A stretch of DNA of 64,000 nt. Source: an uncultured Kiritimatiellota bacterium (GTDB lineage Bacteria; Verrucomicrobiota; Kiritimatiellia; RFP12; DVOR01). The position numbers and the translations under genes were made by a program. Every line of letters starts with the position of its first letter. Positions within the stretch are counted from its first letter, which is position 1. Of the stretch, positions 1 through 64,000 are shown piece by piece. The stretch spans positions 49,309 to 113,308 of the forward strand of contig CALXMV010000002.1 of NCBI GenBank assembly GCA_944389565.1, written 5' to 3'. The notes beneath the pieces are model-generated. The model did not search any database and had not been told where the DNA came from. It was given only the letters and a program-made list of their open reading frames with translations.

Positions 1-734
1 AAGGCGACACCGGCCCGCAAGGCCCCAAGGGCGACCCCGGCGAGGGCGCCGCCGTCACCATCGACACCACGATGCCCGCCACCCCCGCGGACGACCATGT
101 GCCCAGCACGAAGCTGATGGCGACAAGTCTGGACAATATGCCCGGTTTCGAGAGTGCGTATCTGTCGAAGGATCATTCCGCCGACGAGTTGGAAATCGTC
201 GAGGCCGATGGATTCGTCAATGAGGGCGAGGACTTATACGCTATTCTTTTCACGTTCTTGGCATCTGGTATTGATGAGGCAGCACTTTCCAATTTGAAGC
301 TGTCGTACAGAAATGGATCCTATACAAAGGAAACCTCTCCTGTTATTGAAAAACAGATAACTGGCGATTTCTCGGTTACTTTTTTTGTAAATGGAATCAA
401 GAAAAACCAAGTCTTAAGATTCGTAGACAAAAACGGCAATAACAGAAAGCTCAAGTGTTTGGCGGTAAAAAAAACCGAAGACGACCAAATAGCGCTTTAT
501 GTCGAAGGCGAGGAGACGAAAGAAAGCAAGACCTTCGCTATTTATGGATTACAGCACTTTAAGAAAAACACCGAATTGTCGATCGCGGACACTTTCACAG
601 AGTTATACCACGCGCTTATACAATCGGCCACACAGCTTAAGTTTACCCCCGTCGAGCCGCTGGCGGACGGGGCGAACGCGGCCGCCTGCGCGGCCAAGAT
701 CAACGAGATCCTCGCCGTGCTCAAGGGGGCATGA
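1..734 (+). CDS. Tail-fibre-like protein, C-terminal part; the 5' end lies outside the window. Collagen-like G-X-Y repeats are followed by an AT-rich globular C-terminal domain.
   Basis: Frame 3 is open from nt 3 to the TGA at 732-734. Nt 3-50 encode GDTGPQGPKGDPGEG as G-X-Y triplets. Nt ~240-600 fall to ~40% GC against a ~70% background. ORF-track entry 72..734 is the Met-internal part of the same frame. Confidence 0.55.
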   Translation, partial: GDTGPQGPKGDPGEGAAVTIDTTMPATPADDHVPSTKLMATSLDNMPGFESAYLSKDHSADELEIVEADGFVNEGEDLYAILFTFLASGIDEAALSNLKLSYRNGSYTKETSPVIEKQITGDFSVTFFVNGIKKNQVLRFVDKNGNNRKLKCLAVKKTEDDQIALYVEGEETKESKTFAIYGLQHFKKNTELSIADTFTELYHALIQSATQLKFTPVEPLADGANAAACAAKINEILAVLKGA

Positions 735-737
735 GCG

Positions 738-875
738 ATGGGCCCGCTAGGCCAACTAGGCCTTCTAGGCCCCCTGACGCCCCTTACGGGGCGACGGTCG
801 CGCCGTCAGGCGCGCCTCCCAGAAGACCCAGTCGGCACAGTGGGCCTATCCGGCCTATCAGGCCGCCCCCGCTGC
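738..875. repeat. Repeat element copy A: degenerate 9-bp periodic tract (GGCCNNCTA-type) plus a conserved hairpin core CGCCCCTTACGGGGCGACGGTCGCGCCGTCAGGCGCGCC
   Basis: Seen in sequence. Homologous to nt 2270-2420 and 25380-25640. Confidence 0.5.
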
Positions 876-881
876 ACGTAC

Positions 882-909
882 GATTCACGATTCACCATTC
901 ACCATTCAC
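882..909 (+). repeat. Tandem heptamer array (GATTCAC GATTCAC CATTCAC CATTCAC) followed by GGGG
   Basis: Seen in sequence. It lies immediately upstream of the RBS of the 950..2230 gene. Confidence 0.8.
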
Positions 910-949
910 GGGGCGGCTTTCGCCGCCCGCGCCTGAAAGGAGCGAAGCC

Positions 950-2230
950 ATGCCCACCCTTGAGGAACTGATCGCCGGCACCGAACGCCGCCGCCGCGCC
1001 GAAGACGCCCTGGCCTACGCCCGGGCCACCGGCCAAGACCTCGCCCTGCGCGACATCCCCACCCCCGCCGGCAGCCGCCCCTATCTGGTCGACGCCCAGG
1101 GCGCCATCACCGCGCCCCTCGCCCACGACCGCCCCCTCGCCCCCGAGGAATACGCCGCGCTCGACCGCGCCCTCGGCGCCGCCGGCGATTCACGATTCAC
1201 GACTCACGATTCACGGGGCGGCGGCGAAGCCGACGCCCTCCCCGCCCTCGCCGCCCTCTACGCCCCCGAACGCCGCGCCCGCGCCGTGCCCTACGCCCCA
1301 AGCGCCTACCTCGGCCCGGACGCCCTCGGCGCCCGCCGCGAGGAGGCGATGTGGGCCCGCGCCGCCACGCGCCGCGCCGCCCAGGACCTCCGCGCCGAGC
1401 GCGTCCGCGCCCTCCTGGCCGACGAACGCGCCTACGGCAACGCCCCCTCCGACCGCCAGCGCGCGGCCGCCGAACGCTGGGCCGACGCCCGCGCCCTCAC
1501 CGGCGACACCCGCACCCGCCAGGTCTTCGAACGCCGCGACCGCCTCGCCGCCGAGGCCCTCGCACGCGCCGACCGCCTCCGCGCGCAGGACGTCGCCGCC
1601 GAGACCGCCCGCCAGGCCTCCGCCGACGACCTCGCCGAGGCCATCGCCCAGGCCGACGCCCAGCGCGCCGCCGCCGACCTGGAGCGCCGGGGCACCCTCG
1701 CCGTCGCCCAGGAGGAGACCCGCCGCGCCAAGGCCGCCAACGCGAACGCCCTCGCCCTCGAACGCCTCCGCGGCGAGAACGCCCTCGGCCTCGCCGGCGC
1801 CAACAACGCCTCCTCCGAGCGCGTCGCACAGATCCGCGCCCAGGCCAACCGCGACGTCGCCCTCCTCCAAGGCACCCTCGCCGCCGCCCGCGCACAAGGC
1901 GCCCTCTCCCCCGAGCAGGACGCCGCCTTCAAGCGTGCCGAGACCCTCGTGCGCCTCTCCCAGTCCCTCGCCCGAGGCGGCCTCGACGAGACCGCCCTCT
2001 TCACCCTCGACAACGAGATCGACAACGACAAGACCCTCTCCCCCGAGGAGAAGGCCGCCCGCAAGGCCCAGCTCCGCCAGAACAACCCCGAGGCCGTCTC
2101 CTGGCTCCTCGGCGCCGCCGCCCGCCAGATGGAGGCCGCCGGCCTCCCCGGCATGCCCGCCCCCGGCGCCCCGCCCACCCCGGCGGCACCCGCGCCCGGC
2201 GCCCTCGCCGGCCTCGCCGACTGGAGGTGA
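950..2230 (+). CDS. Ala/Arg/Glu-rich predicted coiled-coil protein of unknown function, in the phage-like region
   Basis: ATG at 950 is preceded by GAAAGGAG at 935-942. It lies in the frame of ORF 731..2230. The composition suggests long alpha-helical coiled coil. An in-frame GATTCAC array sits at 1187-1214. Confidence 0.55.
   Translation: MPTLEELIAGTERRRRAEDALAYARATGQDLALRDIPTPAGSRPYLVDAQGAITAPLAHDRPLAPEEYAALDRALGAAGDSRFTTHDSRGGGEADALPALAALYAPERRARAVPYAPSAYLGPDALGARREEAMWARAATRRAAQDLRAERVRALLADERAYGNAPSDRQRAAAERWADARALTGDTRTRQVFERRDRLAAEALARADRLRAQDVAAETARQASADDLAEAIAQADAQRAAADLERRGTLAVAQEETRRAKAANANALALERLRGENALGLAGANNASSERVAQIRAQANRDVALLQGTLAAARAQGALSPEQDAAFKRAETLVRLSQSLARGGLDETALFTLDNEIDNDKTLSPEEKAARKAQLRQNNPEAVSWLLGAAARQMEAAGLPGMPAPGAPPTPAAPAPGALAGLADWR
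1187..1214 (+). repeat. Tandem heptamer array GATTCAC x4 (third unit GACTCAC) followed by GGGG; the same 33-mer recurs at 5495-5527
   Basis: Seen in sequence. It encodes DSRFTTHDSRG in frame. Confidence 0.8.
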
Positions 2231-2269
2231 GGGCAGGCGAACGGCGAGGAGCAAGAAGCGAGAAGGGCG

Positions 2270-2420
2270 CCCCCGCATGGGGCGACGGGCGATGCCCGTG
2301 GGCGTGGGTTGGCCGGGCGCGCCTCCCGGTGGGCCTAGGTGGCCTGGTGGGCCTAGACGGCCTATCCCCAAGCCGCGCAGGCCTGGCTGTAGGCGCGCGC
2401 CCCACACGTCGCCGCCGCCG
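2270..2420. repeat. Repeat element copy B (CCCCGCATGGGGCGACGG hairpin, GGCGCGCCTCCC, 9-bp periodic GGCCTNNNN tract)
   Basis: Seen in sequence. Lies just 3' of the coiled-coil gene. Confidence 0.45.
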
Positions 2421-2454
2421 ACCAGACGTGACGCGCGTCAGGGGGGCTATACGA

Positions 2455-3342
2455 TTATCGCGCTTGAGGCGCCGGGCAGAAGACGCCGATAAGCGACGTG
2501 TTTGTGATAATTCGCGCAAAACGCTTTTTGCGCATGAACAGGGTCGCCGCATGATGGAGACTTAACGTCAAATCCTGCAACGTCGCGTCTTCCTCGATCA
2601 TCTTGACCGTAAGCCCGGCCTTTTGTGCGGCCTGTGCGGAAATGTGACGGTCGTGCGTTTTGGACGTATCGTGTTGGGCGAAGACGCGCAATACATGGTC
2701 GATACGACTCGCTTTGTCCTCGGCGTCGCACAGCATCCCGGACTCAAGCCAGTCTTTTGAGACCTGGCGCGCCAGCTCCGTGGCTTTTTGGCATTCCCCC
2801 AACAGCGTCATGGGATACTTGCTGATAATCGGTTGCCATAACAACGCCAGATTGGGATTCTCCGCGATATCCTTCTTTGCCTGGGCGAATTCTTCGACGA
2901 TTGCGTCCGTCCGATATCCTCCAAGCGCAGGGTCGATCGGCCCCAGGCAAGAATGTTTGCCCATAAGGATCTCACGGGCGCACATCGCCAACAGCGTGCC
3001 GCACGACATGGCCATATGCGGGATGAACACGGAGATATTCGTGCCAAACACCGACCGTAAATAAGACCCGATGCCCTCGGTTGCAGGCACCGACCCTCCC
3101 GGAGTGTGCAAGAACAGGTCCAACCCGTCCTGCTTCGGCATCCTGTAAATGGCGGACATGAACCCTTCCATATCCGCTTCCTGGATGTTTGAGTCCTCGA
3201 ACCCGAAAAGGAACCCGGAGTAGTAGAGAATCAGGTTGCGCCCACGATGGGTCGCAAACTGATTCATGTACTTCTGCAAGACGTTGGCCACGCCATCCGG
3301 TGGGGTGGCCTCGTTCTGGATTTCGAGATTTGACGGTGCCAT
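2455..3342 (-). CDS. SDH-family (ClpP/crotonase-fold, S49-related) serine protease
   Basis: A minus-strand ORF. The Met at 3342 is preceded by AGGAAG in reverse complement. Motifs LHTPGGSV and HMAMSCGT are typical of the serine-dehydrogenase proteinase family. GC is lower than in flanking DNA. Confidence 0.6.
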   Translation of the reverse strand: MAPSNLEIQNEATPPDGVANVLQKYMNQFATHRGRNLILYYSGFLFGFEDSNIQEADMEGFMSAIYRMPKQDGLDLFLHTPGGSVPATEGIGSYLRSVFGTNISVFIPHMAMSCGTLLAMCAREILMGKHSCLGPIDPALGGYRTDAIVEEFAQAKKDIAENPNLALLWQPIISKYPMTLLGECQKATELARQVSKDWLESGMLCDAEDKASRIDHVLRVFAQHDTSKTHDRHISAQAAQKAGLTVKMIEEDATLQDLTLSLHHAATLFMRKKRFARIITNTSLIGVFCPAPQAR

Positions 3343-3353
3343 GGCAATTCTTC

Positions 3354-3551
3354 CTAGCGTTCGGAGACGACCGGGCTCTTCGCGTAGAATTGGTAAGGGG
3401 ACGGGCCGTGCGGGTCGAGCCCGGCACGTCGAAAAGCCTCGTCGCGAAAGACGAACGCATGGCCGGGCATGCGTGACTGGATATCCATCAATCGCAACAC
3501 CGTCTTGACGCGCACGTCTTTCAGAACGCCATTCGATACAAGCCTTTTCAT
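3354..3551 (-). CDS. Small hypothetical protein (65 aa) immediately upstream of the protease and coupled to it
   Basis: In reverse complement, GAAGGGAG plus a 6-nt spacer precedes the ATG at 3551. Its stop lies 12 nt before the protease start. No recognisable motif. Confidence 0.35.
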   Translation of the reverse strand: MKRLVSNGVLKDVRVKTVLRLMDIQSRMPGHAFVFRDEAFRRAGLDPHGPSPYQFYAKSPVVSER

Positions 3552-3696
3552 GCAAAACTCCCTTCGCTCGCCAGTATCAAACAAGAACGCATAGTATTAA
3601 ACCACAACCCGCGGCCCCCGCGCAACTTCCCCGGACATCCCGTCCATTTGCGTCCGCGCGCCCCGCAAACGCCCGCGCTTTTGGCACAGTGTCCTC

Positions 3697-6600
3697 GTGC
3701 GGGGCGCCCGCGCCGGGCCCATCCCCCCTCATACCACCACCCGGCGCGGGCGCCCCGCCTTCTCACACACGGGAGCGAACGCAGTGAGCGACACCGACAC
3801 CACCTTCCAGGAACTCTTCCACGTCATCGAGCGCGACACCGGCGCCGAGCGCTACGTCCCCGTCGCCCAAAGCCGGGACTACGCCCGCGCCATGCGCGAG
3901 CAAGGCCGCGACTTCGACCTCCTCGAGGACTGGGAGTCCGACCAAGGCGAGCGCGTCGCCGTCAACCCCGAGAAGCGCGAGGCCTTCCTCCAGGCCGCCC
4001 GCGAGCGCGGCATCGCCGTCCGCCAAAAACGCCCGATGTGGGACGGCGCCACCACCCTCTGGACCGACGGCCAGGGCGGCGCGATCGCCGTCGGCCAAGC
4101 CAAGCGCGAGGCCTACCAGGCCGCCGCCAAGGAACGCGGCCTCGCCGTCGCCGAGATCGGCCCCGAGCCCACCTTCCTCGACCCCGAGGAGGCCGACAAG
4201 GAACTGATGGGCCGCGAGCACGGCGGCTTCGACTGGGGCTCCCTCCTCGACGGCCTCAAGTTCCCCGCACGCCTGGCCGGCTCCGCCGCGCAGGGCATCC
4301 TCGCCCTGCCCACCCTCGCCGCCCTCGGCGGCGAATACGCCGCCGCCAAGGCCGGACTCATCGAGGAAGGCGCGCACCCCGTCTCCGGCGTCGGCATGAA
4401 GGCCATCGACGCCATCGAGCGCGCCAAGCCCGAATACACCTTCGCCAAAGACCAATCCCTCCCCGGCCGGGCCGCCAACGCCCTCATGGGCGGCCTCGAA
4501 TTCATGGGCGCGCTCGCCGCCGGCGGCGCCGCCGAGCAAGGCATCCGCGCCGCGGCCGGGGCCGCCACCCGCGGCGCCGGCGCCCTCGGCGCCACCCGCC
4601 AGGCCGCCGAAAGCATCGCCCGCGGCGGGGCCGCCGCGGCGGACGACGCCACCGCCCAGGCCGCCCGCGCCGCCGCGCCCAAGGCCACCGCCGCCGAGCA
4701 GAGCGCCATGCGCCAGGCCCTCGCCGACGTCGCCACCGCCATCCCCCCCGGCACCCCCGCACAGGAAGCCGCCAAGACCCTCGGCGAGGCCTACCTCCGC
4801 CGCCTCCCCGCCGCCCAATTCCGCGAGGGCGCCCGCCAATTCGCCCAGGCCGCCCTCCGCCCCGGCCTCTGGAAGGCAGCCCCCGTCGCCCTCGGCGCCC
4901 TCGACGTCCACCGCGCCTACGCCCAGGCCGGCCACTCCGAGGACAAGGCCATGCTCGCCACCCTCGGCGACGCCGCCCTCGGCTACCTCCTCGTCTCCCT
5001 CGGCGACGGCTTCGGCGCCTTCGGCGGGGCCGCGGCCACCACCGGCGGCACCCGCTTCTTCCGCGCCCTCGCCGGCAACGCCGCGCGCGACCCCAACCTC
5101 AGGGCAGCCCTCGCCGCCGGCGCCGCCAACGTCCTCGGCTCCGCCGCCACCGGCGCCGGCCAGGCGGCCGGCCACCTCGCCATCCTCCGCGGCGCCCTCG
5201 GCGAGGAAGAAATCTCCGACGCCGACCTCCTCGGCGCCGCCGCCCTCGGCGGCCTCTTCGGCGCCGTCCCCGCCGCCGCCCAGGCCATCCGCCCCATCCG
5301 CCAGGCCATCGCCGAGGACATCGCCACCGCCGCCGCCCGCGCCCAAGCCGCCGCGCAACGCGCGGCGCGTGAATCGCCGACCGTGAATCGTGAATCGCTC
5401 ACCTGGCGCCCGCTCGACGCCACCGACCCCAGCGCCCCGCCCGACACCCCGCAGGGGCCAAACGCGGGCGGCGTGTGGCGCAGCCCTACCCAACGCGATT
5501 CACGATTCACGACTCACGATTCACGGGCCATCGCGCCAAGCGCGATGGCCGCCCCCGTCGCCGTCAGCGACGCAGGCGACATCCTCTTCCGCTCCGGCGC
5601 CATCTGGCGCGCACGCACCGGCGACCTCCTCATGCCCTCGGGCGCCGTCGTCTCCCCCCAAGGCGACATCCTCACCGCCGCCCCACCGCCCGCGCCGCAA
5701 CCCCAGCAACCCACGCCCGCGCAGGACGACCTCTTCGGCCTCCCCCCGGACCCGGCGCAACCCCCCGCGCCGGCGGCGGGGCAAGACCCGGCCGGCACGC
5801 TCGCGCTCTACGACCTGCTGCGCGAGGCCGACGTCCAGGTGCACAACGTCCCGATCGGCCAAATCCAGGTCAACCGCGACATCAAGCAATTCAAGGCCGA
5901 TGCCGACCCCGTCACCGGCGTCGTCGCCGGCGAGGAACTCGGCGGCGAGTACCAAGCCGTCCCCGCCAAGCCCATCCTCCTCCTCGAGAAGCTTGACGGC
6001 AGCCTCGAGGTCGTCACCGGGCGCCACCGCCTCGACCTCGCCCGCCGCAACAACCTCCCCACCATCCCCGCCAACATCATCCGCATGGCCGACGGCTGGA
6101 CGCTCGACATGGCCCGCGCCCTCGACGCCTACGACAACATCCTCGACGAGAAGGGCTCCGACCAAGACTTCATCGACTTCTTCCGCCGCGCCCGAATCGA
6201 CCGCGCCACCGCCGAGGCCAAGGGGCTCGTCACGCGCAAGAAAGGCCGCGACGCCTTCGACGTCGCCGAATACGCCTCCGAGGACCTCTACGCGCTGGCC
6301 ATGGGCGACGCGCGCATGGACGCCCAGACCGCCGCCGCCATCGCCCGCGAGGCCCCCGTCCCCCGCGCCGCCGGCCAGCGCGCCCAAGGCTGGAACCAGA
6401 ACATCCAGGCCGCCGTCTCCCGCGCCGTCCTCGAGGAGGGCCTCCGCGCCGACGACGCCGCCATCATGGCCCGCTCCCTCCGCCAGGCCTACGCCCAGCG
6501 CATCCGCGAGCGCGGCCTCGAACAGCTCGACCTCTTCGGCAACGACGACACCTTCATCCTCGCCATGACCGTCGAGGCCAAGTTCGCCGCCCAGCAGATC

Positions 6601-9600
6601 CGCCAGATCGACTTCGACCTCCGCGGCCTCAAGACCGCCGCCGGCAAACAATCCGGCAACCTCGCCGCCCGCGACACCCTCATCCGGAAATACCGCCTCA
6701 AAGGCCCCGAGGACCGCGAGGGCATGGCCCGCGCCATCGCCGCGCTCGAGGAGCAGAAACGCCGCTGGCAGAACTACCACACCGACCCCGAGCTCGCCGA
6801 GCTCGCCCACGCCCACGCCAAACGCGCCCTCCGCCTCGAGGCCATCGAGCAAGAGGCCGCCGCCGAGGCGACGCAAAGTGTCGCCCGTGAATCGCCCGAG
6901 GGGCAAAGCCCCGCGCCGCAGCCCGCCCCCGCCGCCGAAGCGGCACCCGCCAATCAGCAGATCGGCCAATCGGCGAATCAGCCGGCGGCGCGAAGCGCCG
7001 AGCCGCGCGTGCTCCCCGCCGCGACCATGCGTGACGCGAAAGCCCACGTCGACAAGCTGGCCGAGGACAAGGTGGAGGTCTCCACGCTGAACGGCGACAC
7101 CCTCCGCTTCTCCAAGCAAATCAAGAAAGCCTACTCCAAGGCCGCCGAGAACCAATCCGACGACCGTGCCGCGCACTGGGCCGCCGTCGCCGCGCTCGAA
7201 CATCTGTGTCAAAGCGCGGACCACATCTTCAAGGAGCCGCCCCGGAACGGCAGCGCCGACATCGCCTACTATCACAAGTACGCCGCGCCGTTCGTCCACG
7301 GCGGGGTTGGCTACATCGCCAAGATCACGGCCAAGGAATATCCCAGGCAGACGGCCCGCGGTGTTTACTCCGTCGAGGCCGTCTCCCTCGAACGAATCGG
7401 CGACCGGGGAATCCATGCCTCCATCGCAAACGGACAGACGCTCGACCCGGTCGCCACTGATAAGATAGCCCAAATGGCCGAGCGCGTCAAGCGCTTTCTC
7501 GACCAGCCCGCCCTCGCGCCGGAAGCCGCCCCCATCGCGGCGGCGCCCGAAAGCCAAGCCGCCACCCTCCCCCTCGAGCCGCCCCCCAAACGCCCCCCGC
7601 TGGGCACCTCCCGCGCCCTCATCGCCTGGCAGCGCGCCCACGCCCTCCCCGGCCTCCCGCCGGACGCCGTCGTCCTCATCCAATACGGCGACTTCGTCGA
7701 GACCTACGAGAGCGACGTCCCCGCCCTCCGGGCCGTCACCGGCGCCGAGCCCACCACGCGCTACGGCCGCACCCTCGTCGGCGCACCCAAATCCGGACTC
7801 CCCGCCATCCTCGAGGCCCTCGCCGCCCAAGGACGAACCGTCGCCCTCGTCCCCCGCACCCTCGACCAAGCCGAGATCCGCACGCCCCCCGCCACCCCTA
7901 AGACGCCCCTCACCCAGGATCCGCCCAGCGCGCCGACGGACTCCCCCGCACGCCCCTACTGGGGCCCCAACCGCCCACTCCCCGACACCGGCAAACCCCG
8001 CATCGACGTCACCATCGGCGGGGACCCCACCTACACCGTCGAGGATTCCGGCCTCGACCCCTCCGCGCCCCTCCCAGACGACACCGTCGTCTGGGAGACC
8101 GCCACCCTCACCGGCGCCGGGCACGCCGTCGCCTGGCCCGTGCGCGCCTACGGCAAACCCACCGGCATCGACGGCGCCGCGCTCATCGGCGAGAGCGGCA
8201 TGCGCGCCATCCGAGAGGCCCTCGCCAAAGGCGCCGCCCTCGCCAAGGAACGCACCGCGCTCTACGCCGGGATCCCCGCCAACGAAAACGCGAAGGCCCG
8301 CGACAGACGCCTCGCACGCACCGCCGAGATCGAGGCGGGCGAGGCACAGACCGTCCAAGCCATCGAGGCCGTCCTCGACCGCGTCCGCGAACCCGCCGCG
8401 CGCTACGGCACCCCCGCCGTCGGCCACCTCGTCCACGGCAAGGACAAGGACGGCGCCATGCGCCTCTGGCGCATCGTGGAGCGCGGCAGCCAAAACTCCG
8501 ATACCCTCCTCCCCGACGGCACCGTCGTCCACACCCGCCAGCTCGACGGCGATTCGCACCAACGCTGGGTCACCCGCCCCGACGGCACCGACACCCCGCG
8601 CGAGACCTGGTGGCGCACCCGCAACGCGGACGGCACCGCCAACCCCTTCACCTCAATGGACGCCGACTTCTACGGCGACGCCCCCCAAACGCCCCCCGTC
8701 GAGGCGCCCGGCGGCACCCTCGCCAGCCCCGCGCCCGACGGGCCCTCCCTCGCCGCCTACGGCCTCACCGACGAACAGCTCAACGGCCCCGGCTTCCGCC
8801 CCCTGGCCAAGGGCGAGAACTTCGACACCGTCACCCAAGGCACCCTCGCCCGGCGCAACCAAACCGCCCGCAACGCGCGCCTCGGCACCGAAGCCGCCAT
8901 CCGCGGACGCAACGACGCCAGGAAGATTGGCCACACCGCAAAAGAAGGCGAGAACATTCGCGCCCACCAATACGCAGCCAAAAACGTCCTGAAACTCTAC
9001 GAACAGGCAGAGGTCGCCGTCCGCTCCGACAACTACAAGACCCACGGCAAAGGTAGCGCCCCCAAGACCTACGCCCGCCTCTTCGCCCCCTTCGTTTTCC
9101 AGGGGCGCACCTACGTCGCCGTCATCGCCCAATACGAGGCCAGGCAAAACGGCATCCACGCCATCGAGGTCCTCGACACAATCGAGGCGGGCCGCCTCCC
9201 GGAAGTCACCTCCGGCGAAACCCAACGGGACGCACGGCCGACCGAGAGGCAACCCGCCTCAAACACCCACAGTGTCCCACAAACTGTCCGTCCTGTCAAT
9301 CCCGCCACGCGCTCCGAACTCACCGAGCCCGTCATCGACCGCCTCATCGGCGAAAGCAAACGGCTCAACCCCCGCGTCCTCACCCTAGGCGAGGACGGCA
9401 CCCTCGCCGAGACCCCCACCGACGCGGCCGCCGTCCTCGCCGACGTGCGCGCCGCGGTGGCCCGCTTCGAGGAACGCGCCCGCGCCATCGCCAAATACCG
9501 CCCCGAGCCCGACCCCGCCGCCCTCGGCCGCTTCACCTTCCCCGCCCTCCCCGGCGCCACCCTCGACGTCGTCGATGGCCGGGCCACCCTCACCCTCCCC

Positions 9601-12600
9601 CCCGGCCACACCTTCCCGCAAGCCGCCGCCCTCGTCCAGGCCGTCCGCGCGCAACTCCCCGCCACCACGCGCCTCTCCCTCCAGGGCACCCGCAGCCGCT
9701 TCCTCGGCGCCTACGCCAACCCACCCGCCGCACAGCCTGCCGCCCCCCGCCCGGCCGAGACGTCCGTCGCCCCGTCAGGGGCGGGCGATTCGCAATCCGC
9801 GATTCACGATTCACGGGGCAGTGGGGCCTCCGGCCTCGCCGCCTACCGCGGCAGCCACCGCGCCCCCAGCCGCGCCGACATCGCCGGCGACGAGGACGAC
9901 ACCACCGTCCCCCTCCGCGACTGGGCCAAGATCGTCCCCGGCGACACCTTCACCCACCCGGAACGCTACTTCGGCGCCAACGCCCTCGCCCTCGAATCCG
10001 CGCGCCTCATCGCCCGGGCGTTGGCCGGCAAGGCCAAAACCATCACCGTCTACCGCGCCGTCCCCGCAGGCCTCCCCGAAGCGCGCCTGAACGACGGCGA
10101 CTGGGTCACCCCCAGCAAAGCCTACGCACAGACCCACGGCCGACACGCGCTGGGCGGCGACTACCGCATCCTCGCTCAGCGCGTCGCCATCGATGACCTC
10201 TTCTGGAACGGCGACAGCCCCGCCGAGCTCGGCTACGACAGCGGCCGCAACCCCGCCCCCGACACCCTCGCCAACCCCGCGCCCGGCGCGCCCGCCCCGC
10301 AAGGGGCACAGCCAATCGGCCAATCCGCCAACCCGCAAATCAGCCAAGCCGGCGCCTATCCCATGCGCGGGGAGGTGACGCCGCACCCCGCCAACCTCGG
10401 CGGCGCGCCAGGCAGTCCTGCCCGCGAGCACGCCCGCATCCCCCTCGCCCTCCCCGACCTCGTCCTGCTCTACAAGGAGCTCACCGAGGGCGCCGTCCCC
10501 CGCGTCATCCACAACCGCGCCAACATGGCCAGCGACCTCGGGCGCTACCGCGTCGGACAAAACGCCATCGAGCTCGCCGGCCGCGTCTTCGGCATCGTCG
10601 ACGACTCCGACCTCGCCACCCTCAAGGAGCGCCTCCGCGCCCGCGGCCTCTTCCGAAACGAGGACCCCGCCTGGTGCCTCACCATGCCCCGCGCCGCCAT
10701 CGCACGCGAGAAGCAGATCTCCGAGGAACGCCTCGCCCGCGAGCTCCGCGCCCTCATGACGCGCCGCGTCCGCGCCATGCACGACGACCTCCCCGCCGCC
10801 AAGGTCATGGCCCACGAGCTCTGGCACCTCATCGACGACCAGGACGGCGGCCTCCGCGGCCGCGGCGACCTCGTCGGCCACCTCGCCGCCCTCAAACACG
10901 CCGCCGCACAGGCCCTCCCCGAGCCCGCCTTCGCCGACCAGCCCGCCCTCGTCGCCGAGGCCAAAGCCTTCATCCGATGGTGGCGCGGCATCGGCCAAGA
11001 CGAGCCCTACTTCGACAAGCCAGAGGAGATGTACGCCGAGATCGGCGCCGCCTACTTCTGTGCCCCAGAGGACCTCAAAGCCCGCGCCCCCCAATGCTTC
11101 GCCGCCTGGGACGCCGCCCTCGCCCGCCACCCCGCCGCCCTCGATGCCGCCCAACGCGCCCGCGCCTACATCGCAACCGGCGGGCGCGACAAACGCCTCG
11201 CCAACGAGCTCGCCGCCACCTGGGGCCGCGAATACCAAGTCGCCCTCCGCCGCTACCGCAACGCCACCGAAGGCTTCGACAACTCCGCCGCCGCCTGGTG
11301 GGACCGCATCCTTGCCGCCCTCTGGGACGACCGCGCCCCAGCCCTCAACCTCCTCAAACGCGCCGTCCGCGCCGCCAAGGCCGAAAACAAACGCAACGCC
11401 AAGGACGACCCCGTCGCCGCCGAGACCCTCGCCGAGGCCGACAAACGCCTCGACGCCATGCTCGCCCACGCCACGCTCAACCACGTCCTCTACCGCCGCA
11501 AAGGCCCCAACAACGCCCGGCTCTACCTCGCCGACGTCAAGGGCGACTTCCTCCGCGCCCTCAACGCCATCGGCCAAGACCAAGACCTCGCCCGCACCTA
11601 CGTCGAGCTCTACGCCACCTACCATCGCATCATCGAGCTCGGCGGCCGCCCCATGCCCCTGGGCCAAACCCCCGCCTCCGCCCGCGCCGGCCTCCTCTAC
11701 ATGCTCCACGACGTCGGCCCCAAAACCTACCGCGCCATCGCGCGCGCCTGGGGCGTCTTCCGCGCCCTCTACGAGCGCGACGTCATCGAACGCCCCGCCA
11801 CCGCCGAGCTCCTCGGCCCCGACTTCGTCAACCTCATGCGCCAAAACGCCCACTACGTCACCTTCCGCCACGCCCCCACCCCCGAAACCCTCGCCCAAGC
11901 CGACCGGCGCGCCCACGAAAACCCCCTCGATGAAGCCGCCCGGCGCCTCCTCAAAACCGCCAACCCCGCCTCCGACGTCGCCAAGATCCTCAAACCCCTC
12001 AAAGGCTCCCACGAACCCATCCAAAACCCCCTCCTCGAGACCATGCGCACCGCCGTCGCCATCATCGTCGCCGCCGAGCGCAACCAAATTGTCCTCGACT
12101 GGGTCCGCGCCCTCCGCGAGCTCCACGCCCCCGACATCCTCGAGCGCGACGGCGCCCACACCACCAACAACCCACGCCTCGGCACCATCGACTTCTGGGA
12201 AAACGGCCAACGCAAAACCCTCATCGTCCCCCGCCGCGTCGCCGCCGGCTTCAACGACACCACCCCCGATTGGCTCCGCTCCATCACCGCCGCCACCCGC
12301 ATCCTCAACGCCGCCCTCACCACCAACAACCCCGGCTTCGTCCCCATCGCCCAAGCCCGCGACCTCTACTCCGCCGCCTACAACATCCGCGGCCTCCACC
12401 GCTGGCCCCTCCACTGGATCCCCGCCGCCGGTGACGCCGCCGCCCTCCTCACCCAATTCATCCCACCCGCCGCCATGCGCGCCATCGGCGAGCACCCCCT
12501 CGGCCGCCTCCTCCTCAACCCCAACACCATCGAATACTGGACCAGCTTCGGCAACCGCATGGCACGCCTCATCCACTCCGGCGACTTCCGCGGCGAGCTC

Positions 12601-15504
12601 GAACGCGCCCGCCAAGACCGACTCGCCGGCCGCGAGGCCCAAGCCCAACAGCGCGAATACCTCGTCCAGATGGCCCGCCGCGCCCTCCAAGACGGCATCC
12701 TCCTCAACATGGTCCAATACCGAAAGCTCACCTACGACGCCTCCGGCTGGAAAGCACTCTTCGACGAATACCACCTCGACTTCGACGAGCCCCCCCTCGA
12801 CCCCGAATCCCCCCTCCGCAAAACCCTCCTCGCCACCCCACGCGCCATCCGCGCCCTCTGGAACGCCACCGGCACCGCCTCCGAAATCGCCTCCGCCACC
12901 ACCAAACTCGCCGTCTACGCCTACCTCAACCAACCCCTCACACCCCCACCCGCCGCCACCCCCGCGCGGCGTGAAACGGAAATCGTGAATCGTGAATCGC
13001 GAGAAACGGGAGGGGTCGCGCGCCCCGCCCCCGCCGCGCCCCTCGCCAACCCCGCCCCCATGCGTCTGGCCAACGGCCCCGGCGGACTCCGCCTCGTCGA
13101 AGGCGCCGCCCCGCAGTCCAAGGACATCTTTGGCATGGACCCGGCCCAGATCGACGCCCTCGCCGCGCTCGCCGACCAAGCCGACGCCCTCCCCCCGGAC
13201 ACCCCCTGGGAGGACGACGCCCTCCGCCAACTCGCCCGAAAAGCCCAAATCGCCCGCGAACGCGCCAAGGCCGACGCCGACCCCCACTGGTACCACGCAC
13301 TCCCCTGGGAACGCCGAGCCCAAGCCGCCGTCGCTCAAACCCGCGCGACCATGGGCCGTGGCACCGACAACATCGACACCCCCGAACGCGACGCGCTCCG
13401 CCGCCGGATCGCCGAGCGCCTCTACAACGGCGGCTCCGCCGAGAAAGGCCGCAAACTCTTCGTCGTCATGGGCCTCCCCGGCAGCGGCAAATCCTCCGCC
13501 GTCGTCAAGAACCTCAAAGCCGAGGTCGGCGACCTCGTCGAAGTCGACGCCGACGAGGCCAAAACCCACCTTCCCGAGTTCCAAGGCGGTAAAAACGCCG
13601 ACATGGTGCATACCGAATCCGGCAAAATCGCCGAGGACTTCCTGCTGCGCGGACTCTGTTTCCCAAACGGCGACAACATCGTCTTCCCAACCGTCGGCAA
13701 AAACACCCAAAAGCTCGAACACCTCTTGCGCGAAGCCAAAGAAGCCGGCTACGCCGTCTACCTCTACAACGTCCGCATCCCCATCGCCGAATCCGCCAAC
13801 CGCGCACTCCGCCGCTACGTCGAGACCGGACGCTTCGTCCCCCCGGACTACATCGTCGACGCCGTCGGCGACAAACCCGACCGTACTTTTGCTATACTCA
13901 AAGACAGAAAGGACCTAGTCGATGGCTACGCAGACCTCTCCAACGACGTCCCCTTCGGCGCCCGACCCCAAACCCTGGAAACATCCCGTCGACCCCCTGC
14001 AGGACTGGGACAACGAGGACTATCTGTATCTCTGGATCCTCGCCAAGGAATACCTGGCCAAACAGCTCGGCCGGGAACCGACCTCGGCGGAGGTGCGCGC
14101 GGAAATGGGCTGGTAGGCGACACCCTCGCCCTCCCCGCCCCCGGCGCCGCCCCCGACGCCCCACGCGGCGCAGGCCAAGCCCCCGGGCCCGACAACCCCA
14201 TAATCTCCGACGCCGACGCCGACGCCAAGGCCATCCTCGAATCCATCGTCTGGCGCGCCACCGTCCTCGCCGGCGACCCCACCTTCGACATCCGCGGCAT
14301 CCTCCTCACCCCCATCGAGCTCGTCTTCGGCCCCTTCATCAACGCCGCCCTCAAAGGCACCTTCCGCTTCGTCCAGACCATCGCCGACACCCTCCCCGAC
14401 GCCCGCCCCGACGGCCGCCCCCGACGCCGCACCCCACTCCTCAACGCCGCCTCCTACGCCGGCAAGATCGGCGCCACCCTCGCCCAACGCCTCATCCTCA
14501 CCGCCCTCTCCACCGGCGGCCTCGTCACCGCCGCCGCCCTCGCCCTCTTCCGCGCCGCCACCGGCAACCCAAACGCCACCGAGCAAGACCTCATGGACTC
14601 CCCCCTCGGCCCCGCCGTCCGCGGCGCCGAACGCCTCGGCCAAGGCTACCGCAACATCTCCCCCTACCTCCTCCAAAACTACAACACCCTCCCACTCTAC
14701 GTCGACGGCGACATCACCATCGCCCTCACCCTCCCCATCGCCGACGAAGAGCGCTTCCCCATCCTCCTCCTCGACGCCACCCTCAACAAACTCGGCTTCC
14801 CCTGGACCCCCAACCCCGCCACCGGCCCCGCCGACGCCGCCGCCAACCTCATCGGCGCCCCCGTCAACTCCCTCCGCGGCCAAGGCACCCTCATCCAATA
14901 CCTTCACCTCCTCTCCCCCTTCCTCTTCAACTACAACCCCTACGACAACTTCCGCGGCCACAAAATCCTCCCCGAGGCCGAATTCGCCGCCCGCTGGGAC
15001 AACCCCGCCGCCGCCGCCACCATCGCCAACCGCCTCATCGAATCCACCCCCCTCGCCATCGCCTGGAAACCACCCCAGCCCCTCACCCCCGAGCAACAAG
15101 CCTCCCTCGACCGCACCCCCTGGCTCGGCCGCTTCCACGCCACCCTCACCCGCGCCCCCCTCCTCTCCACCATCGCCGGCCGCCTCATCCGCGTCCAGAT
15201 CGGCGGCGAGGCCGACCGCATCCGCCGCCTCCGCCGCCTCGACCAGCAACAAGCCCTCGCCGTCCGCCTCCTCGCCCGCCAGAACTACGCCCTCACCCAG
15301 CTCGGCCTCCCCCCGCAGATCCCCCAAGACCTCCCCCCCGAATACGCCAAGGACTACTTCGAGGCCTGGTTCGCCCGCCAAGACGAGCACCTCGCCGCCC
15401 GCTCAAGCGCCCACCGCCGCAAACGCCTCATCCAAGACGCCCTCGCCATCCGCGACCCCAACCTCCGCGACCGCGCCCTCCGCGCCCTCCGACACCTCCC
15501 CTGA
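3697..15504 (+). CDS. Giant multidomain 'polyvalent' protein of 3,935 aa. Contains a ParB-like nuclease domain (nt ~5805-6110), a twice-repeated unknown ~90-aa domain (nt ~7108-7410 and ~8920-9210), an HExxH zincin-like motif (nt ~10812-10826) and a zeta-toxin-like P-loop kinase domain (nt ~13380-13905).
   Basis: A single stop-free frame of 11.8 kb, far beyond chance. ParB signature VTGRHRLDLARRNN. Metallopeptidase motif AHELWH. Walker A GLPGSGKS followed by a zeta-toxin-like region. A GTG at 3697 begins the ORF. An alternative GTG at 3784 has a better RBS (GGGAG at 3771-3775). Confidence 0.75.
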   Translation: MRGARAGPIPPHTTTRRGRPAFSHTGANAVSDTDTTFQELFHVIERDTGAERYVPVAQSRDYARAMREQGRDFDLLEDWESDQGERVAVNPEKREAFLQAARERGIAVRQKRPMWDGATTLWTDGQGGAIAVGQAKREAYQAAAKERGLAVAEIGPEPTFLDPEEADKELMGREHGGFDWGSLLDGLKFPARLAGSAAQGILALPTLAALGGEYAAAKAGLIEEGAHPVSGVGMKAIDAIERAKPEYTFAKDQSLPGRAANALMGGLEFMGALAAGGAAEQGIRAAAGAATRGAGALGATRQAAESIARGGAAAADDATAQAARAAAPKATAAEQSAMRQALADVATAIPPGTPAQEAAKTLGEAYLRRLPAAQFREGARQFAQAALRPGLWKAAPVALGALDVHRAYAQAGHSEDKAMLATLGDAALGYLLVSLGDGFGAFGGAAATTGGTRFFRALAGNAARDPNLRAALAAGAANVLGSAATGAGQAAGHLAILRGALGEEEISDADLLGAAALGGLFGAVPAAAQAIRPIRQAIAEDIATAAARAQAAAQRAARESPTVNRESLTWRPLDATDPSAPPDTPQGPNAGGVWRSPTQRDSRFTTHDSRAIAPSAMAAPVAVSDAGDILFRSGAIWRARTGDLLMPSGAVVSPQGDILTAAPPPAPQPQQPTPAQDDLFGLPPDPAQPPAPAAGQDPAGTLALYDLLREADVQVHNVPIGQIQVNRDIKQFKADADPVTGVVAGEELGGEYQAVPAKPILLLEKLDGSLEVVTGRHRLDLARRNNLPTIPANIIRMADGWTLDMARALDAYDNILDEKGSDQDFIDFFRRARIDRATAEAKGLVTRKKGRDAFDVAEYASEDLYALAMGDARMDAQTAAAIAREAPVPRAAGQRAQGWNQNIQAAVSRAVLEEGLRADDAAIMARSLRQAYAQRIRERGLEQLDLFGNDDTFILAMTVEAKFAAQQIRQIDFDLRGLKTAAGKQSGNLAARDTLIRKYRLKGPEDREGMARAIAALEEQKRRWQNYHTDPELAELAHAHAKRALRLEAIEQEAAAEATQSVARESPEGQSPAPQPAPAAEAAPANQQIGQSANQPAARSAEPRVLPAATMRDAKAHVDKLAEDKVEVSTLNGDTLRFSKQIKKAYSKAAENQSDDRAAHWAAVAALEHLCQSADHIFKEPPRNGSADIAYYHKYAAPFVHGGVGYIAKITAKEYPRQTARGVYSVEAVSLERIGDRGIHASIANGQTLDPVATDKIAQMAERVKRFLDQPALAPEAAPIAAAPESQAATLPLEPPPKRPPLGTSRALIAWQRAHALPGLPPDAVVLIQYGDFVETYESDVPALRAVTGAEPTTRYGRTLVGAPKSGLPAILEALAAQGRTVALVPRTLDQAEIRTPPATPKTPLTQDPPSAPTDSPARPYWGPNRPLPDTGKPRIDVTIGGDPTYTVEDSGLDPSAPLPDDTVVWETATLTGAGHAVAWPVRAYGKPTGIDGAALIGESGMRAIREALAKGAALAKERTALYAGIPANENAKARDRRLARTAEIEAGEAQTVQAIEAVLDRVREPAARYGTPAVGHLVHGKDKDGAMRLWRIVERGSQNSDTLLPDGTVVHTRQLDGDSHQRWVTRPDGTDTPRETWWRTRNADGTANPFTSMDADFYGDAPQTPPVEAPGGTLASPAPDGPSLAAYGLTDEQLNGPGFRPLAKGENFDTVTQGTLARRNQTARNARLGTEAAIRGRNDARKIGHTAKEGENIRAHQYAAKNVLKLYEQAEVAVRSDNYKTHGKGSAPKTYARLFAPFVFQGRTYVAVIAQYEARQNGIHAIEVLDTIEAGRLPEVTSGETQRDARPTERQPASNTHSVPQTVRPVNPATRSELTEPVIDRLIGESKRLNPRVLTLGEDGTLAETPTDAAAVLADVRAAVARFEERARAIAKYRPEPDPAALGRFTFPALPGATLDVVDGRATLTLPPGHTFPQAAALVQAVRAQLPATTRLSLQGTRSRFLGAYANPPAAQPAAPRPAETSVAPSGAGDSQSAIHDSRGSGASGLAAYRGSHRAPSRADIAGDEDDTTVPLRDWAKIVPGDTFTHPERYFGANALALESARLIARALAGKAKTITVYRAVPAGLPEARLNDGDWVTPSKAYAQTHGRHALGGDYRILAQRVAIDDLFWNGDSPAELGYDSGRNPAPDTLANPAPGAPAPQGAQPIGQSANPQISQAGAYPMRGEVTPHPANLGGAPGSPAREHARIPLALPDLVLLYKELTEGAVPRVIHNRANMASDLGRYRVGQNAIELAGRVFGIVDDSDLATLKERLRARGLFRNEDPAWCLTMPRAAIAREKQISEERLARELRALMTRRVRAMHDDLPAAKVMAHELWHLIDDQDGGLRGRGDLVGHLAALKHAAAQALPEPAFADQPALVAEAKAFIRWWRGIGQDEPYFDKPEEMYAEIGAAYFCAPEDLKARAPQCFAAWDAALARHPAALDAAQRARAYIATGGRDKRLANELAATWGREYQVALRRYRNATEGFDNSAAAWWDRILAALWDDRAPALNLLKRAVRAAKAENKRNAKDDPVAAETLAEADKRLDAMLAHATLNHVLYRRKGPNNARLYLADVKGDFLRALNAIGQDQDLARTYVELYATYHRIIELGGRPMPLGQTPASARAGLLYMLHDVGPKTYRAIARAWGVFRALYERDVIERPATAELLGPDFVNLMRQNAHYVTFRHAPTPETLAQADRRAHENPLDEAARRLLKTANPASDVAKILKPLKGSHEPIQNPLLETMRTAVAIIVAAERNQIVLDWVRALRELHAPDILERDGAHTTNNPRLGTIDFWENGQRKTLIVPRRVAAGFNDTTPDWLRSITAATRILNAALTTNNPGFVPIAQARDLYSAAYNIRGLHRWPLHWIPAAGDAAALLTQFIPPAAMRAIGEHPLGRLLLNPNTIEYWTSFGNRMARLIHSGDFRGELERARQDRLAGREAQAQQREYLVQMARRALQDGILLNMVQYRKLTYDASGWKALFDEYHLDFDEPPLDPESPLRKTLLATPRAIRALWNATGTASEIASATTKLAVYAYLNQPLTPPPAATPARRETEIVNRESRETGGVARPAPAAPLANPAPMRLANGPGGLRLVEGAAPQSKDIFGMDPAQIDALAALADQADALPPDTPWEDDALRQLARKAQIARERAKADADPHWYHALPWERRAQAAVAQTRATMGRGTDNIDTPERDALRRRIAERLYNGGSAEKGRKLFVVMGLPGSGKSSAVVKNLKAEVGDLVEVDADEAKTHLPEFQGGKNADMVHTESGKIAEDFLLRGLCFPNGDNIVFPTVGKNTQKLEHLLREAKEAGYAVYLYNVRIPIAESANRALRRYVETGRFVPPDYIVDAVGDKPDRTFAILKDRKDLVDGYADLSNDVPFGARPQTLETSRRPPAGLGQRGLSVSLDPRQGIPGQTARPGTDLGGGARGNGLVGDTLALPAPGAAPDAPRGAGQAPGPDNPIISDADADAKAILESIVWRATVLAGDPTFDIRGILLTPIELVFGPFINAALKGTFRFVQTIADTLPDARPDGRPRRRTPLLNAASYAGKIGATLAQRLILTALSTGGLVTAAALALFRAATGNPNATEQDLMDSPLGPAVRGAERLGQGYRNISPYLLQNYNTLPLYVDGDITIALTLPIADEERFPILLLDATLNKLGFPWTPNPATGPADAAANLIGAPVNSLRGQGTLIQYLHLLSPFLFNYNPYDNFRGHKILPEAEFAARWDNPAAAATIANRLIESTPLAIAWKPPQPLTPEQQASLDRTPWLGRFHATLTRAPLLSTIAGRLIRVQIGGEADRIRRLRRLDQQQALAVRLLARQNYALTQLGLPPQIPQDLPPEYAKDYFEAWFARQDEHLAARSSAHRRKRLIQDALAIRDPNLRDRALRALRHLP
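5369..5396 (-). repeat. GTGAATC heptamer array (reverse orientation): GTGAATC gccgacc GTGAATC GTGAATC
   Basis: Seen in sequence. It encodes RESPTVNRES in a linker of the giant gene. Confidence 0.8.
5497..5524 (+). repeat. GATTCAC x4 array, identical to 1187-1214
   Basis: Seen in sequence. Forms an inverted pair with 5369-5396 across 100 bp. Confidence 0.8.
9787..9814 (+). repeat. Heptamer array GATTCGC AATCCGC GATTCAC GATTCAC followed by GGGG
   Basis: Seen in sequence. It encodes a linker with the sequence GDSQSAIHDSRG. Confidence 0.75.
12971..12998 (-). repeat. Heptamer array, reverse orientation: GTGAAAC GGAAATC GTGAATC GTGAATC
   Basis: Seen in sequence. It encodes RRETEIVNRESRE. Confidence 0.75.
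13887..13898 (+). promoter_or_regulatory. Extended -10-like element TTTTGCTATACT internal to the giant gene, 23 nt upstream of the embedded ORF
   Basis: An exact 12-mer copy of the element at 28701-28712, upstream of the gene at 28722. It fits the TGnTATACT extended -10 pattern. The surrounding region is locally AT-rich. Confidence 0.4.
13922..14116 (+). CDS. Embedded (overprinted) small ORF of 64 aa, in the +1 frame relative to the giant gene
   Basis: ATG at 13922 is preceded by AGAAAGGAC. GC3 is ~80% in this frame, whereas the giant-gene frame falls to ~38% over the same stretch. The product has ordinary globular composition (W, Y, K and L). The segment LAKQLGREPTSAEVRAEMG resembles sigma-70 region 3.0 (…EMGREPTPEELAERM…). 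Confidence 0.35.
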   Translation: MATQTSPTTSPSAPDPKPWKHPVDPLQDWDNEDYLYLWILAKEYLAKQLGREPTSAEVRAEMGW

Positions 15505-15724
15505 AATCCCCATCCCGCTTGCACAAATCCCATCACACCCCGACATAACCCATTAAACCCCCAACGCAAACACATAGGCTCCTAGGTTTCAGTCGTGGCT
15601 CCACCCCGGATTGGCCGTGCTGATTTGCTTTGCCGTTGCGAGCAATCTTGTTTTCCGAGAGACGTTTTGCTATTCTTATACGCGTTGATGGGCGAGACGC
15701 CCAGATGTTCACACGGAGTTTGCC

Positions 15725-16798
15725 ATGAAGCAAAAAGCCCTTTTCAGCCTTTGCCTGACGGCCGCGACGGCCGCGTTGATGACCGGTTGCGCCACGAAGC
15801 AGGAGTCCGCGGCGTGGGAGGCGGATCGTGAGGCGGCGGACGTGACGGCCGCCGAGGAGCGCGCCATGCAGGCGGAGGTGAGCGTGGAGCCCGCGCCGAC
15901 GGTGGAGGCCGAGCCGACCGCCGAGCCGACCGCCGAGGCGCAGCCCACCCAGACCACGACGGAGACGGCCCCCGCCGCGCAGCAGCCGGCGCCCCAGCCG
16001 GTGCGCCCGCAGCCGGTGCCTTACACGGTGACGGCGGGGGATTCCGTGAGCGCGTTGGCGGTGCGTTTCGGCGTGCGCCAGCCCGACATCCTGGCGCTGA
16101 ACCCCGAGGTGCGCAAGGCCCCGGATCGTCTGCGCGTGGGGCAGAAGGTGCTCCTGCCCCCCGGCACGGACGTGACGGTGAAGGCGAAGCCGCGCGCGGC
16201 GCGGCCCGCGGCGAACCCGCCCAAGGGCGCGACCGTCTATACCGTCCGCCCCGGTGACGTGCTCGGCGGCATTGCCCTGACGCACGGGGTGACGGTCAAG
16301 ACGATCGTCGAGGCCAACAAGCTGAAGGGCGACACGATTTTCGTGGGGCAGAAGTTGGTGATCCCCGGGGCGAAGAAGCGTGGCCGGGTAACGACCGCGA
16401 CCGATCCCGCGTCGAAGCCGGCGGCCAAGCCCGCGCCCGCCCCGGCCAAGCCGGCCGAAGCCTCCAAGCCCGCCACGGGGGAGCCTTTGCCGCCGCCGCC
16501 CGCGAAGGACGGGGCCGAAGATCCGGACGCCGACCAGCTGGGCGAGGAGGCGTTGCCGCCGCCGCCCGCGAAGGACGAGGCCGGTGAGGCCGCGTTGCCG
16601 CCCGCGCCGCAGGGCGAGGCGCCCGCCGCCATGCAGACCTACGTGGTTCAGCCGGGCGAGGATCTGGTGGCCGTCTCCTTCCGTTGGGGCGTGAGCCTGC
16701 CGGCGCTTCGCGCGGCGAACGGGTTGGACGAGGCCGCGGGCAACGACATCCCCGCGGGGACGACGCTGAAGATCCCGCTGACGCCGCAGGCGCAGTGA
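15725..16798 (+). CDS. LysM-repeat lipoprotein with three LysM domains and a Pro/Ala-rich linker
   Basis: Signal peptide with a lipobox (…ALMTGCATK). LysM motifs YTVTAGDSVSALAVRFGV, YTVRPGDVLGGIAL and YVVQPGEDLVAVSFRWGV. Confidence 0.8.
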   Translation: MKQKALFSLCLTAATAALMTGCATKQESAAWEADREAADVTAAEERAMQAEVSVEPAPTVEAEPTAEPTAEAQPTQTTTETAPAAQQPAPQPVRPQPVPYTVTAGDSVSALAVRFGVRQPDILALNPEVRKAPDRLRVGQKVLLPPGTDVTVKAKPRAARPAANPPKGATVYTVRPGDVLGGIALTHGVTVKTIVEANKLKGDTIFVGQKLVIPGAKKRGRVTTATDPASKPAAKPAPAPAKPAEASKPATGEPLPPPPAKDGAEDPDADQLGEEALPPPPAKDEAGEAALPPAPQGEAPAAMQTYVVQPGEDLVAVSFRWGVSLPALRAANGLDEAAGNDIPAGTTLKIPLTPQAQ

Positions 16799-16857
16799 GG
16801 CGCGGGCGTCCCGCCCGGGGGGCGCGGTTCGCCGCGCCCCCTTTGCTTTGAGGCGGG

Positions 16858-18036
16858 ATGAGGAAGGAGGGTTTCGTGATGTTGCGGGCGTGTGTGTGGC
16901 TGATCGGGGCATTGGCCTTCGGGTTGGCGGTATTCGGGGTGTTGGTGATCTCCTACGCGGGAAAGGCGCAGGCTCAGGTGGGGGATCCGTACCATTTCGT
17001 GACGATGCAGGCGATGTTCCTGGCGATGGGGGTGGTGGCGGCGTTCGTGCTGTACAACCTCGATTATTCCCTTTACCGGCGCAAGGACGTGCTGTGGTTG
17101 CTGGCGGTCGGGATGGTGGTGCTTTTGGCGTTGGTGCTGGTGCCGGGGATTGGGAAGTCGGTGAAGGGGGCGCATCGCTGGATCGGGCTCGGACCGATCA
17201 ATCTGCAGCCGGTGGAGTTCGTGAAGCTCGGGATGGTGGTCTTCGTGTCGGGATATCTGGGGCGCCTGGGGGCGGTGGCGGCGCGGGGCTGGAAGCGTTG
17301 GAAACGGGTGCGGACCTTCGGGTTCCCGCTGCTCGGGCTGGGGGGGCCGTTGGCGTTGCTGGCTTTGGTGTGCGGGGCGTTAGTGCTCCAGCCGGACTAC
17401 GGGGGGACGGCGATCGTGATCGGGCTGTGGGCGATTTTGCTCCTGGCGGGCGGCGTGCCGTTCCGGTGGGTCGCGCTGTGCGGGGTCGTGGGACTGATCG
17501 TCGTGGCGGCCTTCGTGCTGAGCAACCCCAACCGCTTGGCGCGTCTGCGCAACGAGGGCGACGGCGACAACTACCAGACCCTCCAGGCGGAGATCGCCTT
17601 CCGCAACGGCGGCCTCACCGGCGTGGGGCTCGGCCGCGGGATGCAGAAGGAGCATTACCTGCCCGAGTGCCACACCGACTTCATCTACGCGGTCATCGCC
17701 GAGGACTTCGGCCTCGTGGCCACCGGCGCCATCTGGCTCGCCTTCATCGTCATCCTCGGCGCGGGCACGGTCATCGCCTTCCGCGCGCCGGACAAACAGG
17801 GGACGCTCCTGGCGATCGGCGCCACGCTCTATATCTGCGCGCAGGGCGCCGCCAACATGGCCGTCGTCACCCACGTCCTCCCCACCAAGGGGCTCGCCCT
17901 CCCCTTCCTCTCCTACGGCGGTTCCTGCCTCATCGCCACCTTCGCCGCCGTGGGCGTCCTCACCGGCGTGGGCAGGCAGGCCATCGAGGCCGAGGAGACG
18001 CCGCTCCCGCAGGGCCAACGCATCGTTTCCCTCTGA
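16858..18036 (+). CDS. SEDS-family peptidoglycan glycosyltransferase (FtsW/RodA/SpoVE)
   Basis: Polytopic membrane protein with family-typical motifs (…TDFIYAVIAEDFGL…, …PTKGLALPFLSYGGS…). Confidence 0.85.
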   Translation: MRKEGFVMLRACVWLIGALAFGLAVFGVLVISYAGKAQAQVGDPYHFVTMQAMFLAMGVVAAFVLYNLDYSLYRRKDVLWLLAVGMVVLLALVLVPGIGKSVKGAHRWIGLGPINLQPVEFVKLGMVVFVSGYLGRLGAVAARGWKRWKRVRTFGFPLLGLGGPLALLALVCGALVLQPDYGGTAIVIGLWAILLLAGGVPFRWVALCGVVGLIVVAAFVLSNPNRLARLRNEGDGDNYQTLQAEIAFRNGGLTGVGLGRGMQKEHYLPECHTDFIYAVIAEDFGLVATGAIWLAFIVILGAGTVIAFRAPDKQGTLLAIGATLYICAQGAANMAVVTHVLPTKGLALPFLSYGGSCLIATFAAVGVLTGVGRQAIEAEETPLPQGQRIVSL

Positions 18037-18044
18037 TCCCGCCC

Positions 18045-18677
18045 ATGGACACGCCACGCCCCCTCATCGTCTGGGACTTCAACGGCACGCTGCTCGACGA
18101 CCTGCGCGCCTGTCTCGACGCGCTCAACTCCTTCCTCCGCGTCCGTCACCTCCCCACCCTCTCGCGCGAGGCCTACCGCACGCGCTTCACCTTTCCCGTC
18201 GCGGCGTTCTACCACGACCTGGGGATGGACTTTCCCGATCCCTTCGACTGGGAATCCTTGGGCGAGAGTTTCCATATGCGTTACCTTTTCTCCCCGCACC
18301 TCGCCCTCCAGCCCGGCGCGCGCGAGGCCCTCACCGCCTTCCGCGCCGCCGGTCTACGCCAAGGCGTCCTCTCCGCCCTCGAACAGGGGCTCCTCGAGGC
18401 GCAACTCCGCCAATTCGGCATCGATGGCTTCATGGACTTCATCTGCGGCTCGCGCAACTACGAGGGTGCCTCCAAGGAGGCCGCCGCGCGGGCGCTCGCC
18501 CTCCAGGGCCCCGTCCTCCTCGTCGGCGACACCCTCCACGACGCCGAGGTGGCCCGCTCCCAAGGCTGGGACTGCATCCTCTGCGCCGCCGGCCACCAGA
18601 CCGCCGAACGCCTCGCCACCACCGGCTTTCCCGTCATCCCCTCCCTCCGCGACCTCCCCGGCAAAGTCCTCGCCTGA
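18045..18677 (+). CDS. HAD-superfamily hydrolase (phosphoglycolate-phosphatase-like)
   Basis: Motif I is VWDFNGTLLDD. Typical HAD length and a C-terminal GDTxxD motif. Confidence 0.7.
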   Translation: MDTPRPLIVWDFNGTLLDDLRACLDALNSFLRVRHLPTLSREAYRTRFTFPVAAFYHDLGMDFPDPFDWESLGESFHMRYLFSPHLALQPGAREALTAFRAAGLRQGVLSALEQGLLEAQLRQFGIDGFMDFICGSRNYEGASKEAAARALALQGPVLLVGDTLHDAEVARSQGWDCILCAAGHQTAERLATTGFPVIPSLRDLPGKVLA

Positions 18678-18766
18678 CGTTTTTTTCACGGAAACGAAAC
18701 ATTTTCCTTGACTACCCCCCCCCTAGTTGCTATTCTGTTGCCAACTCTTTATGAGGAATTGACGAC

Positions 18767-19432
18767 ATGAAGCACCTACTCACCATCGCCTTTGCCGCGT
18801 GCCTCGGCGCCGTGGCCCAAGCCGCCGCCTATGGATGGTCCTCCTGGGCCACCACGACAGCCCCCGCCAACGAGAGCGGTTCCAGCTCCTATATCTTCTC
18901 CCTCAGCAACGTGACGCAGACGGGCACGTCCATCGGTGCCTCCTCCGCCGGCACCTTCGCTGCCGGAAGCTACGCCCTCAACAGCCTCTCCGTCATCATC
19001 ACCTCCGCCGGCGGATGGAAATCGACCGAGGCCAAGGCCATCGGCGCCGTGCTCGTGAAGGATGGCGCGGTCGTCGCCGTCTCCAACGCCACAAGCTACC
19101 AATTCGATGCCAGCAATGGCGGCACGGGCAACGAATACTTCCCCGGGCAACCCTCCAAGGGCTACGTCACCTTCGACTTCGCCGACACCATCGTCGACGC
19201 GGAAGAGGATTACCGCGTCTACTTCGTGAACGGCACCGACCTCACCGATTCCATCACGGTGGGCTCCAATGAAGCGGACCTTGCCGATTCGCTCTACGCG
19301 TACGACGGGGCGGATTTCTGCTCGGACGGCTCGGGCAACCTGACCTTCCGCGCGGAGGTGCCCGAACCGACGGCCCTGGCGCTCCTCGCCCTCGGCGTGG
19401 CCGGCTTGGCCCTCCGCCGCCGCGCGGCCTGA
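18767..19432 (+). CDS. PEP-CTERM-anchored secreted protein
   Basis: N-terminal signal peptide. The C-terminus VPEPTALALLALGVAGLALRRRAA is a PEP motif followed by a TM helix and an Arg cluster. Confidence 0.8.
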   Translation: MKHLLTIAFAACLGAVAQAAAYGWSSWATTTAPANESGSSSYIFSLSNVTQTGTSIGASSAGTFAAGSYALNSLSVIITSAGGWKSTEAKAIGAVLVKDGAVVAVSNATSYQFDASNGGTGNEYFPGQPSKGYVTFDFADTIVDAEEDYRVYFVNGTDLTDSITVGSNEADLADSLYAYDGADFCSDGSGNLTFRAEVPEPTALALLALGVAGLALRRRAA

Positions 19433-19460
19433 AGCCCCGCGCCTGACCGACCGCACTCAC

Positions 19461-19498
19461 AAAAAAGGCCCGCGCCGAATCCGGCGCGGGCTTTTTTG
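19461..19498. terminator. Bidirectional rho-independent terminator (GCCCGCGCCG-aatc-CGGCGCGGGC stem flanked by A- and T-runs)
   Basis: Seen in sequence between convergent genes. Confidence 0.65.
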
Positions 19499-19517
19499 TG
19501 TCCTCCCACAAAGCGGC

Positions 19518-20462
19518 TCAGGCGAGGGGGCAACGGACGGCGCGGGCACCGTGCTCGCGGAGTTCCGGGACGGCTTCGGCGCAGGCGTGGACGGCTCGTG
19601 GGCAACGGGGCGCGAAGGCGCATCCGGGCGGGAAGCGGTCGGGCGGCGGCACGGTGCCGGGGATGTCGCGGAGGCGGGGTTTGTCGAGGCGGAGGGAAGG
19701 GACGGCCGCAAGGAGCCCCTGGGTGTAGGGATGGGCCGGTGCGGCGAGGACGTCGCGGACGGGGCCGCTCTCGACGATACGCCCGGCGTACATGACGTAG
19801 AGCCGCTCCATATAGTTGGCGACGATGCCGAGATTGTGCGTGATGAGCAGGAGTGCCATGCCATGTTTGCGCACCAGACCATCCATCACGCCAAGGATGC
19901 GGCGCTGGGTGGTGACGTCAAGCGCGGTGGTCGGCTCGTCGGCGATGAGGAGGGCTGGCTCGGCGGCGAGGGCCATCGCGAGCATGACGCGCTGGCATTG
20001 GCCGCCGGAGAGTTCGCAGGGGAAGGAATCGGCCGCGCGCGCGGGGTCGGGCAGCCCCACGTCGTCAAGCAGGGCGAGGATGCGGGCGCGGCGGGCGGCG
20101 CGCTCCATGCGCGGGAGAGCCTCGGCGATCTGGTCGCGCACGCGGATGACGGGGTTCAGGCTGGCCATCGGGTCCTGGAAGACGTAGGCGATGCCGTGGC
20201 GGCGGGTCTCGGCAAGGGCGGCGCGGTCGAAGAGGTCGCGCCCGCGGAAGCGGATTTCGCCGCGGCGGAGGGCACGGTCGGTCGGCGGGAGCGCGGTGAC
20301 GCTGAGGGCGGTGATGGATTTGCCGCAACCGCTCTCGCCGACGAGCGCGACGCGTTCGCCGGCACCGACGCGGAGGCTGACGCCGGGGACGGGCGTGACC
20401 TCGCCGGCGGGCGTGCGGAAGGTGACGCTGAGGTCACGGATGGTAAGCAGGTCGTTTCCCAT
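19518..20462 (-). CDS. ABC transporter ATP-binding protein, oligopeptide/dipeptide (DppF/OppF) type
   Basis: Walker A GESGCGKS, signature LSGGQCQR, Walker B LLIADEPT. C-terminal Cys-containing oligopeptide-ABC extension. Confidence 0.8.
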   Translation of the reverse strand: MGNDLLTIRDLSVTFRTPAGEVTPVPGVSLRVGAGERVALVGESGCGKSITALSVTALPPTDRALRRGEIRFRGRDLFDRAALAETRRHGIAYVFQDPMASLNPVIRVRDQIAEALPRMERAARRARILALLDDVGLPDPARAADSFPCELSGGQCQRVMLAMALAAEPALLIADEPTTALDVTTQRRILGVMDGLVRKHGMALLLITHNLGIVANYMERLYVMYAGRIVESGPVRDVLAAPAHPYTQGLLAAVPSLRLDKPRLRDIPGTVPPPDRFPPGCAFAPRCPRAVHACAEAVPELREHGARAVRCPLA

Positions 20463-20463
20463 G

Positions 20464-21849
20464 TCAGACGGTGAGATCGAGGTGTTCGAGGTCGGTGAGC
20501 GCCTTGTTGTCCTCCGGGGTGGCGCCGCGGCGGTTGCGGGCGAAGGGGACATGCCCCTTGAGGATGAAGAGCCGCACGAGCGGCGGGAAGGGGATGGCCG
20601 TGCAGAGGGAGAGGACGACGATGGCGTTGAAGAAGACCTTGTCGAGGATGCCGAGGTTGGTGGCGATGAGCGCGGCGGCGACGGTGGCCGAGAGCTGCGG
20701 CACCGTCATCATGCCGGCGCACAGGCTCTGGCGGTCGGTGAAGCCGGTGGCGCGCAGGGCGAGGTAGCCGCTGAGCACCTTGCTGGCGATCAGGCCCACG
20801 ACGGTCGCGCCGGCGATGAGCCAGCCGCGCACGGGGTCGACGCCCTCGCCCATGCCCAGGAAGGTCTTGAGGTCGGCCTGGAAGCCGAAGCACAGGAAGA
20901 GGAAGGGGATGACGAGGCCGAAACCGATGGCCTCGAGTTTCGCGTGCACGCCGTCGGAGGGGTTTCGGAAGCCAGGCGTGCGGGCGACGGCGATGCCGGT
21001 GACGAAGGCGCTGACGATGAGGTTGATGCCCAGCAACTCGCCGAAGAGCACCATCAGCAGGACGACCAGCACGAAGAAGGTCGGTTTCGTCTCGTCGGCA
21101 TGGGGCACCACACGCTCGACCACGTGCCACAGCCACGGCACCACGAACATGACGGCGCCTAGGAAGAGGACGATCACCCCCAGGAAACAAGGCGTGAACC
21201 AGGCGCCCAGCCAGGACAGGTCGAAACGGTCGAGCACGGAGATGCTGGCCGGCGCGAGCTGCGGCGCCTGGCCGCCCATCGCGTGCAGCTGCAGGCAGAC
21301 GGCCAGCGTCACCAACGACAGGATATCCGTCACGATCGTGGCCGAGAGCACCGTCACGCCGAAACGCGACTTCATGAGCCCCATCTCACGGAGCACGGGG
21401 AAGACGATCCCCACGTCGTGCGAGGCGAAGAGCGAGGCATAGACCACCGCCGGCACCACCCACGCGCTCCCCGGATCGGCGAAGAGCCAGTAGACGAAAA
21501 AGCCGGCCACGGAGGGCAGGAGGAAGGTCGCCGCCGAAAGCGTGACGACCGCCTTGCGCTCGTTGGCCAAGAGCCGCAGGTTCGTCTCCACCCCCGCCAA
21601 CGCCATCAGAAAGACCAATCCCAGAAAGCCCAGCGCGTCCACCACCTGGTAAAGCGCCGGCCCATCGATCCGCGACCCGACCGCCGCGCCCAGCCACCCA
21701 AGCACGTCGAGCCCGTTGGGCCCGATCACGATGCCCGTGACCATCAGCGCCACCACGGAGGGCACATGGAACCGGCGGGAGACCGCCGGCACCAACGCGA
21801 TCAGCGCAATCAAGACCAGAAAAGCGATGAGATACGTGACCTGTTCCAT
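20464..21849 (-). CDS. Cation:proton antiporter (CPA1/CPA2 Na+/H+ exchanger family)
   Basis: Roughly 12 TM helices. Sodium/hydrogen-exchanger-like sequence. Confidence 0.7.
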   Translation of the reverse strand: MEQVTYLIAFLVLIALIALVPAVSRRFHVPSVVALMVTGIVIGPNGLDVLGWLGAAVGSRIDGPALYQVVDALGFLGLVFLMALAGVETNLRLLANERKAVVTLSAATFLLPSVAGFFVYWLFADPGSAWVVPAVVYASLFASHDVGIVFPVLREMGLMKSRFGVTVLSATIVTDILSLVTLAVCLQLHAMGGQAPQLAPASISVLDRFDLSWLGAWFTPCFLGVIVLFLGAVMFVVPWLWHVVERVVPHADETKPTFFVLVVLLMVLFGELLGINLIVSAFVTGIAVARTPGFRNPSDGVHAKLEAIGFGLVIPFLFLCFGFQADLKTFLGMGEGVDPVRGWLIAGATVVGLIASKVLSGYLALRATGFTDRQSLCAGMMTVPQLSATVAAALIATNLGILDKVFFNAIVVLSLCTAIPFPPLVRLFILKGHVPFARNRRGATPEDNKALTDLEHLDLTV

Positions 21850-21930
21850 AGGTTGGCAAGTTTAGCAAAAAAAAGGGCGCGCGGGGAGAAAAACCCGCGC
21901 GCCAGGGAAAAACCGCCCAAGGCAAGGCCA

Positions 21931-22968
21931 TCAGGCGAAATGGAGGATCAGACCGCAGGCGACGACCCACAGCACGATCGTGCCGACCATGCACGGGTCG
22001 CGCAGGAAAACCGCCTCCGGCTCGCCGGCGCGTTGCTCGCCGTAAGTCAGGCGCAGATGGCGGAAGACCCCGAGCACCACCAGCGGTACCGTCCACACGA
22101 GCCGATCCGTACCGAAATGCGCGATCGTCTCCGTGGCCAGGGTGTACAGCGTGTAGCAGGAGACGGTGGCCGCGGCGCACAGGCCGACCTCCAGATCCAG
22201 GATCCGCCCCTCGGCGACGCTCGGCTGGCGCGCGCCCTTGGCGAAATGCCGGGCCCGCCGCTTGCAGAGCGCGACGAAGAGCGCCACCAGGAAGACGCAC
22301 ACCAAGAGCCACGGCGAGAGCCGCACCCCCAGCGCCAAGGCGCCGGCGGCCGCGCGCAGGCCGAAACCCGCCGCCACCAGCATCGCCCCGACCTCGGCCA
22401 CGCGCCGCGCCGCGAAGGTGTAGAGCGGCTGGATCAGCAGATAGGCCAGCGCCACCCAGAAGAAGGGCGCCCCGGACGCACCGCCACGGGCGCCCACCAG
22501 CCATGCGGCGCCGAGCCCGGCCGCCGCGCACACCACGCCAAGCGTCACGGCGGCCGCCGGCGAGACACGCCGCGCCGCGACCGGGCGCAGACGGCGCTGG
22601 GGGTCGGCGGCGTCGAGGCGGGCGTCCGCCACATCGTTCAGCGCGTACGCGGCGCCGGAGAGGAGGACGAAGGCGGCGAGCGCCCATCCGAGGCGCACCT
22701 GGATTTCCACGGCGCCCAGCGCCGCGAGGCTCTGCCCTTGGTCGAAACAGGCGAAGAAAGGTGCGGCCAGCAGGATCAGGTTCTTGGCCCACTGCGCGGG
22801 GCGCAGGCAGCGAAGGAGGTCGAGCGGGCGGTTGCCGTAGAGGCCTTCGAGGCCGTGATGGTCCGACCAGTCGGCGCTTTCGCCGAAGGTGCGGCTGACG
22901 CCCTTCCGGGGGCGGGCGGCGCGATGGGCGGGCCTGCCCCGGCCGTTGTTTCGGGTGTTCTCGGCCAT
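21931..22968 (-). CDS. UbiA-family prenyltransferase
   Basis: Polytopic membrane protein with an Asp-rich ALNDVAD motif. Confidence 0.7.
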   Translation of the reverse strand: MAENTRNNGRGRPAHRAARPRKGVSRTFGESADWSDHHGLEGLYGNRPLDLLRCLRPAQWAKNLILLAAPFFACFDQGQSLAALGAVEIQVRLGWALAAFVLLSGAAYALNDVADARLDAADPQRRLRPVAARRVSPAAAVTLGVVCAAAGLGAAWLVGARGGASGAPFFWVALAYLLIQPLYTFAARRVAEVGAMLVAAGFGLRAAAGALALGVRLSPWLLVCVFLVALFVALCKRRARHFAKGARQPSVAEGRILDLEVGLCAAATVSCYTLYTLATETIAHFGTDRLVWTVPLVVLGVFRHLRLTYGEQRAGEPEAVFLRDPCMVGTIVLWVVACGLILHFA

Positions 22969-22971
22969 CGG

Positions 22972-24615
22972 TCAGTTCTCCTTGATGCTCATGAGGAACT
23001 CGGCGTTGGAGCCGGTGAGGCGCATCCGCTTGAGCAGCACGTCCATCGCCTCGCTGGGGCCCACGGGGGTGAGCGCCTTGCGCAGGGCCCACACGCGGCT
23101 CAGCTCGTCGGGGTGGAGGAGGAGGTCCTCGCGGCGGGTACCGGATTGCTCGATGTTGATGGCCGGGAAGATGCGCCGGTCGGAGAGGCCGCGGTCAAGA
23201 CGGAGTTCCATGTTGCCCGTGCCCTTGAACTCCTCGAAGATCACGTCGTCCATCTTGCTGCCGGTCTCGATGAGGGCGGTGGCCAGGATGGTGAGCGACC
23301 CGCCGAACTCGATGTTGCGCGCCGCGCCGAAGAAACGTTTCGGCTTGTGCATCGCGTTCGCGTCCAAGCCGCCGGAGAGGATTTTGCCCGAATGCGGGGC
23401 GGCGGTGTTGTAGGCGCGCGCCAGGCGCGTGATGGAATCGAGCAGGATCACCACGTCCTTGCCGCTCTCCACCTTGCGTTTGGCCACCTCGATGACCATC
23501 TCGGAGACGGCGCAGTGGCGCTGGGGCTCCTCGTCGAAAGTGGAGGCGAAGACCTGCGCCTTGGTGTTGCGCTGCATATCCGTCACCTCCTCGGGGCGTT
23601 CGTCGATGAGCAGGATCATCAGCTCCACGTCCGGGTAATTCGCGCTGATGGCGTTGGCGATTTTCTGCAGGAGCACCGTCTTGCCCGTGCGCGGCGGCGC
23701 CACGATGAGGCCACGCTGGCCGAAGCCCACCGGCGTGAAGAGATCCATCACCCGCGTGGCGAGCTCCGTCTTCGCCGTCTCCAGCAGGATCCGCCGGTCG
23801 GGAAAGATCGGCGTGAGATACTCGAAATGCGCGATCCGCTTCGCCTGCTCCACGGGCAGGCCGTTGATCGAGAGCACGTTCGCCAGGGCGAAGAAACGGT
23901 CCTTGTCGCGCGGCTCGCGCAAGGGCCCCTCCACCAGATCGCCCGTGCGCAGGCCATGGCGCCGCACCTGCTGCTGGCTCACGAAGACGTCCTCCGGGCA
24001 CTGCAGGTAGTTGTTCGCCGCCGAGCGCAGGAACCCCGATCCGTCGTTCACCGTCTCCAACGTCCCCGTCGCGATCACCGTGCCCCGCCGCCGCAGCCAT
24101 GTGCGGATCAGCTCCATGATCACCTCGTGGCGGCGCAGATTGATGGCGTCCTCCGCGCGCTCCGGCGGCAACATCCCCACCAGCTCCTCGAAGGGCACCC
24201 CCTCCAATTCCTTCAGGCGCAGCGGCGGCGTCTCCGGCGGCAGGGGCTCATACTGCGGCTGCGGCGCCGCGGGCTGGGGCGCGGGCTGCCCCCCACCCCG
24301 CTGACGGTCGCGCCAACGCCCCTTCTTCCAGCGCCGCCCCTCCTGCCCCGCGCGGAACGCCTGCTCCGCGATGGGCTCCGCCCCCTCGGCGGAGGGTTCC
24401 GGCACGGCCTCGGCCGGCCGCTCCGCGACCGCCGCCACAGGCTCCTGCGCCTCCTCCCGCTCCGGCACGGGTTCCCGCTCCGGCACGGGCGCCACCGGCC
24501 GGGCCGCCCGCCCGCGGCCGCCGCCCGATCGCGGCCGCGCCACACGCCGCCCGCGAAACGCCGGTTGCTGACCTTGGTTCGTCATATCCTCTTCTGCCAT
24601 CGAAGCCTCACTCAT
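22972..24615 (-). CDS. rho: Transcription termination factor Rho. The likely Met is at 24615 and the catalytic core is preceded by a ~200-aa Arg/Gly/Pro-rich insertion.
   Basis: Motifs FGQRGLIVAPPRTGKT and the RecA-like core. The ORF-track frame extends to 24858. The start at 24615 (MSEASMAEED…) abuts the coaE stop. Confidence 0.85.
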   Translation of the reverse strand: MSEASMAEEDMTNQGQQPAFRGRRVARPRSGGGRGRAARPVAPVPEREPVPEREEAQEPVAAVAERPAEAVPEPSAEGAEPIAEQAFRAGQEGRRWKKGRWRDRQRGGGQPAPQPAAPQPQYEPLPPETPPLRLKELEGVPFEELVGMLPPERAEDAINLRRHEVIMELIRTWLRRRGTVIATGTLETVNDGSGFLRSAANNYLQCPEDVFVSQQQVRRHGLRTGDLVEGPLREPRDKDRFFALANVLSINGLPVEQAKRIAHFEYLTPIFPDRRILLETAKTELATRVMDLFTPVGFGQRGLIVAPPRTGKTVLLQKIANAISANYPDVELMILLIDERPEEVTDMQRNTKAQVFASTFDEEPQRHCAVSEMVIEVAKRKVESGKDVVILLDSITRLARAYNTAAPHSGKILSGGLDANAMHKPKRFFGAARNIEFGGSLTILATALIETGSKMDDVIFEEFKGTGNMELRLDRGLSDRRIFPAINIEQSGTRREDLLLHPDELSRVWALRKALTPVGPSEAMDVLLKRMRLTGSNAEFLMSIKEN

Positions 24616-25220
24616 TCCTGTGCCAGGCGGCGCCACCGCGCCACCAACCGCTCGACCTGCCGGCGCAACGCCGGCAGATCGTCCGAATCGTTGTCCAAAA
24701 CCCAATCCGCGCGCCGGGCCTTCTCCGCCGGCGGCATCTGCGCCGCCAGCCGCGCCCGCGCCTCGGCCATCGTCAGCCCCCGCGCCCCCATCAGCCGCCG
24801 CACCTGCGTCGCCTCCGAGGCCATCACGCACACCACCCCGCGCCACCCCAGATCCCATCCTTGCTCATACAGCGTCGCCGCCGAGAAGACCGCCAGCGCC
24901 TCCGCCGGCAAGCCGGCCAGCCACGCCTCCGCCTCCCGCCGCACCAAGGGCAGGACGATCCCCTCCAGCCGCGCCCGCGCGGCCGCGTCGCCGAAGGCCA
25001 ACGCGCCCAACGCCCGCCGATCCACCCCGCCATCCGCGCCCACCATCCCCGCGCCGAAGGCCGCCGCGATCGCCCCCACCGCCGCGCCGTCCGGTGCCTC
25101 CAAGGCCCGCACCACCGCGTCCGCGTCCAACACCGCGCACCCACACGCGCGGAAACACGCCTCCGCCGTGCTCTTGCCGCACGCGATCCCGCCCGTCAAA
25201 CCAAACACGCGCCTATGCAT
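24612..25220 (-). CDS. coaE: Dephospho-CoA kinase
   Basis: Start MHRRVFGLTGGIACGKST contains the P-loop. Its stop overlaps the rho start. Confidence 0.8.
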   Translation of the reverse strand: MHRRVFGLTGGIACGKSTAEACFRACGCAVLDADAVVRALEAPDGAAVGAIAAAFGAGMVGADGGVDRRALGALAFGDAAARARLEGIVLPLVRREAEAWLAGLPAEALAVFSAATLYEQGWDLGWRGVVCVMASEATQVRRLMGARGLTMAEARARLAAQMPPAEKARRADWVLDNDSDDLPALRRQVERLVARWRRLAQE

Positions 25221-25379
25221 CGTCGCGAAAACCGATATAAGGGAATGCCCATCCAAAAGGCAAAGACTGAAAATAAGGGGAAAACGCACCGCGCCACCTG
25301 CACGGCGAAACAATTGGCGCGCATTTTACCACAACCACTCCCCCCCGCGCAACGGGAAATCAAACCGGCGGCCGGCCGA

Positions 25380-25640
25380 TCGGAGAATTGGCCGACTCGG
25401 GAGGGTTTGGGGGCAGAGTCGGGCTGGGCCCACTAAGCCCACTAAGCCTGCTGGGCCTACTGGGAACGCCCCATGCGGGGCGACGGAGCGGCTCGGCGGG
25501 CGAGGATGGCGGCCTGCCCGGGCGTAGGCCACGCCCGTCGCGCCGTCAGGCGCGCCCAGTGGGCCCAGTCGTCCCAGTGGGCCCAGAAGGCCCATTCGGC
25601 ATCGCCGCCTCCCCAAGGGCGAAAATCGGGAGGGTTCGGG
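25380..25640. repeat. Repeat element copy C: shares the hairpin core and 9-bp periodic GGGCCCAGT/CACTAAGCC tracts with copies A and B, and is flanked by TCGGGAGGGTT(T/C)GGGGGC direct repeats
   Basis: Seen in sequence (core CGCCCCATGCGGGGCGACGG…GTCGCGCCGTCAGGCGCGCC). Confidence 0.5.
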
Positions 25641-25754
25641 GGCGGGCCTGAGCGCGTGCGGCGTGCGCACGGCAGGACACACCCCCGAAAAAACGTGCGC
25701 AAGGGACGGGCGGAATATGGTAAACTGGTGCCATCACCAGTTGGAGGAAGACCG

Positions 25755-27632
25755 ATGAAAGGTTTGTTGACTTTCGCGCTCGCGTTCGGGGTCGCCGTGG
25801 CGGCCCAGGCCGATTACCTGTTGCCCGAGACCATCACGTTGGCGCCTGGCGGCCAAGCGCTCCTGATCGGCGAACGCGGTGCCGGCAAACTCTCCGTGCG
25901 CGACTTCACGGGGCAGGAGACGCGCGCGTTGGAGGCGGTCAAGCGCGAGGGCGGCTTCCTCGGCCTCTTCGCCGACGAGATCCCCCTGCCCGTCACCGGC
26001 GTGGGCGCCGCGCCCGACGGCACGCTCTTCTACACGGCAGACGACGGCAACGAGGGCCGCCTCTTCCGCGAGGACGGCGAATGGGTCGTCACCGGCAACC
26101 GCCCCATGACCCCCACCGTCTCCCCCGACGGCAAATACGTCTACGTCTGCAACCGTTTCGACAACAACGTGATGAAGATCGACGCCGCGACGCTGGAGAT
26201 CGTGGCGACGGCCCCCGCGACGCGCGAGGCCAACGGCTGCGCCCTCGGCAAGGACGGCAAGCTGCTCTTCGTCATCAACATGCTCCCCACCGACGCCACC
26301 GAGCCCGTCAAGTACGTCGCCGCCCGCGTCACCGTCATCGACACGGCCACCTTCAAGGTGATCGACCACGTGCACCTGCCCGACGGCTCCACCGGCGTGC
26401 GCGGCATCACCGCCTCGCCCGACGGCAAGCACATCTACCTCACCCACACCCAGGCCCGTTACCAGCTGCCCACCACCCAGCTCGAACGCGGCTGGATGAA
26501 CACCGCCGCCCTCTCCGTCTTCGACGGCGAGACGGGCAAATACGTCAATACCGTCCTCCTCGACGACGTGGACCTCGGCGCGGCCAACCCTTGGGGCGTC
26601 ACCGTCTCCCCCAACGGCAAGTGGCTCCTCGTGGCCCACGCGGGCTCCCGCGAGGTCAACATCATCGACCGCGCCGCCATGCACGAGCGCCTCGCCCGCG
26701 CCGCCGCCGGCGAGCAGGTCACCGCCGTCACCTCCTCCGCCGCCGAGGTCCACAACGACCTCTCCTTCCTCTCCGACATCCGCCGCCGCGTCCCCCTCAC
26801 CACCGACGGCCCCCGCGGCATCGTCGCCACCGACGACAAGGCCTACGTGGTCTGCTACTTCGCCGACGCCCTCGTCGAGATCCCCTACACCGAGCGCGTC
26901 ATCAAGCCCACCGTCATCCCCCTCAACGGCACGCTCATCGACCTCGCCAAAGACCCCGTCCTCCGCGGCGAGATGCTCTTCAACGACGGCTCCAAATGCT
27001 TCCAGCAATGGCAGTCCTGCGCCTCCTGCCACCCCGACGGCATCGTCGACGGCCTCAACTGGGACCTCATGAACGACGGCATCGGCAACCCCAAGCAGAC
27101 CAAGAGCCTCTACCTCTCCGGCCTCACCCCGCCCACCATGATCACCGGCATCCGCAAGGACATGGAGCACTGTGACCGCGCCGGCTTCCACCACATCCAG
27201 TTCTACGACGCCGCCGAGGAGGACGCCCAGTGTGTCGACGCCTACGTCCGCTCCATGAAGCCCGTCGTCTCCCCCTACGCCCGCCCCGAGAACGCCGAGG
27301 CCATCGCCCGCGGCAAAGCCCTCTTCGAGCAGTCCGAGTGCAACGCCTGCCACCTCCCCGACCACCACTTCACCGCCGCCATCGACCCCACGGACGGCTC
27401 CAAATCCAAACTCTACGACATCGGCCTGGGCACCCGCGACGAGGTCGGCCAGCTCTTCGACGTCCCCACCCTCCACGAAGTCTGGCGCACCGCCCCCTAC
27501 CTCTACGACGGCCGCGCCGCCGACATGCGCGCCGTCCTCACCACCTGGAACACCAGCGGCCAGCACGGCGTCACCGAAGGCCTCTCCGACCAGGAACTCC
27601 AAGACCTCACCCTCTACATCCTCTCCCTCTGA
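25755..27632 (+). CDS. Secreted YVTN-type beta-propeller protein fused to a di-haem cytochrome c peroxidase-like (CCP/MauG) domain
   Basis: GGAGGAAG RBS before the ATG at 25755. Signal peptide. Two CxxCH haem motifs (CASCH and CNACH). Confidence 0.75.
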   Translation: MKGLLTFALAFGVAVAAQADYLLPETITLAPGGQALLIGERGAGKLSVRDFTGQETRALEAVKREGGFLGLFADEIPLPVTGVGAAPDGTLFYTADDGNEGRLFREDGEWVVTGNRPMTPTVSPDGKYVYVCNRFDNNVMKIDAATLEIVATAPATREANGCALGKDGKLLFVINMLPTDATEPVKYVAARVTVIDTATFKVIDHVHLPDGSTGVRGITASPDGKHIYLTHTQARYQLPTTQLERGWMNTAALSVFDGETGKYVNTVLLDDVDLGAANPWGVTVSPNGKWLLVAHAGSREVNIIDRAAMHERLARAAAGEQVTAVTSSAAEVHNDLSFLSDIRRRVPLTTDGPRGIVATDDKAYVVCYFADALVEIPYTERVIKPTVIPLNGTLIDLAKDPVLRGEMLFNDGSKCFQQWQSCASCHPDGIVDGLNWDLMNDGIGNPKQTKSLYLSGLTPPTMITGIRKDMEHCDRAGFHHIQFYDAAEEDAQCVDAYVRSMKPVVSPYARPENAEAIARGKALFEQSECNACHLPDHHFTAAIDPTDGSKSKLYDIGLGTRDEVGQLFDVPTLHEVWRTAPYLYDGRAADMRAVLTTWNTSGQHGVTEGLSDQELQDLTLYILSL

Positions 27633-27660
27633 CGGGAGAGGCCCACCACAGGAGCGCACC

Positions 27661-28650
27661 ATGCTGCTGACCCACCTCAAAGGCGATCTCTGGACCACCC
27701 TCGAACACCCCACCCGCGGCGTGGAGGTCACCCGGAACGGTTGGGGCTCCCCCGCCGCGCTCGCCGCGGCCCCCACCGACGAAGTCCCCGGCATCTGGCT
27801 CTGCAACGACACCCACGGCGGCTTCCCCGCCGTCGTCCAGCGCACCTTCGCCCAATACGCCACCGCCGACGTCATCACCTACGCCGGGCGTGACGTCGGC
27901 GTCCACTGCGCCAACGACCACGCCGACTACGTCTTCCTCGCCGGCGTCGGCCCCGACGACCCCACCACCAGCCGCACCGCGCAGACCCAGTCCGCCTTCG
28001 AGAACCTGGAGAAGATCCTCGCCACCGCCGGCTTCGGCTTCAAGGACGTCGTCCGCACCTGGCTCTACATGGACAAGATCCTCGAGTGGTACGACGACTT
28101 CAACCGCGTGCGCGACGCCTTCTTCGAGAGCCGCGGCATCTTCGGCGGCTTCGTCCCCGCCAGCACCGGCATCGGCTCGGCCAACATCACCGGCTCGGCC
28201 ATCATCACCGGCGCCATCGCCATGCGCCCCAAGGCCCCCGGCTCCGCCACCCGCGCCATGCTCGACTCCCCCCTCCAGTGCTCCGCCCTCGACTACCGCA
28301 GCTCCTTCAGCCGCGCCGCCGAGATCGTCACCCCCGACGGCCGCCTCGTCTTCGTCTCCGGCACCGCCAGCATCGCCTACGGCGGCGAGACCGCCCACGT
28401 CGGCGACCCCGAAAAGCAGATCGCCCTCACGATGGACGTCGTCGACGGCATCCTCAAAACCCGGGACATGGGCTTCCACAACACCACCCGCGCCATCGCC
28501 TACATCAAGCGCCCCGAATACCGCGCCCATTGGCAAGCCTGGCTCGACGCCCACCGCCTCCCCCGCGACTTCGCCCAGGAGGTCGTCGCCGACGTCTGCC
28601 GCGACGACCTCCTCTTCGAGCTCGAGCTCGACGCCTTCCAGCACCACTGA
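27661..28650 (+). CDS. Tandem RidA/YjgF-family (endoribonuclease L-PSP-like) protein
   Basis: Two YjgF-like segments. Assigned by family resemblance. Confidence 0.6.
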   Translation: MLLTHLKGDLWTTLEHPTRGVEVTRNGWGSPAALAAAPTDEVPGIWLCNDTHGGFPAVVQRTFAQYATADVITYAGRDVGVHCANDHADYVFLAGVGPDDPTTSRTAQTQSAFENLEKILATAGFGFKDVVRTWLYMDKILEWYDDFNRVRDAFFESRGIFGGFVPASTGIGSANITGSAIITGAIAMRPKAPGSATRAMLDSPLQCSALDYRSSFSRAAEIVTPDGRLVFVSGTASIAYGGETAHVGDPEKQIALTMDVVDGILKTRDMGFHNTTRAIAYIKRPEYRAHWQAWLDAHRLPRDFAQEVVADVCRDDLLFELELDAFQHH

Positions 28651-28721
28651 CCCCTGACGCCCCCGGACGGAAACGAGCGGCGCGCCCCATGCGCGCCGCC
28701 GTTTTGCTATACTATGCGGCC

Positions 28722-29417
28722 ATGAAACGGGAACCTAACACGTTCGACTTCGTCTACGCCGTCCGGCACACGCAGATCGCGCGCGCGCCGGAGCGGTTGC
28801 TGGATCCGTTTGACCAGACGACGGTGAATTACACGTTGCTGACGCAGCCGATGGACGACCCGACGAAGACGCGGGTGCGGGAGGGGAAGTTGCAGACTTT
28901 CCCGCCGAGGCTGTTGCTGCCGGGGGATCTCTCGACGCAGGAGCTGGAAGGGTTCGGGGAGCAGGCGGCGGCGTATCTGGACTTCCTGCGGTCGCATGGG
29001 GCGAACTTCCGGATCCTGCGCTACTCCTATCGGTTGCGGCGGGAGACCTATTCGGAGACGTTGCTCTCGGAGCCGCTGGACGTGGTGCGAGGGCGGGCGG
29101 AGAAGGCGCACGACCACAAGGCCGACCCGTACGCCGCGCTCGTGGTGGGCGTGGACGAGCCGTGGGACGTCTGCCTCCTCCATCTGTTCATGCGCCTGGT
29201 GCAGGCCTCCCTGCCCAAGACGCTGCACGACCTGGAGCGGCGCGCCAAGGCCGGCTTCCGCGAGCGGATGCCGCGGGAGGACCGCGAGGAGATCGAACGC
29301 GCCTTCGCCGCCGCCGAGAAAGACCCCTCCCTCATCAAAAGCCTCGGCAGGCTCCTCAAGCAGAAGGGCCTCTTCGAGCTCTACCAAGACCGTTTCTTCG
29401 CCCTGATCCGCCCCTGA
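28722..29417 (+). CDS. Hypothetical protein (231 aa), apparently leaderless
   Basis: TATACT lies at 28709-28714 and the ATG at 28722. No recognised motif. Confidence 0.5.
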   Translation: MKREPNTFDFVYAVRHTQIARAPERLLDPFDQTTVNYTLLTQPMDDPTKTRVREGKLQTFPPRLLLPGDLSTQELEGFGEQAAAYLDFLRSHGANFRILRYSYRLRRETYSETLLSEPLDVVRGRAEKAHDHKADPYAALVVGVDEPWDVCLLHLFMRLVQASLPKTLHDLERRAKAGFRERMPREDREEIERAFAAAEKDPSLIKSLGRLLKQKGLFELYQDRFFALIRP

Positions 29418-29419
29418 CC

Positions 29420-29974
29420 ATGGACTTTTTCATCGCGGACACCCATTTCGGCCATGCGAAGGTCGCCGCCAAGCGGAAGTTCCGCTCGGTGGAGGCGATG
29501 GACGAGGCGCTCATCGCCGCATGGAACGCGCGCGTGGGCGAGGCGGACGACGTGTTCATCGCCGGCGACCTCATCTGCCGCAACGACCGCCCGGCGGAGG
29601 AGTATCTGCGCCGCCTGCGCGGCCGCAAGCATCTGGCCGTGGGCAACCATGACCGCGTGTGGATGCGCACCGTGCGCCTGGCGGACTTCTTCCGCGAGGT
29701 GGCCTTCACGATCGAGGGCGTGCGCGACGGGGTCTTCTTCACGGTCAACCATTACCCGATGCTCGATTGGTACCGCCGGCGCCACGGCGCGCTCATGATC
29801 TACGGCCACATCCACGACTCCGACGCCGAGCCGTATTGCCCGTTCCTGCGGACCATCCCGCGCGCCTACAACGCGGGCGTGGACGTGAACGATTTCCGGC
29901 CCGTCACCCTCCGCGAGCTCATCGCCAACACCGCCCGCCGGCGCCAGGCGGCCGGCGGGCCAAGCCCGCGGTGA
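29420..29974 (+). CDS. Metallophosphoesterase (calcineurin-like)
   Basis: Motifs DTHFGH, GDLI and GNHD. Confidence 0.7.
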   Translation: MDFFIADTHFGHAKVAAKRKFRSVEAMDEALIAAWNARVGEADDVFIAGDLICRNDRPAEEYLRRLRGRKHLAVGNHDRVWMRTVRLADFFREVAFTIEGVRDGVFFTVNHYPMLDWYRRRHGALMIYGHIHDSDAEPYCPFLRTIPRAYNAGVDVNDFRPVTLRELIANTARRRQAAGGPSPR

Positions 29975-30045
29975 CCCGCGGCGCCAGGGGAAAGGCACGG
30001 CGCGTTGTGGTATAATAAGGGACGTTTCAGAAAGGACGGTTCTCC

Positions 30046-30885
30046 ATGTGGGATTACACGGACAAGGTGATGGATCATTTTCGGCACCCGCGCAACGTCG
30101 GGACGATCGAGCATCCCGACGGGAAGGCGACGGTGGGGTCGCTGGCGTGCGGGGACGCGCTGACGTTCATGTTCCGCCTGGGGCCCGACGGGCGGATCGC
30201 GGAAGCGAAGTTCCAGACGTTCGGGTGCGCGAGCGCGGTGGCCTCGAGCTCGGCCCTGACGGAGATGGTGATCGGCAAGACCCTCGAGGAGGCCGAGAAG
30301 ATCACGAACAAGGAAATCGCCGACTACCTGGGCGGCCTGCCGGACCAGAAGATGCATTGCTCGGTGATGGGGCGCGAGGCGCTGGAGGCGGCCATCCACA
30401 ATTACCGCACGGGCGAGGAGAACGTGGTGCAGGTGAACGACGAGATCGTCTGCACGTGCTTCGGCGTGTCGCGGGCGGAAATCGAGCGCGTGACGCGCGA
30501 AAACCACCTGCACACGGTCGAGGAGGTGACGAACTACTGCAAGGCCGGCGGCGGGTGCGGGATGTGCCGCGACCGCATCCAGGAGATCGTCGACGAGGTG
30601 AACCACGCCCAGGCGGCCGCCCCCGCCCCCGCAAAACCCGCCAAGAAGATGACCACCCTCCAGAAAATCAAGCTCATCGAGCAGACGCTCGAGGAGCAGG
30701 TGCGCCCCGTGCTGAGAAAGGACGGCGGCGACGTGGAGCTGGTGGACGTGGACGGCGACACGGTGCGGATCGCCTTCCGCGGGATGTGCGCGGGGTGCCG
30801 CAGCGCGGCCATCACGCGCGACAATCTGATCGCGACCGCGCTGCATGAGTTCGTGGACCCGGCGATCGAGGTGGTGACGGAATGA
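30046..30885 (+). CDS. nifU: NifU-type Fe-S cluster assembly scaffold (IscU-like N-terminus, central 2Fe-2S region and Nfu C-terminus)
   Basis: Conserved Cys pattern (CGD, CSVMG, CxxC). TGGTATAAT extended -10 at 30007-30015. Its stop overlaps the nifS start. Confidence 0.85.
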   Translation: MWDYTDKVMDHFRHPRNVGTIEHPDGKATVGSLACGDALTFMFRLGPDGRIAEAKFQTFGCASAVASSSALTEMVIGKTLEEAEKITNKEIADYLGGLPDQKMHCSVMGREALEAAIHNYRTGEENVVQVNDEIVCTCFGVSRAEIERVTRENHLHTVEEVTNYCKAGGGCGMCRDRIQEIVDEVNHAQAAAPAPAKPAKKMTTLQKIKLIEQTLEEQVRPVLRKDGGDVELVDVDGDTVRIAFRGMCAGCRSAAITRDNLIATALHEFVDPAIEVVTE

Positions 30886-32060
30886 GCGACGTGCCTGTGG
30901 TTTACCTGGACAACAACGCGACGACGCGGCCCGCGCCGGAGGTGGTGGAGGCCATGCTCCCCTTCCTCACCGAGCAGTGGGGCAACCCGAGCAGCATGCA
31001 TGCCTTCGGCGGGCGCGTGGCCAAGCCGGTGGCCGAGGCCCGCGAGCGGGTGGCGGCCTTCGTGAACGCCGAACGCCCGGAGGAGATCGTCTTCGAGGGG
31101 TGCGCCACGGAGGCGGACAACCATGCCCTCTTCGGCGTGGCGGCGGCCTGGGGGCGCCCGGGCACGATCATCACCAGCCGCGTGGAGCACCCGGCGATCC
31201 TCGGCCCCTGCCTGCGCCTGCGCGAGATGGGGCATCGCGTGGTGGAGATCGGGGTGGACGGCGAGGGCCGTTTCGACATGGCCGCCTACGAGGCAGCGTT
31301 GGCCGCGCACCCGGGGCCGAAGCTGGTCTCGGTGATGTGGGCGAACAACGAGACAGGCGTCGTCTTCCCCATCAAGCGCATCGCCGAGCTCGGCAAGGCC
31401 GCCGGCGCGACCGTCCACACCGATGCCGTCCAAGCCGCCGGCAAGGAACCGCTGGACGTGCGGGAGGCGCCGGTGGACCTGCTGACCATCGCCGGCCACA
31501 AGATGCACGCGCCCAAAGGCATCGGCATGCTCTACGTGCGCCGCGGCACGCGCATCAAACCCTTCGTCATCGGCGGCCACCAGGAGCGCGGCCGGCGCGG
31601 CGGCACGGAGAACGTGCCCTACATCATCGGTCTGGCCAAGGCCTGCGACCTGGCCCAACAGGCGCTGACCGACGGCACGGAGGAGCGGATGCGCCGCCTG
31701 CGCGACAAACTGCAGGCGGGGCTCCTGGCCTCCTGCCCGGACAGCCGGGTGAACGGCGGCGGCGCCGCGCGCGTCTCCAACACGCTCAACATCTCCTTCG
31801 AGTACATCGAGGGCGAAAGCGTGCTCTACCACCTGAGCGACCTGGGGATCTGCGCGAGCAGCGGGTCGGCCTGCGCGGCGGGCAGTCTGGAGCCGAGCCA
31901 CGTGATCCGCGCGATGGGCGTGCCCTTCACGGCCGTCCATGGCTCCATCCGTTTCTCCCTGAGCCGCTACACCACGGAGGAGGAGATCGACTACGTGCTC
32001 GCGCACTGCCCGGAGGTGGTGGCGGAGATGCGCGCGATCTCGCCCTTCGTGAAGCGCTGA
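30882..32060 (+). CDS. nifS: Cysteine desulfurase (class V aminotransferase)
   Basis: PLP-Lys region HKMHAPKGIG and active-site SSGSAC. Confidence 0.9.
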   Translation: MSDVPVVYLDNNATTRPAPEVVEAMLPFLTEQWGNPSSMHAFGGRVAKPVAEARERVAAFVNAERPEEIVFEGCATEADNHALFGVAAAWGRPGTIITSRVEHPAILGPCLRLREMGHRVVEIGVDGEGRFDMAAYEAALAAHPGPKLVSVMWANNETGVVFPIKRIAELGKAAGATVHTDAVQAAGKEPLDVREAPVDLLTIAGHKMHAPKGIGMLYVRRGTRIKPFVIGGHQERGRRGGTENVPYIIGLAKACDLAQQALTDGTEERMRRLRDKLQAGLLASCPDSRVNGGGAARVSNTLNISFEYIEGESVLYHLSDLGICASSGSACAAGSLEPSHVIRAMGVPFTAVHGSIRFSLSRYTTEEEIDYVLAHCPEVVAEMRAISPFVKR

Positions 32061-32118
32061 CGGCCTTGCCGGGGCGCCGGGGATATGATACAATCATCGC
32101 ATTGAAAGGTTCCGCACG

Positions 32119-33273
32119 ATGAAGAGGTTTTGCATTGGCGCGTTCAGCGCAGGGATGTTGGCCGCCGCCGCGATGGCCCAGCAGGGGCCGGTGGTGACGG
32201 CACGGGACGACGCGCCGGTGGCGCCGACGGCGGAGGACGCCGCGGCGGACGGCCGCGACGAGGGGCGGCTCTATCTCGGGCTCGGCGTCGGAGGCTCGGT
32301 CCTCCACCGCCACGCGAGCCCGGACCCGGGGAGCGACCTGCGGGGCGTCTCGCCCACGGTCGTCCTGCGCCTGGGCTATGACTTCGCCGACAGCCCGTGG
32401 TCGATCGAGGGCTACGGCTCGCTGGGGCGCGCCAACCTCAAAAGTGGCTCGGACTCCGCCCGCACGCTCTTCGGCCTGGGCGTGGAGGGGCTCTACCACT
32501 TCGACCGCTACGCGCGCTTCGACCCCTTCTTGGCCGGCGGTCTCTCGTGGAACAGCGGCAGCGCGCCCGTGTGGCAGGACGGCAACCGCTCGCACCTCTT
32601 CGCGCAGGCGGGGCTCGGCGCCTTCTGGCACCTCACCGAGAGCCTCTCCCTGCGTGGCGACGTGCGGTGGCACGTGGCGCTGACGGACGACTTCATCTCC
32701 TTCACCTCCGCGGATGTCGGCGTGGTGTGGTATCCCGGCGCGGGCGGCGGCGCGGACGACACGGTAAGCTCCCTGCCGCCCTTGGCCGACGCGCCGATCG
32801 AGCCCGGCGCCGTGCGTTACGACGACGCCTCCGAACACGCCGAGGCCCTGCGCGACGTGACGCCCGTGGGCGCCGACCATATGCGCCTGGAGTTGCGCGT
32901 GGGCTTCGCGAAGGACACGGCGGTCATCGAGCCGGCCGCCTACCCGGTGCTCGACGAGTTGCTTCGCCTGGCGCGGCGCGCGCTGGAGGTGAACCCCGAG
33001 GCGTCCATCGAATTGCATGGGCACGCCGACCGCCAGCATGGCTCCGACCATGAGTACAACCGCCGGCTCTCCGAGGCGCGCGCCAAGAGCGTGATGAACT
33101 ATCTCGCCCAGAACGGCGTGCCGGCGGGGCGGATGAAGGCCTTCGGCCACTCCTTCGACCAACCGGCCGAGCCGGTGGACCTGGAGCATGGCACGCCGGC
33201 CAACCGCCGCGTGGAAATCGCCATCCAGAACGTCACGGAGGCCGAGCGCGAACAGATCCGCGCCGGCCGCTGA
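32119..33273 (+). CDS. OmpA-family outer-membrane protein
   Basis: Signal peptide, a beta-barrel-like N-terminal half and a C-terminal OmpA_C domain (…NRRLSEARA…NRRVEI). Confidence 0.8.
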   Translation: MKRFCIGAFSAGMLAAAAMAQQGPVVTARDDAPVAPTAEDAAADGRDEGRLYLGLGVGGSVLHRHASPDPGSDLRGVSPTVVLRLGYDFADSPWSIEGYGSLGRANLKSGSDSARTLFGLGVEGLYHFDRYARFDPFLAGGLSWNSGSAPVWQDGNRSHLFAQAGLGAFWHLTESLSLRGDVRWHVALTDDFISFTSADVGVVWYPGAGGGADDTVSSLPPLADAPIEPGAVRYDDASEHAEALRDVTPVGADHMRLELRVGFAKDTAVIEPAAYPVLDELLRLARRALEVNPEASIELHGHADRQHGSDHEYNRRLSEARAKSVMNYLAQNGVPAGRMKAFGHSFDQPAEPVDLEHGTPANRRVEIAIQNVTEAEREQIRAGR

Positions 33274-33283
33274 GCCGCGGACG

Positions 33284-34441
33284 ATGGGCACGCTCCAGCG
33301 CTACATCCTGCGTTCGTTCCTCGTGGCCGCCGGGCTGACGGGGCTGGTGCTCACCTTCGTGCTCTCGGTGGGGTTCCTCTTCCAGGTGCTCCAATTCATC
33401 GTGCGCGGGGCGCCAGGGGCGTTGGTGTTGCAATATCTGGTGGCGTCGTTGCCGGAGGTGCTCGGCTTCACGATCCCCTTGGCGCTGATGGTGGCCTCGC
33501 TGCTCGTCTTCAGCAGGCTGAGCTCGGACAGCGAGATCGCGGCGATGAAGGCGTGCGGCGTGAGCTTCCTCACGATCATGCGCGGGCCGATCGTCGTGGG
33601 CGCGCTCTGCTCCGGCCTCGTCTTCTACCTGCAGCACCACGCCATGCCCAACGGCCACTACGTCCGCCGCACCCTCGCCAGCCGTCTCGCGCTCGATGCC
33701 GGCGTCCAACTCCTGGAGCCGGGGCGCTTCATCGACAATATCGACAACGTCGCCCTCTTCTGCGACCGGAAGGTCGACGGCAAGGACGCCGAGGGCCGTG
33801 GCATCACCACGCTCTACAACCTCCTGGCGATCGACCGCCGAGAGGGTTTCCTGCGCGAGATCCATGCCGACCGCGCGGACGTCCGTGCCGAGGGGAGCGA
33901 CCTCATCTTCACCATGCGCGAGGCGACCGTCTCCCCGCCCTTGGAGGGCGTGGCGGGCACGGCGACCTTCGACTCCTTCGAGTACCGGTGCGACGACGTG
34001 GTCTCGCGTTCGCGCAAGTACATGAAGAAACCCAAGGACTTCGTCTTCGGCGAGTTGCGCGCGGCGGTGGCCGGCGCCAAGGCCGAGCGTGACGCCGCGC
34101 GGGCGGCCGAGTCCGCGGGAAAGGTTGCCGAAGGGGTCTCGTCGGAGGCCGCGGACAAGTGGTATTCGCGTCTGCGCTTCCTCATGCACTATCGCACCGT
34201 CTGGGCCTGCGCGTCGATCTGCTTCGTCCTCGTGGGCATCCCGCTGGGGTGCCAGACGCTCCGCAAGGATTCCGCCAAGGGCATGGCCTTGGGCGTCGGC
34301 ATCGGCATCGCTTTCTTCTTGGTGCTTCTGCTCTCCGAGGCGTTGGCCGACAAGCCGGCCGCCTGCCCGTGGGCGCTCGTCTGGCTGCCCGTCCTCCTCT
34401 GCCTGGGCGCCGCGGCGGTACTCATCCCCAAACAGCAATAA
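33284..34441 (+). CDS. LptF/LptG-family LPS export permease
   Basis: N-terminus MGTLQRYILRSF. Six TM helices with a periplasmic insert. Confidence 0.7.
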   Translation: MGTLQRYILRSFLVAAGLTGLVLTFVLSVGFLFQVLQFIVRGAPGALVLQYLVASLPEVLGFTIPLALMVASLLVFSRLSSDSEIAAMKACGVSFLTIMRGPIVVGALCSGLVFYLQHHAMPNGHYVRRTLASRLALDAGVQLLEPGRFIDNIDNVALFCDRKVDGKDAEGRGITTLYNLLAIDRREGFLREIHADRADVRAEGSDLIFTMREATVSPPLEGVAGTATFDSFEYRCDDVVSRSRKYMKKPKDFVFGELRAAVAGAKAERDAARAAESAGKVAEGVSSEAADKWYSRLRFLMHYRTVWACASICFVLVGIPLGCQTLRKDSAKGMALGVGIGIAFFLVLLLSEALADKPAACPWALVWLPVLLCLGAAAVLIPKQQ

Positions 34442-34454
34442 TCGAGGTTCCCCC

Positions 34455-35237
34455 ATGGCCATCCATCCCCTTGCCTATGTCTGCGACGGCGCCACGATCC
34501 ATCCCGAGGCCGAGGTCGGCCCCTTCGCCTACGTCGGCCCGGACGTCACGCTCGCGGCGGGCGTCAAGCTCCACCACCACGCGACGGTCGAGGGGCACAC
34601 CACCCTCGGCGAGGGGTGCGAGGTCTTCCCGAACGCCTGCGTCGGCACCAAGACGCAAGACCTCAAGTGGCGCCCCGGCAACGTCACCTACGTGGAGATC
34701 GGCCCGCGCACCGTCATCCGCGAATGCGCCACCATCCACTCCGGCACCTTCGACGGCACCAAGACGGTCATCGGCTCGGACTGCCTCATCATGGCCTACT
34801 GCCACTTGGCGCACGGGTGTGTCGTCGGCGACCACGTCATCATGTCCAACGGCGTCCAGGTCGCCGGCGAATGCCTGATCGAACACCACGCCGTCATCGG
34901 CGGCACCACCGCCATCCTGCAATTCACCCACATCGGCGCCTACGCGATGGTCGGCGGCGGCACCCACCTGCGCAAGGACGCCCCCCCCTACATGGTCACC
35001 ATGGGCGTCGACAACCTCGTCGTCCGCGGGCTCAACTCCGTCGGCATCCGCCGCCACGCCGACGCCTTCAGCCCCGAGGCCTACGCCGCGCTGAAGGACG
35101 CCTACCAGATCCTCTACTCCGAGGGCGCCACCCGCGCCGCCGCGCTCGCGCGCATCGCCGCCGAGCTCCCCCGCTGCCCGGAGATCGAGCACCTGCTCGA
35201 CTTCTACGCCAACGCCTCCAAGCACGGCGTGGCCTGA
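34455..35237 (+). CDS. lpxA: Acyl-ACP--UDP-N-acetylglucosamine O-acyltransferase
   Basis: Hexapeptide repeats and a diagnostic C-terminal helical region. Confidence 0.85.
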   Translation: MAIHPLAYVCDGATIHPEAEVGPFAYVGPDVTLAAGVKLHHHATVEGHTTLGEGCEVFPNACVGTKTQDLKWRPGNVTYVEIGPRTVIRECATIHSGTFDGTKTVIGSDCLIMAYCHLAHGCVVGDHVIMSNGVQVAGECLIEHHAVIGGTTAILQFTHIGAYAMVGGGTHLRKDAPPYMVTMGVDNLVVRGLNSVGIRRHADAFSPEAYAALKDAYQILYSEGATRAAALARIAAELPRCPEIEHLLDFYANASKHGVA

Positions 35238-35303
35238 GCCGTTTCCCGCTTGCGCGCCGCGCCACGCTTTGCTAGACTTCAGGTATCAGCAAAGGAGTCC
35301 GAC

Positions 35304-35753
35304 ATGGAAGAAGACCAGAAGCAACCGATTGGGGACGACATCGCCGACGATGTCGAGATCACCCCCACCGACATCGTTTTCGACTGCCCCCAATGCGGGC
35401 ACAACCTCGTGGTCGACTACCGCGCGGCCGGCCTGCAGGTGCCCTGCTCGGAATGCGGCGCCATCATCCAGGTGCCCATCCCCGACGCGATGAACCTGGA
35501 GGATCTTGACTGCGACCCCGGCGAGTTGCTCCAACAGCTGCTCCAAACCCGCCGGATGCTCGTCAAGGCCGGCGCCGCCGCCCAAGCCGCCGGCGAGAAG
35601 GTCGTCGAGCTCACCCAGCAACTCGCCGATTACCGCAAGACCCTCCTCGCCGTCAAGGCGCGCGTCGAGACCCTGCAGGAAGCCGCCGACCTCGCCAACG
35701 CCACGCGCAAGGACGTCCTCGACATCATCGAGACGACCGGCATCGGCAAGTAA
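35304..35753 (+). CDS. Zinc-ribbon protein with a C-terminal coiled coil, unknown function
   Basis: AAAGGAG RBS. Cys pairs CPQC…CSEC. Confidence 0.5.
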   Translation: MEEDQKQPIGDDIADDVEITPTDIVFDCPQCGHNLVVDYRAAGLQVPCSECGAIIQVPIPDAMNLEDLDCDPGELLQQLLQTRRMLVKAGAAAQAAGEKVVELTQQLADYRKTLLAVKARVETLQEAADLANATRKDVLDIIETTGIGK

Positions 35754-35760
35754 AGGCTCC

Positions 35761-36696
35761 ATGGAACACCCCATCAGCCTCCGTTACCGTTTGGAATACG
35801 CGGGGTTGCGGACTTTGCAGGTCGCGATCACGACGTTCCCCATCCGCTGGGTGGGGGCCGTCGCCTCCGGTCTCCTGCGCGTGGTCTTCCGCCTCTGCTG
35901 GCCGCTCAAGGCCGAGACCGTGAGCCGCGTGCGGGAGGTCTTCGGGGCCGAGACACCCATCGCGGAGTGCCGCCGCATCGCCCGCACCTCCATCTGGAAC
36001 ATGCTGATGAACTTCGTGGAGCTCTTCCACGCCGGGCGCATGGATCTGGCCTATCTCCGCGCGCACCTGGAAGGCACCGACGCCGCGAAGGCCACCCTGC
36101 AGCGCCTCATCGACCGGCATGGCGGCGTGGTCATCGCCCTGCCGCACATGGGCAACTGGGATCTCGCCGGCGTCGCCTGTTCCGCCTTCGGCTTCCCCCT
36201 CATGGCCGTGGGGCGCCCCCAGAACAATCCCCTCTTCGAGGCGTGGCTCCGCCGCGCGCGCCTCAACTTCCAGACCGTCGACCGTCGCCACCCCAGCTCG
36301 TTCGTCCGCGTGGCGCACCATCTCAAGGGCGGCGGCGTCTTCGCGATCCTCCCGGACGTCCGCCACAACAAGCCCGCCGTCCCCTGCACCGTCTTCGGCA
36401 AGCCCGATGTCCAGCTCGGCAAAGGCCTCGCCAAGTTCGCCCGCATGGCCAACGTGCCCGTCCTGCCCGTCGTGATGGAGCGGGTGGACGCCGACCATCA
36501 CCGCCTCACCCTCTCCAACCCCATCCTGCCCGACCCCGACGCCGACCCCGACGCCGACGCCCGGCGCATGACCCAGGCGGTCTGGGACATCTTCGAGCGG
36601 CGCATCCGCGCCACCCCCGAGCAATGGTTCTGGCACAACCGCCGCTGGATCCTCACCCCCCTTTACACGCAAACGCGCCATTCGCGCCATCACTGA
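35761..36696 (+). CDS. Lipid A biosynthesis lauroyl/myristoyl acyltransferase-like (LpxL/HtrB family)
   Basis: HX4D acyltransferase motif (HMGNWD) and family-typical length. Confidence 0.7.
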
Positions 36697-36706
36697 GACC
36701 CCACCC

Positions 36707-37930
36707 ATGATCCTGGTCAACGAAAACTTCTCCAAACTGCAGGCCTCCTACCTCTTCTCCGAAATCGCCAAACGCGTCCGCGCCTACCAAGAGGCCACCC
36801 CCGACGCCGCGATCATCCGCCTGGGCATCGGCGACGTCACCCTCCCCCTCGCCCCGGCCTGCCTGGAGGCCATGCACCGCGCCGTCGACGAGCTCGGCCA
36901 CAGCGCCACCTTCCGCGGCTACGGCCCCGAGCAAGGCTATGCCTTCCTCCGCGAGGCCATCGCCCAAAACGACTACCAGGCCCGCGGGTGCGACATCGCC
37001 CCCGACGAGATCTTCGTCTCCGACGGCTCCAAGTGCGACTGCGCCAACATCCAGGAACTCTTCGCGGGCGAGGGCCTGCGCATCGCCATCCCCGACCCCG
37101 TCTACCCCGTCTACGTCGACACCAACGTCATGGCCGGCCGCACCGGCCCCGCGCGGGATGGCCGTTACGACGGGCTCGTCTACCTCGAAGGCACCGCCGC
37201 CAACGGCTTCGTCCCCGCGCCCCCCGCCGAGCCCGTCGACCTCATCTACCTCTGCTTCCCCAACAACCCCACCGGCGCCGTCGCCACCCGCGAGCAACTC
37301 CAGGCGTGGGTCGACTACGCCCGTGCCAACAAGGCCCTCATCCTCTTCGACGCCGCCTACGAGGCCTTCATCCGCGACCCCGCCATCCCCCACTCCATCT
37401 ACGAGATCCCCGGCGCGCGTGACTGCGCCATCGAGTTCCGCTCCTTCTCCAAGAAGGCGGGCTTCACCGGCGTGCGTTGCGCCTTCACCGTCGTCCCCAA
37501 GGGGCTCCTCGCCTACGCCAAGGACGGCACGGCCGTCCCCCTCCACCCCATGTGGAACCGCCGCCACACCACCAAGTTCAACGGCGTCTCCTACCCCGTC
37601 CAGCGCGCCGCCGAGGCCGTCTACTCCGCCGACGGCGCCTGCCAGACCACCCAGCAGGTCGATTACTACCTCGGCAACGCCAAGCTCATCCGCGCCGGCA
37701 TCCGCGCCCTCGGCCTCGACTGCGTGGGCGGCGACAACTCGCCATACGTGTGGGTCAACGTCCGGGGCGACTCCTGGGCCTTCTTCGACCGCCTGCTCCA
37801 CGCGGCGCAGGTCGTCACCACCCCCGGCGCGGGGTTCGGCAAATGCGGCGAGGGCTACATCCGCATCTCCGCCTTCAACGACCGCGCCAAGGTGCAGGAG
37901 GCCATGGGCCGCATCGCCCAGGCGCTCTGA
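36707..37930 (+). CDS. dapL: LL-diaminopimelate aminotransferase
   Basis: N-terminus [24 protein letters not shown]-Lys [10 protein letters not shown]. Confidence 0.8.
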
Positions 37931-38002
37931 GCGGTCGCCTTCCCGAGCCCGCCCCCCAAGGCGGGCTTTTCTTTTCCCCTTCCCCGCACAGGAGGTCCCC
38001 CC

Positions 38003-39205
38003 ATGACCGGTAACATGCTCATCGCCCAAAGCGGCGGCCCCTCGGTGGTCATCAACCAAAGCCTCGTCGGCGCCGTTCTCGCCGCCAAGACCTCCACCAA
38101 AATCGTCGAGATCCACGGCGCCCTCCACGGCATCCAAGGCATCCTCGACGAGGCCTTCATCGACCTGCGCGCCGAGCCCGAGGAGGTCCTCCTGCGCGTC
38201 GCCCAGACCCCCTCCTCCGCCCTCGGCTCCGTCCGCCGCAAGCCCTCCGCCGACGACTGCCGCGCCATCTTCCGCGTCCTCGCCAAGCGCGACATCCGCT
38301 ACTTCTTCTACATCGGCGGCAACGACTCCGCCGAGACCGCCAACATCATCGCCGAGGAGGCCGGCCGCCAAGGCTACGACCTGCGCTGCTTCCACATCCC
38401 CAAGACCATCGACAACGACCTCCTCTGCAACGACCACACCCCCGGCTACGGCTCCGCCGCGCGCTTCGTCGCCTGCGCCGTCCGCGGCGACGACCTGGAC
38501 AACCGCGCCCTCGGCGGCGTCAAGATCGACGTCATCATGGGCCGCAACGCCGGTTTCCTCGCCGCCGCCGCCGCGCTGGCCCGCCAAGACCCCGACGACG
38601 GCCCCCACCTCATCTACCTCCCCGAGCGCCCCTTCACCCTCGACCGCTTCGTCGCCGACGTCGCCGAATGCATCACCCGCCACGGTCGCTGCGTCGTCGC
38701 CGTCTCCGAAGGCATACGCGACCCCGACGGCCGCCCCATCGCCGAGGCCTTCTCCTCCGAGATCGACCCCCACGGCAACGTCCAGCTCACCTCCGGCGCG
38801 CTCGGCGAAAACCTCGCCGCCGTCATCCGCGCCAAGCTCCCCGCCGTCAGGCGCGTCCGCGCCGACACCTTCGGCTTCATCCAGCGCTGCTTCGTCGGGT
38901 GCGTCTCCGAGACAGACGCCAACGAGGCCCGCCTCGTCGGCTCCGTCGCCGTCCAGGCCGCCGTCGGCGGCAAGTACCAGAACGGCACCGTCACCATCAA
39001 CCGCCTCCCCGGCGCCGCCTACCAGGTCGACTACGCCATCGCGCCCCTCCCCGCCGTCGCCCGCCACACCCGATCCCTCCCCGACCGCTTCATCAACCCC
39101 GAGGGCAACAACGTCACCGGCCTCTTCCTCGACTACGCCCGCCCGCTCGTCGGCGCGCTCCCCGTCACCGCCCGTTTCAACGCCCTCCGCAACCGCCGCG
39201 CCTGA
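38003..39205 (+). CDS. 6-phosphofructokinase (PfkA family, possibly PPi-dependent)
   Basis: Motifs GGxSxVIN, GGNDS and PKTIDND. Confidence 0.75.
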   Translation: MTGNMLIAQSGGPSVVINQSLVGAVLAAKTSTKIVEIHGALHGIQGILDEAFIDLRAEPEEVLLRVAQTPSSALGSVRRKPSADDCRAIFRVLAKRDIRYFFYIGGNDSAETANIIAEEAGRQGYDLRCFHIPKTIDNDLLCNDHTPGYGSAARFVACAVRGDDLDNRALGGVKIDVIMGRNAGFLAAAAALARQDPDDGPHLIYLPERPFTLDRFVADVAECITRHGRCVVAVSEGIRDPDGRPIAEAFSSEIDPHGNVQLTSGALGENLAAVIRAKLPAVRRVRADTFGFIQRCFVGCVSETDANEARLVGSVAVQAAVGGKYQNGTVTINRLPGAAYQVDYAIAPLPAVARHTRSLPDRFINPEGNNVTGLFLDYARPLVGALPVTARFNALRNRRA

Positions 39206-39218
39206 CGCACGCCCGGCC

Positions 39219-40337
39219 ATGAGACCCTTCTCCCTCCTGATCAAGCCCGCCGGCGCGGATTGTAACCTGCGTTGCGAATACTGCTTCTACCTGGGGCGGG
39301 CGGCGCTCTACCCCGGGCGAGCCGTCCACCGCATGGACACCCCGACGCTCACGCGCCTGGTGCGCGGCTTCCTCGCCCTGCCCTTCCCCGCCCACACCTT
39401 CGCCTTCCAGGGCGGCGAGCCGCTCCTCATGGGCGAGGCCTTCTACCGCGACCTCCTCGCCCTCCAGCGCCGCTACGCCCGCCCCGGCGCCCAGATTACC
39501 AACTGCGTCCAGACCAACGGCACCCTCCTCACCCCCTCCCTGGCCCGGCTCTTCGCCGACAACCGCTTCCTCCTCGGGGTGAGCGTGGACGGCCCCGCCG
39601 CCGTGCACGACCTCCGCCGGCCCGACCCCGCCGGCCGCGGCAGCCATGCCGCCGTCCTGCGCGGCCTCGCCCTCCTCCGCGACGCCCACGTGGAGCACAA
39701 CCTCCTCACCCTCGTCTCCCAGAGCAACGTCCACGACCCTCTCGGCACCTACCGCTACCTCCGCGACACGCTCGGTTGCCGCTTCATGCAGTTCATCGAA
39801 TGCGTGGAGTTCGGCCCCGACGGCGCCCCCCTTCCTTACGCCATCTCCCCCGACGAGTGGGCCGACTTCGTCATCGCCGTCTTCGACGAATGGTACGCTC
39901 ACGACCTCCGCTCCGTCTCCGTCCGCCTCTTCGACAGCGTCGTCGCCAAGATCCTCACGGGCAACGCCAACAGCTGCTCGATGGGCGCCGACTGCCGCGA
40001 CTACCTCGTCGTCGAGCACAATGGCGACGTCTACCCCTGCGACTTCTTCGTCCGCCCCGAACTCCGCCTCGGCAACATCCTGGAGAACGACTGGGACGAG
40101 ATCTGGGATCACCCCCTCCACGCCGCCTTCGGCGCCCGCAAGGCGCAGACCCACCCCGATTGCGCCGGCTGCCCATGCCATGCCTTCTGCCAGGGCGACT
40201 GCCCCAAAAACCGCACCGGCCACGACCCCGCCGCCGACCCGCGTACCCTCTCCTACCTCTGCCCGGCCTGGAAACGGATCTACGCCCACATCCTCCCCCC
40301 TCTCCGCCGCGAGGCCGAGAAACTCCGCCGCCGCTGA
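39219..40337 (+). CDS. Anaerobic sulfatase-maturating enzyme (radical SAM/SPASM)
   Basis: CNLRCEYC (CxxxCxxC) motif plus C-terminal Cys clusters. Confidence 0.85.
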   Translation: MRPFSLLIKPAGADCNLRCEYCFYLGRAALYPGRAVHRMDTPTLTRLVRGFLALPFPAHTFAFQGGEPLLMGEAFYRDLLALQRRYARPGAQITNCVQTNGTLLTPSLARLFADNRFLLGVSVDGPAAVHDLRRPDPAGRGSHAAVLRGLALLRDAHVEHNLLTLVSQSNVHDPLGTYRYLRDTLGCRFMQFIECVEFGPDGAPLPYAISPDEWADFVIAVFDEWYAHDLRSVSVRLFDSVVAKILTGNANSCSMGADCRDYLVVEHNGDVYPCDFFVRPELRLGNILENDWDEIWDHPLHAAFGARKAQTHPDCAGCPCHAFCQGDCPKNRTGHDPAADPRTLSYLCPAWKRIYAHILPPLRREAEKLRRR

Positions 40338-40753
40338 CCCCCCCGCCGCCGACCCGCGCGTCCCTGCCCCCCGACCCTGCGCATGGTTCACCCCCGACCC
40401 TGCGCAGGGTCGGCGTTGGTTCGTGCGCGACACGCCCCTAAAAAAGGTCTTAAGCGGTCACGGGACCGCCAACACCCCTTTTTCGAGGGAAAACCGAAAA
40501 TCACGAAAAGTGATTGCAATCCGAATGGTTATTTGATATTTTCCGAAGCGTTGTCCCCATCGGGGCGTCTGTGAAAGGAACGATTCATGACTGACACCGT
40601 TTGCGATGCGTCGCGCTTCGCGGCGATACACGACAAAGACTTCGCCATGGCCCACACGCTGCCGGGCTACCGTCTCGCAGTCCCCCGCGCACACCTGTCT
40701 TGACTGCCTCCGTTTTGCCAACCTATGTGTGTTTTTTTGCGAAAGGATCGACT

Positions 40754-42310
40754 ATGACCCCCACACCGCCCGTCGCCGTCGAGAAGAAGGCCGTCGCCAC
40801 CCTTCCCGAAAACGTCCGCTCCTTCATCGTTCCCTCCTACCAGCGTGGTTATCGTTGGGGCGAAGTCCAGGTGCGCCAACTGGTCGAAGACCTCAGGGAG
40901 GCCGCCGAGAACGGGAAGCCCTATTGCCTCCAACCGCTGGTCGTGCATGGGGACAAGAACACAAAAGAATGGCGTGTCATCGACGGTCAGCAACGCCTGA
41001 CGACCCTGTGGCTTCTGCTCGACGCCCTGGGGAAACGCCCCTCGTGGCAGTTATGTTACGAACGGCACGGCGGCGTGACGAAGCCCCTGGACATCCCGGA
41101 AGGGACACCGGACGCTTTTTTCGTCACCCATGCCCGGCAAGCGCTGAGCGAGAGCCCGGGGTTGGAAGCCTATCTCGACGACCCGAACGGCCCCTTTTTC
41201 CTGTGGTACGAGCCGGAAGGCAAGGAAAGCGACATCTTCGCGCGCCTGAACGCCGGCAAAATCCATCTCTCCAACGCGGAGCTCATCAAGGCCGCCCTGC
41301 TTGACAGGCAGGCGGACGTCAACGCGCGACAGTGGGACGCCGTCGAGCAACGCCTGCAAGACGAGGACTTTTGGTGTTTCGTCAATCCCGAGCCGGACGC
41401 CGCCCGCTTCAGCGCCGCCCGTATCGATTTCCTCTTTGAGCTGTGGATGCGGCGAGGGGGGAACGGGAAAAGCGACGATTTCGCGAAGAACCCGGAGCAG
41501 GCCTTCCGACGCAATCCCTTTGTCGTCTACGAGGCGGTCGTGGGCACGAAAGAGGCCCCAAACGACACAAAGGCGGTCTGGCAGGAGGTCTGCGAGATCT
41601 CTGACAAGATGAACGAGTGGTATGACGACCCATGGCTCTACCATCTCATCGGTTTCCTGATGGCCAACCGCGTCAAGAAGCCGGAAGAGCGATTCAGGAC
41701 CCTGCTGGAACTGCTCGCCAAAGTCACGCCCAAAAAGGCGGGTCAGGCGGAAGAGCCGTTGACGAAACACGGTTTCGTGCAGGAGGTCAGGGAGCGCTGC
41801 CGACAGGCAATCTTCGGGGACAGGGAGATCGAGGCTTGCCTGGGGGGATGGGTGTATGGGAAGAACAACAAGGAAATCATCGCCGCGCTTCTCCTCTTCA
41901 ATCTCGCGCTGACGCATCACGCGGGATTGGAACGGACGCGTTTCCCGTTCGGCACCTTTCGGGGAACAGGTTGGAGCATCGAGCACATCCACCCGCACGC
42001 GCGAGGCGGAAGCGATGCGTTCGGCAATTTGACGCTCCTGCCAAAAGGGGACAATGCGGCGTTCAGCGACGGGATCTTCCACGAGAAACGGAGTTGTTTT
42101 CGGAAATGGTTGGGGGTTGACGGCACGGATGGCCCGTCTGACGGGCCAAAAGGATTCATCCCATTGGGCACGCGCCTTGTCTTCGCCCGTTTTGTCGGCC
42201 GTGAGGCGCCCGAGGAGACTTCAGGGGATTGGGACGCCGAAAAGGACGGCGGGCCGTATCAGGCTTTCGTCGCCAAGACCATCGAGACCTATCTGCCGAA
42301 CGGAAAATAA
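40754..42310 (+). CDS. GmrSD-like type IV restriction/DNA-modification-sensing protein (DUF262 ParB-like N-domain plus DUF1524 His-Me finger C-domain)
   Basis: AAAGGA RBS before the ATG at 40754. DGQQRLTT motif. C-terminal EHIHPHARGG…GNLTLLPKGDN. The island has lower GC. Confidence 0.75.
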   Translation: MTPTPPVAVEKKAVATLPENVRSFIVPSYQRGYRWGEVQVRQLVEDLREAAENGKPYCLQPLVVHGDKNTKEWRVIDGQQRLTTLWLLLDALGKRPSWQLCYERHGGVTKPLDIPEGTPDAFFVTHARQALSESPGLEAYLDDPNGPFFLWYEPEGKESDIFARLNAGKIHLSNAELIKAALLDRQADVNARQWDAVEQRLQDEDFWCFVNPEPDAARFSAARIDFLFELWMRRGGNGKSDDFAKNPEQAFRRNPFVVYEAVVGTKEAPNDTKAVWQEVCEISDKMNEWYDDPWLYHLIGFLMANRVKKPEERFRTLLELLAKVTPKKAGQAEEPLTKHGFVQEVRERCRQAIFGDREIEACLGGWVYGKNNKEIIAALLLFNLALTHHAGLERTRFPFGTFRGTGWSIEHIHPHARGGSDAFGNLTLLPKGDNAAFSDGIFHEKRSCFRKWLGVDGTDGPSDGPKGFIPLGTRLVFARFVGREAPEETSGDWDAEKDGGPYQAFVAKTIETYLPNGK

Positions 42311-42320
42311 GGAGACCGCC

Positions 42321-43385
42321 ATGCACGAACCAACCTTTCTGCGCGAACTAACCTTTCTGGATGCCTTGCGGAAACGGCCCATCGTCATCCCCGCGATTCA
42401 GCGCGACTACGCGCAAGGGCGCGACACAACCCAAGCGGCGAACATCCGCACGGCGTTCGTGCGGCGGCTGGATGAGGCCGCCCGTGACCCGGGACGGGCG
42501 CTGAGCCTCGACTTGGTGTACATGGCCAAGGACGACAAGGCCGACTGGGTGCCTGTGGATGGGCAGCAGCGCCTCACCACGCTCTTTCTCTTCCATCTCT
42601 ATCATCTGAAAGACGTCTCCGACCTCAAACGCTTCAGTTATGCGGTGCGCCGCTCTTCACAGGCTTTCTGCGAGAAGGTCGTGGAGCGACAGCCGGACTG
42701 GAAGGGATTGGTGGAGGGAGGGCAGTATCCCACCCCCTCGGCGGCCATCCGCGACCAAGTCTGGTTTCTGAGCGCGTGGGAACGCGATCCCACCGTCAAG
42801 GGGATGCTCCAGACGCTGGACACCATCCACGGGGAAGCCAAGCAGAAAGCCCCGCTTCCGGAAGGATGGGAACGGAACATCACCTTTTGGGGCTACGAAC
42901 CCGAGGGGGACGCCGACGTGATCTACCGCGAGCTCAACGCCCGCGGCAAGCCGCTCACGCCCTTCGAGAACCTCAAAGCCTTCATCGATGGCCGCCCCGG
43001 CGTGACGAAGGACTGGAGAACGAATATCGACGGCGCATGGCTGGACGCGATCTGGGGGGCCGTCGAGAAAACGGAAGACCCGGAGTCCGCGTGCGACACG
43101 GCGCTGCTGACGCTGACGGTGGCGACACTTCTTGTCCGGGCCGTCGCGAAAGGCTCGGTCTCCGAGGAAACGGACGTCCAGGAAGCATTGGCCGTCCTGA
43201 TGGATCCCAACGCCTGGCTCTCGGACAATCTGCGAGAACGCCTGTGCGACGATGCCGCGCCTGAGGCGTTGGACAGGGATTTCGGGAAGGTGGCGCAGGA
43301 CGGCGGCAAGGAAGCCGCCGACCGGATGACCGCGCCCTGGGAGACAGGGGCAAGTTCCCGCTCATCGACAAACTTGCGCGGATAG
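42321..43385 (+). CDS. Second DUF262 (ParB-like NTPase/nuclease) protein; its reading frame probably continues by a -1 shift into 43265..44440
   Basis: AAGGAG RBS. DGQQRLTTLF motif. GC3 collapses after ~43345 while the -1 frame becomes codon-like. Confidence 0.6.
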   Translation: MHEPTFLRELTFLDALRKRPIVIPAIQRDYAQGRDTTQAANIRTAFVRRLDEAARDPGRALSLDLVYMAKDDKADWVPVDGQQRLTTLFLFHLYHLKDVSDLKRFSYAVRRSSQAFCEKVVERQPDWKGLVEGGQYPTPSAAIRDQVWFLSAWERDPTVKGMLQTLDTIHGEAKQKAPLPEGWERNITFWGYEPEGDADVIYRELNARGKPLTPFENLKAFIDGRPGVTKDWRTNIDGAWLDAIWGAVEKTEDPESACDTALLTLTVATLLVRAVAKGSVSEETDVQEALAVLMDPNAWLSDNLRERLCDDAAPEALDRDFGKVAQDGGKEAADRMTAPWETGASSRSSTNLRG

Positions 43386-43411
43386 CCAACGACCATCTCA
43401 CGTATGCCGAC

Positions 43412-44440
43412 TTGACCCTGCTGTATGCCTATTTGGAGGAACCGACCCATTGCCCGGAATGGTGGCGCGTCATCCACAACATCGTCGAGAACACGACGAT
43501 CGACAGCGCGAAAACGTTCGTCAGCGCGATCAAGTCCTTCACGGAACTGACCAAAGGCGCCAACCAGGGGCATGCCACCTTCCAAACGGCGCTGGGAGCG
43601 TCCGGCTTCGCGAAAGACCAGCGCATGGAAGAACGCAAAAAACTGGAACTCATCGCCGCAAACCCGTCTTGGCGTGGCCGTATCGTAGAGGCAGAGAGAT
43701 TGCCATGGCAAAAAGGCCGGATCGGGTTCCTGCTGGACCAGGGCGACAGCGATCCGGAAACCTTCGCAACGATCAAAGGATCCTTCATGTCGACATTCGC
43801 GGACGAAACGTCACGCCGCGCTTGGCTCCGCGACACCGTCCTCCCGCGGATCGAGGCCGCCTACTATACACCCGACACCGACAAAGCGGTTTACATCCCC
43901 TGTACGCTCGTCTATCCCGAGAATGACCACATCCTCAAAGATTTCCTCTACAGCCATTCATGGCAGATCGAATCCTTGGCACAGGCCGGCCAGGCAACCA
44001 CGGCGCGTTCCGCGTGGCGCGACCGTCTGGATTGTCTCTGCGAGGGGTGGGACGATCCGCGCGGGCAACCCTATGCCGATCGGTACGTCATCCAAACCAG
44101 ATCCGTGAACAGCCCCGGCGTTTATTTGTATACACGCCGCTATCTCAACGACAACACGGCTTACCGCATTGACAAGGCGGTCGATTGGTGGTATGCCCTC
44201 TCGGGCGTGACCCCCTGCAACAACAGGTGGTGCTTGATCAGAGGCGGAACCGCCGTGGAGGTCACGTGGCAGGGCGAAACGCTCCGTCTCATCCACGTTG
44301 ATCCGGGGTGGCAGGGCGTATGCAGCAAAGACACGGAAAAACAAACGTGGGGCGAGGACGTCGCATTCAACCCACAGACGCAGACGCTCGGGGACGTCGT
44401 GAAAACATTGCGCGAGGAGGCCTCGCATGGAAACGGATGA
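43412..44440 (+). CDS. Unknown protein. The frame is open from 43265, so this is possibly the C-terminal half of the preceding DUF262 gene, with an ENDHI(x)n putative degenerate nuclease motif.
   Basis: The ORF-track start is TTG. The same frame reads …GKFPLIDKLARIANDHLTYADL… upstream with high GC3. Confidence 0.5.
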   Translation: MTLLYAYLEEPTHCPEWWRVIHNIVENTTIDSAKTFVSAIKSFTELTKGANQGHATFQTALGASGFAKDQRMEERKKLELIAANPSWRGRIVEAERLPWQKGRIGFLLDQGDSDPETFATIKGSFMSTFADETSRRAWLRDTVLPRIEAAYYTPDTDKAVYIPCTLVYPENDHILKDFLYSHSWQIESLAQAGQATTARSAWRDRLDCLCEGWDDPRGQPYADRYVIQTRSVNSPGVYLYTRRYLNDNTAYRIDKAVDWWYALSGVTPCNNRWCLIRGGTAVEVTWQGETLRLIHVDPGWQGVCSKDTEKQTWGEDVAFNPQTQTLGDVVKTLREEASHGNG

Positions 44441-45263
44441 CGAGTTGGAGTGGTACCTTGAGCCACCGGAGTGGCAACTTTCCGGAGCCAAAGAGGCGCC
44501 CCCGCCCGCCGACTGGCCGGGCGACATCTTCCCGCGGTGGGAGGCCTTCCGACGCGCCCACCAGTCCGCCGACGCCGTGTTCGATCCTGCGATCGACGAG
44601 TCTTGGCGCTTGTCGGATATCTACGCCCTCCGTCGCAGCCGGGACGGCGAGGGTGATTGGCGCCTTACCTGTAAGGGCGTTCCTCCCGAAGCCTACATGG
44701 GCAATAAGGCGCTGCGCCTCGTGGTCGCGCCCGACCCGGCCTTAGAAATCCAGGGTTGCGGTTGCGGAAGTAACGCCATCGGCGCGCGGGCCTTCAAGGG
44801 CTGCGTGAACCTGAACTACGTCACCCACCTCGCGAACGACGTCTACGACATCGAGGAAGAAGCCTTCGCCGGGTGCTCGGCCCTGCGCGAGATCTGGAAC
44901 TTTCCCTTTTATCTGACGCGCATCGGGAAGCGTGCCTTCCAAGGGTGCGAGCGGCTCTGGAGGATTTGCCTGCCGGATTGCTTGGATGAAATCGGAGAAG
45001 AGGCCTTTTCCGGGTGCTCGGCCCTGTTGAAAGTCACTTTCGCGGAATGCATGCCTGATTGCCTTCGGTTTATCGGCCCACGCGCCTTCGCGGGGTGTGC
45101 GAGCCTACGGAAGGTCTATCTCCCGCAAACGCTCGAAACACTCGGGACAGACGCTTTCGCGGGCTGCCGCGCCCTCCGGCACGTCATCCTGCCCCGCACG
45201 TTGGAGGCGTCCATACCCGACGCCTTCCCGGACAGCACCGAAGCCGACTTCGTCTTTCACTGA
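44427..45263 (+). CDS. Leucine-rich-repeat protein (BspA-type LRR_5 repeats)
   Basis: GAGGAGG RBS. Repeats IG(x)AF(x)GC(x)L(x)V(x)LP occur about five times. It overlaps the upstream gene by 14 nt. Confidence 0.7.
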   Translation: METDDELEWYLEPPEWQLSGAKEAPPPADWPGDIFPRWEAFRRAHQSADAVFDPAIDESWRLSDIYALRRSRDGEGDWRLTCKGVPPEAYMGNKALRLVVAPDPALEIQGCGCGSNAIGARAFKGCVNLNYVTHLANDVYDIEEEAFAGCSALREIWNFPFYLTRIGKRAFQGCERLWRICLPDCLDEIGEEAFSGCSALLKVTFAECMPDCLRFIGPRAFAGCASLRKVYLPQTLETLGTDAFAGCRALRHVILPRTLEASIPDAFPDSTEADFVFH

Positions 45264-45369
45264 GCCGCCCGCCGGGAATCCCCCCGGTGACCTTGCGTGC
45301 GGCCAAGGATGGCAACACAGGCGGACAGGCGTTTGTCTTGCGCGGATCGCGGAAGCCCGGGACGAGGGA

Positions 45370-46656
45370 TCAGAGGGTTTCGAGGATGAGACGGCGGGGC
45401 GGGGGCGGTTCGTCGGAAAGGGCAAAGGCCGCGCGGGCGGCATCCAGCTGCGCATGCGCCGTCGCGCCGTCCGCCGCGCACAGCACGCAGAGCGGGGCAC
45501 CGGCCTCCACGCGCTCGCCCTGGCCAAGGAGCGCGTCGACGCCCGCCGCGGGGTCGGGCGTGTCGGTCACCGCGCGACGCCCCGCGCCGAGCCCCAAGGC
45601 CACGCGGCCGATCGCCTCGGCGTCCACGTGCGCCACCCATCCCGCGCGCGGGGCGGGCACCTCCACGCGCGCCCCCGCCTGGGGCAACGGCGCGTCCGGG
45701 TCGCCCCCCTGCGCCGCCACCATCTCACGGAAGACCGCGTACGCGGCGCCGGAATCCAACGTCTCGCGCGCCCGCTCACGGGCGGCGCCGAGATCGGCGC
45801 AGAGCCCCGCCGCGTGCGCCATCCACGCCGCCTCCTCGATTGTCAGCGCCCGCACGTCCCACGGGCCCTTCCCGTTCAGCACGTCGACGGACTCGGCGAC
45901 CTCCAGGGCGTTCCCGACGGTCCGCCCGAGCGGCTGATTCATGTCCGTCACCAAGGCGCGGCACGTGCGGCCCAGGCGCCGGCCGGTCTCCAGCAGGCTC
46001 TCGGCCAAGGCACGCGCGTCGGCGAACGTGCGCATGAAGGCGCCGCTCCCGCACTTCACGTCGAAGAGCAGCGTGTGGGCGCCCTCGGCGAGTTTCTTGC
46101 TCATGATGGAGGCGGTGATGAGGGGGATGCTCGGCACCGTGCCCGTCACGTCGCGCAGGGCGTAGAGCCGTCGGTCGGCCGGCGCCAGGGAATCCGTCTG
46201 CCCGATCAGGCAACAGCCCACCGAGCCCACGATGCGGCGGAAATCCGCCACGCCGAGGCGCGTGTCGAAGCCGGGGAGGCTCTCCAGTTTGTCCAGCGTG
46301 CCGCCGGTGAGCCCCAAGCCGCGCCCCGAGATCATCGGCACGGCCAGCCCCATCGCCGCGCAGAGCGGCGCCAAGGGCAGGGAGATTTTGTCGCCCACCC
46401 CGCCGGTCGAATGCTTGTCCGCGGTCGGCCGGGGCAGATCCCAGGCCAGACACTCGCCCGAACGCATCATCGCGTCCGTCAGCGTCGCGGTCTCGCGCGG
46501 CGTCATGCCCCGCAGGCAGACGGCCATCAGCCACGCGGCGATCTGGTAATCCGGCAGGGAGCCGTCCGTCACCCCGCGCACCCAGGCGCGGAGGTCGGCC
46601 TCGGCGTGCTCCTTGCCGTCGCGCTTCGCCTCGATGAACCACTGCGGCACCAACAT
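45370..46656 (-). CDS. deoA: Thymidine/pyrimidine-nucleoside phosphorylase
   Basis: Motif HSTGGVGDK and glycosyl-transferase family 3 features. Confidence 0.8.
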   Translation of the reverse strand: MLVPQWFIEAKRDGKEHAEADLRAWVRGVTDGSLPDYQIAAWLMAVCLRGMTPRETATLTDAMMRSGECLAWDLPRPTADKHSTGGVGDKISLPLAPLCAAMGLAVPMISGRGLGLTGGTLDKLESLPGFDTRLGVADFRRIVGSVGCCLIGQTDSLAPADRRLYALRDVTGTVPSIPLITASIMSKKLAEGAHTLLFDVKCGSGAFMRTFADARALAESLLETGRRLGRTCRALVTDMNQPLGRTVGNALEVAESVDVLNGKGPWDVRALTIEEAAWMAHAAGLCADLGAARERARETLDSGAAYAVFREMVAAQGGDPDAPLPQAGARVEVPAPRAGWVAHVDAEAIGRVALGLGAGRRAVTDTPDPAAGVDALLGQGERVEAGAPLCVLCAADGATAHAQLDAARAAFALSDEPPPPRRLILETL

Positions 46657-46673
46657 ACGCGCCTCCCTTCGCC

Positions 46674-48926
46674 TCAGGCCAACGGCGCGTTATCGGCGGT
46701 GACGGCGCAAAGCCCGCCGGAGCCGAATTCGGAGGTGAGATAGAGCCGGAAGGGGTGGCGCCCCGCCGCGAGGCGCAGCATGATGGCGCGATCGCGGGCG
46801 CAATCGCCGGCCTCGTATTCCAGGATGTGCGCCTCATGGAGCCAGAGCTGGCAACCGCCCGGCCCCTTGGCGGCGAAGGCCACGTCGCCCTCCCGCGGCA
46901 CCTCGACCCATCCCTCGACGGCGAGCCCGAAGGCGCTGTCCTCGGGGAGCCTGTCGCGCAGGGCCTCGACGTCCCCCGCGGCGACCTCGAAACTCTCCTC
47001 GGGCGTGAGCGTGCGGAGGTTGGGCACCCACGGCCAATCCTCCGCCCCCTCCAGGAAGAGGGAGACGCGCCAACGCGCCGCGCCGGGCTCCCGCAACGCG
47101 GGCATCGCGGCACGCTCCACGCCTGGGCGCGCGCCGAACTGCGCGTAGACCCCCGGCGCGCCGCAGGCGTCGGGCACCTTCGCGGCGGGGATGCGGCAGG
47201 TGAGGAGCAGGTCGGTCATCCGCCGGAGCCGCCCGGCCTGCGCCGGATCCTTGGAGAGGTCGCGCGTCTGCCCCGGGTCGTTGACGACGTCGTAGAGCGC
47301 GCGCGGGCCGTTGAGCCCCTTGTTGCGGACGAGCACGTAGTCGCCGTCGCGCACCATCTGCTCGAACTGGAAGCCCTGGCCCGAGCCGCCGTCCTGATAC
47401 TCGCAATAGATTCGCGCGGGGAGCGGCGTGCCCGCGCCGGTGAGCGCGGGGAGGATGGAGGTGCCGTCGCAATGGGCCGGTTGCGGGAGCCCGGCAACCT
47501 CCGCGAGCGTCGCCATCCACGCGGGGAACTGGAAGGGATGGTCGCAGACGCGCGGCTTCTCCGGGTCGGCGGGGATGACGCCGGGCCAGAGCGCGAAGGT
47601 CGGCTCGCGGAGCCCCCCCTCGAAACTCCACCGCTTCATCCCCTTGAACGGCCCGTTCGACTTGAAGGCACCCTCGACCCACTTGATGCCCGCCGGGGCG
47701 AGATACTCGCCCGCGGGGCCGTTGTCCGAGGTGAAGACGAAGAGCGTCTTCTCCGCCAACCCACGCACCCTGAGGAAACGGAGCAGGTCGCCGAGGGCCT
47801 CGTCGAGCCGGCGGACGTTCGTGGCGTAGCGGCGCTGCGACGGGGTGTAGGCGGCGTATTCGGGATAGATGAAGGTGTTCGAGGTGTTCTTGCCGTCGGG
47901 GCCGATCTCCTTGAAGGGCAGATACCCCTGGGCGTCCTTCACCCACGCCACGCCGCCGCCCCATGCCCGATCCGCGTCGTCGGGCGCGGGATAGGGCCGC
48001 CCCGGCACATGGAAGTTCTCCAGCGAGGCAAGCCCCGGGTCGCCCTGGCCGTTGCGCGAGCCGGACCCATGGCAGGTCGTGTAGCACGCGTAGCAGAAGA
48101 AAGGCTCCTCGCGCCCGGCCTCCTGATGGGCCTTGACGAGTTGCTTGATCTTGGCGGTGAAGAGGTCGGTGTCGTAGCAGAAACGCCCCTCCGCGTCGGC
48201 GACGAGCCGCCGCCAATAGTTCCCCTCGGGGTCGCGCTCGAAGGCCATCCCCCCCGCCCCCGCCGAAAGCGCCGCGTAGAACGCGTCCGCCTTCGCCGTG
48301 GCCGAGACGTTCTCCACCAGCGGCGACCCCTTCTTCGAGGTCCGCCACTCCGGCCCCTCCCAATGGTAGAAGGAATGCCCATGCGCGTGGGCGGGATAAC
48401 CGTAGGAATAGTCGAACCCCGCGTCGCACGCCATCGCGCGGCGCGGCTGGTCGCCGCTCTCATAGCCCCCGCCGATGCCCCACTTGCCGACATGCCAGGT
48501 GGCGTAACCGGCCGCCTTCATCACCGTGGCCAGCGTCATGTGCGCGTCCACCGGCCGATCGAACATATTGTCGCGCAGGTTGCAATGGCCCTGGTTCTTG
48601 CCCGTCACCATCGAGGCGCGCGCCGGCGCGCAGACCGGCGCGGTCGTGTACGCGTTCGTCAGGCGCACGCCCTGACGCATCGCCGCGTCGAGGTTCGGCG
48701 TGTCGATATGGACGCCCCCCGCCTCCGCCCGGCGGTTCTGCCAGAACGCCCCCAGATCCCCCCACCCCAGGTCGTCGCACAGCACCAGGATCACGTTCGG
48801 CCGCGCCCCCGCGCCGCGCACCGCCCCGCCCGCGCCGCGCGCCAACGCCTCCGCCGCCCACGACGCCCCCGGCGCCGCCAACACCGCGCACGCCCCGACA
48901 GCCTTCAGAAAATCCCGTCTCCGCAT
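46674..48926 (-). CDS. Tat-secreted sulfatase (arylsulfatase family) with a C-terminal extension
   Basis: Twin-arginine signal MRRRDFLKAVGACAVLAAPGASWA. Sulfatase core with the CxPxR-type context (…APVCAPARAS…). Confidence 0.85.
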   Translation of the reverse strand: MRRRDFLKAVGACAVLAAPGASWAAEALARGAGGAVRGAGARPNVILVLCDDLGWGDLGAFWQNRRAEAGGVHIDTPNLDAAMRQGVRLTNAYTTAPVCAPARASMVTGKNQGHCNLRDNMFDRPVDAHMTLATVMKAAGYATWHVGKWGIGGGYESGDQPRRAMACDAGFDYSYGYPAHAHGHSFYHWEGPEWRTSKKGSPLVENVSATAKADAFYAALSAGAGGMAFERDPEGNYWRRLVADAEGRFCYDTDLFTAKIKQLVKAHQEAGREEPFFCYACYTTCHGSGSRNGQGDPGLASLENFHVPGRPYPAPDDADRAWGGGVAWVKDAQGYLPFKEIGPDGKNTSNTFIYPEYAAYTPSQRRYATNVRRLDEALGDLLRFLRVRGLAEKTLFVFTSDNGPAGEYLAPAGIKWVEGAFKSNGPFKGMKRWSFEGGLREPTFALWPGVIPADPEKPRVCDHPFQFPAWMATLAEVAGLPQPAHCDGTSILPALTGAGTPLPARIYCEYQDGGSGQGFQFEQMVRDGDYVLVRNKGLNGPRALYDVVNDPGQTRDLSKDPAQAGRLRRMTDLLLTCRIPAAKVPDACGAPGVYAQFGARPGVERAAMPALREPGAARWRVSLFLEGAEDWPWVPNLRTLTPEESFEVAAGDVEALRDRLPEDSAFGLAVEGWVEVPREGDVAFAAKGPGGCQLWLHEAHILEYEAGDCARDRAIMLRLAAGRHPFRLYLTSEFGSGGLCAVTADNAPLA

Positions 48927-49056
48927 CGTCTCGTCCCTTTCGTTCTGCTCGCCCGCCTCGCGCGGGCATCGGGTATATGTTACCAAAATCCGCCGCGCCC
49001 GGCGACGGATCCGGCGGAAGAAAACCCGCCTGAGGCGATCCGGACGCGACCCGCGC

Positions 49057-50601
49057 TCACGCGAACAGCCACGCGCGCACCGCTTCTTTGACCTTCCGGT
49101 TCGCCCGTTGCGCAAGCCCCCGGATTTTCTCGCCGACCCACTTGCGCACGGCCTGCCCCGCCTTGACGACGGCCGTCCCCGCCGCCGAGCCGGCCATGTA
49201 CCCGACCACGCTGCCGACGAACCCGCCGATTATCGCCCCGGGCGGCCCAAACACCATCCCGACCGACGCGCCGATCGCGGCGCCCTTCGCGCCGACAATC
49301 AACCCCGCGAGCACCGCGACGGTCGTCTGCTCCATCTGATCGACGCCCTCCTCCACGGAAAGCTCGCCTCTGCCCATCTTGTAAAGAATCTTCGCGTTCT
49401 CGACGGCGACGAAGGCGACATTCGCCCAAGTCCCGGAGGCGACGCCCTTGAACGCGCCGCGAAAGGCGCCTTTCTCCGCGGCCACCTTCAACGCGCCGGC
49501 CACGGCGGCCTTCGCGCCGAAATCCGCGCCATCCTTCAGCGCCGCCTTGGCCACCGCCTTCCCCTCGATTTCCTCGCCGCGCCAAAGTTTCCCGACGACC
49601 TCGCCCCCGGCGCCGATGGCCGCGCCGATGAGCGCGGCTTTGCCGACCTGCTTGCCCAATCCGATGGACAGATCGCGGTAGCGGTATTCCTTCCAATCCA
49701 GATCGTTCCATCTGCCGCTTTGGGCGTCTTCCTGCAATTTTTTGGCGTTCGGCCGCGTGAGCGGGTTGCTCCGCGTGCCATCCGGCGCCTGGAGGGTATC
49801 CGTGGCCCCCCTGACCTCGCCCTTCTGGTCGGCGGGGACAAGTTTGCGTTGCCCGCGATAGTCACCGTTCTCGAAGAGTTGCCGGCTCGCCTGCCCGTCC
49901 TTGCCATACTTCACCTGATAGCGCCGGACGATCTTCCCGTTCGTGTCCTTGATCACGATGTCCACGGAGTTTTTGCCGTAGCCGCCCTTCCCCGCGCCGC
50001 CAAGCACCTCCGCGCGATACTGGCTGCCGTTCGCCTTGGCGTTCAGGTTGAAGGTCTCGACGTGATAGCGCTCCGCCATGAACCCATCCAGATGCGGGTT
50101 CCGGTTGACGGCGCCGGCTTGCGTCAGAAACGTCCCCGTCATCGCTTGGTTGGCGTCCGCCACGGCCTCGTCCAGCCGCGCCAGGTGCGCGGCGGCCGTC
50201 CCCTGCGCGGTTTGCGCCGAGGCGAACTCCTGCATCCTGTCGGCGAACCATGCCTCCTTGCTTCGGCCGCGGGCCACCGCCTCCCGCAGGGAGGCCTTGG
50301 CCTCCTCCTGCCTATGAAGCGTGTCGACGATTTCGGCGCTCATGGCGGCCACCTCCCCGGGGTCGCGCTCCGGGAGATGGCGCGCCATCTCATCGCGCAG
50401 CCAATCCCCGACGGGCGTCCCCGCCTGCTGGGCGCGCTCCCATCCCGCCGTGAACGCCGTCTGGAGGTCGATCACCGTCTGCGCGTCCTCCTCCGAGATT
50501 GGCGGGGCGACCGTCGCGTCCGCGATGAGATCCCACGTCTCAGGCGCTTGGGGCGTTTCGCCGTGGTCCGTCCTGTCCTGTTTCGGCTCCTGTTCGCTCA
50601 T
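49057..50601 (-). CDS. Unknown protein with a C-terminal glycine-zipper (GxxxG)n hydrophobic region; candidate effector of a three-gene operon
   Basis: GGAG RBS. The C-terminal ~130 aa contain LIGAAIGAGG, GAKGAAIGASVGMVFGPPGAIIGGFVGSVVGYMAGSAAG and similar stretches. Confidence 0.55.
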   Translation of the reverse strand: MSEQEPKQDRTDHGETPQAPETWDLIADATVAPPISEEDAQTVIDLQTAFTAGWERAQQAGTPVGDWLRDEMARHLPERDPGEVAAMSAEIVDTLHRQEEAKASLREAVARGRSKEAWFADRMQEFASAQTAQGTAAAHLARLDEAVADANQAMTGTFLTQAGAVNRNPHLDGFMAERYHVETFNLNAKANGSQYRAEVLGGAGKGGYGKNSVDIVIKDTNGKIVRRYQVKYGKDGQASRQLFENGDYRGQRKLVPADQKGEVRGATDTLQAPDGTRSNPLTRPNAKKLQEDAQSGRWNDLDWKEYRYRDLSIGLGKQVGKAALIGAAIGAGGEVVGKLWRGEEIEGKAVAKAALKDGADFGAKAAVAGALKVAAEKGAFRGAFKGVASGTWANVAFVAVENAKILYKMGRGELSVEEGVDQMEQTTVAVLAGLIVGAKGAAIGASVGMVFGPPGAIIGGFVGSVVGYMAGSAAGTAVVKAGQAVRKWVGEKIRGLAQRANRKVKEAVRAWLFA

Positions 50602-50619
50602 GGCAAATGCTCCGATCGT

Positions 50620-52155
50620 TTAGCTGTTTGTTTGGGAATCCGGTGTGCTGGCCCGTTTGATGTCGTTCTTCAGGATGGCCTCCCGCATCCGCGGGATCCG
50701 CTCCTTGAGCGTGTTGGAAATGGACTTGGTCTCTTTCGCCACGGCAAGCAGATCCTCCGTGGTGAGCGTCTCGCGATTCTCGGCGAAGGCGCGCTCGATG
50801 GCCTCCTTGACCACCGCCTCCAGATCCGCGCCGCTGAACCCTTCCGTCGCCTTGATCAGCGCGATGGTGTCGATTGCCCGATTCCACCGTTTCCGCTTCC
50901 TGAGATGGATCTCAAGGATCGCTCTGCGCTCCTCGCCATTCGGCAGATCGACGAAAAACAGTTCGTCGAAGCGGCCCTTGCGCAGAAACTCGGGCTTGAT
51001 GTTCGAGATGTCGTTGGCGGTCGCGACGATGAAGACGGTGTTCTCCTTCTCCTGGAGCCAGGTCAGGAATTGCCCGAAGAGGCGCGTCGTCACCTCGCTC
51101 CCCTCGCCGCCTGAGGCGGCCACGCCCGCGAAGGCCTTCTCGATCTCATCGACCCACAGCACGCAGGGCGCGATGGCCTCGGCGAGTCGCAGGGCCCGGC
51201 GCATGTTCTCCTCCGATTCGCCCACGTATTTCCCGAGCAGGCGCCCCACGTCGAGGCGGACCAACGGGATCTGGAAAAGCCCCGCCGTCGCCTTGGCCGT
51301 CAGGCTCTTGCCACACCCCGGCATACCGACGATCATGATTCCCTTGGGGACGTCCACGCCGGACTTGATCGCCTGATCGAGGTTCTTGAAAATCCGGGCC
51401 TTCCGTCCCAGCCAATTCTTCAGGATGTCCAGTCCGCCGATGTTTTCCACCTTGCACTCGGCATCGACCAGCTCCAGGCTCCCGCTCTTCTTCACGAACT
51501 GCCGCTTCTCCTGGAGGATCAGGCGCGTGTCCCGCCGATCCAGGTCGCCGCCGTTCTGGTAAGCGAGATTGAGGATCTGCCCGATCTGGAACGCGTTCAG
51601 CCCCTTGAAGGAAAGGGCGATCTCGTCGACGACCTCATCGCCCACCCGAATGCCCTGCCCGTCGGCGAAGGCCCGGATGATCGAGCGGATCTCCGGGATC
51701 GACGGCAACGGGAAATCGAAGAGCGTGATGAGGTGCTCCAGCTCACGCGGGATCGACAGGATCGCCGAGACGACGAAAATCGTCGCGTGATAGGTGTCGT
51801 CGTTCAGGTTCCATTCCGCGATGCGCCGCAACAACGCGATGACCTTGGGCTCCGCCAAGTCGCCATGCACATCCCGCAGGATCAGGAAGGTCGGCCTCCG
51901 GAACCCCTCCTCCAAGGTACGGAGCAGGAACGCCTCCAAATCGCACGCCTCGCCGGGCGGATCCAAGGGATGGCCATCCCGGAAATCCACCATCCCCAAC
52001 GCATGGTCAAACGCCACGCACCTGATACCCTCCCCGGCCACTTGGGCGATCAGACCGTCGACCGCATGGAAATCGAAGTGGTTGATGTAAATGATGGGAC
52101 GCAGGGCGTCCACATACGAGGCCAATTGGTCGACCGCGCCCTGACGCATGGTCAC
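50620..52155 (-). CDS. Classic-clade AAA+ ATPase with a ~250-aa unknown N-terminal domain
   Basis: Walker A GMPGCGKS, Walker B VLWVDEIE, and a SRH with Arg. The start (GTG 52155 or ATG 52149) overlaps the upstream stop. Confidence 0.8.
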   Translation of the reverse strand: MTMRQGAVDQLASYVDALRPIIYINHFDFHAVDGLIAQVAGEGIRCVAFDHALGMVDFRDGHPLDPPGEACDLEAFLLRTLEEGFRRPTFLILRDVHGDLAEPKVIALLRRIAEWNLNDDTYHATIFVVSAILSIPRELEHLITLFDFPLPSIPEIRSIIRAFADGQGIRVGDEVVDEIALSFKGLNAFQIGQILNLAYQNGGDLDRRDTRLILQEKRQFVKKSGSLELVDAECKVENIGGLDILKNWLGRKARIFKNLDQAIKSGVDVPKGIMIVGMPGCGKSLTAKATAGLFQIPLVRLDVGRLLGKYVGESEENMRRALRLAEAIAPCVLWVDEIEKAFAGVAASGGEGSEVTTRLFGQFLTWLQEKENTVFIVATANDISNIKPEFLRKGRFDELFFVDLPNGEERRAILEIHLRKRKRWNRAIDTIALIKATEGFSGADLEAVVKEAIERAFAENRETLTTEDLLAVAKETKSISNTLKERIPRMREAILKNDIKRASTPDSQTNS

Positions 52156-53144
52156 ACCTCCATGTAAAGCACGCTGCGCTGCGAGGAGCCGCTCTTGTAG
52201 TCAAGGCCGTCGAGGATCATGAACGCGCCGTTCGTCTGGCTGGTCGAATGCTCGACCCCATGCGCCCCCGCAGACCGGATGTAATCAGGCTCCGCAGCGG
52301 CACGCCCGTCAACCAAAACTCCCATCCGAAGGACCATGTATTGCCTGCCCTTGACCTCCAAGTCTTTCCAATAACCCGCGGTTTCCCCGGCGAAGACACG
52401 AAGATTTTTCTCCCCGACCCCTTTCCTGACCGTCTCGACACGCTGACGGACAAAGTTCCAGATGGCCTCCATCGCCTCCTTCTTGAACTTCATCTCGTCG
52501 TACTCGGGGTCCGTCGTGGGAAGCGAACGATCCACGTCACGCATGGCTTTGCCGTCCTCAAGCTCAATGGTGACAGGCAGATAGTATCTCCGCGTGGTCG
52601 GATTCATGAGCAGGCACATGACGGACAGCCAATACCCGCCACGACACAAGGACAAGAACAACGACCGATGATGCAGATCCAAGACCCACCCATAATGTGT
52701 GGCCATCTCGGCAATCGCCGCCTTGATTTGCGCCGCATTCGCACCGTAATCCGGAGAAACGAGCAACCCATTCGCCAACTTGAAGTAATTTTCCTGATAA
52801 GCCTTGACAAGCGCGGCCTCGCGCACCTTCCCTTTCTGGCAAGCCAGATAACGCCTCACGCGCTCCGCACGATACTGGAGCGCATAAAGACTCCTCTCGT
52901 CCGCCTCGGCGCCAAGCGCGGCGATGACCTTCCGCATGGTTTGGACCTCGTCGCCAGGCACATCGGCCAAGACGCGGATTTTCTCGGCCTCGTCGGCATA
53001 ACCGCGGGTTTCCAGCCAGCGTAACAACAAGTCCCCGCGCAACGCCTCGAAGACATCCTCGACGACGAAGTTCTCCCGCAACGCCTCAAGCGTCCGCACG
53101 GGCTTCCCGTCCACGATCAGATTGAACTTGATGGTCTTTGCCAT
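52152..53144 (-). CDS. Hypothetical protein (330 aa), first gene of the AAA operon
   Basis: A perfect AAGGAG RBS sits 6 nt before the ATG at 53144. No recognised motif. Confidence 0.55.
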   Translation of the reverse strand: MAKTIKFNLIVDGKPVRTLEALRENFVVEDVFEALRGDLLLRWLETRGYADEAEKIRVLADVPGDEVQTMRKVIAALGAEADERSLYALQYRAERVRRYLACQKGKVREAALVKAYQENYFKLANGLLVSPDYGANAAQIKAAIAEMATHYGWVLDLHHRSLFLSLCRGGYWLSVMCLLMNPTTRRYYLPVTIELEDGKAMRDVDRSLPTTDPEYDEMKFKKEAMEAIWNFVRQRVETVRKGVGEKNLRVFAGETAGYWKDLEVKGRQYMVLRMGVLVDGRAAAEPDYIRSAGAHGVEHSTSQTNGAFMILDGLDYKSGSSQRSVLYMEV

Positions 53145-53279
53145 GAAGCACTCCTTGAAATGATGGCGCAAGTATACCACCCCCCCATAAAATCAAGTTC
53201 ATTTAATCGTATAAGCGCCACCGCCCCCGAAAGGCGGAAAGGATTGGGGGGAGGGGATTGGCAGATTGGTACCCCCGCA

Positions 53280-53440
53280 CATCGGGCGGGGGCGGGGGCC
53301 AAACCCTAAAGGGTTTGAACCCAAAGTCGGGAGGGTTCGGGGGCGAAACCCTAAGGGGTCTGACCCGAAACCCTAAGGGGTCTGGGGCGGAAGTCGGGAG
53401 GGTTGGGGCGGGGAGACGTCTTGCGTATACCCCCCATTGA
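53280..53440. repeat. Intergenic repeat cluster: AAACCCTAA(A)GGGTYTG hairpin units interleaved with AGTCGGGAGGGTT(C)GGGGCG
   Basis: Seen in sequence. The second motif matches the direct repeats flanking repeat copy C at 25395 and 25622. Confidence 0.5.
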
Positions 53441-53533
53441 CACAAAAGGGCCTTTTTGTTATCATGCGCGAACTTTTTTCCCCAATGGAGGCCATGTCGT
53501 AGTGTGCGTGGCCGGTTCATGGAGATCGCAGTC

Positions 53534-56500
53534 ATGAAATGTCAATTCTCGCGTTTGCTCGTGAGTCTTTTTTCTATGTTGCCGTGCCTTGTCTTGGGCG
53601 CGGCCGCCGTCGGCGCTCCCTTTGACCGCACCTTCACCTTCTCCACCCTCGGCCGCGCGGCGGAGGTGGCGCTCGCCCCGATCGACGAGGGCGGCACGCT
53701 CACCGTCACGCTCGATGGCGCCCTGATTGACAAGACCATCCGCCTCGACCGCGAGGGCGAGGTGGGCGCGGATGAGCCCGTCGCCTTCATCCCCTCCGTG
53801 GTCAAGATCACCGCGCTCACCCTCGTCTTCCCCTCCACCGCCCACCCCGAGGCGCTCTTCGTCAACAACCGCCATGATCAGGAAATGAAGTGGGAGCCTG
53901 AGGGCGAGACTGAGCGGATTGTCCTGCGCGACGCCGCCGGCGGCACCACCGAGGCCTATGCCGTCACCTATGCCCACAAAATCGGCACGGCTGTCGGCGC
54001 CGGGGGCGAGGTGCCCTACCGGATCACCTTCTCGCGCTTCCTCACCGACGGCAACCAGACCAACAACGGCAACATCTACCTGGCCGATTCGGCCGGCCGC
54101 GTCCCGCACGTCCGCGCCGTCGGCACGGCCACGGTGACCCGCCACGTCATCACCCTCTCCGATGGCGAGGCGCACAGCCTCGACGCCGAGCTCGGCACGG
54201 CCTTCACGGACAGCGTGGACAACATCGTCGTGGCCGAGTTCACCGGCGCGGGCGGCACGCTGCGGATGGACCGCGCGCTCGCGAAGGCGCCCTTCGTGGC
54301 GGCCACCGCGGTGACGGGCGAGGCCGCGCAGATTCGCTTCACCGCCCCCGCCGCGGGCCAGACCGCCCCCGTCTTCACCGGCGCCTGCACCTTCCGCGAC
54401 CACGGGCGCGACGTCCGGGGGCGCATCGTCGTCAGCGGCGAGACCGGCTCCCTCTCCGAGGGCGGCGGCAAATGGGATCCCGCCGACTTCCTCCTCCTCT
54501 GCGACGCCACCCTTGCCTCTCCTCTACCCCCCCCCGTACAGGACGGTGAGAGCCTCTGGTTCCACGACCACGTCATCGCCATCCCTGCCGGGCGCACCCT
54601 CACCCTCGCCTACCCCACCGACCAGGCCGCGCAGGTCACCGACGAGGAGCAGCTCCCCAACGTCTCCTTCGCCGACGCCACCGCCGCCCTCGAACTCGCC
54701 TCCGACCTCTCCGGCAAGGGCCTCCCCCCCAAATACCAATTCGCCCTCAGCACCCAGTCCGGCACCCTCATCCTCAACCGCGACTTCGAGACGGACGACG
54801 CCTTCGGCTTTTACGCCCTCTCCGCCTCGGCGCTGGAGACCACGCTCATCCTCCGCGGCGACCACACCTTCGCCTTCGGCGGGATGCTCGCGTTCAACAA
54901 CTACGCCTCGGCCACGGTCGTCGTGGAGGACGGCCAAACCACGATCGACGGCGCGCTCCACCTCTCCAACACCGCCAGCGCCGTGCGCGTCGAGGGCGGC
55001 TCCCTGACGGTGAACACCGTCGCCGGATTCCCCACCGGCTCCACCACGCGCCTCGACGTGGCCCAAGGGGCGGCCCTCACGCTCACGGACGGCCTCGCCA
55101 CGGGCTCGGACGCCTCCGTCGGCGCCTTCAACCTCGCCGTCGCCGGCACGCTCACCCTCGGCGGCGACCTGCACATGACCCCCGCCCGCCGCCGCACCCT
55201 CACCCTCGCCGGCGGCACCATCTCCGCCACCCGGGCCGCCGCCGTCAATTGCGGCGTCAATCTCGGCGGCACCGAGACGGAGAACTTCCTGGTCGTCTCC
55301 GGCGGCGGCACCCTCACCGGCCCGGTCACCGTGGACGGCGTCTCCGGCGCCGGCGCCCTCGCCATCGAAACGCAGGCCGCCGTCACCCAATTGCGCGACT
55401 ACGACGGCACCGTCTCCGGCGCCGGCACGATCGGGGCCATCGAGGGCTCCCTCGGCACCGTCGTCCTCGGCAAGCCCTGGCTCAGCGCCACGGGCAAGAC
55501 CCTCGCCGACGTCGCCGCCATCACCCCGAAATACCTCGGCGCCATCGGCTTCTCCGCCGGCGCCTCGCCCTCCGCCCAGAAGGCCATCGACTTCTCGGTG
55601 GTCGATGCCCTCTCCACCCTCCAGGCCGCCTTCGTCCCCGCGGACAACCAGGCCATCACCATGCGCCTGGACCAATACGCCGACGCGGACATCCGCTGGC
55701 CCGCCGCCGTCAGCGGCGTGACCCTCACCCTCATCGAGTCCGGCGCCTACGGCGGCTCCGTCACCCTCCCCCACTGGCCCGAGCGGGGCGTCGATTTCCG
55801 CTTCGCCTCCTACGACCCCGACGGCGCGCGCGACGAATCCACCGGCCAGCCCCTCCACTCCCTCCGCGGCGAGGGCGAATTCTCCCACACCCATTCCGAG
55901 GACGGCGTCAGCGACATCCTCACCTGGGAGGACCCCGTCTTCACCGGCGCCGGCGCGTGGTTCGACGTCGAGTTCAACGGCGATTCCTACAACACCGGTT
56001 GGTTCACCCTGCTCGACAACAACGGCAACCCAAGCGCACAGGCCAACGGCATGCTCCGTGGCGATGCCGCCGACGCTGGGCAGCAGATCGTCATGACGGA
56101 CACCTCGTTCTTCGCCCCCGTCTCGCACCCGGCGAACGCGAAAGGCGGGATACCTCTGCGTTATCGCCCGTACGTCTCGCCCTACTCGCTCGATTATCCT
56201 GAGGAATGGAGCGTCGCCGTACGCCTCTCCGCGCCGAACAAGAAGAAAATGTGCATCCTCGCCCTAGGCGGAAACGGCGCATACACCGGCAGCGGTGCCT
56301 CCGACAAAACCTACTCACTCGTCTTCGCCACCGGCGACAACCCGAACGAAATCGTCCTCTGGAAGTTCGATGGCATGGGCAACGATACGGCCATCCCCGA
56401 GGAGCCACTCTTCAGGGTCACACTCGCCGACTCGCAAACCGCCCTCCACGTCTTCTCCGTGGTCTGCGACGGCGAGGCCCTCACCCTCTACATGGACGGC

Positions 56501-59500
56501 GCCTACCTCAGCCAGATCGACCTGCCCCCCAGCACGAAACTGGCCCCCGGCCTGCAGGTGGGGCAGCAACTCGGCGGCAACTACATCCCCGCCGACGCCA
56601 AGGCGTTGGCGCAGGACGTCACCGCCAACGACGGCGGCCTCATCGACTACATCCGCTTCTACAAGGGCGCCCTCACCGACGCGGCCATGCAGGAGATCGC
56701 CGACCGCACCCCCTACGTCCTCGACAACGTCCGCTACGTCCGCCACGTCCCCGCCACGGAACACACCGGCGCCGAGACGTGGATCCAGAAGGGCGCCTGG
56801 CAGAAGGAGACGTGGAACGGCTCGGCCTGGGCCCCCAAGGGCGACCCCACCGACCAGCCCGCCGAGGGCACGGCGTGCCGCCTCCTCGTCGCACCCGGCG
56901 AGTACACCATCCAGGTGAACGTCGAGCGTCAGGAAAACGCCTACTTCTACTCCCCCAACCGCAACTACGCCACCCTCGTCCTCGCCCCGCAGGAGGGGCA
57001 GACCAAGGCCGGCACCCTCCGCCTCACCCCCCTCGGCGTCACCGCCCGCGAGGCCGACGACACCCTCGACACCGCCGAGGGCGGCGAGGCCGTCACCACC
57101 TGGGAGAATCAGGTCGTCGACAGCGACTGGTACACGGCGACCGCCGAATCCACCGCCGCCAACCGTACCGGCTTCCGCTACGGCCGCCTCCGCTTCACCG
57201 GCGGCGCCGACGACCCCATCGCCGACGACCCCGCCATCCCCCACTTCTACGGCGCAGGATATATCCTCGCGGAAAGCACGCCAACCCCCACCGAAAACCA
57301 AGTCTCAATCGACTGGGGTGAAACCAAGGTCGGAAGTGGCACTACGTTCAACAAGCCTATTAAACGTACTGGGACGAAGACCTATACCATCACCTATTCC
57401 GCCACCTCACCCCTCAACGCCATCTATGACGCCGGCGCGTGTTACTTCTCGAAATACGCGCAACTCCTCCTGCAAGGCACACAAACAGGCCAATGCACCG
57501 TCACGGAAACCTGGCAGCAGGAAGGAACCAGATCTTTCGGTTACGATTGGTGGAACGATCCAACACTCCAGACCACCGAGACCTCCGGCGGCGCACTCAC
57601 CCAGCGCAACACGTTGGAGATGGTGGCGGGGCTGTCGCTGACGCGCGGGGAGGTGGACGAGGTGGCGACATGGCAGCTGACGGGCCCGGTGGTGGTGGAG
57701 GGCGGCGAGGCGTCGGCCGAGGACCATGTGCTCGGGCACGCGCCCTTGGCCGAGGAGGACCAGCAGTCGCAGGATGTGTGGGTGCCCTTCTTCTCGGGCA
57801 CGGCGTCGAGCTGGAAGTTCTACGACGTGACGCGCCGGGAGGCCACGGACAACGCCAACGGCGCCGCCGAGGGGCTCTTCGCCGAGGGCGTGCAGACCCC
57901 CGGCCGCCTCTACCTCGACCTCACCGCCGAAAACGGCAAGGCCCGCTATAAGGCGAGCCACGACTTCTCGAAGCAGGCGTGGTATCGCTACGGTTACGAA
58001 GGCGACGCGACGAGCGGGATCGCCGGCATGACGCCCATCCAGGCCTCGGATGCGGACTTCAGGCGCGCCATCGCCTTCCAGATCCGCCTGGCGGCGGCAG
58101 AGGGCGACGTGACGCTCACCCTCGACGCGAAGCCCGACAACGACGTCAAGGTCCAGACCTTCCACGTGGAGGAGGACGGGAAGGCGGAGGAGGCGCCGAC
58201 GTTGCGGCTCGTCACCGGCAAGGACGTCGCGCCGATGGTCATCCATCGCTCCGTCATCGCCGCCGCGCGCCTCGACGTCTCGAACGGGCAGACCGGCACG
58301 GCCACCGACGCGATCCACCTCGGCAACGCGCTGAACCTCCGTCCCGGCGAGGGGCTCCACACCCCCGTCCACCGCGGCACCGCGGAGACCGCGCGCGGCG
58401 CCTACATCGTCGGCCCCACGGAGATCGACTGGGACTTCGGCGCGAGCAGCTCGGTGCCGCGGCTGGAGGTCGCCACGGGGTGCGAGCTCACCTTCACCAC
58501 GGGGCAGAACTTCCGCCGCCACGGCACCACCCTCGTCGCGCAGGGCGGCGAGCCGGCGACGAACGACCTGACGCGGGGCGGCGCCTGGATCCACCACGCC
58601 AGCGAGGCGGCCTTCCTGGGGCAGGACGTCGAGCTGGGCGAGGGCGCGACCTTCGCCTTCCATGCGGAGGCCGCCTCCGAAGGCGCGGACGTCGCCGAGG
58701 AGGGCGTGGTGCTGGCCGGCGCGCTGAAGCTGAAGGGCAACGCCACGCTCCGCGGCGGACAGGGCCAGACCGCCGCGCAGACGGAGCGCGTGCCGCACTT
58801 CAACGCCGCCGGCGGCATCGTCGCCGAACAGCCCGGCCTCACCCTGACCGTCGACACCCAGGGCCAGACCCTCTGGCATTGCCACACCGTCGACCTGCGG
58901 GGCGAGCGCTTCGGCCTGCGCAAGACGGGCGCGGGCGCGGTGAACTTCTATGCCCACACCCCGCCCTCCGTCACCGGCCCCGTCTCGGTGGAACAGGGCA
59001 CGCTCTTGGTCACCAAGGGTGCCTCCACCCCCATCGGCGCCAAGGGCCTCCGTGTGGAGAAGGGCGCGACGCTGGCCGACAATGACCGCGTGGAGGGCGA
59101 CACCCACCTGCTCGCCGACGTCAAGGGCGGCGAGACCCTCTCCGGCGGCGGCACCGTCCAGGGCGGCCTCCTCCGGCTCAACAAGGACGCGACCTACATC
59201 GCGAAGGTCGACGAGGCGCTCACCGCCACCGACGGCTTCGACGTCGACTCCTCCACCCTGCCCGACGTCGTCATCGACCTGCCGGAGGGTTACGTGGGCG
59301 GTTACCCGCAGGGCGTCTTCCTCCGCGCCGGGCGCGCGGAGCGCAACGTCCGCCGCCGCCTCGCCTCGATGATGGGCGAGACGCGCTGGGACACCATCGC
59401 CCGCATCGACAAGCGGACCGGCAAGACCGCCTATTACGCCCAGGAGCCCAGGATCCCGGAGCCCGGCGAGGGCGACTTCGACGGCGACGTGGCGGACAAC

Positions 59501-60115
59501 TCCTACGCCGGGCACCCCGTCGTCGTCGGTGGCCTCACCGTCCTCTACCAGCAGGGCGGCGTGGCCTACGTGGGCACCTCCCGCGGCCGCACCAAAGCCG
59601 GCACCCACCGGCTGAACGCCGACGAGATCGGCCACGCGATCACCTGCTTCTCGGGCGTCTGGGCGTTCGCCGCCGACACCGGCGCCTCCGAGACGGAGGA
59701 GTACGTGGACGGCTCGAACCTCCTGCTGGCCTATGAGTTCGGCATCACGGCCATGCACCGCGTGACGATCGGGGAGAGCGACTACCTCGTGGCCGAAGTC
59801 ACGATCCTCAACGCCCTGCGCGAGACCTTCCCCGAGGCCTTCCCCGCGGACGCGGCCGTGGACGAGGCCCTCTTCCGCGAGACCGCCCGCGTCACCCTCG
59901 TCGATGGGGCGACCGACGAGCCCGTCGCGGGTGCGGCGGAGGTCACGGGCCTCGACGGCGCGACCCTCCTCCGCCCGGACGACGGCACACAGGCCCTCGC
60001 CGCCTCCGGCGCCACCCCCACGCGTTACGTCCGGATCCCGTGGTCGGACGATCTCCTCGGCGCCTCCCTGCGGGCACAGGTCTCGCTGAAGGTGACCGTG
60101 ACCGAGGCGCCCTGA
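53534..60115 (+). CDS. Giant secreted protein (2,194 aa) with a LamG/concanavalin-like jelly-roll segment and autotransporter-associated beta-strand repeats
   Basis: GGAG RBS and signal peptide MKCQFSRLLVSLFSMLPCLVLGAAAVGA. LamG-like region ~nt 56200-56700. PATR-like …TGAGAVNFYAHTPPSVTGPVSVEQGTLLV… No PEP-CTERM. Confidence 0.7.
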   Translation: MKCQFSRLLVSLFSMLPCLVLGAAAVGAPFDRTFTFSTLGRAAEVALAPIDEGGTLTVTLDGALIDKTIRLDREGEVGADEPVAFIPSVVKITALTLVFPSTAHPEALFVNNRHDQEMKWEPEGETERIVLRDAAGGTTEAYAVTYAHKIGTAVGAGGEVPYRITFSRFLTDGNQTNNGNIYLADSAGRVPHVRAVGTATVTRHVITLSDGEAHSLDAELGTAFTDSVDNIVVAEFTGAGGTLRMDRALAKAPFVAATAVTGEAAQIRFTAPAAGQTAPVFTGACTFRDHGRDVRGRIVVSGETGSLSEGGGKWDPADFLLLCDATLASPLPPPVQDGESLWFHDHVIAIPAGRTLTLAYPTDQAAQVTDEEQLPNVSFADATAALELASDLSGKGLPPKYQFALSTQSGTLILNRDFETDDAFGFYALSASALETTLILRGDHTFAFGGMLAFNNYASATVVVEDGQTTIDGALHLSNTASAVRVEGGSLTVNTVAGFPTGSTTRLDVAQGAALTLTDGLATGSDASVGAFNLAVAGTLTLGGDLHMTPARRRTLTLAGGTISATRAAAVNCGVNLGGTETENFLVVSGGGTLTGPVTVDGVSGAGALAIETQAAVTQLRDYDGTVSGAGTIGAIEGSLGTVVLGKPWLSATGKTLADVAAITPKYLGAIGFSAGASPSAQKAIDFSVVDALSTLQAAFVPADNQAITMRLDQYADADIRWPAAVSGVTLTLIESGAYGGSVTLPHWPERGVDFRFASYDPDGARDESTGQPLHSLRGEGEFSHTHSEDGVSDILTWEDPVFTGAGAWFDVEFNGDSYNTGWFTLLDNNGNPSAQANGMLRGDAADAGQQIVMTDTSFFAPVSHPANAKGGIPLRYRPYVSPYSLDYPEEWSVAVRLSAPNKKKMCILALGGNGAYTGSGASDKTYSLVFATGDNPNEIVLWKFDGMGNDTAIPEEPLFRVTLADSQTALHVFSVVCDGEALTLYMDGAYLSQIDLPPSTKLAPGLQVGQQLGGNYIPADAKALAQDVTANDGGLIDYIRFYKGALTDAAMQEIADRTPYVLDNVRYVRHVPATEHTGAETWIQKGAWQKETWNGSAWAPKGDPTDQPAEGTACRLLVAPGEYTIQVNVERQENAYFYSPNRNYATLVLAPQEGQTKAGTLRLTPLGVTAREADDTLDTAEGGEAVTTWENQVVDSDWYTATAESTAANRTGFRYGRLRFTGGADDPIADDPAIPHFYGAGYILAESTPTPTENQVSIDWGETKVGSGTTFNKPIKRTGTKTYTITYSATSPLNAIYDAGACYFSKYAQLLLQGTQTGQCTVTETWQQEGTRSFGYDWWNDPTLQTTETSGGALTQRNTLEMVAGLSLTRGEVDEVATWQLTGPVVVEGGEASAEDHVLGHAPLAEEDQQSQDVWVPFFSGTASSWKFYDVTRREATDNANGAAEGLFAEGVQTPGRLYLDLTAENGKARYKASHDFSKQAWYRYGYEGDATSGIAGMTPIQASDADFRRAIAFQIRLAAAEGDVTLTLDAKPDNDVKVQTFHVEEDGKAEEAPTLRLVTGKDVAPMVIHRSVIAAARLDVSNGQTGTATDAIHLGNALNLRPGEGLHTPVHRGTAETARGAYIVGPTEIDWDFGASSSVPRLEVATGCELTFTTGQNFRRHGTTLVAQGGEPATNDLTRGGAWIHHASEAAFLGQDVELGEGATFAFHAEAASEGADVAEEGVVLAGALKLKGNATLRGGQGQTAAQTERVPHFNAAGGIVAEQPGLTLTVDTQGQTLWHCHTVDLRGERFGLRKTGAGAVNFYAHTPPSVTGPVSVEQGTLLVTKGASTPIGAKGLRVEKGATLADNDRVEGDTHLLADVKGGETLSGGGTVQGGLLRLNKDATYIAKVDEALTATDGFDVDSSTLPDVVIDLPEGYVGGYPQGVFLRAGRAERNVRRRLASMMGETRWDTIARIDKRTGKTAYYAQEPRIPEPGEGDFDGDVADNSYAGHPVVVGGLTVLYQQGGVAYVGTSRGRTKAGTHRLNADEIGHAITCFSGVWAFAADTGASETEEYVDGSNLLLAYEFGITAMHRVTIGESDYLVAEVTILNALRETFPEAFPADAAVDEALFRETARVTLVDGATDEPVAGAAEVTGLDGATLLRPDDGTQALAASGATPTRYVRIPWSDDLLGASLRAQVSLKVTVTEAP

Positions 60116-60127
60116 CCCCGCACGGCA

Positions 60128-60166
60128 CAAAAAAAGGAGGCCCCCGGACGGGGGCCTCCTTTTTTC
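60128..60166. terminator. Bidirectional rho-independent terminator (AGGAGGCCCCC-ggac-GGGGGCCTCCT flanked by A- and T-runs)
   Basis: Seen in sequence. Confidence 0.7.
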
Positions 60167-60172
60167 ATGGTC

Positions 60173-62776
60173 TCAGAGCGTCTCGTGCCAGCCGGGGAAG
60201 GGGGGCAACGTCTCCGTGGCGGGATCCGCGCGGCGGCGGCCCTCGCGGACGGCCTGGCGGTTCTCGGCCTCCAGGCGGTCGCGGCCGGCGGTCTTTCCGA
60301 TGCGCCAGGCGTCGAGCGCACACGGCCGCCACGGGGCCACGGAGAGCGCGGGCGCGCCAGGCACGGCGGCGAGGCCGCGCCAGTCGACGTCGGGGTTCGC
60401 GCGGAGACGTTCGAGGCCCTTGCGGATGAGCGCGACGGCGGCGGGGCGTTTCGCCTCGGGGAGCCGCCGCAGGCCGGGGCTCCGTTCGGGGTTGTCGAAA
60501 TAGATGGGGGCGGGGTCGCGCACGCCATGCCAGAGGCCCCAGCCGATGCCGAGCGCCTGATGTTCCTGCCAGGAGAGCGGGGAGCGCCCGCCTGGGTTTT
60601 GCCCGTAGTTGGTGCAATAGTCGCCGTAGTAAGGGGCGTTGAGGTCGACCCACTCCTGGATGCGGCGGCGCTCGGCGGCGGTGAGCAGGTCGGCGTGGCC
60701 GGGGTCGTCGGTGAGTTTGCGGATGAGCGGGCTCGCGTGGGAGCCCCAACTCTTGGCGGGGGCGAAGGCCGAGCCTCCCGCGCCGATGGCGCCAAGGAAG
60801 TTGCCGTGCGGCACGCCCGCGCGGCCACGGTCGCGCCAGAGGTCGACGTAGGCGGCGTTGAAGACGGTGTTCTTGTCGGGCACGAGGGTGAGGTCGGCGG
60901 CGGGGGCGTCGTAACCGTGACAGGAGACGCACCGCGCGGTGAAGATGGGCTGGACGTCGGTGACGAAGTTGAAGGTCTCGCGCGGGGCGTCGGCGCACAG
61001 CGCATCCTCGCGGGTGCCAAAATCCAGGATCCGCCTGAGCGGGGTGGCGGGCGCGCCCTGCGCCAGGGCCATCGGGCGGCCCCCGCCGGCGGGCGGCGCG
61101 CTCTGGCGGCTCTCGTGGCACCCCACGCACCCCACGCGTTCCCCGCTCTGAACCTGCGTGCCGGTGCGCATGGATTGGAGCATCCGCCCCTCCGCGTCGA
61201 GCACCTGGAAGTAGACGAAGCGGTCTTGCGGCACGGTGAACCACGCGGAGCCGTCGGGATGGATCGGCACCTCGCCGAGGACGCGCTTGACCTCGAAGGA
61301 GTGCCAGTTGGCGGCGGGGTTTTGCTGCCCCTCCCCACCCCATTGCTGACGGCGGCAGGTGAACCGTTTGGGGACCGACTCGACGACGCGGAGCGTCTTG
61401 GCCTCGCCTCGGCGGACGCCCCGCATATGGGTGCCGGCGTAAACGTCGCGCACTAGGATGGAGCCCGGGGCGTCGGCGTAGTCGCGCGTCTCGGCGAGGG
61501 TCGGCTCCAAGGGGCGGGGGGCAAGCGGGGTGGGATCGTAAATCCCCCAATCGCCCGCCTCCTCCACGAGCAACGTCTCGTTCCCGAAGACGTCGACCAG
61601 GTAAAGGCCGGTCTTCTCGCCCTTGCCGGGAATCTGCCGGCTGACCAGGAGGTACTTCTCGGAGAGCGGGCGGGGGTCCTCGTATTTGATCTTCAGGGAC
61701 TTGTAGGCATCGATGCGGTTCGGTGCGCCGGGGTCGGCGATGCGGGCGCGGGCCTCCGCCGGCCAAGTGCGGAGCACGGGGGCGCGCCCGTCCACGCCGC
61801 GCGTGCGGTCGATGAGCGCGAGCGCGCCCCAGGGGCGGTCGTGCGTGGAGGAGAGGATGGCGGCGACGAGGCGACTCCCAGGGACGGCCCGCCCATCGAT
61901 GGCCGCGCCGATGGGGGAATTGTTGCCGTAATAGGTCACCGCCCGCGTGCCGTCCGGAGCGACCGTCCAGAGGCCCTGCGCGGACCCGAAGTCGCGGTCG
62001 TTGTATTCCCAGCGGTCATAGAGGATGAGGCCGTCGGGCAGGAGGTCGGTGGGGCGCTCGAAGAGGGTGCTGTTGGCGATCTTAACGATGTTCGAGCCAT
62101 CGGCCTCCATGCGGTAGAGATTGGCGGCGATGTGGCGGTTGCACATCACGTATTTCGGGTCGCGCGTGGAGGAGAAGACGATGCGGCCGTCGGGGAGGTA
62201 GAGCGGGTCCATGTCGTCCGCGCCGGGGAAACGGGTGAGACGCCGGGGTTCGCCGCCGGACACGGGGCGTTCATAGATCGAGCTGTTGCCGGCGGCGTCC
62301 GGCCGGAACGCGTAGAGCAGGCGCGTGGCGTCGTGCGAGCATTCCAGGTCGCGGAAAAGGCCCTCCGCGCTCTCCTCCACCGTGCGGACCGCGTCCGTCC
62401 GGGGGTCCCACACGCGGATGGCGCCTCCGGGGCGGTAGGCGCCGTCGTTGACCTCGCCCGGGGCGGAGGGGAACATCGTGTGCGTGTTGTGGTGGTCCTG
62501 CGCGTACTGCCGGCGGGCGACGAACGCAATCGGGGCGCGCCGCACCAAGGGGTTCGCGCGCGCGGCCTCCCGCCGCAACGCCCCCAGCACGGCCTCGTCC
62601 GCCTCCGCGCCCAAGGCCTCCGCCCGCGCCAGAAGCCCCGCGCCCTCGGGGAACCCCTCCGCGCCGAAGGTCTCCGTGAGATCCCGCAGCATCGCCCGCA
62701 ACGACGCGGCGTCGCCCTCGCCCCGCGCCACCGCGCACAGCGTCATCGCAAGCAAAACCATCATCGTCCGCCGCAC
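60173..62776 (-). CDS. PD40/TolB-like beta-propeller protein with c-type cytochrome (CxxCH) segments
   Basis: Start inferred at GTG 62776 or ATG 62764 (…RRTMMVLLAMTLCAVARG, a signal peptide). Motifs CVGCHES and CVSCHGY. WD/PD40-like repeats. The upstream ORF extension overlaps the CorC gene and is rejected. Confidence 0.65.
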   Translation of the reverse strand: MRRTMMVLLAMTLCAVARGEGDAASLRAMLRDLTETFGAEGFPEGAGLLARAEALGAEADEAVLGALRREAARANPLVRRAPIAFVARRQYAQDHHNTHTMFPSAPGEVNDGAYRPGGAIRVWDPRTDAVRTVEESAEGLFRDLECSHDATRLLYAFRPDAAGNSSIYERPVSGGEPRRLTRFPGADDMDPLYLPDGRIVFSSTRDPKYVMCNRHIAANLYRMEADGSNIVKIANSTLFERPTDLLPDGLILYDRWEYNDRDFGSAQGLWTVAPDGTRAVTYYGNNSPIGAAIDGRAVPGSRLVAAILSSTHDRPWGALALIDRTRGVDGRAPVLRTWPAEARARIADPGAPNRIDAYKSLKIKYEDPRPLSEKYLLVSRQIPGKGEKTGLYLVDVFGNETLLVEEAGDWGIYDPTPLAPRPLEPTLAETRDYADAPGSILVRDVYAGTHMRGVRRGEAKTLRVVESVPKRFTCRRQQWGGEGQQNPAANWHSFEVKRVLGEVPIHPDGSAWFTVPQDRFVYFQVLDAEGRMLQSMRTGTQVQSGERVGCVGCHESRQSAPPAGGGRPMALAQGAPATPLRRILDFGTREDALCADAPRETFNFVTDVQPIFTARCVSCHGYDAPAADLTLVPDKNTVFNAAYVDLWRDRGRAGVPHGNFLGAIGAGGSAFAPAKSWGSHASPLIRKLTDDPGHADLLTAAERRRIQEWVDLNAPYYGDYCTNYGQNPGGRSPLSWQEHQALGIGWGLWHGVRDPAPIYFDNPERSPGLRRLPEAKRPAAVALIRKGLERLRANPDVDWRGLAAVPGAPALSVAPWRPCALDAWRIGKTAGRDRLEAENRQAVREGRRRADPATETLPPFPGWHETL

Positions 62777-62895
62777 CGCGCACCTCCTTCGCCCCCGTAC
62801 CGCGGGGGATGAGGCGATTGTAACACACCCCACGCCCACCCCACGGCGGGAAGCGCCCGCCGCAGGCGTCTTGCCTACGGCATCACGCACCCGGC

Positions 62896-63921
62896 TCAGC
62901 GCGTGGGCTTGCGTTCGGTGGAGGCGCGCAGGACGGGGTCGTCGAGGACGGCGTTGAGGATGTCCTCCTGGGTGACGATGCCCACAGGGGCGTCGTGGTC
63001 GAGGACGACGAGGAGTTTGGTGTTGCGCACGCGCATATAGGGGAGCAACTCGTCCGCGGGGAGGTCGCCGACGACGAAAACGGGGGCGCGGCGCAGATCG
63101 AAGGGGATGGGGTCCTTGGAGCGGGAACGCAAGAGGTCGAAGAGATGGACGACACCCAGGCAGTGAAGGCCATCCTCGGAGAAGAGCGGCAGGATCCGGT
63201 GACGGGTCTGCCGGAAGACGCGCAGGACGGTCGCGAGGTTGTCGCTCTCGTAGACGCGATCGACCTTGTCGATCGGCGTCATGATCTGGGTGGCGCGGCG
63301 GAGCTGGAGGTCGAGCACGCGCCCGACCATCATGCGCTCGAAGGCGGAGATCTGCCCATGCGCCTCGGAATCGCGCATCAGGAAGGCCAGAGACTCGCGG
63401 GAGACGAAGGGCGAACGCTTGGCGTCGTCGCGCCGGGCGGCGACCATGCGCGTGAGGAAAATGCAGAGCGAGGCCAGCGGATAGAGCAGCGTGCGAAGCG
63501 TCAGGAAGACGGGGACGAGCGGGCGGCAACGCTCGATGGGGCGCGCGGTGAACCAGAGTTTCGGCAGGTATTCGCCGATGACGAGCAGGAGCACGGCGAT
63601 GACCAGCGTGGCGAGCGTCTGCGCCGCGGGGCCGTGGAAGCCCAAGGCGTTGGCGGCGGCGACGGCCAGCGCGGCGGCAAGGGTGGAGAGGGTGACGTTG
63701 CAGATGTTGTTGCCGACGAGGGTGGTGGCGAGCATCCGATGGGAGTCGCGCAAGATCGCGGCCATGGCGCGGACGCGCCGGTCGCCCAGGCGGATGAGGC
63801 GGACGAGGCGGTGACGGTTGACGCTCACCATGCCGCTCTCGAAGCCGGAGAAGAACCAGCTCCCGCAGAAAAAGAGCACGATGAGCGCGAGTTGGAGGGG
63901 CAGATGCGGGAAACCGCTCAT
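62896..63921 (-). CDS. HlyC/CorC-family transporter (DUF21/CNNM membrane domain plus CBS pair)
   Basis: N-terminal four-TM DUF21-like region, then CBS-like repeats. Confidence 0.8.
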   Translation of the reverse strand: MSGFPHLPLQLALIVLFFCGSWFFSGFESGMVSVNRHRLVRLIRLGDRRVRAMAAILRDSHRMLATTLVGNNICNVTLSTLAAALAVAAANALGFHGPAAQTLATLVIAVLLLVIGEYLPKLWFTARPIERCRPLVPVFLTLRTLLYPLASLCIFLTRMVAARRDDAKRSPFVSRESLAFLMRDSEAHGQISAFERMMVGRVLDLQLRRATQIMTPIDKVDRVYESDNLATVLRVFRQTRHRILPLFSEDGLHCLGVVHLFDLLRSRSKDPIPFDLRRAPVFVVGDLPADELLPYMRVRNTKLLVVLDHDAPVGIVTQEDILNAVLDDPVLRASTERKPTR

Positions 63922-64000
63922 GGCAGGGGCTCCTCCTCTCCGGACTCCCCGGGCGCGTGACGGCCGGGCTCGGGCAGGTCGCGATGGCGGGACTCGGGAT

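Follow-up and report, generated by a model that had tools for sequence, protein, structure and literature searches.

The window, by which we mean the whole 64-kb stretch of DNA that was analysed, stems from a metagenome assembly and is part of contig NODE_298 of ENA ERZ24773550, in which contig position 2758 corresponds to window position 1. Its left part holds a prophage-like or phage-like element, and 48.5 kb of housekeeping chromosome follow to the right. Within the window, the element possesses a coiled-coil-like gene of 426 aa (950-2230, + strand; ATG at 950, Shine-Dalgarno site AAAGGAG) and a giant polyvalent-type open reading frame (ORF) of 3935 aa (3697-15504, + strand). The giant protein shows a weak ParB/Srx-like match at aa 758-823, an LPD3 domain at aa 1112-1217, a phrog_2579-like domain at aa 2048-2186, a Zeta toxin domain at aa 3253-3390 and an HExxH motif. 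The source contig was located through an exact look-up of the coiled-coil gene product; for ORF 72-734 and for the giant ORF taken from GTG 3697 there was no exact record, the gene caller having chosen other start codons. A homologue search with the first 1063 aa of the giant protein gave no match, and a protein-based scan of viral contigs found no relative of aa 2041-3091. Positions 1-16000 of the window had no megablast match in phage or plasmid collections and no Rfam family at E <= 0.1, and a tRNA or att landmark was not found. The 2.7 kb of contig to the left of the window contain a gene for a four-helix bundle of the PF05635 family (Avd-like, "23S rRNA IVS protein"; contig 12-389, minus strand), with E = 5.6e-39 to PF05635 and E = 3.7e-23 to PDB 2GSC.

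The heptamer arrays and their occurrence elsewhere

A first-pass annotation had listed seven loci with the heptamer GATTCAC (+) or its reverse complement GTGAATC (-), and their coordinates and strands were recovered by exact search and by TRF, which places period-7 arrays at 880-910, 1186-1215, 5382-5397, 5496-5525, 9800-9815 and 12970-12999. All 16 exact heptamers of the window lie inside 882-12998, in agreement with the earlier claim that the arrays are found only in the first 13 kb. A comparison with shuffled sequence had been set beforehand as a check: 100 dinucleotide shuffles of the 64 kb gave 5.76 +/- 2.48 heptamers, and none of them reached the observed number. When the 14-mer GATTCACGATTCAC was searched with up to three mismatches, 15 of 18 matches fell into the seven loci, compared to 3.7 matches expected for the window as a whole. 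The GATTCAC arrays are real and non-random. An assembly artefact was considered and rejected, as the arrays are internal, in frame and found again in independent assemblies; an equal architecture in complete plasmids of cultured strains also contradicts it.

Six of the seven loci span 28 nt each, the length of four heptads, with two to three exact and one to two degenerate heptads per block, and the seventh is a lone heptad. This refines the earlier description as one to four tandem copies. The array 882-909 (+; GATTCAC GATTCAC CATTCAC CATTCAC) lies between genes at a distance of 41 nt from the downstream ATG at 950, thus upstream of the coiled-coil gene as proposed before, and it is followed by the hairpin GGGGCGGC-TTTC-GCCGCCC. 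The array 1187-1214 (+; GATTCAC GATTCAC GACTCAC GATTCAC), however, lies inside this gene, at aa 80-89 (DSRFTTHDSR), and the other five loci are in the giant ORF. There, the array 5369-5396 (-; GTGAATC GCCGACC GTGAATC GTGAATC; aa 558-567) has the stop-containing orientation on the + strand, and the array 5497-5524 (+; GATTCAC GATTCAC GACTCAC GATTCAC; aa 601-610) is identical to 1187-1214 in 28 of 28 nt, or over about 33 nt if the flanks are counted. These two form the left and the right arm of a palindromic unit, 5369-5524, of 156 nt or 52 codons, and the second arm is adjoined, still within the giant ORF, by a perfect 11-bp GC-rich hairpin, GGCCATCGCGC-CAA-GCGCGATGGCC (5526-5550, +; z = -3.07). 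The single GTGAATC at 6887-6893 (-; aa 1064-1066), whose TGA is out of frame, coincides with the breakpoint at the C-terminal side of the ParB-like module and has a short GC hairpin on either side. The array 9787-9814 (+; GATTCGC AATCCGC GATTCAC GATTCAC; aa 2031-2040) is preceded by the hairpin GTCGCCCC-GTCA-GGGGCG, and the array 12971-12998 (-; GTGAAAC GGAAATC GTGAATC GTGAATC) covers aa 3092-3101. The in-frame peptides DSRFTTHDSR, RESPTVNRES and RETEIVNRES are indeed those stated earlier. Two octamer arrays on the + strand occupy further linkers of the giant protein, a GCCAATCA-like one of 4.4 copies at 6949-6983 (aa 1085-1096) and a GCCAATCC-like one of 5.1 copies at 10311-10351 (aa 2205-2219).

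Three further perfect heptamer arrays are found in the 2.7 kb to the left of the window (contig 1-23, 463-490 and 2596-2623). One unit is common to all ten arrays of the element. The first-pass annotation had named an abundance of the arrays throughout the host chromosome as a finding that would refute its interpretation; exact search found neither GATTCAC nor GTGAATC in the 48.5 kb of housekeeping chromosome right of the element. In the fetched loci of related metagenome-assembled genomes (MAGs), nothing was found beyond a lone heptad in L036 and a degenerate array in L043. As far as the 48.5-kb flank and the related-MAG loci were compared, this host has the unit in the element alone.

Outside this host the unit is widespread. 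The sequence (GATTCAC)2GAYTCAC was detected in 31 viral contigs of about ten unrelated families with a GC content of 39 to 70%, compared to one and three viral contigs for two control heptamers of matched composition. (GAYTCAC)n arrays were detected in at least 120 contigs of bacteria from many phyla, and 88 metagenome contigs contain an exact match to the 28-mer. One unit, GAYTCAC, is thus common to phages and bacteria of many phyla. In the array-bearing loci, TRF gave 273 rows with period 7, 26 with period 6 and 43 with period 8, and the modal copy number is four (79 of 230 arrays). Most of these arrays are found in ordinary intergenic spacers between unrelated genes, and a tblastn search of 1.57 Mb of array-bearing loci found no relative of the giant, coiled-coil and protease proteins. 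An association with HNH endonuclease or packaging genes was considered and dropped, as the neighbouring genes are of many kinds (primase, minor tail protein, terminase, portal-MuF, HNH and others). The consensus of 836 imperfect heptads is GAYTCAC; they vary mainly between T and C at position 3, and G1 and C5 are without special conservation, for which reason clusters of GANTC (CcrM-type) methylation sites were rejected as an explanation.

Reading frame, pairing and module seams

In a GTGAATC array each of the three frames meets a TGA, by which any ORF is ended, and a GATTCAC array is open in all of them (DSRFTIH). Copies within an ORF can therefore survive either in the open orientation or with the heptad of the in-frame TGA mutated. 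Both orientations are found within the one giant ORF, and the heptad that would give the in-frame TGA is the altered one in 5369-5396, where it is replaced by GCCGACC, in 12971-12998, where TGA is changed to GGA, and in the related locus L043 (2686-2716). The GC3 of the giant ORF frame amounts to 0.85-0.94 in each inter-array segment, which indicates that the arrays are read in one continuous coding frame. Left of the window, the perfect array at contig 2596-2623 provides the stop codon of a 696-aa gene. Of the element's four intergenic arrays, three contain runs of at least three perfect heptads, whereas ORF-internal arrays never exceed two, an interruption by which slippage is suppressed within the ORFs. 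A role as sense-specific translational leader was rejected: within 40 nt of a Shine-Dalgarno site and start codon, GATTCAC was counted about ten times and GTGAATC six times, with relatives collapsed.

As seven is no multiple of three, a gain or loss of single units would shift the frame, and the arrays could in principle be contingency loci that switch between a truncated and a full-length giant protein. Copy numbers of intergenic arrays indeed differ between close phages, and in the relative L036 the coding frame shifts at an octamer array. Since the ORF-internal arrays of the element are all interrupted, with at most two perfect heptads, and the perfect ones are intergenic, we consider such switching highly improbable.

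Inverted pairs were observed only as 5'-GTGAATC...GATTCAC-3', with 34 pairs of this polarity and none of the other in 231 loci. The pair of the giant ORF follows this rule, and the fold of 5360-5535 reaches -92.4 kcal/mol (z = -6.2). Arrays are gained and lost as indels of about 28 nt. This is seen in a remnant of 96% nucleotide identity, L255, in whose homologous linker two blocks are inserted, (GTGAATC)4 of 33 nt and (CCAAGCCT)n of 28 nt; the window has neither of these at that linker.

In many bacteria, no long simple repeats are more abundant than heptamers, which has been attributed to slippage of the polymerase (Mrazek 2007, as cited in PMC4679880 and PMC4692102). The arrays could accordingly be slippage-born microsatellites that persist as passive fossils of intergenic spacers in an ORF made by gene fusion, with the nearby PF05635 gene as a coincidence. 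Such an origin would agree with the copy number, which ranges from three to at least five per array among near-identical phages (Family A), and with the (-)/(+) pair at aa 558-610, which resembles a typical intergenic unit. In its favour, the relative P0003 does not have the module of aa 1-557 at the N-terminus, with homology from about aa 626 onward, just past the (+) array at aa 601-610, and four relatives end 100-220 aa beyond the position equivalent to aa 3091. However, slippage explains neither why the GAYTCAC unit is 10 to 30 times commoner in viral contigs than composition-matched heptamers nor the strict polarity of the pairs, and in L255 a whole four-heptad block was gained in a GC-rich linker without a slippage seed. 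The association of PF05635 genes with arrays, described below, is moreover strong and unit-specific. We therefore regard slippage as an unlikely account of the arrays.

In five relatives of the giant gene the modules recur in different orders. The relatives came from the sample series ERZ162680xx-682xx. The breakpoints of these relatives, at about aa 626, 1077, 1990/2214, 3079-3091 and 3122, coincide with positions of heptamer or octamer arrays. The segment of about aa 1991-2213, which holds the phrog_2579-like domain, is missing from all five, and this insert is marked at its left edge by the heptamer array 9787-9814 and on the other side by an octamer array. The array 12971-12998 is located where the homology of the relatives stops (aa 3079-3091), about 20 aa before the start of the Zeta module at aa 3122. 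The octamer of the 6949-6983 array also marks module junctions in relatives, which possess (GCCAATCA)n or (CCAAGCCT)n at the junction homologous to 10311-10351. The giant polyvalent ORF thus bears repeat insertions at the DNA level at its module seams.

It had been proposed that the arrays are sites written into coding sequence or hot-spots of module shuffling, and a look at linker positions of related elements had been suggested. As far as location is concerned, the proposal is supported, the arrays being DNA elements within coding sequence at module junctions. In the giant-gene relatives, octamer arrays instead of GATTCAC arrays are present at the same breakpoints. Recombination would in this case use the identical stretches of about 28 nt as microhomology, by which domains of polyvalent proteins are exchanged between co-infecting elements; the varying module order, the array-flanked domain insert and the identity of 1187-1214 with 5497-5524 would all suit such a process. 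On the other hand, arrays elsewhere are mostly found in ordinary spacers of unrelated genes, the relatives reorder their modules without GATTCAC arrays, and no pair of recombinants with a common array at the crossover was found. A primary role as recombination linkers therefore appears quite improbable to us.

Comparison with ParB sites and with known repeats

The first-pass annotation had interpreted the arrays as centromere boxes of the P1 parS type, to be bound by a ParB-like domain of the giant protein. As background, the canonical ParB-parS site is the 16-bp palindrome TGTTTCACGTGAAACA, and GATTCAC matches in six of seven positions the half-site of canonical chromosomal parS, GTTTCAC, which counts in favour of this interpretation. 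Further points in its favour are the local likeness to P1 parS (CGATTCAC compared to CGATTTCAC and GTGAATCGCC compared to GTGAAATCGCCA), with a TTCAC core and a neighbouring TCGCC, and the restriction of the arrays to the element within the window. A match to phrog_723 (E = 1.3e-3) and a faint PF02195 match of the homologue P0007 suggest that the giant protein may possess a ParB/Srx-type N-domain. These matches are weak. The region aa 611-1063 has no Pfam match at E <= 1, ParBc included, no relevant match was obtained in a PDB sequence search, and no helix-turn-helix (HTH) motif is seen.

The alignment with the annotated ParB sites of P1 parS (atttcac, atttcaa, gtgaaat and cgatttcac in K02380.1) does not support the earlier interpretation. 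GATTCAC is identical to the box A heptamer ATTTCA(C/A) in only five of seven positions, or a 1-nt deletion is needed to align both. The boxes ATTTCAC and ATTTCAA are not tandem but parted by an AT-rich spacer (K02380.1), and the P1 system is one locus by parAB, with four boxes around an IHF site and a cognate HTH ParB, none of which was found here, where contiguous 7-bp units occupy ten dispersed positions. P1 parS also needs box B (TCGCCA). TCGCC follows GTGAATC at 5369, 6887 and contig 2617, and GGCGA precedes some (+) arrays; the sixth base is unlike that of box B, and flanks rich in G and C are to be expected in DNA of 70% GC. BLASTP of P1 ParB against the giant protein gave a best E of 21, and neither the window nor the 2.7 kb to its left contains a ParA/ParB operon. 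The palindrome GTTTCACGTGAAAC, searched with up to three mismatches, had two chance-level matches in the window, both outside the array region, and GATTCACGTGAATC had none, so that the window lacks a palindromic heptad pair; abutting (+)(-) arrays within 200 nt were absent from all 231 loci. Finally, the arrays are widespread in genomes and phages without any relative of the giant protein, and the giant-gene relatives are without the arrays. A centromere or silencing-nucleation role of iteron-like boxes, bound by the giant protein or another ParB of the element, hence retains very little probability, and parS/ParB, a tempting but wrong annotation of this window, has been removed.

A different DNA-binding protein might be considered instead. 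The omega sites of pSM19035 consist of 4-10 contiguous copies of the 7-bp heptad WATCACW in both orientations and are bound by a ribbon-helix-helix repressor. The arrays could correspondingly be operators of a small omega-like repressor or belong to a stoperator-like network of a phage repressor, and they resemble omega sites in architecture and in the common TCAC core. Arrays near gene starts and the Zeta toxin domain of the giant protein would also be in line with operators. Among the ORFs scanned, however, there was no match to a ribbon-helix-helix or omega family, the left part of the element being missing from the contig; arrays are also found in protein linkers and at 3' ends, and the unit spans phyla with GC contents from 39 to 70%. 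This makes an operator function hardly credible.

The GAYTCAC arrays belong to a known class of repeats. Heptanucleotide repeats have reportedly been known since 1990, and in 2007 they were reported as the long simple repeats with the strongest over-representation in many bacteria; we know of no accepted function. The cyanobacterial STRR sequences, reportedly described by Mazel et al. in 1990 (as cited in PMC4692102), are said to be tandem heptanucleotides that are intergenic and also occur in tolerant parts of genes; they differ from the present arrays in their units and as chromosomal fingerprinting repeats not described in phage-like elements. The head-to-tail 7-nt units, boundary location, copy polymorphism and fixed-polarity pairs of the class are all found here, but abundance throughout the host chromosome is not, with no copy in 48.5 kb. 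A literature search for the array sequence itself found nothing.

Another member is (GGGAATC)n of Xanthomonas, which is mostly intergenic, consists in the majority of four units and forms 70-75 convergent pairs that are stem-loop-capable (Rehm et al. 2015, PMC4692102). Its unit is one base from GTGAATC, and the four-unit mode and single pair polarity are shared. These repeats are transcribed and vary in length between close species (PMC4692102). They are, however, G-rich, interpreted as G-quadruplex formers and chromosome-wide in one genus, and copies in giant ORFs or phages or a link to PF05635 are not reported for them (PMC4692102). Beggiatoaceae, Cyanobacteria and Bacteroidetes have TAACTGA repeats, of which one orientation closes every reading frame and often overlaps the upstream stop codon (MacGregor 2015, PMC4679880). 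The other orientation is translatable, ORF copies lie at protein ends or between modules, and horizontal spread is suspected (PMC4679880). The location at gene boundaries, the stop and open orientations and the between-module copies are as in the window, but the unit is another one and lies mostly a few nucleotides upstream of start codons in one orientation (PMC4679880), whereas window-type arrays have no clear orientation bias at start codons (about 10 to 6) and prominent inverted pairs.

The PF05635 gene and its flanking arrays

The PF05635 gene of the element is preceded by (GTGAATC)4 73 nt upstream of its start, and its 3' end runs into another array. Both arrays point the same way instead of being inverted. 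As the end of the contig falls within one of the two, this copy does not show the canonical bracketed architecture. Elsewhere, inverted complementary arrays of 7-8-nt units (about 4-5 copies) bracket the PF05635 gene in 13 of 14 distinct viral loci and in five of six complete plasmids of cultured strains, and the arm unit differs at nearly every locus, AGTAGGG being an example of another unit. Of the four-helix-bundle ORFs, 14 of 17 are bracketed in this way, compared to 3 of 63 other ORFs in the same loci. Further arrays near a PF05635 gene share the local arm unit in 8 of 21 cases, against 7 of 307 in a cross-locus control. The unit of the window itself is found in this arrangement in L184, where a PF05635-type gene is nested in (GTGAATC)n...(GATTCAC)n, and a PF05635 gene is likewise bracketed in L194. 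The genes of this widespread orphan family thus nearly always lie between complementary arrays of heptamers or octamers with a locus-specific unit, which makes PF05635 a concrete candidate partner of heptamer repeats.

Two known systems offer themselves for comparison. In REP/REPIN-RAYT systems, a single gene is flanked by inverted short repeats, of which solo and paired genome-specific copies are dispersed, and the pairs form hairpins; RAYT is an HUH transposase and REP a palindromic 20-35-mer. The bracketed PF05635 genes, the dispersed copies of the local unit and the hairpin pairs resemble this arrangement, but the gene encodes a helical bundle instead of an HUH transposase, and the repeat is made of tandem 7-8-nt units. 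Intervening sequences in 23S rRNA with an S23p/PF05635 ORF, whose inverted-repeat stem is processed, are said to have been described by Ralph and McClelland in 1993 (cited in PMC10053308). They likewise contain a PF05635-family gene within an insert bounded by inverted repeats, whereas the gene is here outside rRNA, the arms are tandem heptamers and copies are dispersed, also into coding sequence.

What in our view explains best the observed distribution and architecture, the frame logic, the turnover by indels, the tendency to form hairpins and the association of arrays with PF05635 genes is that the arrays are copies of a widespread heptanucleotide repeat, (GAYTCAC)~4 of about 28 nt, in a REP/RAYT-like arrangement with a PF05635 gene, which we hold to be the most likely reading with a little better than even confidence. 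The small PF05635 gene would be bracketed by its own short repeat, and solo and paired copies of this repeat would have been dispersed to ten gene or module boundaries. Copies would come and go as DNA indels of about 28 nt and persist only where they are tolerated, that is in intergenic spacers and in disordered protein linkers, and paired arrays give long stem-loops, which have the look of bidirectional terminators in many genomes. The dispersed copies presumably derive from the PF05635 cassette or serve it; the arrays may be bound by the pentameric PF05635 protein and may act in termination or RNA processing.

Several observations are less favourable to the REP/RAYT-like reading. The giant-gene relatives have equal breakpoints with octamer arrays instead of GATTCAC arrays. 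We know of no catalysis by the helical bundle of about 120-125 aa, and mobilisation of DNA is beyond a protein of this kind alone. A PF05635 gene is present within the few kilobases fetched in only 3 of 231 loci with arrays, which is compatible with REP/RAYT logic and equally with no link, and the fact that GAYTCAC is common across phyla while the PF05635 arms vary by locus fits poorly to a cognacy of one gene and one unit.

A more far-reaching idea, which we put forward as tentative and rather doubtful, is that the PF05635/TIGR02436 bundles, which are Avd-like and probably pentameric, may be sequence-specific partners of tandem heptamers, with one heptad per subunit and about 4-5 units per array, and would constitute with them an unrecognised REPIN/RAYT-like repeat system. 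If this were true, a PF05635-array system would spread arms of about 28 nt through bacterial and phage spacers, operon junctions and protein linkers; it would explain the excess of heptanucleotides in prokaryotes (STRR, GGGAATC, TAACTGA and GAYTCAC) and assign a function to the many orphan genes of the large "four helix bundle" family. The PDB entries 2GSC, from X. campestris, and 2RLD comprise five chains each, a number that we take to be compatible with a pentamer like bAvd.

Heptamer arrays of a phage-like element

The window (~70% GC) is bacterial chromosome with housekeeping genes from 15.7 kb on (LysM, FtsW/RodA, Rho, NifU/NifS, OmpA, LptF/G, LpxA and others), and its left 15.5 kb form the edge of a phage-like element. 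This edge carries a coiled-coil gene (950-2230), a ClpP/S49-type protease on the minus strand (2455-3555; phrog_11747, E = 8.5e-75) and a polyvalent-type ORF of 3935 aa with LPD3 and Zeta-toxin domains (3697-15504), which encodes the giant protein. The first-pass annotation had placed all tandem GATTCAC or GTGAATC copies in the first 13 kb, and an exact search of the 64-kb window indeed returned 16 copies, all inside 882-12998, against 5.8 +/- 2.5 expected from 100 dinucleotide shuffles, none of which reached 16. When a double heptad was searched with up to three mismatches, 15 of 18 matches lay in the named loci (3.7 expected), and TRF independently called period-7 arrays there. Six of the seven loci are blocks of 28 nt, the length of four heptads, the other being a single heptad at 6887-6893. 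The plus strand reads GATTCAC at loci 882, 1187, 5497 and 9787, and GTGAATC at 5369, 6887 and 12971.

The source contig (ENA ERZ24773550 NODE_298, 68,349 nt, with the window starting at its position 2758) holds three further arrays, all perfect, in the 2757 nt left of the window. One forms the outermost bases of the contig (contig 1-23), a (GATTCAC)4 at contig 463-490 precedes a 696-aa gene by 18 nt and a divergently oriented gene of 125 aa by 73 nt, and the 696-aa gene stops at the first TGA of a (GTGAATC)4 at contig 2596-2623. The element thus has ten arrays in 18 kb and the 48.5 kb of adjacent chromosome none, so that this stretch gives no sign of the arrays being common across the host chromosome, named beforehand as an objection; in this host, the heptamer arrays are restricted to the phage-like element.

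A widespread repeat under coding constraint

The GC3 of the giant-ORF frame is 0.85-0.94 on either side of every array, so that translation runs through all arrays without a change of frame. As can be read off the sequence, (GTGAATC)3 yields TGA in all three frames, whereas (GATTCAC)n is open in every frame and always gives DSRFTIH, an asymmetry that arises because 7 and 3 are coprime. In both GTGAATC-oriented arrays of the giant ORF, the altered heptad is the one that would hold the in-frame TGA (GCCGACC at 5376-5382 and GGAAATC at 12978-12984), and the same applies to a degenerate array in L043, the locus of a relative. ORF-internal arrays contain at most two consecutive perfect heptads; of the element's four intergenic arrays, three have perfect runs of at least three. 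Hence the giant ORF is translated, and what is retained or tolerated in the arrays is the DNA rather than the peptide; they are a DNA-level element under coding constraint.

Far beyond this element, (GATTCAC)2GAYTCAC occurs in 31 viral contigs of about ten unrelated families with 39 to 70% GC, compared with 1 and 3 viral contigs for two composition-matched control heptamers, and in at least 120 bacterial contigs, the phyla among the matches listed being Acidobacteriota, Bacteroidota, Ignavibacteria, Chloroflexota, Nitrospirota, Verrucomicrobiota, Proteobacteria, Patescibacteria and Actinomycetota. An exact copy of the 28-nt array at 1187-1214 was found in 88 metagenome contigs. TRF on 80 of the bacterial loci gave 273 rows with period 7; periods 6 and 8 had 26 and 43 rows. 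Across 264 arrays with 1872 heptads the consensus is GAYTCAC (1036 GATTCAC, 213 GACTCAC). The commonest array length is four units. The arrays are located at gene boundaries with diverse neighbouring genes. GTGAATC-sense arrays lie against stop codons or provide them, with 80 of 242 closing a frame of at least 100 codons, and GATTCAC-sense arrays lie upstream of starts or in-frame within linkers, as in a portal-MuF fusion of viral contig IMGVR_UViG_3300035698_004289 (L028).

This 1052-aa fusion (6837-9995 of L028) also has an intein-like insert with Hint and LAGLIDADG-like motifs. After the (GATTCAC)3 in its portal/MuF linker come an SD-like GAGG and a GTG, given which the MuF part may also be made separately.

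Heptamers are, according to Mrazek 2007 as cited in PMC4679880 and PMC4692102, the commonest long simple repeats in many prokaryotes, and the cyanobacterial STRR repeats are another published case cited in PMC4692102. The Xanthomonas (GGGAATC)n repeat comprises 186 sets, mostly of four units, with 70-75 pairs that are convergent without exception, and it is transcribed (PMC4692102). One orientation of the TAACTGA arrays closes every frame; these arrays overlap the stop codons of preceding genes, and proteins tolerate them between modules or at the ends (PMC4679880). A GATTCAC array was not found in the searchable literature; the arrays are a GAYTCAC member of this heptanucleotide-repeat class.

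Inverted pairs and the PF05635 gene

All 34 non-redundant pairs with a spacer of up to 200 nt have the order 5'-(GTGANTC)n...(GANTCAC)n-3', and the opposite order does not occur. A-runs and T-runs flank several of them (loci L155, L113 and L129), resembling bidirectional intrinsic terminators. The window pair at 5369-5524 spans 156 nt, exactly 52 codons, and folds with -92.4 kcal/mol (z = -6.2); a hairpin with a perfect 11-bp stem is found at 5526-5550 (z = -3.1). Solo arrays are predicted to be unpaired, beside GC hairpins. The stems may terminate or process transcripts. In the mechanism best supported by these computational data, the arrays are DNA-level units of ~28 nt that collect at gene boundaries and in linkers able to tolerate them, orientation determines whether an array ends an ORF or can be read through, and paired copies form stems.

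The 125-aa gene on the minus strand at contig 12-389, 2.4 kb left of the window, encodes a four-helix bundle, the PF05635 "23S rRNA intervening sequence protein" (E = 5.6e-39), that matches PDB 2GSC, an X. campestris protein with five chains in the entry (E = 3.7e-23). Among the element proteins, only this one has relatives in array-bearing loci; the giant protein, the coiled-coil protein and the protease had no tblastn relatives in 1.57 Mb of such loci. PF05635 genes are nested in (GTGAATC)n...(GATTCAC)n at one locus (L184) and in (GGTAGAA)n...(TTCTACC)n at another (L194). An alignment of four sequences, used to scan viral contigs, matched 17 loci, 14 of them distinct. At 13 of these 14, an upstream array of about 4-5 copies is answered by a downstream array of the reverse-complement unit with 0-1 mismatch, and the arm unit changes at nearly every locus. 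At the same loci, 14 of 17 four-helix-bundle ORFs were bracketed versus 3 of 63 others, and extra nearby arrays had the local arm unit in 8 of 21 cases versus 7 of 307 across loci. Five of six complete plasmids from cultured strains show the bracketed architecture (Nostoc edaphicum, Gemmatirosa, Calothrix, Geminocystis, Picosynechococcus), with the gene lodged between operon genes, e.g. RNR subunits or cas10/cmr3.

The element's PF05635 gene is flanked by the element's own GAYTCAC unit, which is common to many phyla, in contrast to the locus-specific arms of other PF05635 genes; its two arrays are direct rather than inverted copies, and one of them is cut off by the contig end. The PF05635 protein may bind or propagate the arrays. 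For the bracketing of PF05635 genes by such arrays, the searchable literature yielded no description. "23S rRNA IVP" is listed among CRISPR-array-associated proteins (PMC10910872), as would be expected if repeat finders detect PF05635 arms.

Over all PF05635/TIGR02436 genes inspected (source contig L044, L184, L194, L257-L273 and L274-L279), inverted 7-8-nt arrays are nearly always on both sides, and empty inverted pairs and additional same-unit arrays occur nearby.

Module junctions and the ParB reading

Five relatives of the giant protein from related metagenomes (P0001-P0005; loci L035, L036 and L041-L043) carry the same modules in different orders. Their breakpoints, at about aa 626, 1077, 1990/2214, 3079-3091 and 3122, coincide with positions at which the window has heptamer or octamer arrays, which bears out the earlier placement of arrays at domain boundaries. 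GATTCAC arrays, which were to be sought at the linkers of related elements, are, apart from the degenerate array of L043, absent from these relatives, and (GCCAATCA)n or (CCAAGCCT)n stands instead at the matching junctions. Octamer arrays (GCCAATCA/GCCAATCC) lie in window linkers at 6949-6983 and 10311-10351, and in relatives' linkers, (CCAAGCCT)n included, at L035 9827-9845, L036 6224-6242, 6578-6603 and 10024-10050, and L041 2829-2863; the coding frame of L036 shifts at one of them. Compared with the relatives, aa 1991-2213, with a phrog_2579-like domain, are an insert peculiar to the window, with the heptamer array at its left edge and an octamer array at its right edge. In another genome, the ParB-like module persists as a decayed, free-standing remnant (L255, ENA ERZ16268187 scaffold_29762, 1196-2521; 96% nucleotide identity to window 6095-6739) between a PRiA4_ORF3 gene and hisS, so that giant-gene pieces are scattered through related chromosomes. 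Its homologous linker has a 33-nt (GTGAATC)4 block and a 28-nt octamer block, whereas the window has neither; arrays are thus gained or lost as discrete ~28-nt indels.

The first-pass annotation had likened the arrays to P1 parS boxes bound by a ParB-like domain of the giant protein. In P1 parS (K02380.1), the annotated ParB sites atttcac, atttcaa, gtgaaat and cgatttcac, together with TCGCCA boxes, surround an AT-rich spacer. They do resemble CGATTCAC and GTGAATCGCC, yet the alignment needs a 1-nt indel, and the window motif consists of tandem heptads instead of split boxes. P1 ParB did not resemble the giant protein (best E = 21), Pfam ParBc did not match aa 611-1063 even at E <= 1, and a PDB sequence search on this question found nothing. 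HTH and ParA were looked for and not found. A canonical ParB dimer binds a palindromic heptad pair, of which the window has none. As the architecture differs, P1 ParB is dissimilar, the palindromic pair is absent and the arrays are widespread without giant-protein relatives, we reject the arrays as ParB boxes. Of the domain claim, a putative ParB/Srx-type N-domain remains plausible, based on a weak phrog_723 match (E = 1.3e-3), the motif VVTGRHRLDLARR and a homologue (36% identity) that PF02195 matches faintly. The ParB-box label is withdrawn in favor of a heptanucleotide repeat, in an element with a PF05635 gene of the same flanking unit.

The window has several other features. A 2219-aa ORF (53456-60115, plus strand; GC3 0.92) lacks Pfam and PHROG matches and has tandem 22-45-nt repeats of AAACCCTAAGGGGTCTG type just upstream (53282-53389). 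Two neighboring GmrSD_N (DUF262) restriction-type genes in a stretch of lower GC (40601-43385; 0.61-0.62) may be a small defence island. Rho (22972-24858, minus strand; 628 aa) has a long N-terminal extension, its RNA-binding domain starting from aa 264. A host-type REP-like composite at 747-864, 2265-2364 and 25424-25594 consists of inverted 9-mer arrays (CTAGGCC.. / GGCCTAT.., and GCCCACTAA / CAGTGGGCC) flanking conserved GC hairpins (GCCCCnnnnGGGGCGACGG and GCGCGCCGTCAGGCGCGCC); it occurs in both element and chromosome, there downstream of the minus-strand rho stop codon, and its GTCGCCCCnnnnGGGGCG hairpin also stands, at window 9764-9783 and contig 443-462, ahead of heptamer arrays.

Follow-up and report, generated by a model that had tools for sequence, protein, structure and literature searches.

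A polyvalent protein combines, in a single chain, between two and fifteen domains of unrelated function (Iyer et al., 2017), and known examples are P1 DarB/DdrB, the N4 virion RNA polymerase and Helicobacter jhp1044. The domains listed for the class by Iyer, Burroughs, Anand, de Souza, and Aravind (2017) include LPD3, MutS-I, ParB-type domains, zincin-type peptidases and zeta-like kinases, and to each of these we can liken a module of the giant protein described here. The giant protein also resembles the class in having many unrelated effector domains in a single giant chain, in the virion-gene neighborhood of its gene and in a module content that is mosaic between relatives. It differs in that the MPTase-PolyVal and ddrB-ParB models give no match and five of its modules (A, E, G, H, and K) have no assigned family, and its gene has junction DNA in which conserved tandem arrays with units of 7 and 8 bp are accompanied by hairpins and a common box. 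No description of junction arrays with hairpins and a box was found in Iyer et al. (2017), where the word "linker" is absent from the text, or in a literature search. The protein itself belongs to a known class and it is the junction feature that is possibly new.

The DNA analyzed, referred to as the window, is a 64,000-nt stretch from an uncultured gut Kiritimatiellota bacterium (assembly GCA_944389565.1, contig CALXMV010000002.1, positions 49,309–113,308, forward strand). A single frame without stops runs from 3697 to 15504 on the plus strand (3935 codons), as the earlier note on this DNA had claimed, and its high-G+C coding signature is unbroken, with GC3 at 0.77–0.95 and GC2 the lowest position in each 200-codon block. 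Because this pattern holds in each block, the frame is coding throughout, rather than one left open by chance at a genomic G+C of 70%; the giant ORF is a genuine gene that is coding end to end. The probable start is GTG 3784, with GGGAG 8 nt before it, giving a protein of 3906 aa, the same length that a separate gene prediction for the source contig gives. In the protein about 11 modules are strung between two conserved end modules, A at the N-terminus and K at the C-terminus, with Pro/Ala-rich linkers of the kind the earlier note had described, and homologues were searched for module by module. The gene and its modules are as follows.

3784..15504, plus strand, giant polyvalent protein gene, 3906 aa from GTG 3784 (maximal ORF from 3697)
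3784..5367, plus strand, module A (aa 30–557), Gly/Ala-rich amphipathic segments, without a family match
5797..6789, plus strand, module B (aa 701–1031), ParB/Srx-fold domain and helical domain, with TGRHR at aa 774–778
7030..7347, plus strand, module C (aa 1112–1217), LPD3 copy 1 (PF18798, 40.5–46.7 bits against a cut-off of 27)
7645..7860, plus strand, module D (aa 1317–1388), marginally MutS domain I-like (PF01624, 19.5 bits against a cut-off of 20.6)
8854..9141, plus strand, module F (aa 1720–1815), divergent LPD3 copy 2 (PF18798, 21.5 bits, under the cut-off)
9838..10254, plus strand, module H (aa 2048–2186), matching phrog_2579 ("ParB C-terminal domain", E 1.5e-20)
10336..12933, plus strand, module I (aa 2214–3079), zincin-like, with HELWH at 10813–10827, EMYAE about 68 residues downstream and then a large helical region
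13075..14055, plus strand, module J (aa 3127–3453), zeta-toxin-like P-loop kinase with Walker A K3265, catalytic Asp D3286 and V3333
14251..15501, plus strand, module K (aa 3519–3935), the family-defining C-terminal module, with one hydrophobic segment (aa 3599–3618)

A single coding frame thus holds a ParB/Srx fold, two LPD3 copies, a marginal MutS-I, an HExxH motif and a zeta-like kinase. The motifs read previously from the translation lie at aa 774–785 (VTGRHRLDLARR), 2372–2377 (AHELWH) and 3259–3267 (GLPGSGKSS), and in the domain search that the earlier note had proposed, Pfam Zeta_toxin and LPD3 pass their cut-offs; searches of the NCBIfam and PADLOC libraries gave no match. Module B had been called a ParB-like nuclease. 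Its top 44 Foldseek matches are all ParB, Noc, KorB, Spo0J, Srx, SbnI, or PadC (best E 2e-5), and the fold alignment, of about 230 columns, takes in the NTPase domain and the DNA-binding helical domain after it. There is in addition a match to the SbnI profile, one to phrog_723 at E 1e-3 only, and a transitive link through a homologue of the module (P0007) that carries PF02195, but neither Pfam ParBc nor ddrB-ParB matches module B, even at E ≤ 1 on the isolated segment. Module B is therefore like the ParB/Noc/KorB CTPase-type proteins and the ParB/Srx superfamily in its fold, including the helical domain, and in a G-x-x-R type motif (TGRHR, which appears as DGHHR in P0008), and it differs from them in being embedded in a giant protein and unmatched by ParBc, with no ParA among the neighbors examined and no recognized parS. 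The ParB part of the earlier label holds while the nuclease part was overstated, since it is the fold alone that is seen.

The duplicated domain of about 90 aa that had been described as unknown is indeed present in two copies but is a known one, Pfam LPD3 (40.5 and 21.5 bits); the copies have diverged to the extent that a pairwise comparison finds only a 38-residue core in common, at 37% identity. The proposed zincin draws its support from conservation: HELWH and the downstream E are invariant in close homologues of module I and the HExxH...E pattern is retained in 21–25 of 30 family giants. Module I gives a weak match to Peptidase_M90 and none to the Pfam MPTase-PolyVal model, and a Foldseek search with its AlphaFold model, which is of low confidence (pLDDT 54), gave no match with E < 1. 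Used as single sequences, modules B, H, and I have no significant PDB sequence match, and module H has no Pfam match. Module A is kept in two relatives (L030 and L034) and is also readable in P0012, P0013, and P0015.

Module J is, from its sequence, a zeta-family P-loop kinase with the Walker A Lys and the catalytic Asp. It matches PF06414 (Zeta_toxin) at E 3.1e-15, with 56.6 bits against a cut-off of 22.3, and K3265 aligns with zeta K46 and D3286 with zeta Asp67, which corresponds to Asp66 of PezT and is the catalytic base of the zeta/PezT kinases (PMC3062530). Together with a "D-x-D...hP.F" stretch, these features are shared with the epsilon/zeta and PezAT systems. Module J differs from them in lying inside a polyprotein, in having no epsilon/PezA antitoxin, since, within the ORF, no separate small gene stands in front of the module, and in the residue at the position of zeta Thr118, which contacts the UNAG beta-phosphate. 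V3333 stands at that position, in an alignment that is weak here (about 17 bits) and has a Thr one residue earlier, and a T-to-V exchange at the equivalent position renders PezT non-toxic (PMC3062530). Because Val replaces the UNAG-contacting Thr, UNAG is no more than a candidate substrate of module J, and the similarity to the polynucleotide kinase Pnkp1 is about as strong as that to zeta. The kinase family proposed in the earlier note is accordingly borne out but the label of UDP-GlcNAc kinase toxin went too far. Nor is a zeta kinase lacking an antitoxin unusual in such a protein, as had been thought, since zeta-toxin-like kinases have already been described, both within polyvalent proteins and as parts of MuF fusions (Iyer et al., 2017). 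The departure from the UNAG-kinase zeta toxins at a residue required for toxicity makes the substrate question a worthwhile one.

The family to which the giant protein belongs was traced to gut MAGs of Kiritimatiellota and Lentisphaerota, where 12 loci show the A-B...I-K architecture. Module K has 45 cluster representatives among 1.84e9, nearly all of them C-terminal in proteins of 2000–3569 aa. Relatives bear ART-PolyVal, LPD23, and RadC domains, the module order is permuted in P0003 and P0005, and the homology of P0001–P0004 to module I stops just upstream of linker 6 (aa 3029–3079). The neighborhood of the giant gene in the window is as follows.

1..734, plus strand, 3' part of a collagen-like (G-X-Y) tail-fiber-like gene, truncated at the window start (273 aa in the complete contig; the repeat is matched by Pfam Collagen and by many PHROG tail-fiber families)
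950..2230, plus strand, 426-aa gene between the fiber and protease genes, Ala/Arg/Glu-rich and coiled-coil-like, with heptad array 2 in frame
2455..3342, minus strand, ClpP-like SDH-type serine protease, 295 aa (PF01972, E 1.4e-21; phrog_11747, E 8.5e-75)
3354..3551, minus strand, 65-aa ORF upstream of the protease, without a Pfam, PHROG, or PADLOC match

The tail-fiber-like gene and the ClpP-fold protease named as neighbors by the earlier note are thus both present, and the source contig also has an Avd gene. A 696-aa gene, the protease and the 426-aa gene are shared neighbors; at L037 homologues of the last two lie beside the giant gene, and at L035 the giant gene is directly upstream of a scaffold-like gene and an SU10-type major capsid protein gene. 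Together with LPD3 and Zeta_toxin above cut-off, the ParB/Srx fold, the HExxH...E pattern and the ART-PolyVal, LPD23, and RadC domains of relatives, this capsid context supports the conclusion, first suggested in the earlier note, that the giant protein is a member of the polyvalent class carried by a phage-like element. No T4SS genes were seen. By analogy with the cases reviewed by Iyer et al. (2017), the virion probably carries the giant protein and ejects it along with the DNA. Early targets of its enzymatic modules would then be host DNA, nucleotide or cell-wall precursors, and proteins, and the chain may be cut into working pieces by the zincin or by the neighboring ClpP-like protease. 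In the window the giant gene abuts chromosomal genes, no capsid or terminase genes are seen in the 8 kb available to its left, and no tRNA or obvious att feature is found at the right boundary. Because the gene adjoins chromosomal and not capsid genes, and since 4.3 kb to the left the contig comes to an end, the element, which is incomplete in the window, may be a remnant. This boundary position, the presence of a zeta-type module, the L036 gene lying directly after yidC and the occasional host capture of polyvalent proteins noted by Iyer et al. (2017) would also suit a multidomain toxin, domesticated by the host or secreted, that resembles polymorphic toxins or serves in defense and is not delivered by a virion. 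We consider this very improbable, as no signal peptide or secretion-system domain was detected, the PADLOC and NCBIfam searches were empty, no immunity gene follows the giant gene, and the neighbors are phage-like (collagen fiber, Avd, SDH protease, and the scaffold and capsid genes of L035).

A feature absent from the earlier note is that five of the eight linkers between the modules are encoded by DNA repeats. The repeats are arrays of four GATTCAC units on either strand, usually followed by a hairpin, and degenerate CCAATCAG arrays, and they are accompanied by a common "LANPAP" box. The repeat units are of 7 and 8 bp, which are not multiples of three, and there are usually four of them. They are arranged as follows.

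882..929, plus strand, heptad array 1 (GATTCAC GATTCAC CATTCAC CATTCAC) with hairpin GGGGCGGCtttcGCCGCCC; intergenic, ahead of AAGGAG and the ATG that begins the 426-aa gene
1187–1214, plus strand, heptad array 2, in frame within the 426-aa gene (…DSRFTTHDSR…)
5369–5396, minus strand, linker 1, heptad array 3, units 3–4 degenerate
5497–5524, plus strand, linker 1, heptad array 4, with a perfect 11-bp hairpin at 5526–5550
6887..6981, no single strand, linker 2, a lone minus-strand heptad (6887–6893) with hairpin and a degenerate octamer array at 6950–6981 (…NQQIGQSANQP…)
9787..9840, plus strand, linker 4, heptad array 5 (GATTCGC AATCCGC GATTCAC GATTCAC) with hairpin
10266..10349, plus strand, linker 5, LANPAP box at 10266–10286 and a degenerate array of five octamers at 10312–10349 (…PIGQSANPQISQ…)
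12971..13060, no single strand, linker 6, minus-strand heptad array 6 (12971–12998, units 3–4 degenerate) and a second LANPAP box at 13040–13060

Matches to a heptad pair number 13 as against 0.24 expected, all of them within 880–13000, and the linkers hold seven of seven arrays yet make up only 12.6% of the giant ORF. Of 11 heptad arrays, 10 are followed by a hairpin (p = 2e-5). Fifteen arrays in 103 kb of polyvalent genes compared with two in 168 kb outside rule out a genome-wide REP- or MITE-type repeat. Because the minus-strand arrays are degenerate exactly where a perfect array would make a TGA, we infer that there has been selection for an open ORF. The heptad unit is also a GANTC site; the chromosome is depleted of such sites, whereas the element is not. 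The arrays in the window are short (3–4 units) and imperfect, and two samples of the window's own lineage have no difference in unit number over 12 kb.

The same arrays are found at the same junctions in L030 and L036, although these relatives are only 37–58% identical, and L030 also has the heptad (minus strand) and octamer arrangement of linker 2. In relatives, three-unit arrays coincide with frame breaks between modules, and one added unit gives back a single ORF in L036, L027, and L010. L010 and L011, with three and four octamers, respectively, are 97.6% identical and one octamer unit is the sole indel in 1.7 kb; in L011 the frame between modules is offset a second time, by 1 nt, outside the repeats. 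Upstream of the LANPAP box the two are non-homologous, and the module order differs on the two sides of the box. The arrays are confined to a high-G+C sub-clade and are missing from the lower-G+C members of the family.

Based on these data, we propose that the best explanation overall, and a likely one, is that of a phage-type polyvalent protein with junction elements acting as hot spots. The elements are most likely sites of unit gain and loss and of recombination, by which effector modules would become joined, separated or rearranged. The window's copy would represent the all-fused state, which the imperfect arrays probably keep fairly stable; short, imperfect arrays of 3–4 units argue for a low rate of switching. 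Several hallmarks of contingency loci are seen, namely intragenic tandem repeats, a unit not divisible by three, and differences in unit number that change the frame in relatives, and the gene shares with simple-sequence contingency loci and with cassette shuffling in polymorphic toxin and modular adhesin genes the non-triplet units, the frame-changing unit differences and the common junctions that flank exchangeable modules. It differs from contingency loci in that its arrays are very short (3–4 units), often imperfect, and placed between modules rather than as an on/off switch at the 5' end of the gene. A bolder extension, which we offer tentatively and regard as rather doubtful, is that arrays, hairpins and LANPAP boxes together are junction switches by which a phage population, through the gain or loss of single repeat units or recombination between the common boxes, continually generates variants of the injected polyprotein that differ in effector set and order.

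Against the hot-spot proposal, the split genes of relatives could be plain decaying prophage genes. Taken further, the whole element would be a decaying prophage remnant in which the arrays are mutation-prone simple sequence and the frame breaks of relatives are ordinary pseudogenization. The chromosomal neighbors of the gene and the missing capsid and terminase genes to its left fit such decay, as do the several relatives with split genes, the non-repeat offset in L011 and the constancy of the two own-lineage samples, which, with the short and imperfect arrays, also counts against the hot spots. Nevertheless, we think decay unlikely: 11.8 kb stays open with a full coding signature, the minus-strand arrays degenerate exactly where a perfect copy would be TGA, which indicates selection for the ORF, arrays and box persist at syntenic junctions between deeply diverged relatives, and a repeat unit is the only indel in the 1.7 kb compared between L010 and L011.

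The absence of arrays from the lower-G+C family members and the wide spread of GATTCAC arrays in unrelated metagenomic contexts also speak against the hot-spot reading, and the latter fits a protein-binding role at least as well. The arrays could be operator, centromere-like or packaging sites for a sequence-specific DNA-binding protein, candidates being module B and the 65-aa ORF, with the arrays no more than tolerated in linkers and the effect on frame incidental; we regard this as possible, if not the explanation we favor. Binding units of 7 bp have precedents in box A of P1 ParB (ATTTCAC) and in the heptads of the omega protein. Array 1 is intergenic and closely precedes a ribosome-binding site, both strands bear arrays, the exact heptad is kept across proteins only 37–58% identical, its GANTC sites are spared in the element, module B aligns with both the NTPase and the DNA-binding helical domains of ParB/Noc/KorB, and GATTCAC recurs in unrelated phages and metagenomes, mostly as four units. 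Conversely, the 65-aa ORF matches no DNA-binding family, no partner ParA was seen, module B is family-wide while the arrays occur only in the high-G+C sub-clade, and the excess in viral contigs is modest, since permuted-heptad controls are found there too (1 and 3 versus 15 contigs, in about five groups). Binding sites would also leave unexplained both the correlation of octamer copy number with frame and the breakpoint at the LANPAP box.

Further ideas were considered. GATTCAC arrays in unrelated phages are weak as proof of a common binding protein given the matches to permuted controls, and an omega repressor (the small ribbon-helix-helix protein of the zeta operon) acting on the heptads lacks protein support, as the 65-aa ORF has no family match, and is retained only within the binding-site reading. 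Programmed ribosomal frameshifting does not apply, as GATTCAC is not a slippery X XXY YYZ sequence and the minus-strand and intergenic copies cannot act in the sense mRNA. A DGR target site, considered because of the nearby Avd gene, is not compatible with arrays far shorter than variable regions and variation that is not adenine-specific. Neither the giant protein nor its neighbors have a relative at any of the 100 viral and metagenomic loci tested, a set made up of GATTCAC-array loci along with the control and octamer ones. An octamer array also lies in a provirus of an isolate genome (L043) that is unrelated to the giant-protein family.

The known polyvalent class is extended by these data to gut phages of Kiritimatiellota and Lentisphaerota, and they define a small family of giants of 2000–3600 aa with two conserved, uncharacterized end modules and several unassigned middle modules. 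The gain and reshuffling of domains in polyvalent proteins have been known in outline only, and here there are conserved junction DNA elements with frame-shifting units and a box at a breakpoint. If the junction elements are functional, the long-noted mosaicism of polyvalent proteins becomes directly testable, and if they are indeed junction switches, they would constitute a phase-variable, shufflable anti-host arsenal in a single gene.

The frame at 3697-15504 (+) contains no stop over 3935 codons. Because DNA of about 70% G+C often gives long ORFs by chance, we examined codon-position composition, and in 20/20 blocks of 200 codons GC3 is 0.77-0.95 and GC2 is lowest; the single frame is therefore coding from end to end. 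That eleven modules share a frame would also be unexpected were they separate genes. The gene probably starts at GTG 3784, 8 nt 3' of GGGAG. The source contig (ENA ERZ24773550, NODE_298, 68,349 nt) yields, in an independent gene call, an identical 3906-aa product with LPD3 and Zeta_toxin recorded, and the gene occurs in a second sample with 2 mismatches and 0 gaps across 12 kb. The single giant ORF claimed in the earlier note is thus borne out by the stop-free frame, the coding signature throughout and the agreeing gene call. GC skew is strongly negative over most of window 1-16000 (-0.18 to -0.35, a C-rich coding strand) and weaker at 2001-4000 (-0.085); the skew of the first 16 kb is far more pronounced than that of most of the chromosomal part.

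The product belongs to the phage-type polyvalent proteins described by Iyer et al. (2017), as had been proposed from the sequence; the assignment is supported by LPD3 and Zeta_toxin in Pfam, a ParB fold, the family and a phage-type neighbourhood in a relative. The Pfam matches are as follows, with residues counted from the maximal ORF start at 3697.

aa 3253-3390, Zeta_toxin, E 3e-15, above cut-off
LPD3 ("large polyvalent protein-associated domain 3") copy 1, above cut-off
LPD3 copy 2, below cut-off
MutS domain I, just under cut-off
HELWH region, Peptidase_M90, weak match

LPD3, MutS-I, ParB-type domains, zincin peptidases and zeta-toxin-like kinases are all listed for polyvalent proteins (Iyer et al., 2017; PMC5512222), and the zeta-type module that the earlier note called unusual is therefore a documented feature. 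Its "duplicated unknown domain" is indeed duplicated, the LPD3 pair being old, divergent copies, and belongs to a known Pfam family. The ParB module gives no match to Pfam ParBc; one of its homologues, at 35% identity, carries PF02195, a profile of the module matches the ParB/Srx protein SbnI weakly on the TGRHR core, and the top 44 structural matches of the module's AlphaFold model, whose core is confident, are ParB, Noc, KorB, Spo0J, sulfiredoxin, SbnI and PadC. A ParB/Srx fold is established, so that of the "ParB-like nuclease" the fold holds and the nuclease label was overstated.

The kinase module retains the Walker A lysine K3265 and D3286 (equivalent of the catalytic Asp67), and Val3333 occupies the Thr118 position of zeta toxins. 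In zeta toxins Thr118 is a contact residue for the beta-phosphate of UNAG, and PezT with Val in its place is non-toxic (PMC3062530). With Val3333 at this site and a resemblance to the polynucleotide kinase Pnkp1 about equal to that with zeta, the suggested UDP-GlcNAc (UNAG) specificity went too far; we class the module as a zeta-family kinase and assign it no substrate. The AlphaFold model of the putative zincin module has a pLDDT of 54 and its structural search gave no matches. Close homologues without exception keep HELWH and a Glu some 68 residues further downstream; across 30 wider-family giants, HExxH-(59-73)-(F/Y)AE is present in 21 and HExxH alone in 4 more, and the motif is plainly lost in 5.

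With one genome scanned per species, 12 related loci were recovered. Every one is in a Kiritimatiellota or Lentisphaerota MAG of animal-gut origin, and several share the "BRZ_" sample prefix of the source contig. When the modules are mapped onto these loci, the framework A-B(ParB)...I(zincin)-K stays constant and the middle part varies. Among 1.84 billion proteins only 45 cluster representatives contain the C-terminal module K, nearly all of them 2000-3569 residues long with the module at their C-terminal end, and two module-K relatives carry ART-PolyVal, LPD23 and RadC. In one relative (L035) a scaffold-like gene and an SU10-type major capsid gene follow immediately downstream of the giant gene. 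The 696-aa gene, protease and 426-aa gene of the source contig also adjoin the giant gene in other genomes. The tail-fibre-like gene and ClpP-fold protease noted earlier were recovered as a collagen-like fibre gene and a ClpP-like SDH protease. To the right lie chromosomal genes (LysM, FtsW/RodA, PEP-CTERM, Rho); the defence libraries PADLOC and NCBIfam gave no matches. Outside the window, the source contig carries a DGR gene.

L001:15711-16088, about 2.4-2.7 kb left of the window start, Avd, DGR accessory gene (PF05635, E 6e-39; phrog_3206)

Avd is divergent from the 696-aa gene, and the contig ends 11 nt past it. A template repeat and reverse transcriptase are expected beyond an Avd gene, and the assembly break probably falls on the TR/VR repeat. 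Five short contigs from other samples (L004-L008), about 90% identical to the protease region (equivalents of window 1485-4638), all end at similar positions on both sides, and the end of L009 coincides exactly with heptad array 2 (window 1188), which suggests that the flanks of this region are strain-variable or repeat-tangled. The chromosomal part holds a second very large gene, without an NCBIfam match.

53456-60115 (+), 2219-aa gene, GC3 0.92
53256-53269 (-), octamer-like CCAATCTGCCAATC, about 190 nt upstream of that gene

The linker peptides SRFTTHDSR, VNRES and IGQSANQP are translated DNA repeats. Within 880-13000 there are, besides a lone heptad, six arrays of four GATTCAC units (4 on the + strand, 2 on the - strand); one array is intergenic, one is inside the 426-aa gene and the remainder are in giant-gene linkers. 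Heptad-pair matches number 13 against 0.24 expected, and the 48 kb of chromosome right of the giant gene contains no array. Two degenerate arrays of the octamer CCAATCAG lie in further linkers; all 7 intragenic repeat elements fall in linker, which is 12.6% of the ORF. A perfect - strand heptad array would give TGA in every frame, and both - strand arrays are degenerate at exactly those units whose change keeps the ORF open. In 10/11 copies (window and relatives) the heptads are followed after 1-2 nt by a stem-loop whose sequence is specific to the copy, and these stem-loops are stabler than other segments of the genes concerned (combined p = 2e-5). The 21-nt LANPAP box (ACCCTCGCCAACCCCGCNCCC) is found at two junctions of the giant gene and, nearly identical, in relatives. 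Every GATTC or GACTC heptad unit is a GANTC (CcrM/HinfI) site; GANTC is depleted in the chromosomal part (15505-64000; 61 observed where base composition predicts about 142) and not in the element (1-15504; 49 observed, about 38 expected).

Heptad and octamer arrays recur at matching junctions in relatives with zincin modules 37-58% identical to the window copy. L030, for example, has heptad(-) and octamer after module B, a degenerate octamer before the zincin and heptad(+) after it. Counted over all loci, polyvalent genes hold 15 arrays in 103 kb and the DNA outside them 2 in 168 kb. Arrays are absent from lower-G+C family members, and 45 wider-family representatives show no array peptide footprint. 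Beyond the family, GATTCAC arrays are frequent in unrelated metagenomic DNA (>120 contigs, 3-23 units, mode four, mostly without hairpin), none of these loci being related to the giant-protein family; permuted-heptad controls give a few viral matches too. In one group of unrelated IMG/VR phages (L012, L014, L015, L020, L022-L024) a primase-like gene is separated from a methylase and terminase cluster by a GATTCAC x4-6 array, which is immediately followed by a ribosome-binding site; copy number varies between related contigs, and several contigs begin 87-88 nt before the array, a hint that a genome end, or a site for packaging or regulation, may lie here. The provirus of one isolate genome has an (A/C)CAATCAG x7 array at the 5' end of an unrelated gene (L043:4030-4090), which means that the octamer motif, like the heptad, is not unique to the family.

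Comparison of relatives ties the arrays to frame and module changes. Three-unit arrays coincide with between-module frame breaks in L036 (heptad, I|K) and in L027 and L010 (octamer, J|I), and one added unit regains a single ORF each time. As L027 and L010 probably belong to one lineage, this leaves two independent cases plus the L010/L011 pair, and since one unit added or removed can repair any frame break, this rescue carries modest weight. L010 and L011 are 97.6% identical downstream of the LANPAP box, with one octamer unit as the sole indel and a further 1-nt, non-repeat offset in L011; upstream of the box they share no homology, one carrying a zeta module and the other a G-like module. Module order also differs: G-zeta-zincin in P0005, G-zincin in P0003 and zincin-zeta in the window copy. 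L027 and L029, from the same MAG (BRZ_EK bin27), are two paralogous polyvalent gene copies, L027 split at its three-unit octamer array and the other in a single frame with a degenerate array. The arrays are short, imperfect in the window, and do not differ in unit number between the two samples of the window lineage (12 kb compared). The junction elements are real, conserved and tied to polyvalent genes, and they go together with frame changes and recombination breakpoints; they may be programmed switches, sites bound by a protein, or hot spots that are merely tolerated.

We propose that gain or loss of repeat units, together with box-mediated recombination, may fuse, uncouple and reorder modules, with the window copy as the all-fused state. 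By analogy with reviewed precedents (PMC5512222), the giant protein would be packed in the capsid and ejected with the DNA, its enzymatic modules would act on the host early, and it might be processed by the zincin or the adjoining protease. As a polyvalent protein it adds a member to a known class, and the junction repeats provisionally make it a variant.

Follow-up and report, generated by a model that had tools for sequence, protein, structure and literature searches.

A small gene nested out of frame in a giant Kiritimatiellota gene and its possible role as partner of a zeta-toxin-like kinase

Does the giant polyvalent-protein gene of an uncultured Kiritimatiellota bacterium contain a second gene that is translated on its own, and what might its product do? 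A sequence-only reading of the 64,000 nt stretch of DNA analyzed here (the window) had proposed that a 64-codon gene with its own promoter and ribosome binding site is overprinted in the +1 frame on a linker of the giant gene, and that its product may mimic sigma-70 region 3.0. The features of the locus are as follows.

3697-15504, plus strand: giant polyvalent-protein gene, a single ORF of 3935 aa (~11.8 kb)
13453-13980, plus strand: zeta-toxin-like P-loop kinase domain in the giant frame (Pfam PF06414 and alignment A3)
13887-13898, plus strand: TTTTGCTATACT, promoter-like motif of the host's extended -10 type within coding sequence (motif enrichment and positions in front of genes)
13908-13913, plus strand: AAAGGA, resembling a Shine-Dalgarno sequence and placed 8 nt ahead of the ATG
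13922-14116, plus strand: nested 64-codon gene in the +1 frame, from ATG at 13922 to TAG at 14114-14116
13922-13980, plus strand: dual-coding stretch, with the last kinase strands in the giant frame and the disordered N-terminus of the small protein in the +1 frame
13981-14133, plus strand: giant-frame linker crossing the small gene, G/R/P-rich and of low complexity in translation
14015-14107, plus strand: helix-loop-helix of the small protein (helix at residues 32-49, 5-residue loop, helix at residues 55-62)
14134-15504, plus strand: C-terminal module of the giant protein, with a third-position GC content (GC3) of 0.92 and homology to L003 ORF-B

Modules homologous to the giant gene were found by tblastn in the loci L001-L011, and Pfam assigns LPD3 to aa 1112-1217 of the giant protein. 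The small ORF lies at the exit of the zeta-toxin-type kinase domain, which matches Zeta_toxin (PF06414) at aa 3253-3390 (3.1e-15, 56.6 bits) and whose closest solved folds are zeta, PezT and AvrRxo1-ORF1. In alignment A3, the Walker A GSGKS, the DxD and the Arg residues of the kinase are invariant, and the domain reaches '...NDVPFGARPQTLE'. Its final strands are '...DLSNDVPFG' and 'PQTLE', and the last kinase strands occupy equivalent positions in the AlphaFold2 model of the relative P0005. The giant-frame translation then continues into the low-complexity R/P/G linker that the earlier reading had described. The C-terminal module, which had no match in Pfam or PHROG, shares 46% identity with the C-terminus of L003 ORF-B (E 1e-103), the homology beginning at 14134. 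As the first in-frame start codon past 14116 is at 14593, the giant frame must read through the linker to produce this module.

The GC3 of the giant gene is 0.89 on average (sd 0.087) and falls to 0.38 over 13970-14116, as estimated before, with a minimum of 0.33 in 40-codon windows and a range of 0.33-0.41 in the linker. Over 13922-14116, the +1 frame shows a GC3 of 0.80-0.85, matching the ~80% claimed previously, and a GC2 of 0.37, as is usual for coding sequence in this genome; counted over the ORF, GC3 is 0.80 and GC2 is 0.48. No other strong GC3 dip occurs across the 11.8-kb gene, and nowhere else in it does the coding signature move to the +1 frame. The two 14-codon stretches with the least probable synonymous choices in the giant gene are located at 13996 and 13882 (log10 probabilities of -19.2 and -14.8; gene mean -3.1, sd 2.4). 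That the giant frame runs over the small ORF with no stop codon was not significant on its own.

The ATG at 13922, the sole possible start within the +1 ORF, is formed by the Asp codon GAT and the G of the next codon in the 'VDGY' segment of the kinase, and translation from it yields the peptide given in the earlier reading. Upstream of it we located AGAAAGGAC at 13906-13914, followed by 7 nt and the ATG, exactly the spacing noted earlier, and this layout of AAAGGA and ATG matches cagcAAAGGAGtccgacATG of the gene at 35303. The 12-mer TTTTGCTATACT does recur exactly, although at 28702-28713 rather than at 28701. With up to two mismatches it has five matches in the window (0.24 expected), and TTGCTANNCT has six copies (0.18 expected); the five other copies of the motif each precede a gene start by 8-48 nt. 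In the giant frame, the motif at 13887-13898 is spelled ACT TTT GCT ATA, with codon usage of 0.6-3%, and is identical across L001-L003. AAAGGA is part of a 3-residue insertion (DRK) that kinases bearing in-frame tails lack, and it contains AGA, which accounts for 2 of the 350 Arg codons. The run of rare codons over the start signals, ACT TTT GCT ATA ... AGA ... CTA ... GAT (4/226, 3/93, 4/689, 4/164, 2/350, 3/373 and 17/253, respectively), is the second least probable codon window of the giant gene and is unchanged in L001-L003; the codons spelling the signals are used at 0.6-7%. The Shine-Dalgarno sequence is kept in L003, and its place is taken by AAGGAG in L013 and GAGGG in L016. The promoter-like element, the Shine-Dalgarno sequence and the ATG are all embedded in the kinase coding sequence through rare synonymous codons and the 3-residue insertion, in line with the promoter and ribosome binding site that had been proposed.

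The small ORF recurs in homologous loci. A 64-aa protein, P0001, which is 77% identical to the small protein, is a called gene on 17 contigs of independent metagenomic origin and is also present in one Kiritimatiellota MAG, and the Kiritimatiellota-type homologue retains the ORF, the ATG, the Shine-Dalgarno sequence and the promoter-like motif. The second lineage (P0019-P0021, L012, L013 and L015) carries an 82-aa version that starts at the same Asp-codon ATG, again in +1 relative to the kinase tail; related +1 ORFs with this ATG exist in at least one further lineage. In L015 the kinase is intact and the small ORF is still in +1, while L013 and L014 have lost the kinase and retained the small ORF with a consensus AAGGAG. 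The phage locus L016 has a 47-aa +1 ORF from the same ATG beside its portal gene, an uncertain copy, and L020 may be a decayed counterpart. Within three lineages the ORF is unbroken and of the same length in every copy. Zeta-like genes at greater distance, with 24-39% identity and from 24 viral loci, had no counterpart.

Selection in the clade of the window was assessed on one diverged pair, the window and L003, in which the +1 frame gave a dN/dS of 0.21, compared with 1.79 for the giant frame (Fisher p = 1.7e-4). The kinase body, at 0.27, is under the same constraint as the +1 frame, and both regions are diverged alike (dS about 0.5-0.7). Substitutions in the small ORF fall on 15 of 48 third positions of the +1 frame and on 7 at each of the other positions. 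In the dual-coding stretch, they fall on 4 of 16 third positions of the giant frame and on 1 at each of the others. The folded part in either frame overlies the disordered part in the other. In the second lineage, the dN/dS of the small ORF is about 0.9-2.3, which fits either diversifying or relaxed selection. Taken with its conservation and its codon signature, the 64-codon ORF is very probably a real, separately translated gene, as the sequence-only reading had it. The order of events proposed there is reversed, however: composition and homologues show that the small ORF is the older coding frame, and that the giant frame, which has to continue as a disordered linker for the sake of the C-terminal module, was laid on top of it.

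The AlphaFold2 model of the small protein has pLDDT values of 82-94 over the helix-loop-helix, whose first helix comprises 18 residues, and of about 50 over residues 1-25. This geometry matches the tail of P0005 (helix 381-398, loop 399-403, helix 404-413). P0005 belongs to the zeta-like kinases of alignment A3 that have a comparable C-terminal tail in frame (P0002 and P0004-P0006). In such free-standing kinases the helical tail follows a disordered linker in frame, whereas in the window its probable counterpart is encoded out of frame. The small-ORF profile matches exactly the in-frame kinase tails, with a score of 8.6 bits that exceeds 2000 of 2000 shuffles, and hhalign between the two gives P = 4.6e-4 and a probability of 33%. 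This similarity is weak but positionally consistent, and on balance we favor homology of the small protein to the kinase tail.

The proposed resemblance to sigma-70 region 3.0, by which the peptide would disturb RNA polymerase or extended -10 recognition, has a basis: Sigma70_r3 is the only Pfam family matching the window peptide (E 0.03) and P0001 (E 0.0012), sigma factors make up almost all of the top Foldseek matches in the PDB (about 31 residues, 30-32% identity, rmsd about 0.5 A), and the promoter motif of the host belongs to the extended -10 class. But the Pfam scores of 14.9 and 19.3 bits over 24 residues are below the gathering score of 25.3, the Foldseek matches have E values of 0.78 or worse, and an exhaustive profile search across 1.8 billion proteins recovered no sigma factors, all its matches being proteins that share a generic 'LGRxPT' helix-turn motif. 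The 82-aa relatives are unmatched by Sigma70_r3, and the peptide has two helices and ends where the third would start. As its location and its resemblance to kinase tails offer a simpler origin, we consider the mimic very improbable. Hardly more credible is a fossil frame, in which an old frameshift or fusion left a formerly coding +1 segment that is now untranslated, so that only the giant-frame linker matters. The composition by itself would be compatible with a recent fusion, substitutions in the L012/L015 lineage are even over codon positions, and L020 may represent such decay; against this stand the dN/dS contrast between the frames at the divergence of the kinase body, start signals preserved through rare codons, and intact copies of constant length.

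A programmed +1 frameshift would let some ribosomes slip after the last kinase strand, for instance at CCC_C (13966-13969) or the C-run at 13993-13997, and end at the TAG at 14114, yielding a shorter kinase with its native tail in cis besides the full-length protein. Such a slip would recreate the ancestral protein, since the tail is in frame in free-standing relatives. Homopolymer runs occur in the linkers of both lineages, and in L003-type loci, where the upstream frame is stop-free until 4323 and out of frame with the next module, a slip ending at the TGA of the small ORF would tidy the gene ends. We nevertheless consider it unlikely, as the lineages share no slippery site at the same position, C-runs are frequent on this C-rich strand, and L013 retains the small ORF without a kinase. 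Frameshifting would also leave the promoter-like motif and the conserved ATG with its rare GAT without a role. The Shine-Dalgarno spacing suits the ATG, and a +1-frame stop (TAG or TGA) between them means that the Shine-Dalgarno sequence cannot be a prfB-type stimulator. An assembly or sequencing error hiding an in-frame hairpin is effectively refuted: the same +1 relation is seen in the window, the 17 contigs from several independent metagenome assemblies, the MAG and L015, in all of which a stop two codons before the ATG closes the +1 frame. The separate small protein could instead have another job, for example helping to load the giant protein into a capsid or secretion channel as its adaptor or targeting factor, or controlling the module or gene that lies downstream. 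In L003 the next large ORF shares the frame of the small ORF and starts 33 nt beyond it, a gene for 174-184 aa comes next in L012 and L015, L013 has retained the small ORF together with the following gene but not the kinase, and the phage copy lies between the portal and Mu-F genes. This has a small though appreciable chance, for the downstream neighbors vary by lineage while the tie to the kinase tail, in which the ATG lies and which the protein resembles, is constant.

Zeta, PezT and AvrRxo1-ORF1 are each neutralized by an adjoining small protein, and these small helical partners could serve as the model for kinase inhibition here. The known antitoxins of zeta form three-helix bundles and their genes precede that of the toxin, whereas the small protein is a two-helix peptide encoded downstream, and searches of Pfam and PHROGs linked it to no established antitoxin family. 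In polymorphic and MuF toxins, a small immunity ORF directly 3′ of the toxin domain is the rule (PMC5576092). By analogy, the small protein may be an antidote or partner of the kinase, a tentative assignment, and the tail that relatives carry in cis might just as well have a structural or targeting function. Because the small gene probably encodes the tail that free-standing kinases carry in frame, its product is more likely a separate partner or antidote than a sigma mimic. The reading as a whole, a live nested gene for a counterpart of the kinase tail that is made separately as kinase partner or antidote, has in our judgment an even chance of being correct. The small protein would then have a transcript of its own or arise by internal initiation, and would target the giant protein's kinase domain in trans. 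Its most likely task would be to silence the toxin domain inside the producing cell, and it would stay behind when the giant protein is delivered.

The giant gene is a single 11.8-kb ORF in a window whose G+C content is about 0.69, and the features on which the analysis bears are as follows.

3697-15504, plus strand, giant gene encoding a 3935-aa protein
aa 1112-1217 of that protein, LPD3 domain (Pfam)
aa 3253-3390 of that protein, Zeta_toxin domain (PF06414; Pfam, 56.6 bits against a cut-off of 22.3)
13453-13980, plus strand, the zeta-toxin-type kinase domain
13887-13898, plus strand, promoter-like 12-mer
13908-13913, plus strand, Shine-Dalgarno sequence
13922-14116, plus strand, 64-codon small ORF in the +1 frame relative to the giant frame
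14134-15504, plus strand, C-terminal module of the giant gene

With LPD3 and Zeta_toxin domains in one 3935-aa polypeptide, the product is built like a polyvalent protein (compared with PMC5512222). The second domain is a zeta-type P-loop kinase by its Pfam score, by a catalytic set that is invariant in the kinase alignment A3 (Walker A GSGKS, DxD, R248, R252 and R258), and by the structural matches of a free-standing relative, P0005, through which the nearest solved folds of the family are zeta, PezT and AvrRxo1-ORF1 (3q8x, 1gvn, 2p5t and 4z8q). The window is chromosomal, with genes for Rho, FtsW/RodA, NifU, LptF/G, phosphofructokinase and a sulfatase, and no phage or conjugation genes were found in its 64 kb. 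A mobile context is seen in relatives, where integrases adjoin the locus L013 and the locus L016 is a phage head module; the neighbors in the window are chromosomal housekeeping genes. The DNA of 12500-15600 had no match among phage and plasmid records, in which the kinase found nothing beyond relatives at 27-35% identity. The C-terminal part of the giant gene had no match in IMG/VR, and tRNA and Rfam scans of the window gave none. An island of lower G+C (0.61-0.63) at 40601-45263 carries a GmrSD-type restriction endonuclease gene and a BspA-type leucine-rich-repeat gene.

The sequence-only reading had placed a 64-codon +1 ORF within the giant gene, and we find it as described, from the ATG at 13922 to the TAG ending at 14116. 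Its count of third-position GC was also upheld by the per-frame composition over 13970-14116, which gave 0.38 for the giant frame and 0.82 for the +1 frame. The full GC1/2/3 values are 0.81/0.67/0.38 in the giant frame and 0.65/0.37/0.82 in the +1 frame, the latter being the usual coding pattern of this genome. In 40-codon windows, the giant-frame GC3 reaches its minimum of 0.33 at the small ORF, against a gene mean of 0.89 (sd 0.087), and never falls below 0.68 outside this region. The sole other drop, to 0.68 at 9187-9340, is accompanied by no conspicuous alternative frame.

A search of 5.8 billion proteins returned one close relative of the small protein, P0001 (64 aa, 77% identity), which gene callers annotated on 17 contigs, drawn from independent metagenomes, and which is also present in a MAG labelled uncultured Kiritimatiellaeota. 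According to tblastn, the P0001 loci carry a homologous polyvalent gene, in which kinase and linker are 72% identical in one frame and the small ORF is shifted to +1 with respect to the kinase. The +1 frame is interrupted in none of the homologous copies, and its length is kept, at 64 aa in the window and P0001 and at 82 aa in P0019, P0020, P0021 and the locus L012; the 82-aa relatives P0019-P0021 came from a small-ORF profile search. Between the window and L003, one of the P0001-type loci, the +1-frame substitutions over 13970-14113 fall on 15 of 48 third positions and on 7 and 7 at the other positions. For this segment, dN/dS comes to 0.21 when read in the +1 frame and to 1.79 when read in the giant frame; the kinase body, in the giant frame, has 0.27. 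The synonymous excess in the +1 frame (Fisher p = 1.7e-4) is real but thin, coming from a single diverged pair, and in this one pair it indicates purifying selection on the alternative frame. These results support the small ORF well as a gene. tblastn of the small protein against phage records and an IMG/VR scan with the small ORF gave no match, and PHROGs holds no family for the small proteins, save one weak match of unknown function for P0021. The automatic gene calls at L001-L011 and L013, where the coding strand has a strong skew of C over G, put 400-aa ORFs on the strand opposite the polyvalent gene and leave the ORF of the kinase uncalled.

The start signals of the small ORF are its own: the ATG has AAAGGA 8 nt upstream, an arrangement kept in L003, and the small ORFs of the loci L012, L013, L015 and L016 begin at that same ATG. 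In the DNA alignment of homologues, TTTTGCTATACT, AGAAAGGAC and the ATG are unchanged, and the flanks vary at synonymous sites. The giant frame reads ACT TTT GCT ATA CTC AAA GAC AGA AAG GAC CTA GTC GAT at 13884-13923, several codons of which are rare among their synonyms in the giant gene (ACT 4/226, TTT 3/93, GCT 4/689, ATA 4/164, AGA 2/350, CTA 3/373 and GAT 17/253), and of all 14-codon stretches in the gene only one, within the small ORF, has less probable synonymous choices. The amino acids encoded (TFAILK...VDG) suit the kinase family, and the choice of codons spells the 12-mer, the Shine-Dalgarno sequence and the ATG. Kinases that carry an in-frame tail are devoid of the three-residue insertion (DRK) that holds the Shine-Dalgarno sequence, and they have no ATG at this point because Ser, Thr or Asp replaces the Gly after the Asp.

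The 12-mer has 5 matches in the window at up to 2 mismatches versus 0.24 expected, and TTGCTANNCT has 6 copies versus 0.18 expected. The other five copies of TTGCTANNCT are intergenic and lie 8-48 nt upstream of real gene starts.

Copies of TTGCTANNCT outside the giant gene and the genes downstream
15667, LysM protein gene at 15725
18727, PEP-CTERM protein gene at 18767
21859, minus strand, Na/H exchanger gene
28704, gene at 28722
35269, gene at 35303

At two of these five sites the ATG follows only 8-9 nt after the motif, implying leaderless mRNAs. The layouts at 35267 (the motif, then cagcAAAGGAGtccgacATG) and 13887 (the motif, then cagAAAGGAcctagtcgATG) are closely alike. The motif is mostly preceded by TT. 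A sigma-70 scan requiring a -35 element found none at the 12-mer, and none is evident at the other copies. Given the chromosomal setting, the motif is one of the host rather than of a mobile element. The case also supplies a promoter-like motif for an uncultured lineage of the Kiritimatiellota type. A different repeat, the tandem heptamer (GATTCAC)n, is counted 13 times with GATTCACGATTCAC as the pattern and up to 2 mismatches allowed, versus 0.24 expected. Its copies (882-909, 1187-1214, 5383-5396 on the minus strand, 5497-5524, 9801-9814 and 12978-12998 on the minus strand) all fall within the gene at 731-2230 or the giant gene, in linkers near module borders and in either orientation, and it was not found in any of the 43 fetched loci. 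The 7-nt unit could change the frame by slippage or could serve as a recombination or binding site.

Across the small ORF the giant frame encodes a low-complexity segment rich in G, R and P, and beyond it the C-terminal module has a GC3 of 0.92 and is 46% identical to the C terminus of the L003 protein. As the earliest giant-frame ATG, GTG or TTG downstream of 14116 is at 14593, this module can be translated only by ribosomes that stay in the giant frame throughout the small ORF. Selection against giant-frame stops across the small ORF in the window was unsupported by synonymous resampling (P = 0.47-0.75), and the absence of stops over 64 codons has no significance by itself given the local composition.

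AlphaFold2 predicts the small protein to be disordered over residues 1-25, which overlap the last strands of the kinase, and to form a helix at 32-49, a 5-residue loop and a helix at 55-62 (pLDDT 82-94). The two overlapping coding frames are arranged so that the folded part of each lies over the disordered part of the other. The free-standing zeta-like kinases P0002 and P0004-P0006, about 50% identical in the kinase domain, do not end at '...NEVPFG..P..LE'; a linker of 20-35 residues follows in the same frame and leads to a tail such as VPVQELDEGNITDIFAYINKAEKIKGRPLTFEEINAIANKM. In hhalign the small ORFs matched the kinase tails with P = 4.6e-4 but a probability of 33%. A profile of the small ORFs matched exactly those tails, with 8.6 bits for P0005 and P0006 (above all 2000 shuffles), 3.1 bits for P0004 and about 0 for P0002; a scan of JGI metagenomes with the kinase tail gave no match. 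The P0005 model is disordered at 351-379, with a helix at 381-398, a loop at 399-403 and a helix at 404-413, so that the small protein and this tail have a predicted fold in common: a disordered lead, an 18-residue helix, a 5-residue loop and an 8-10-residue helix. Judged from profiles and models, the small gene is probably homologous to the tail, that is, the C-terminal hairpin of the kinase, detached and shifted to the +1 frame.

The tail might instead be joined to the kinase again by a +1 frameshift, restoring the in-frame order of the free-standing kinases, but this explanation leaves the ATG, the Shine-Dalgarno sequence and the promoter-like motif unaccounted for, and a slip site common to the lineages was not found. 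A prfB-type +1 frameshift site, which would comprise a conserved slippery codon, a slow or stop codon and a Shine-Dalgarno sequence about 3 nt upstream, was considered and rejected; here a +1-frame stop separates the Shine-Dalgarno sequence from the ATG. An assembly error is ruled out by independent assemblies.

The sequence-only reading had also likened the product to sigma-70 region 3.0 and raised the possibility of a sigma mimic. This likeness found no support: Sigma70_r3 (PF04539) scored 14.9 bits for the window protein and 19.3 for P0001, both short of the gathering threshold of 25.3, and the match spans 24 residues, positions 9-32 of the 78 in the profile. Foldseek ranks sigma factors first for the small protein, yet with E of at least 0.78, and the modelled protein has two helices and ends where helix 3 of sigma region 3 would begin. 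An exhaustive profile search of 1.8 billion proteins returned no sigma factor and matched only proteins with repeated 'LAKxLGRxPT' helix-turn units. The sigma likeness is to a common helix-capping motif, and the mimic reading is not supported by the sub-threshold Pfam score, the weak Foldseek matches and the profile search.

The arrangement differs among the related loci. In L015 an intact kinase in frame 2 is followed by the small ORF in frame 3 (+1) with the same Asp-codon ATG, then by a 174-aa gene in the same +1 frame, and then by a giant methylase/SNF2-helicase gene in frame 2 again. Frame 2 is stop-free throughout, so that the reading frame of the kinase continues over about 270 G/R-rich codons and enters the methylase/SNF2-helicase giant. 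L012 has the same arrangement plus an additional frame break within the kinase. In L015 (1-2500) and L012 (1327-7460), the stop-free kinase frame, rich in G, R and A, crosses the 82-aa and then the 174- or 184-aa +1 genes. Synonymous resampling of the kinase frame in L012 and L015 gave P = 0.02-0.16 for the absence of stops, and we do not claim selection against stops. At about 1390-1425 of L012, the kinase body is in frame 3 and its conserved tail 'QEVVDGYVEVSNDVPRGQPP' in frame 1; this extra +1 break is missing from L015, which is 91.6% identical, and is unlikely to be a single assembly error because the same protein occurs on 3 contigs. Of the kinase, L013 and L014 retain no more than the last 37 residues, and the small ORF is kept with a consensus AAGGAG; the element contains three integrase genes. 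The small-ORF dN/dS in the L012/L015/L013 lineage is about 0.9-2.3 versus 0.27 for the kinase, a fast change that fits either diversifying or relaxed selection.

The phage head module L016 comprises terminase, portal, LPD29 and Mu-F genes. Its kinase (P0007) ends at its own stop, and a 47-aa +1 ORF has the same ATG preceded by GAGGG; this ORF may be akin to the other small ORFs. At 3027-3242 of L020, a high-GC polyvalent ORF from IMG/VR with a zeta-like domain, the giant-frame GC3 goes down to 0.53-0.60 just past the domain, and a 71-codon +1 ORF ('...WPVEGPDELTSLAKRLRAL...') lies at the dip, which may be a decayed counterpart of the small ORF. ORF inspection and profile search revealed no counterpart in 24 more distant viral zeta-like loci, and thus the small-ORF family is narrow. 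In L003 (2603-4323), the closest homologue, and likewise in L001, L002 and L004-L011, the frame of the kinase stays open as far as 4323. The module that comes next in L003 (GTG 2636 to 6748) shares the frame of the small ORF, from which it is separated by only a TGA and 33 nt; this gap contains three copies of the 8-nt repeat CCAATCAG, and one more copy would bring both large ORFs into frame.

For gene organization, the closest analogues are comS in srfAB and Rz1 in Rz. In Bacillus subtilis, comS is a small gene in a distinct frame inside the very large multi-module srfAB; it is without its own promoter and regulates competence, unrelated to the host enzyme (PMC12915044). The likeness lies in a small ORF occupying another frame of a multi-module giant whose own frame reads through unharmed; unlike comS, the small ORF here has promoter-like and Shine-Dalgarno signals, and its product resembles either a part split off from the adjoining domain or a partner of that domain. 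Rz1 of phage lambda is wholly nested in the +1 frame of Rz, and both spanin products are functional and act jointly. The small ORF is likewise fully nested in a +1 frame, but the Rz1/Rz proteins and their function differ, the Rz host gene is small, and no toxin logic is involved.

For function, the closest analogues are zeta/epsilon-type and toxin-immunity pairs. Zeta, PezT and AvrRxo1-ORF1 are each restrained by an adjacent small helical protein. As in epsilon/zeta, PezA/PezT and AvrRxo1-ORF1/ORF2, a zeta-fold kinase stands here beside a gene for a small helical protein. However, this protein has no detectable similarity to epsilon or PezA and has two helices, not three; its ORF starts inside the 3′ end of the kinase and extends downstream, whereas the antitoxin of epsilon/zeta lies upstream in one operon; and the kinase domain lies in the interior of a 3935-aa protein. 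No antitoxin match of the small protein was found in Pfam or PHROGs. If the tail of the free-standing kinases were auto-inhibitory, the window would show a split form of the idea embodied in CapRel, a fused toxin-antitoxin protein of unrelated fold. Alternatively, the tail, which is in cis in these relatives, could be a structural or targeting signal.

Toxin domains of delivered proteins normally have a small immunity ORF directly after them (PMC5576092), and the small ORF likewise comes directly after the toxin domain of a presumed delivered protein, and the phage relative L016 adjoins portal and Mu-F genes. Polymorphic and MuF toxins, however, have their toxin domain at the C terminus, with immunity encoded by a cistron of its own further downstream (PMC5576092). 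In the giant protein the toxin domain is internal instead, and the read-through frame engulfs the small gene. An internal toxin domain has no space for an immunity gene unless that gene is read across, which gives the pattern seen here. Zeta-like kinases in polyvalent proteins have been noted for Verrucomicrobium conjugative elements and MuF fusions (Iyer et al. 2017, PMC5512222), and the survey makes no mention of nested or overlapping genes or frameshifts. The giant multi-domain protein with an LPD domain and a zeta-like kinase is like the polyvalent proteins of phages and conjugative elements, except that the window is without conjugation or phage genes.

The small protein is probably a separate translation product and may act together with the kinase domain; the L013 small ORF, outliving the kinase, resembles an orphan antidote. 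Going further, we tentatively consider it possible, though far from assured, that polyvalent genes grow by stop loss and out-of-frame read-through, that the swallowed genes live on nested, and that here the swallowed gene is the antidote of the toxin, made from an internal promoter. The inhibitor, expressed in the producer cell from within the toxin gene, would stay there when the giant protein is delivered. The layout of L015, with its stop-free kinase frame, about 270 G/R-rich codons and two +1 genes, is consistent with growth by read-through.

Giant polyvalent proteins presumably travel with phage or plasmid DNA into the recipient and disarm it, and how the producer tolerates their toxin domains is unexplained in the survey that defined them (PMC5512222). 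Similar nested genes have probably been overlooked because gene callers performed poorly on these high-GC loci, calling antisense ORFs and missing the kinase ORF. If true, a nested, separately expressed partner exactly at the toxin-domain boundary would give a concrete answer to how the producer protects itself, and read-through across small genes would be one route by which multi-domain genes are assembled.
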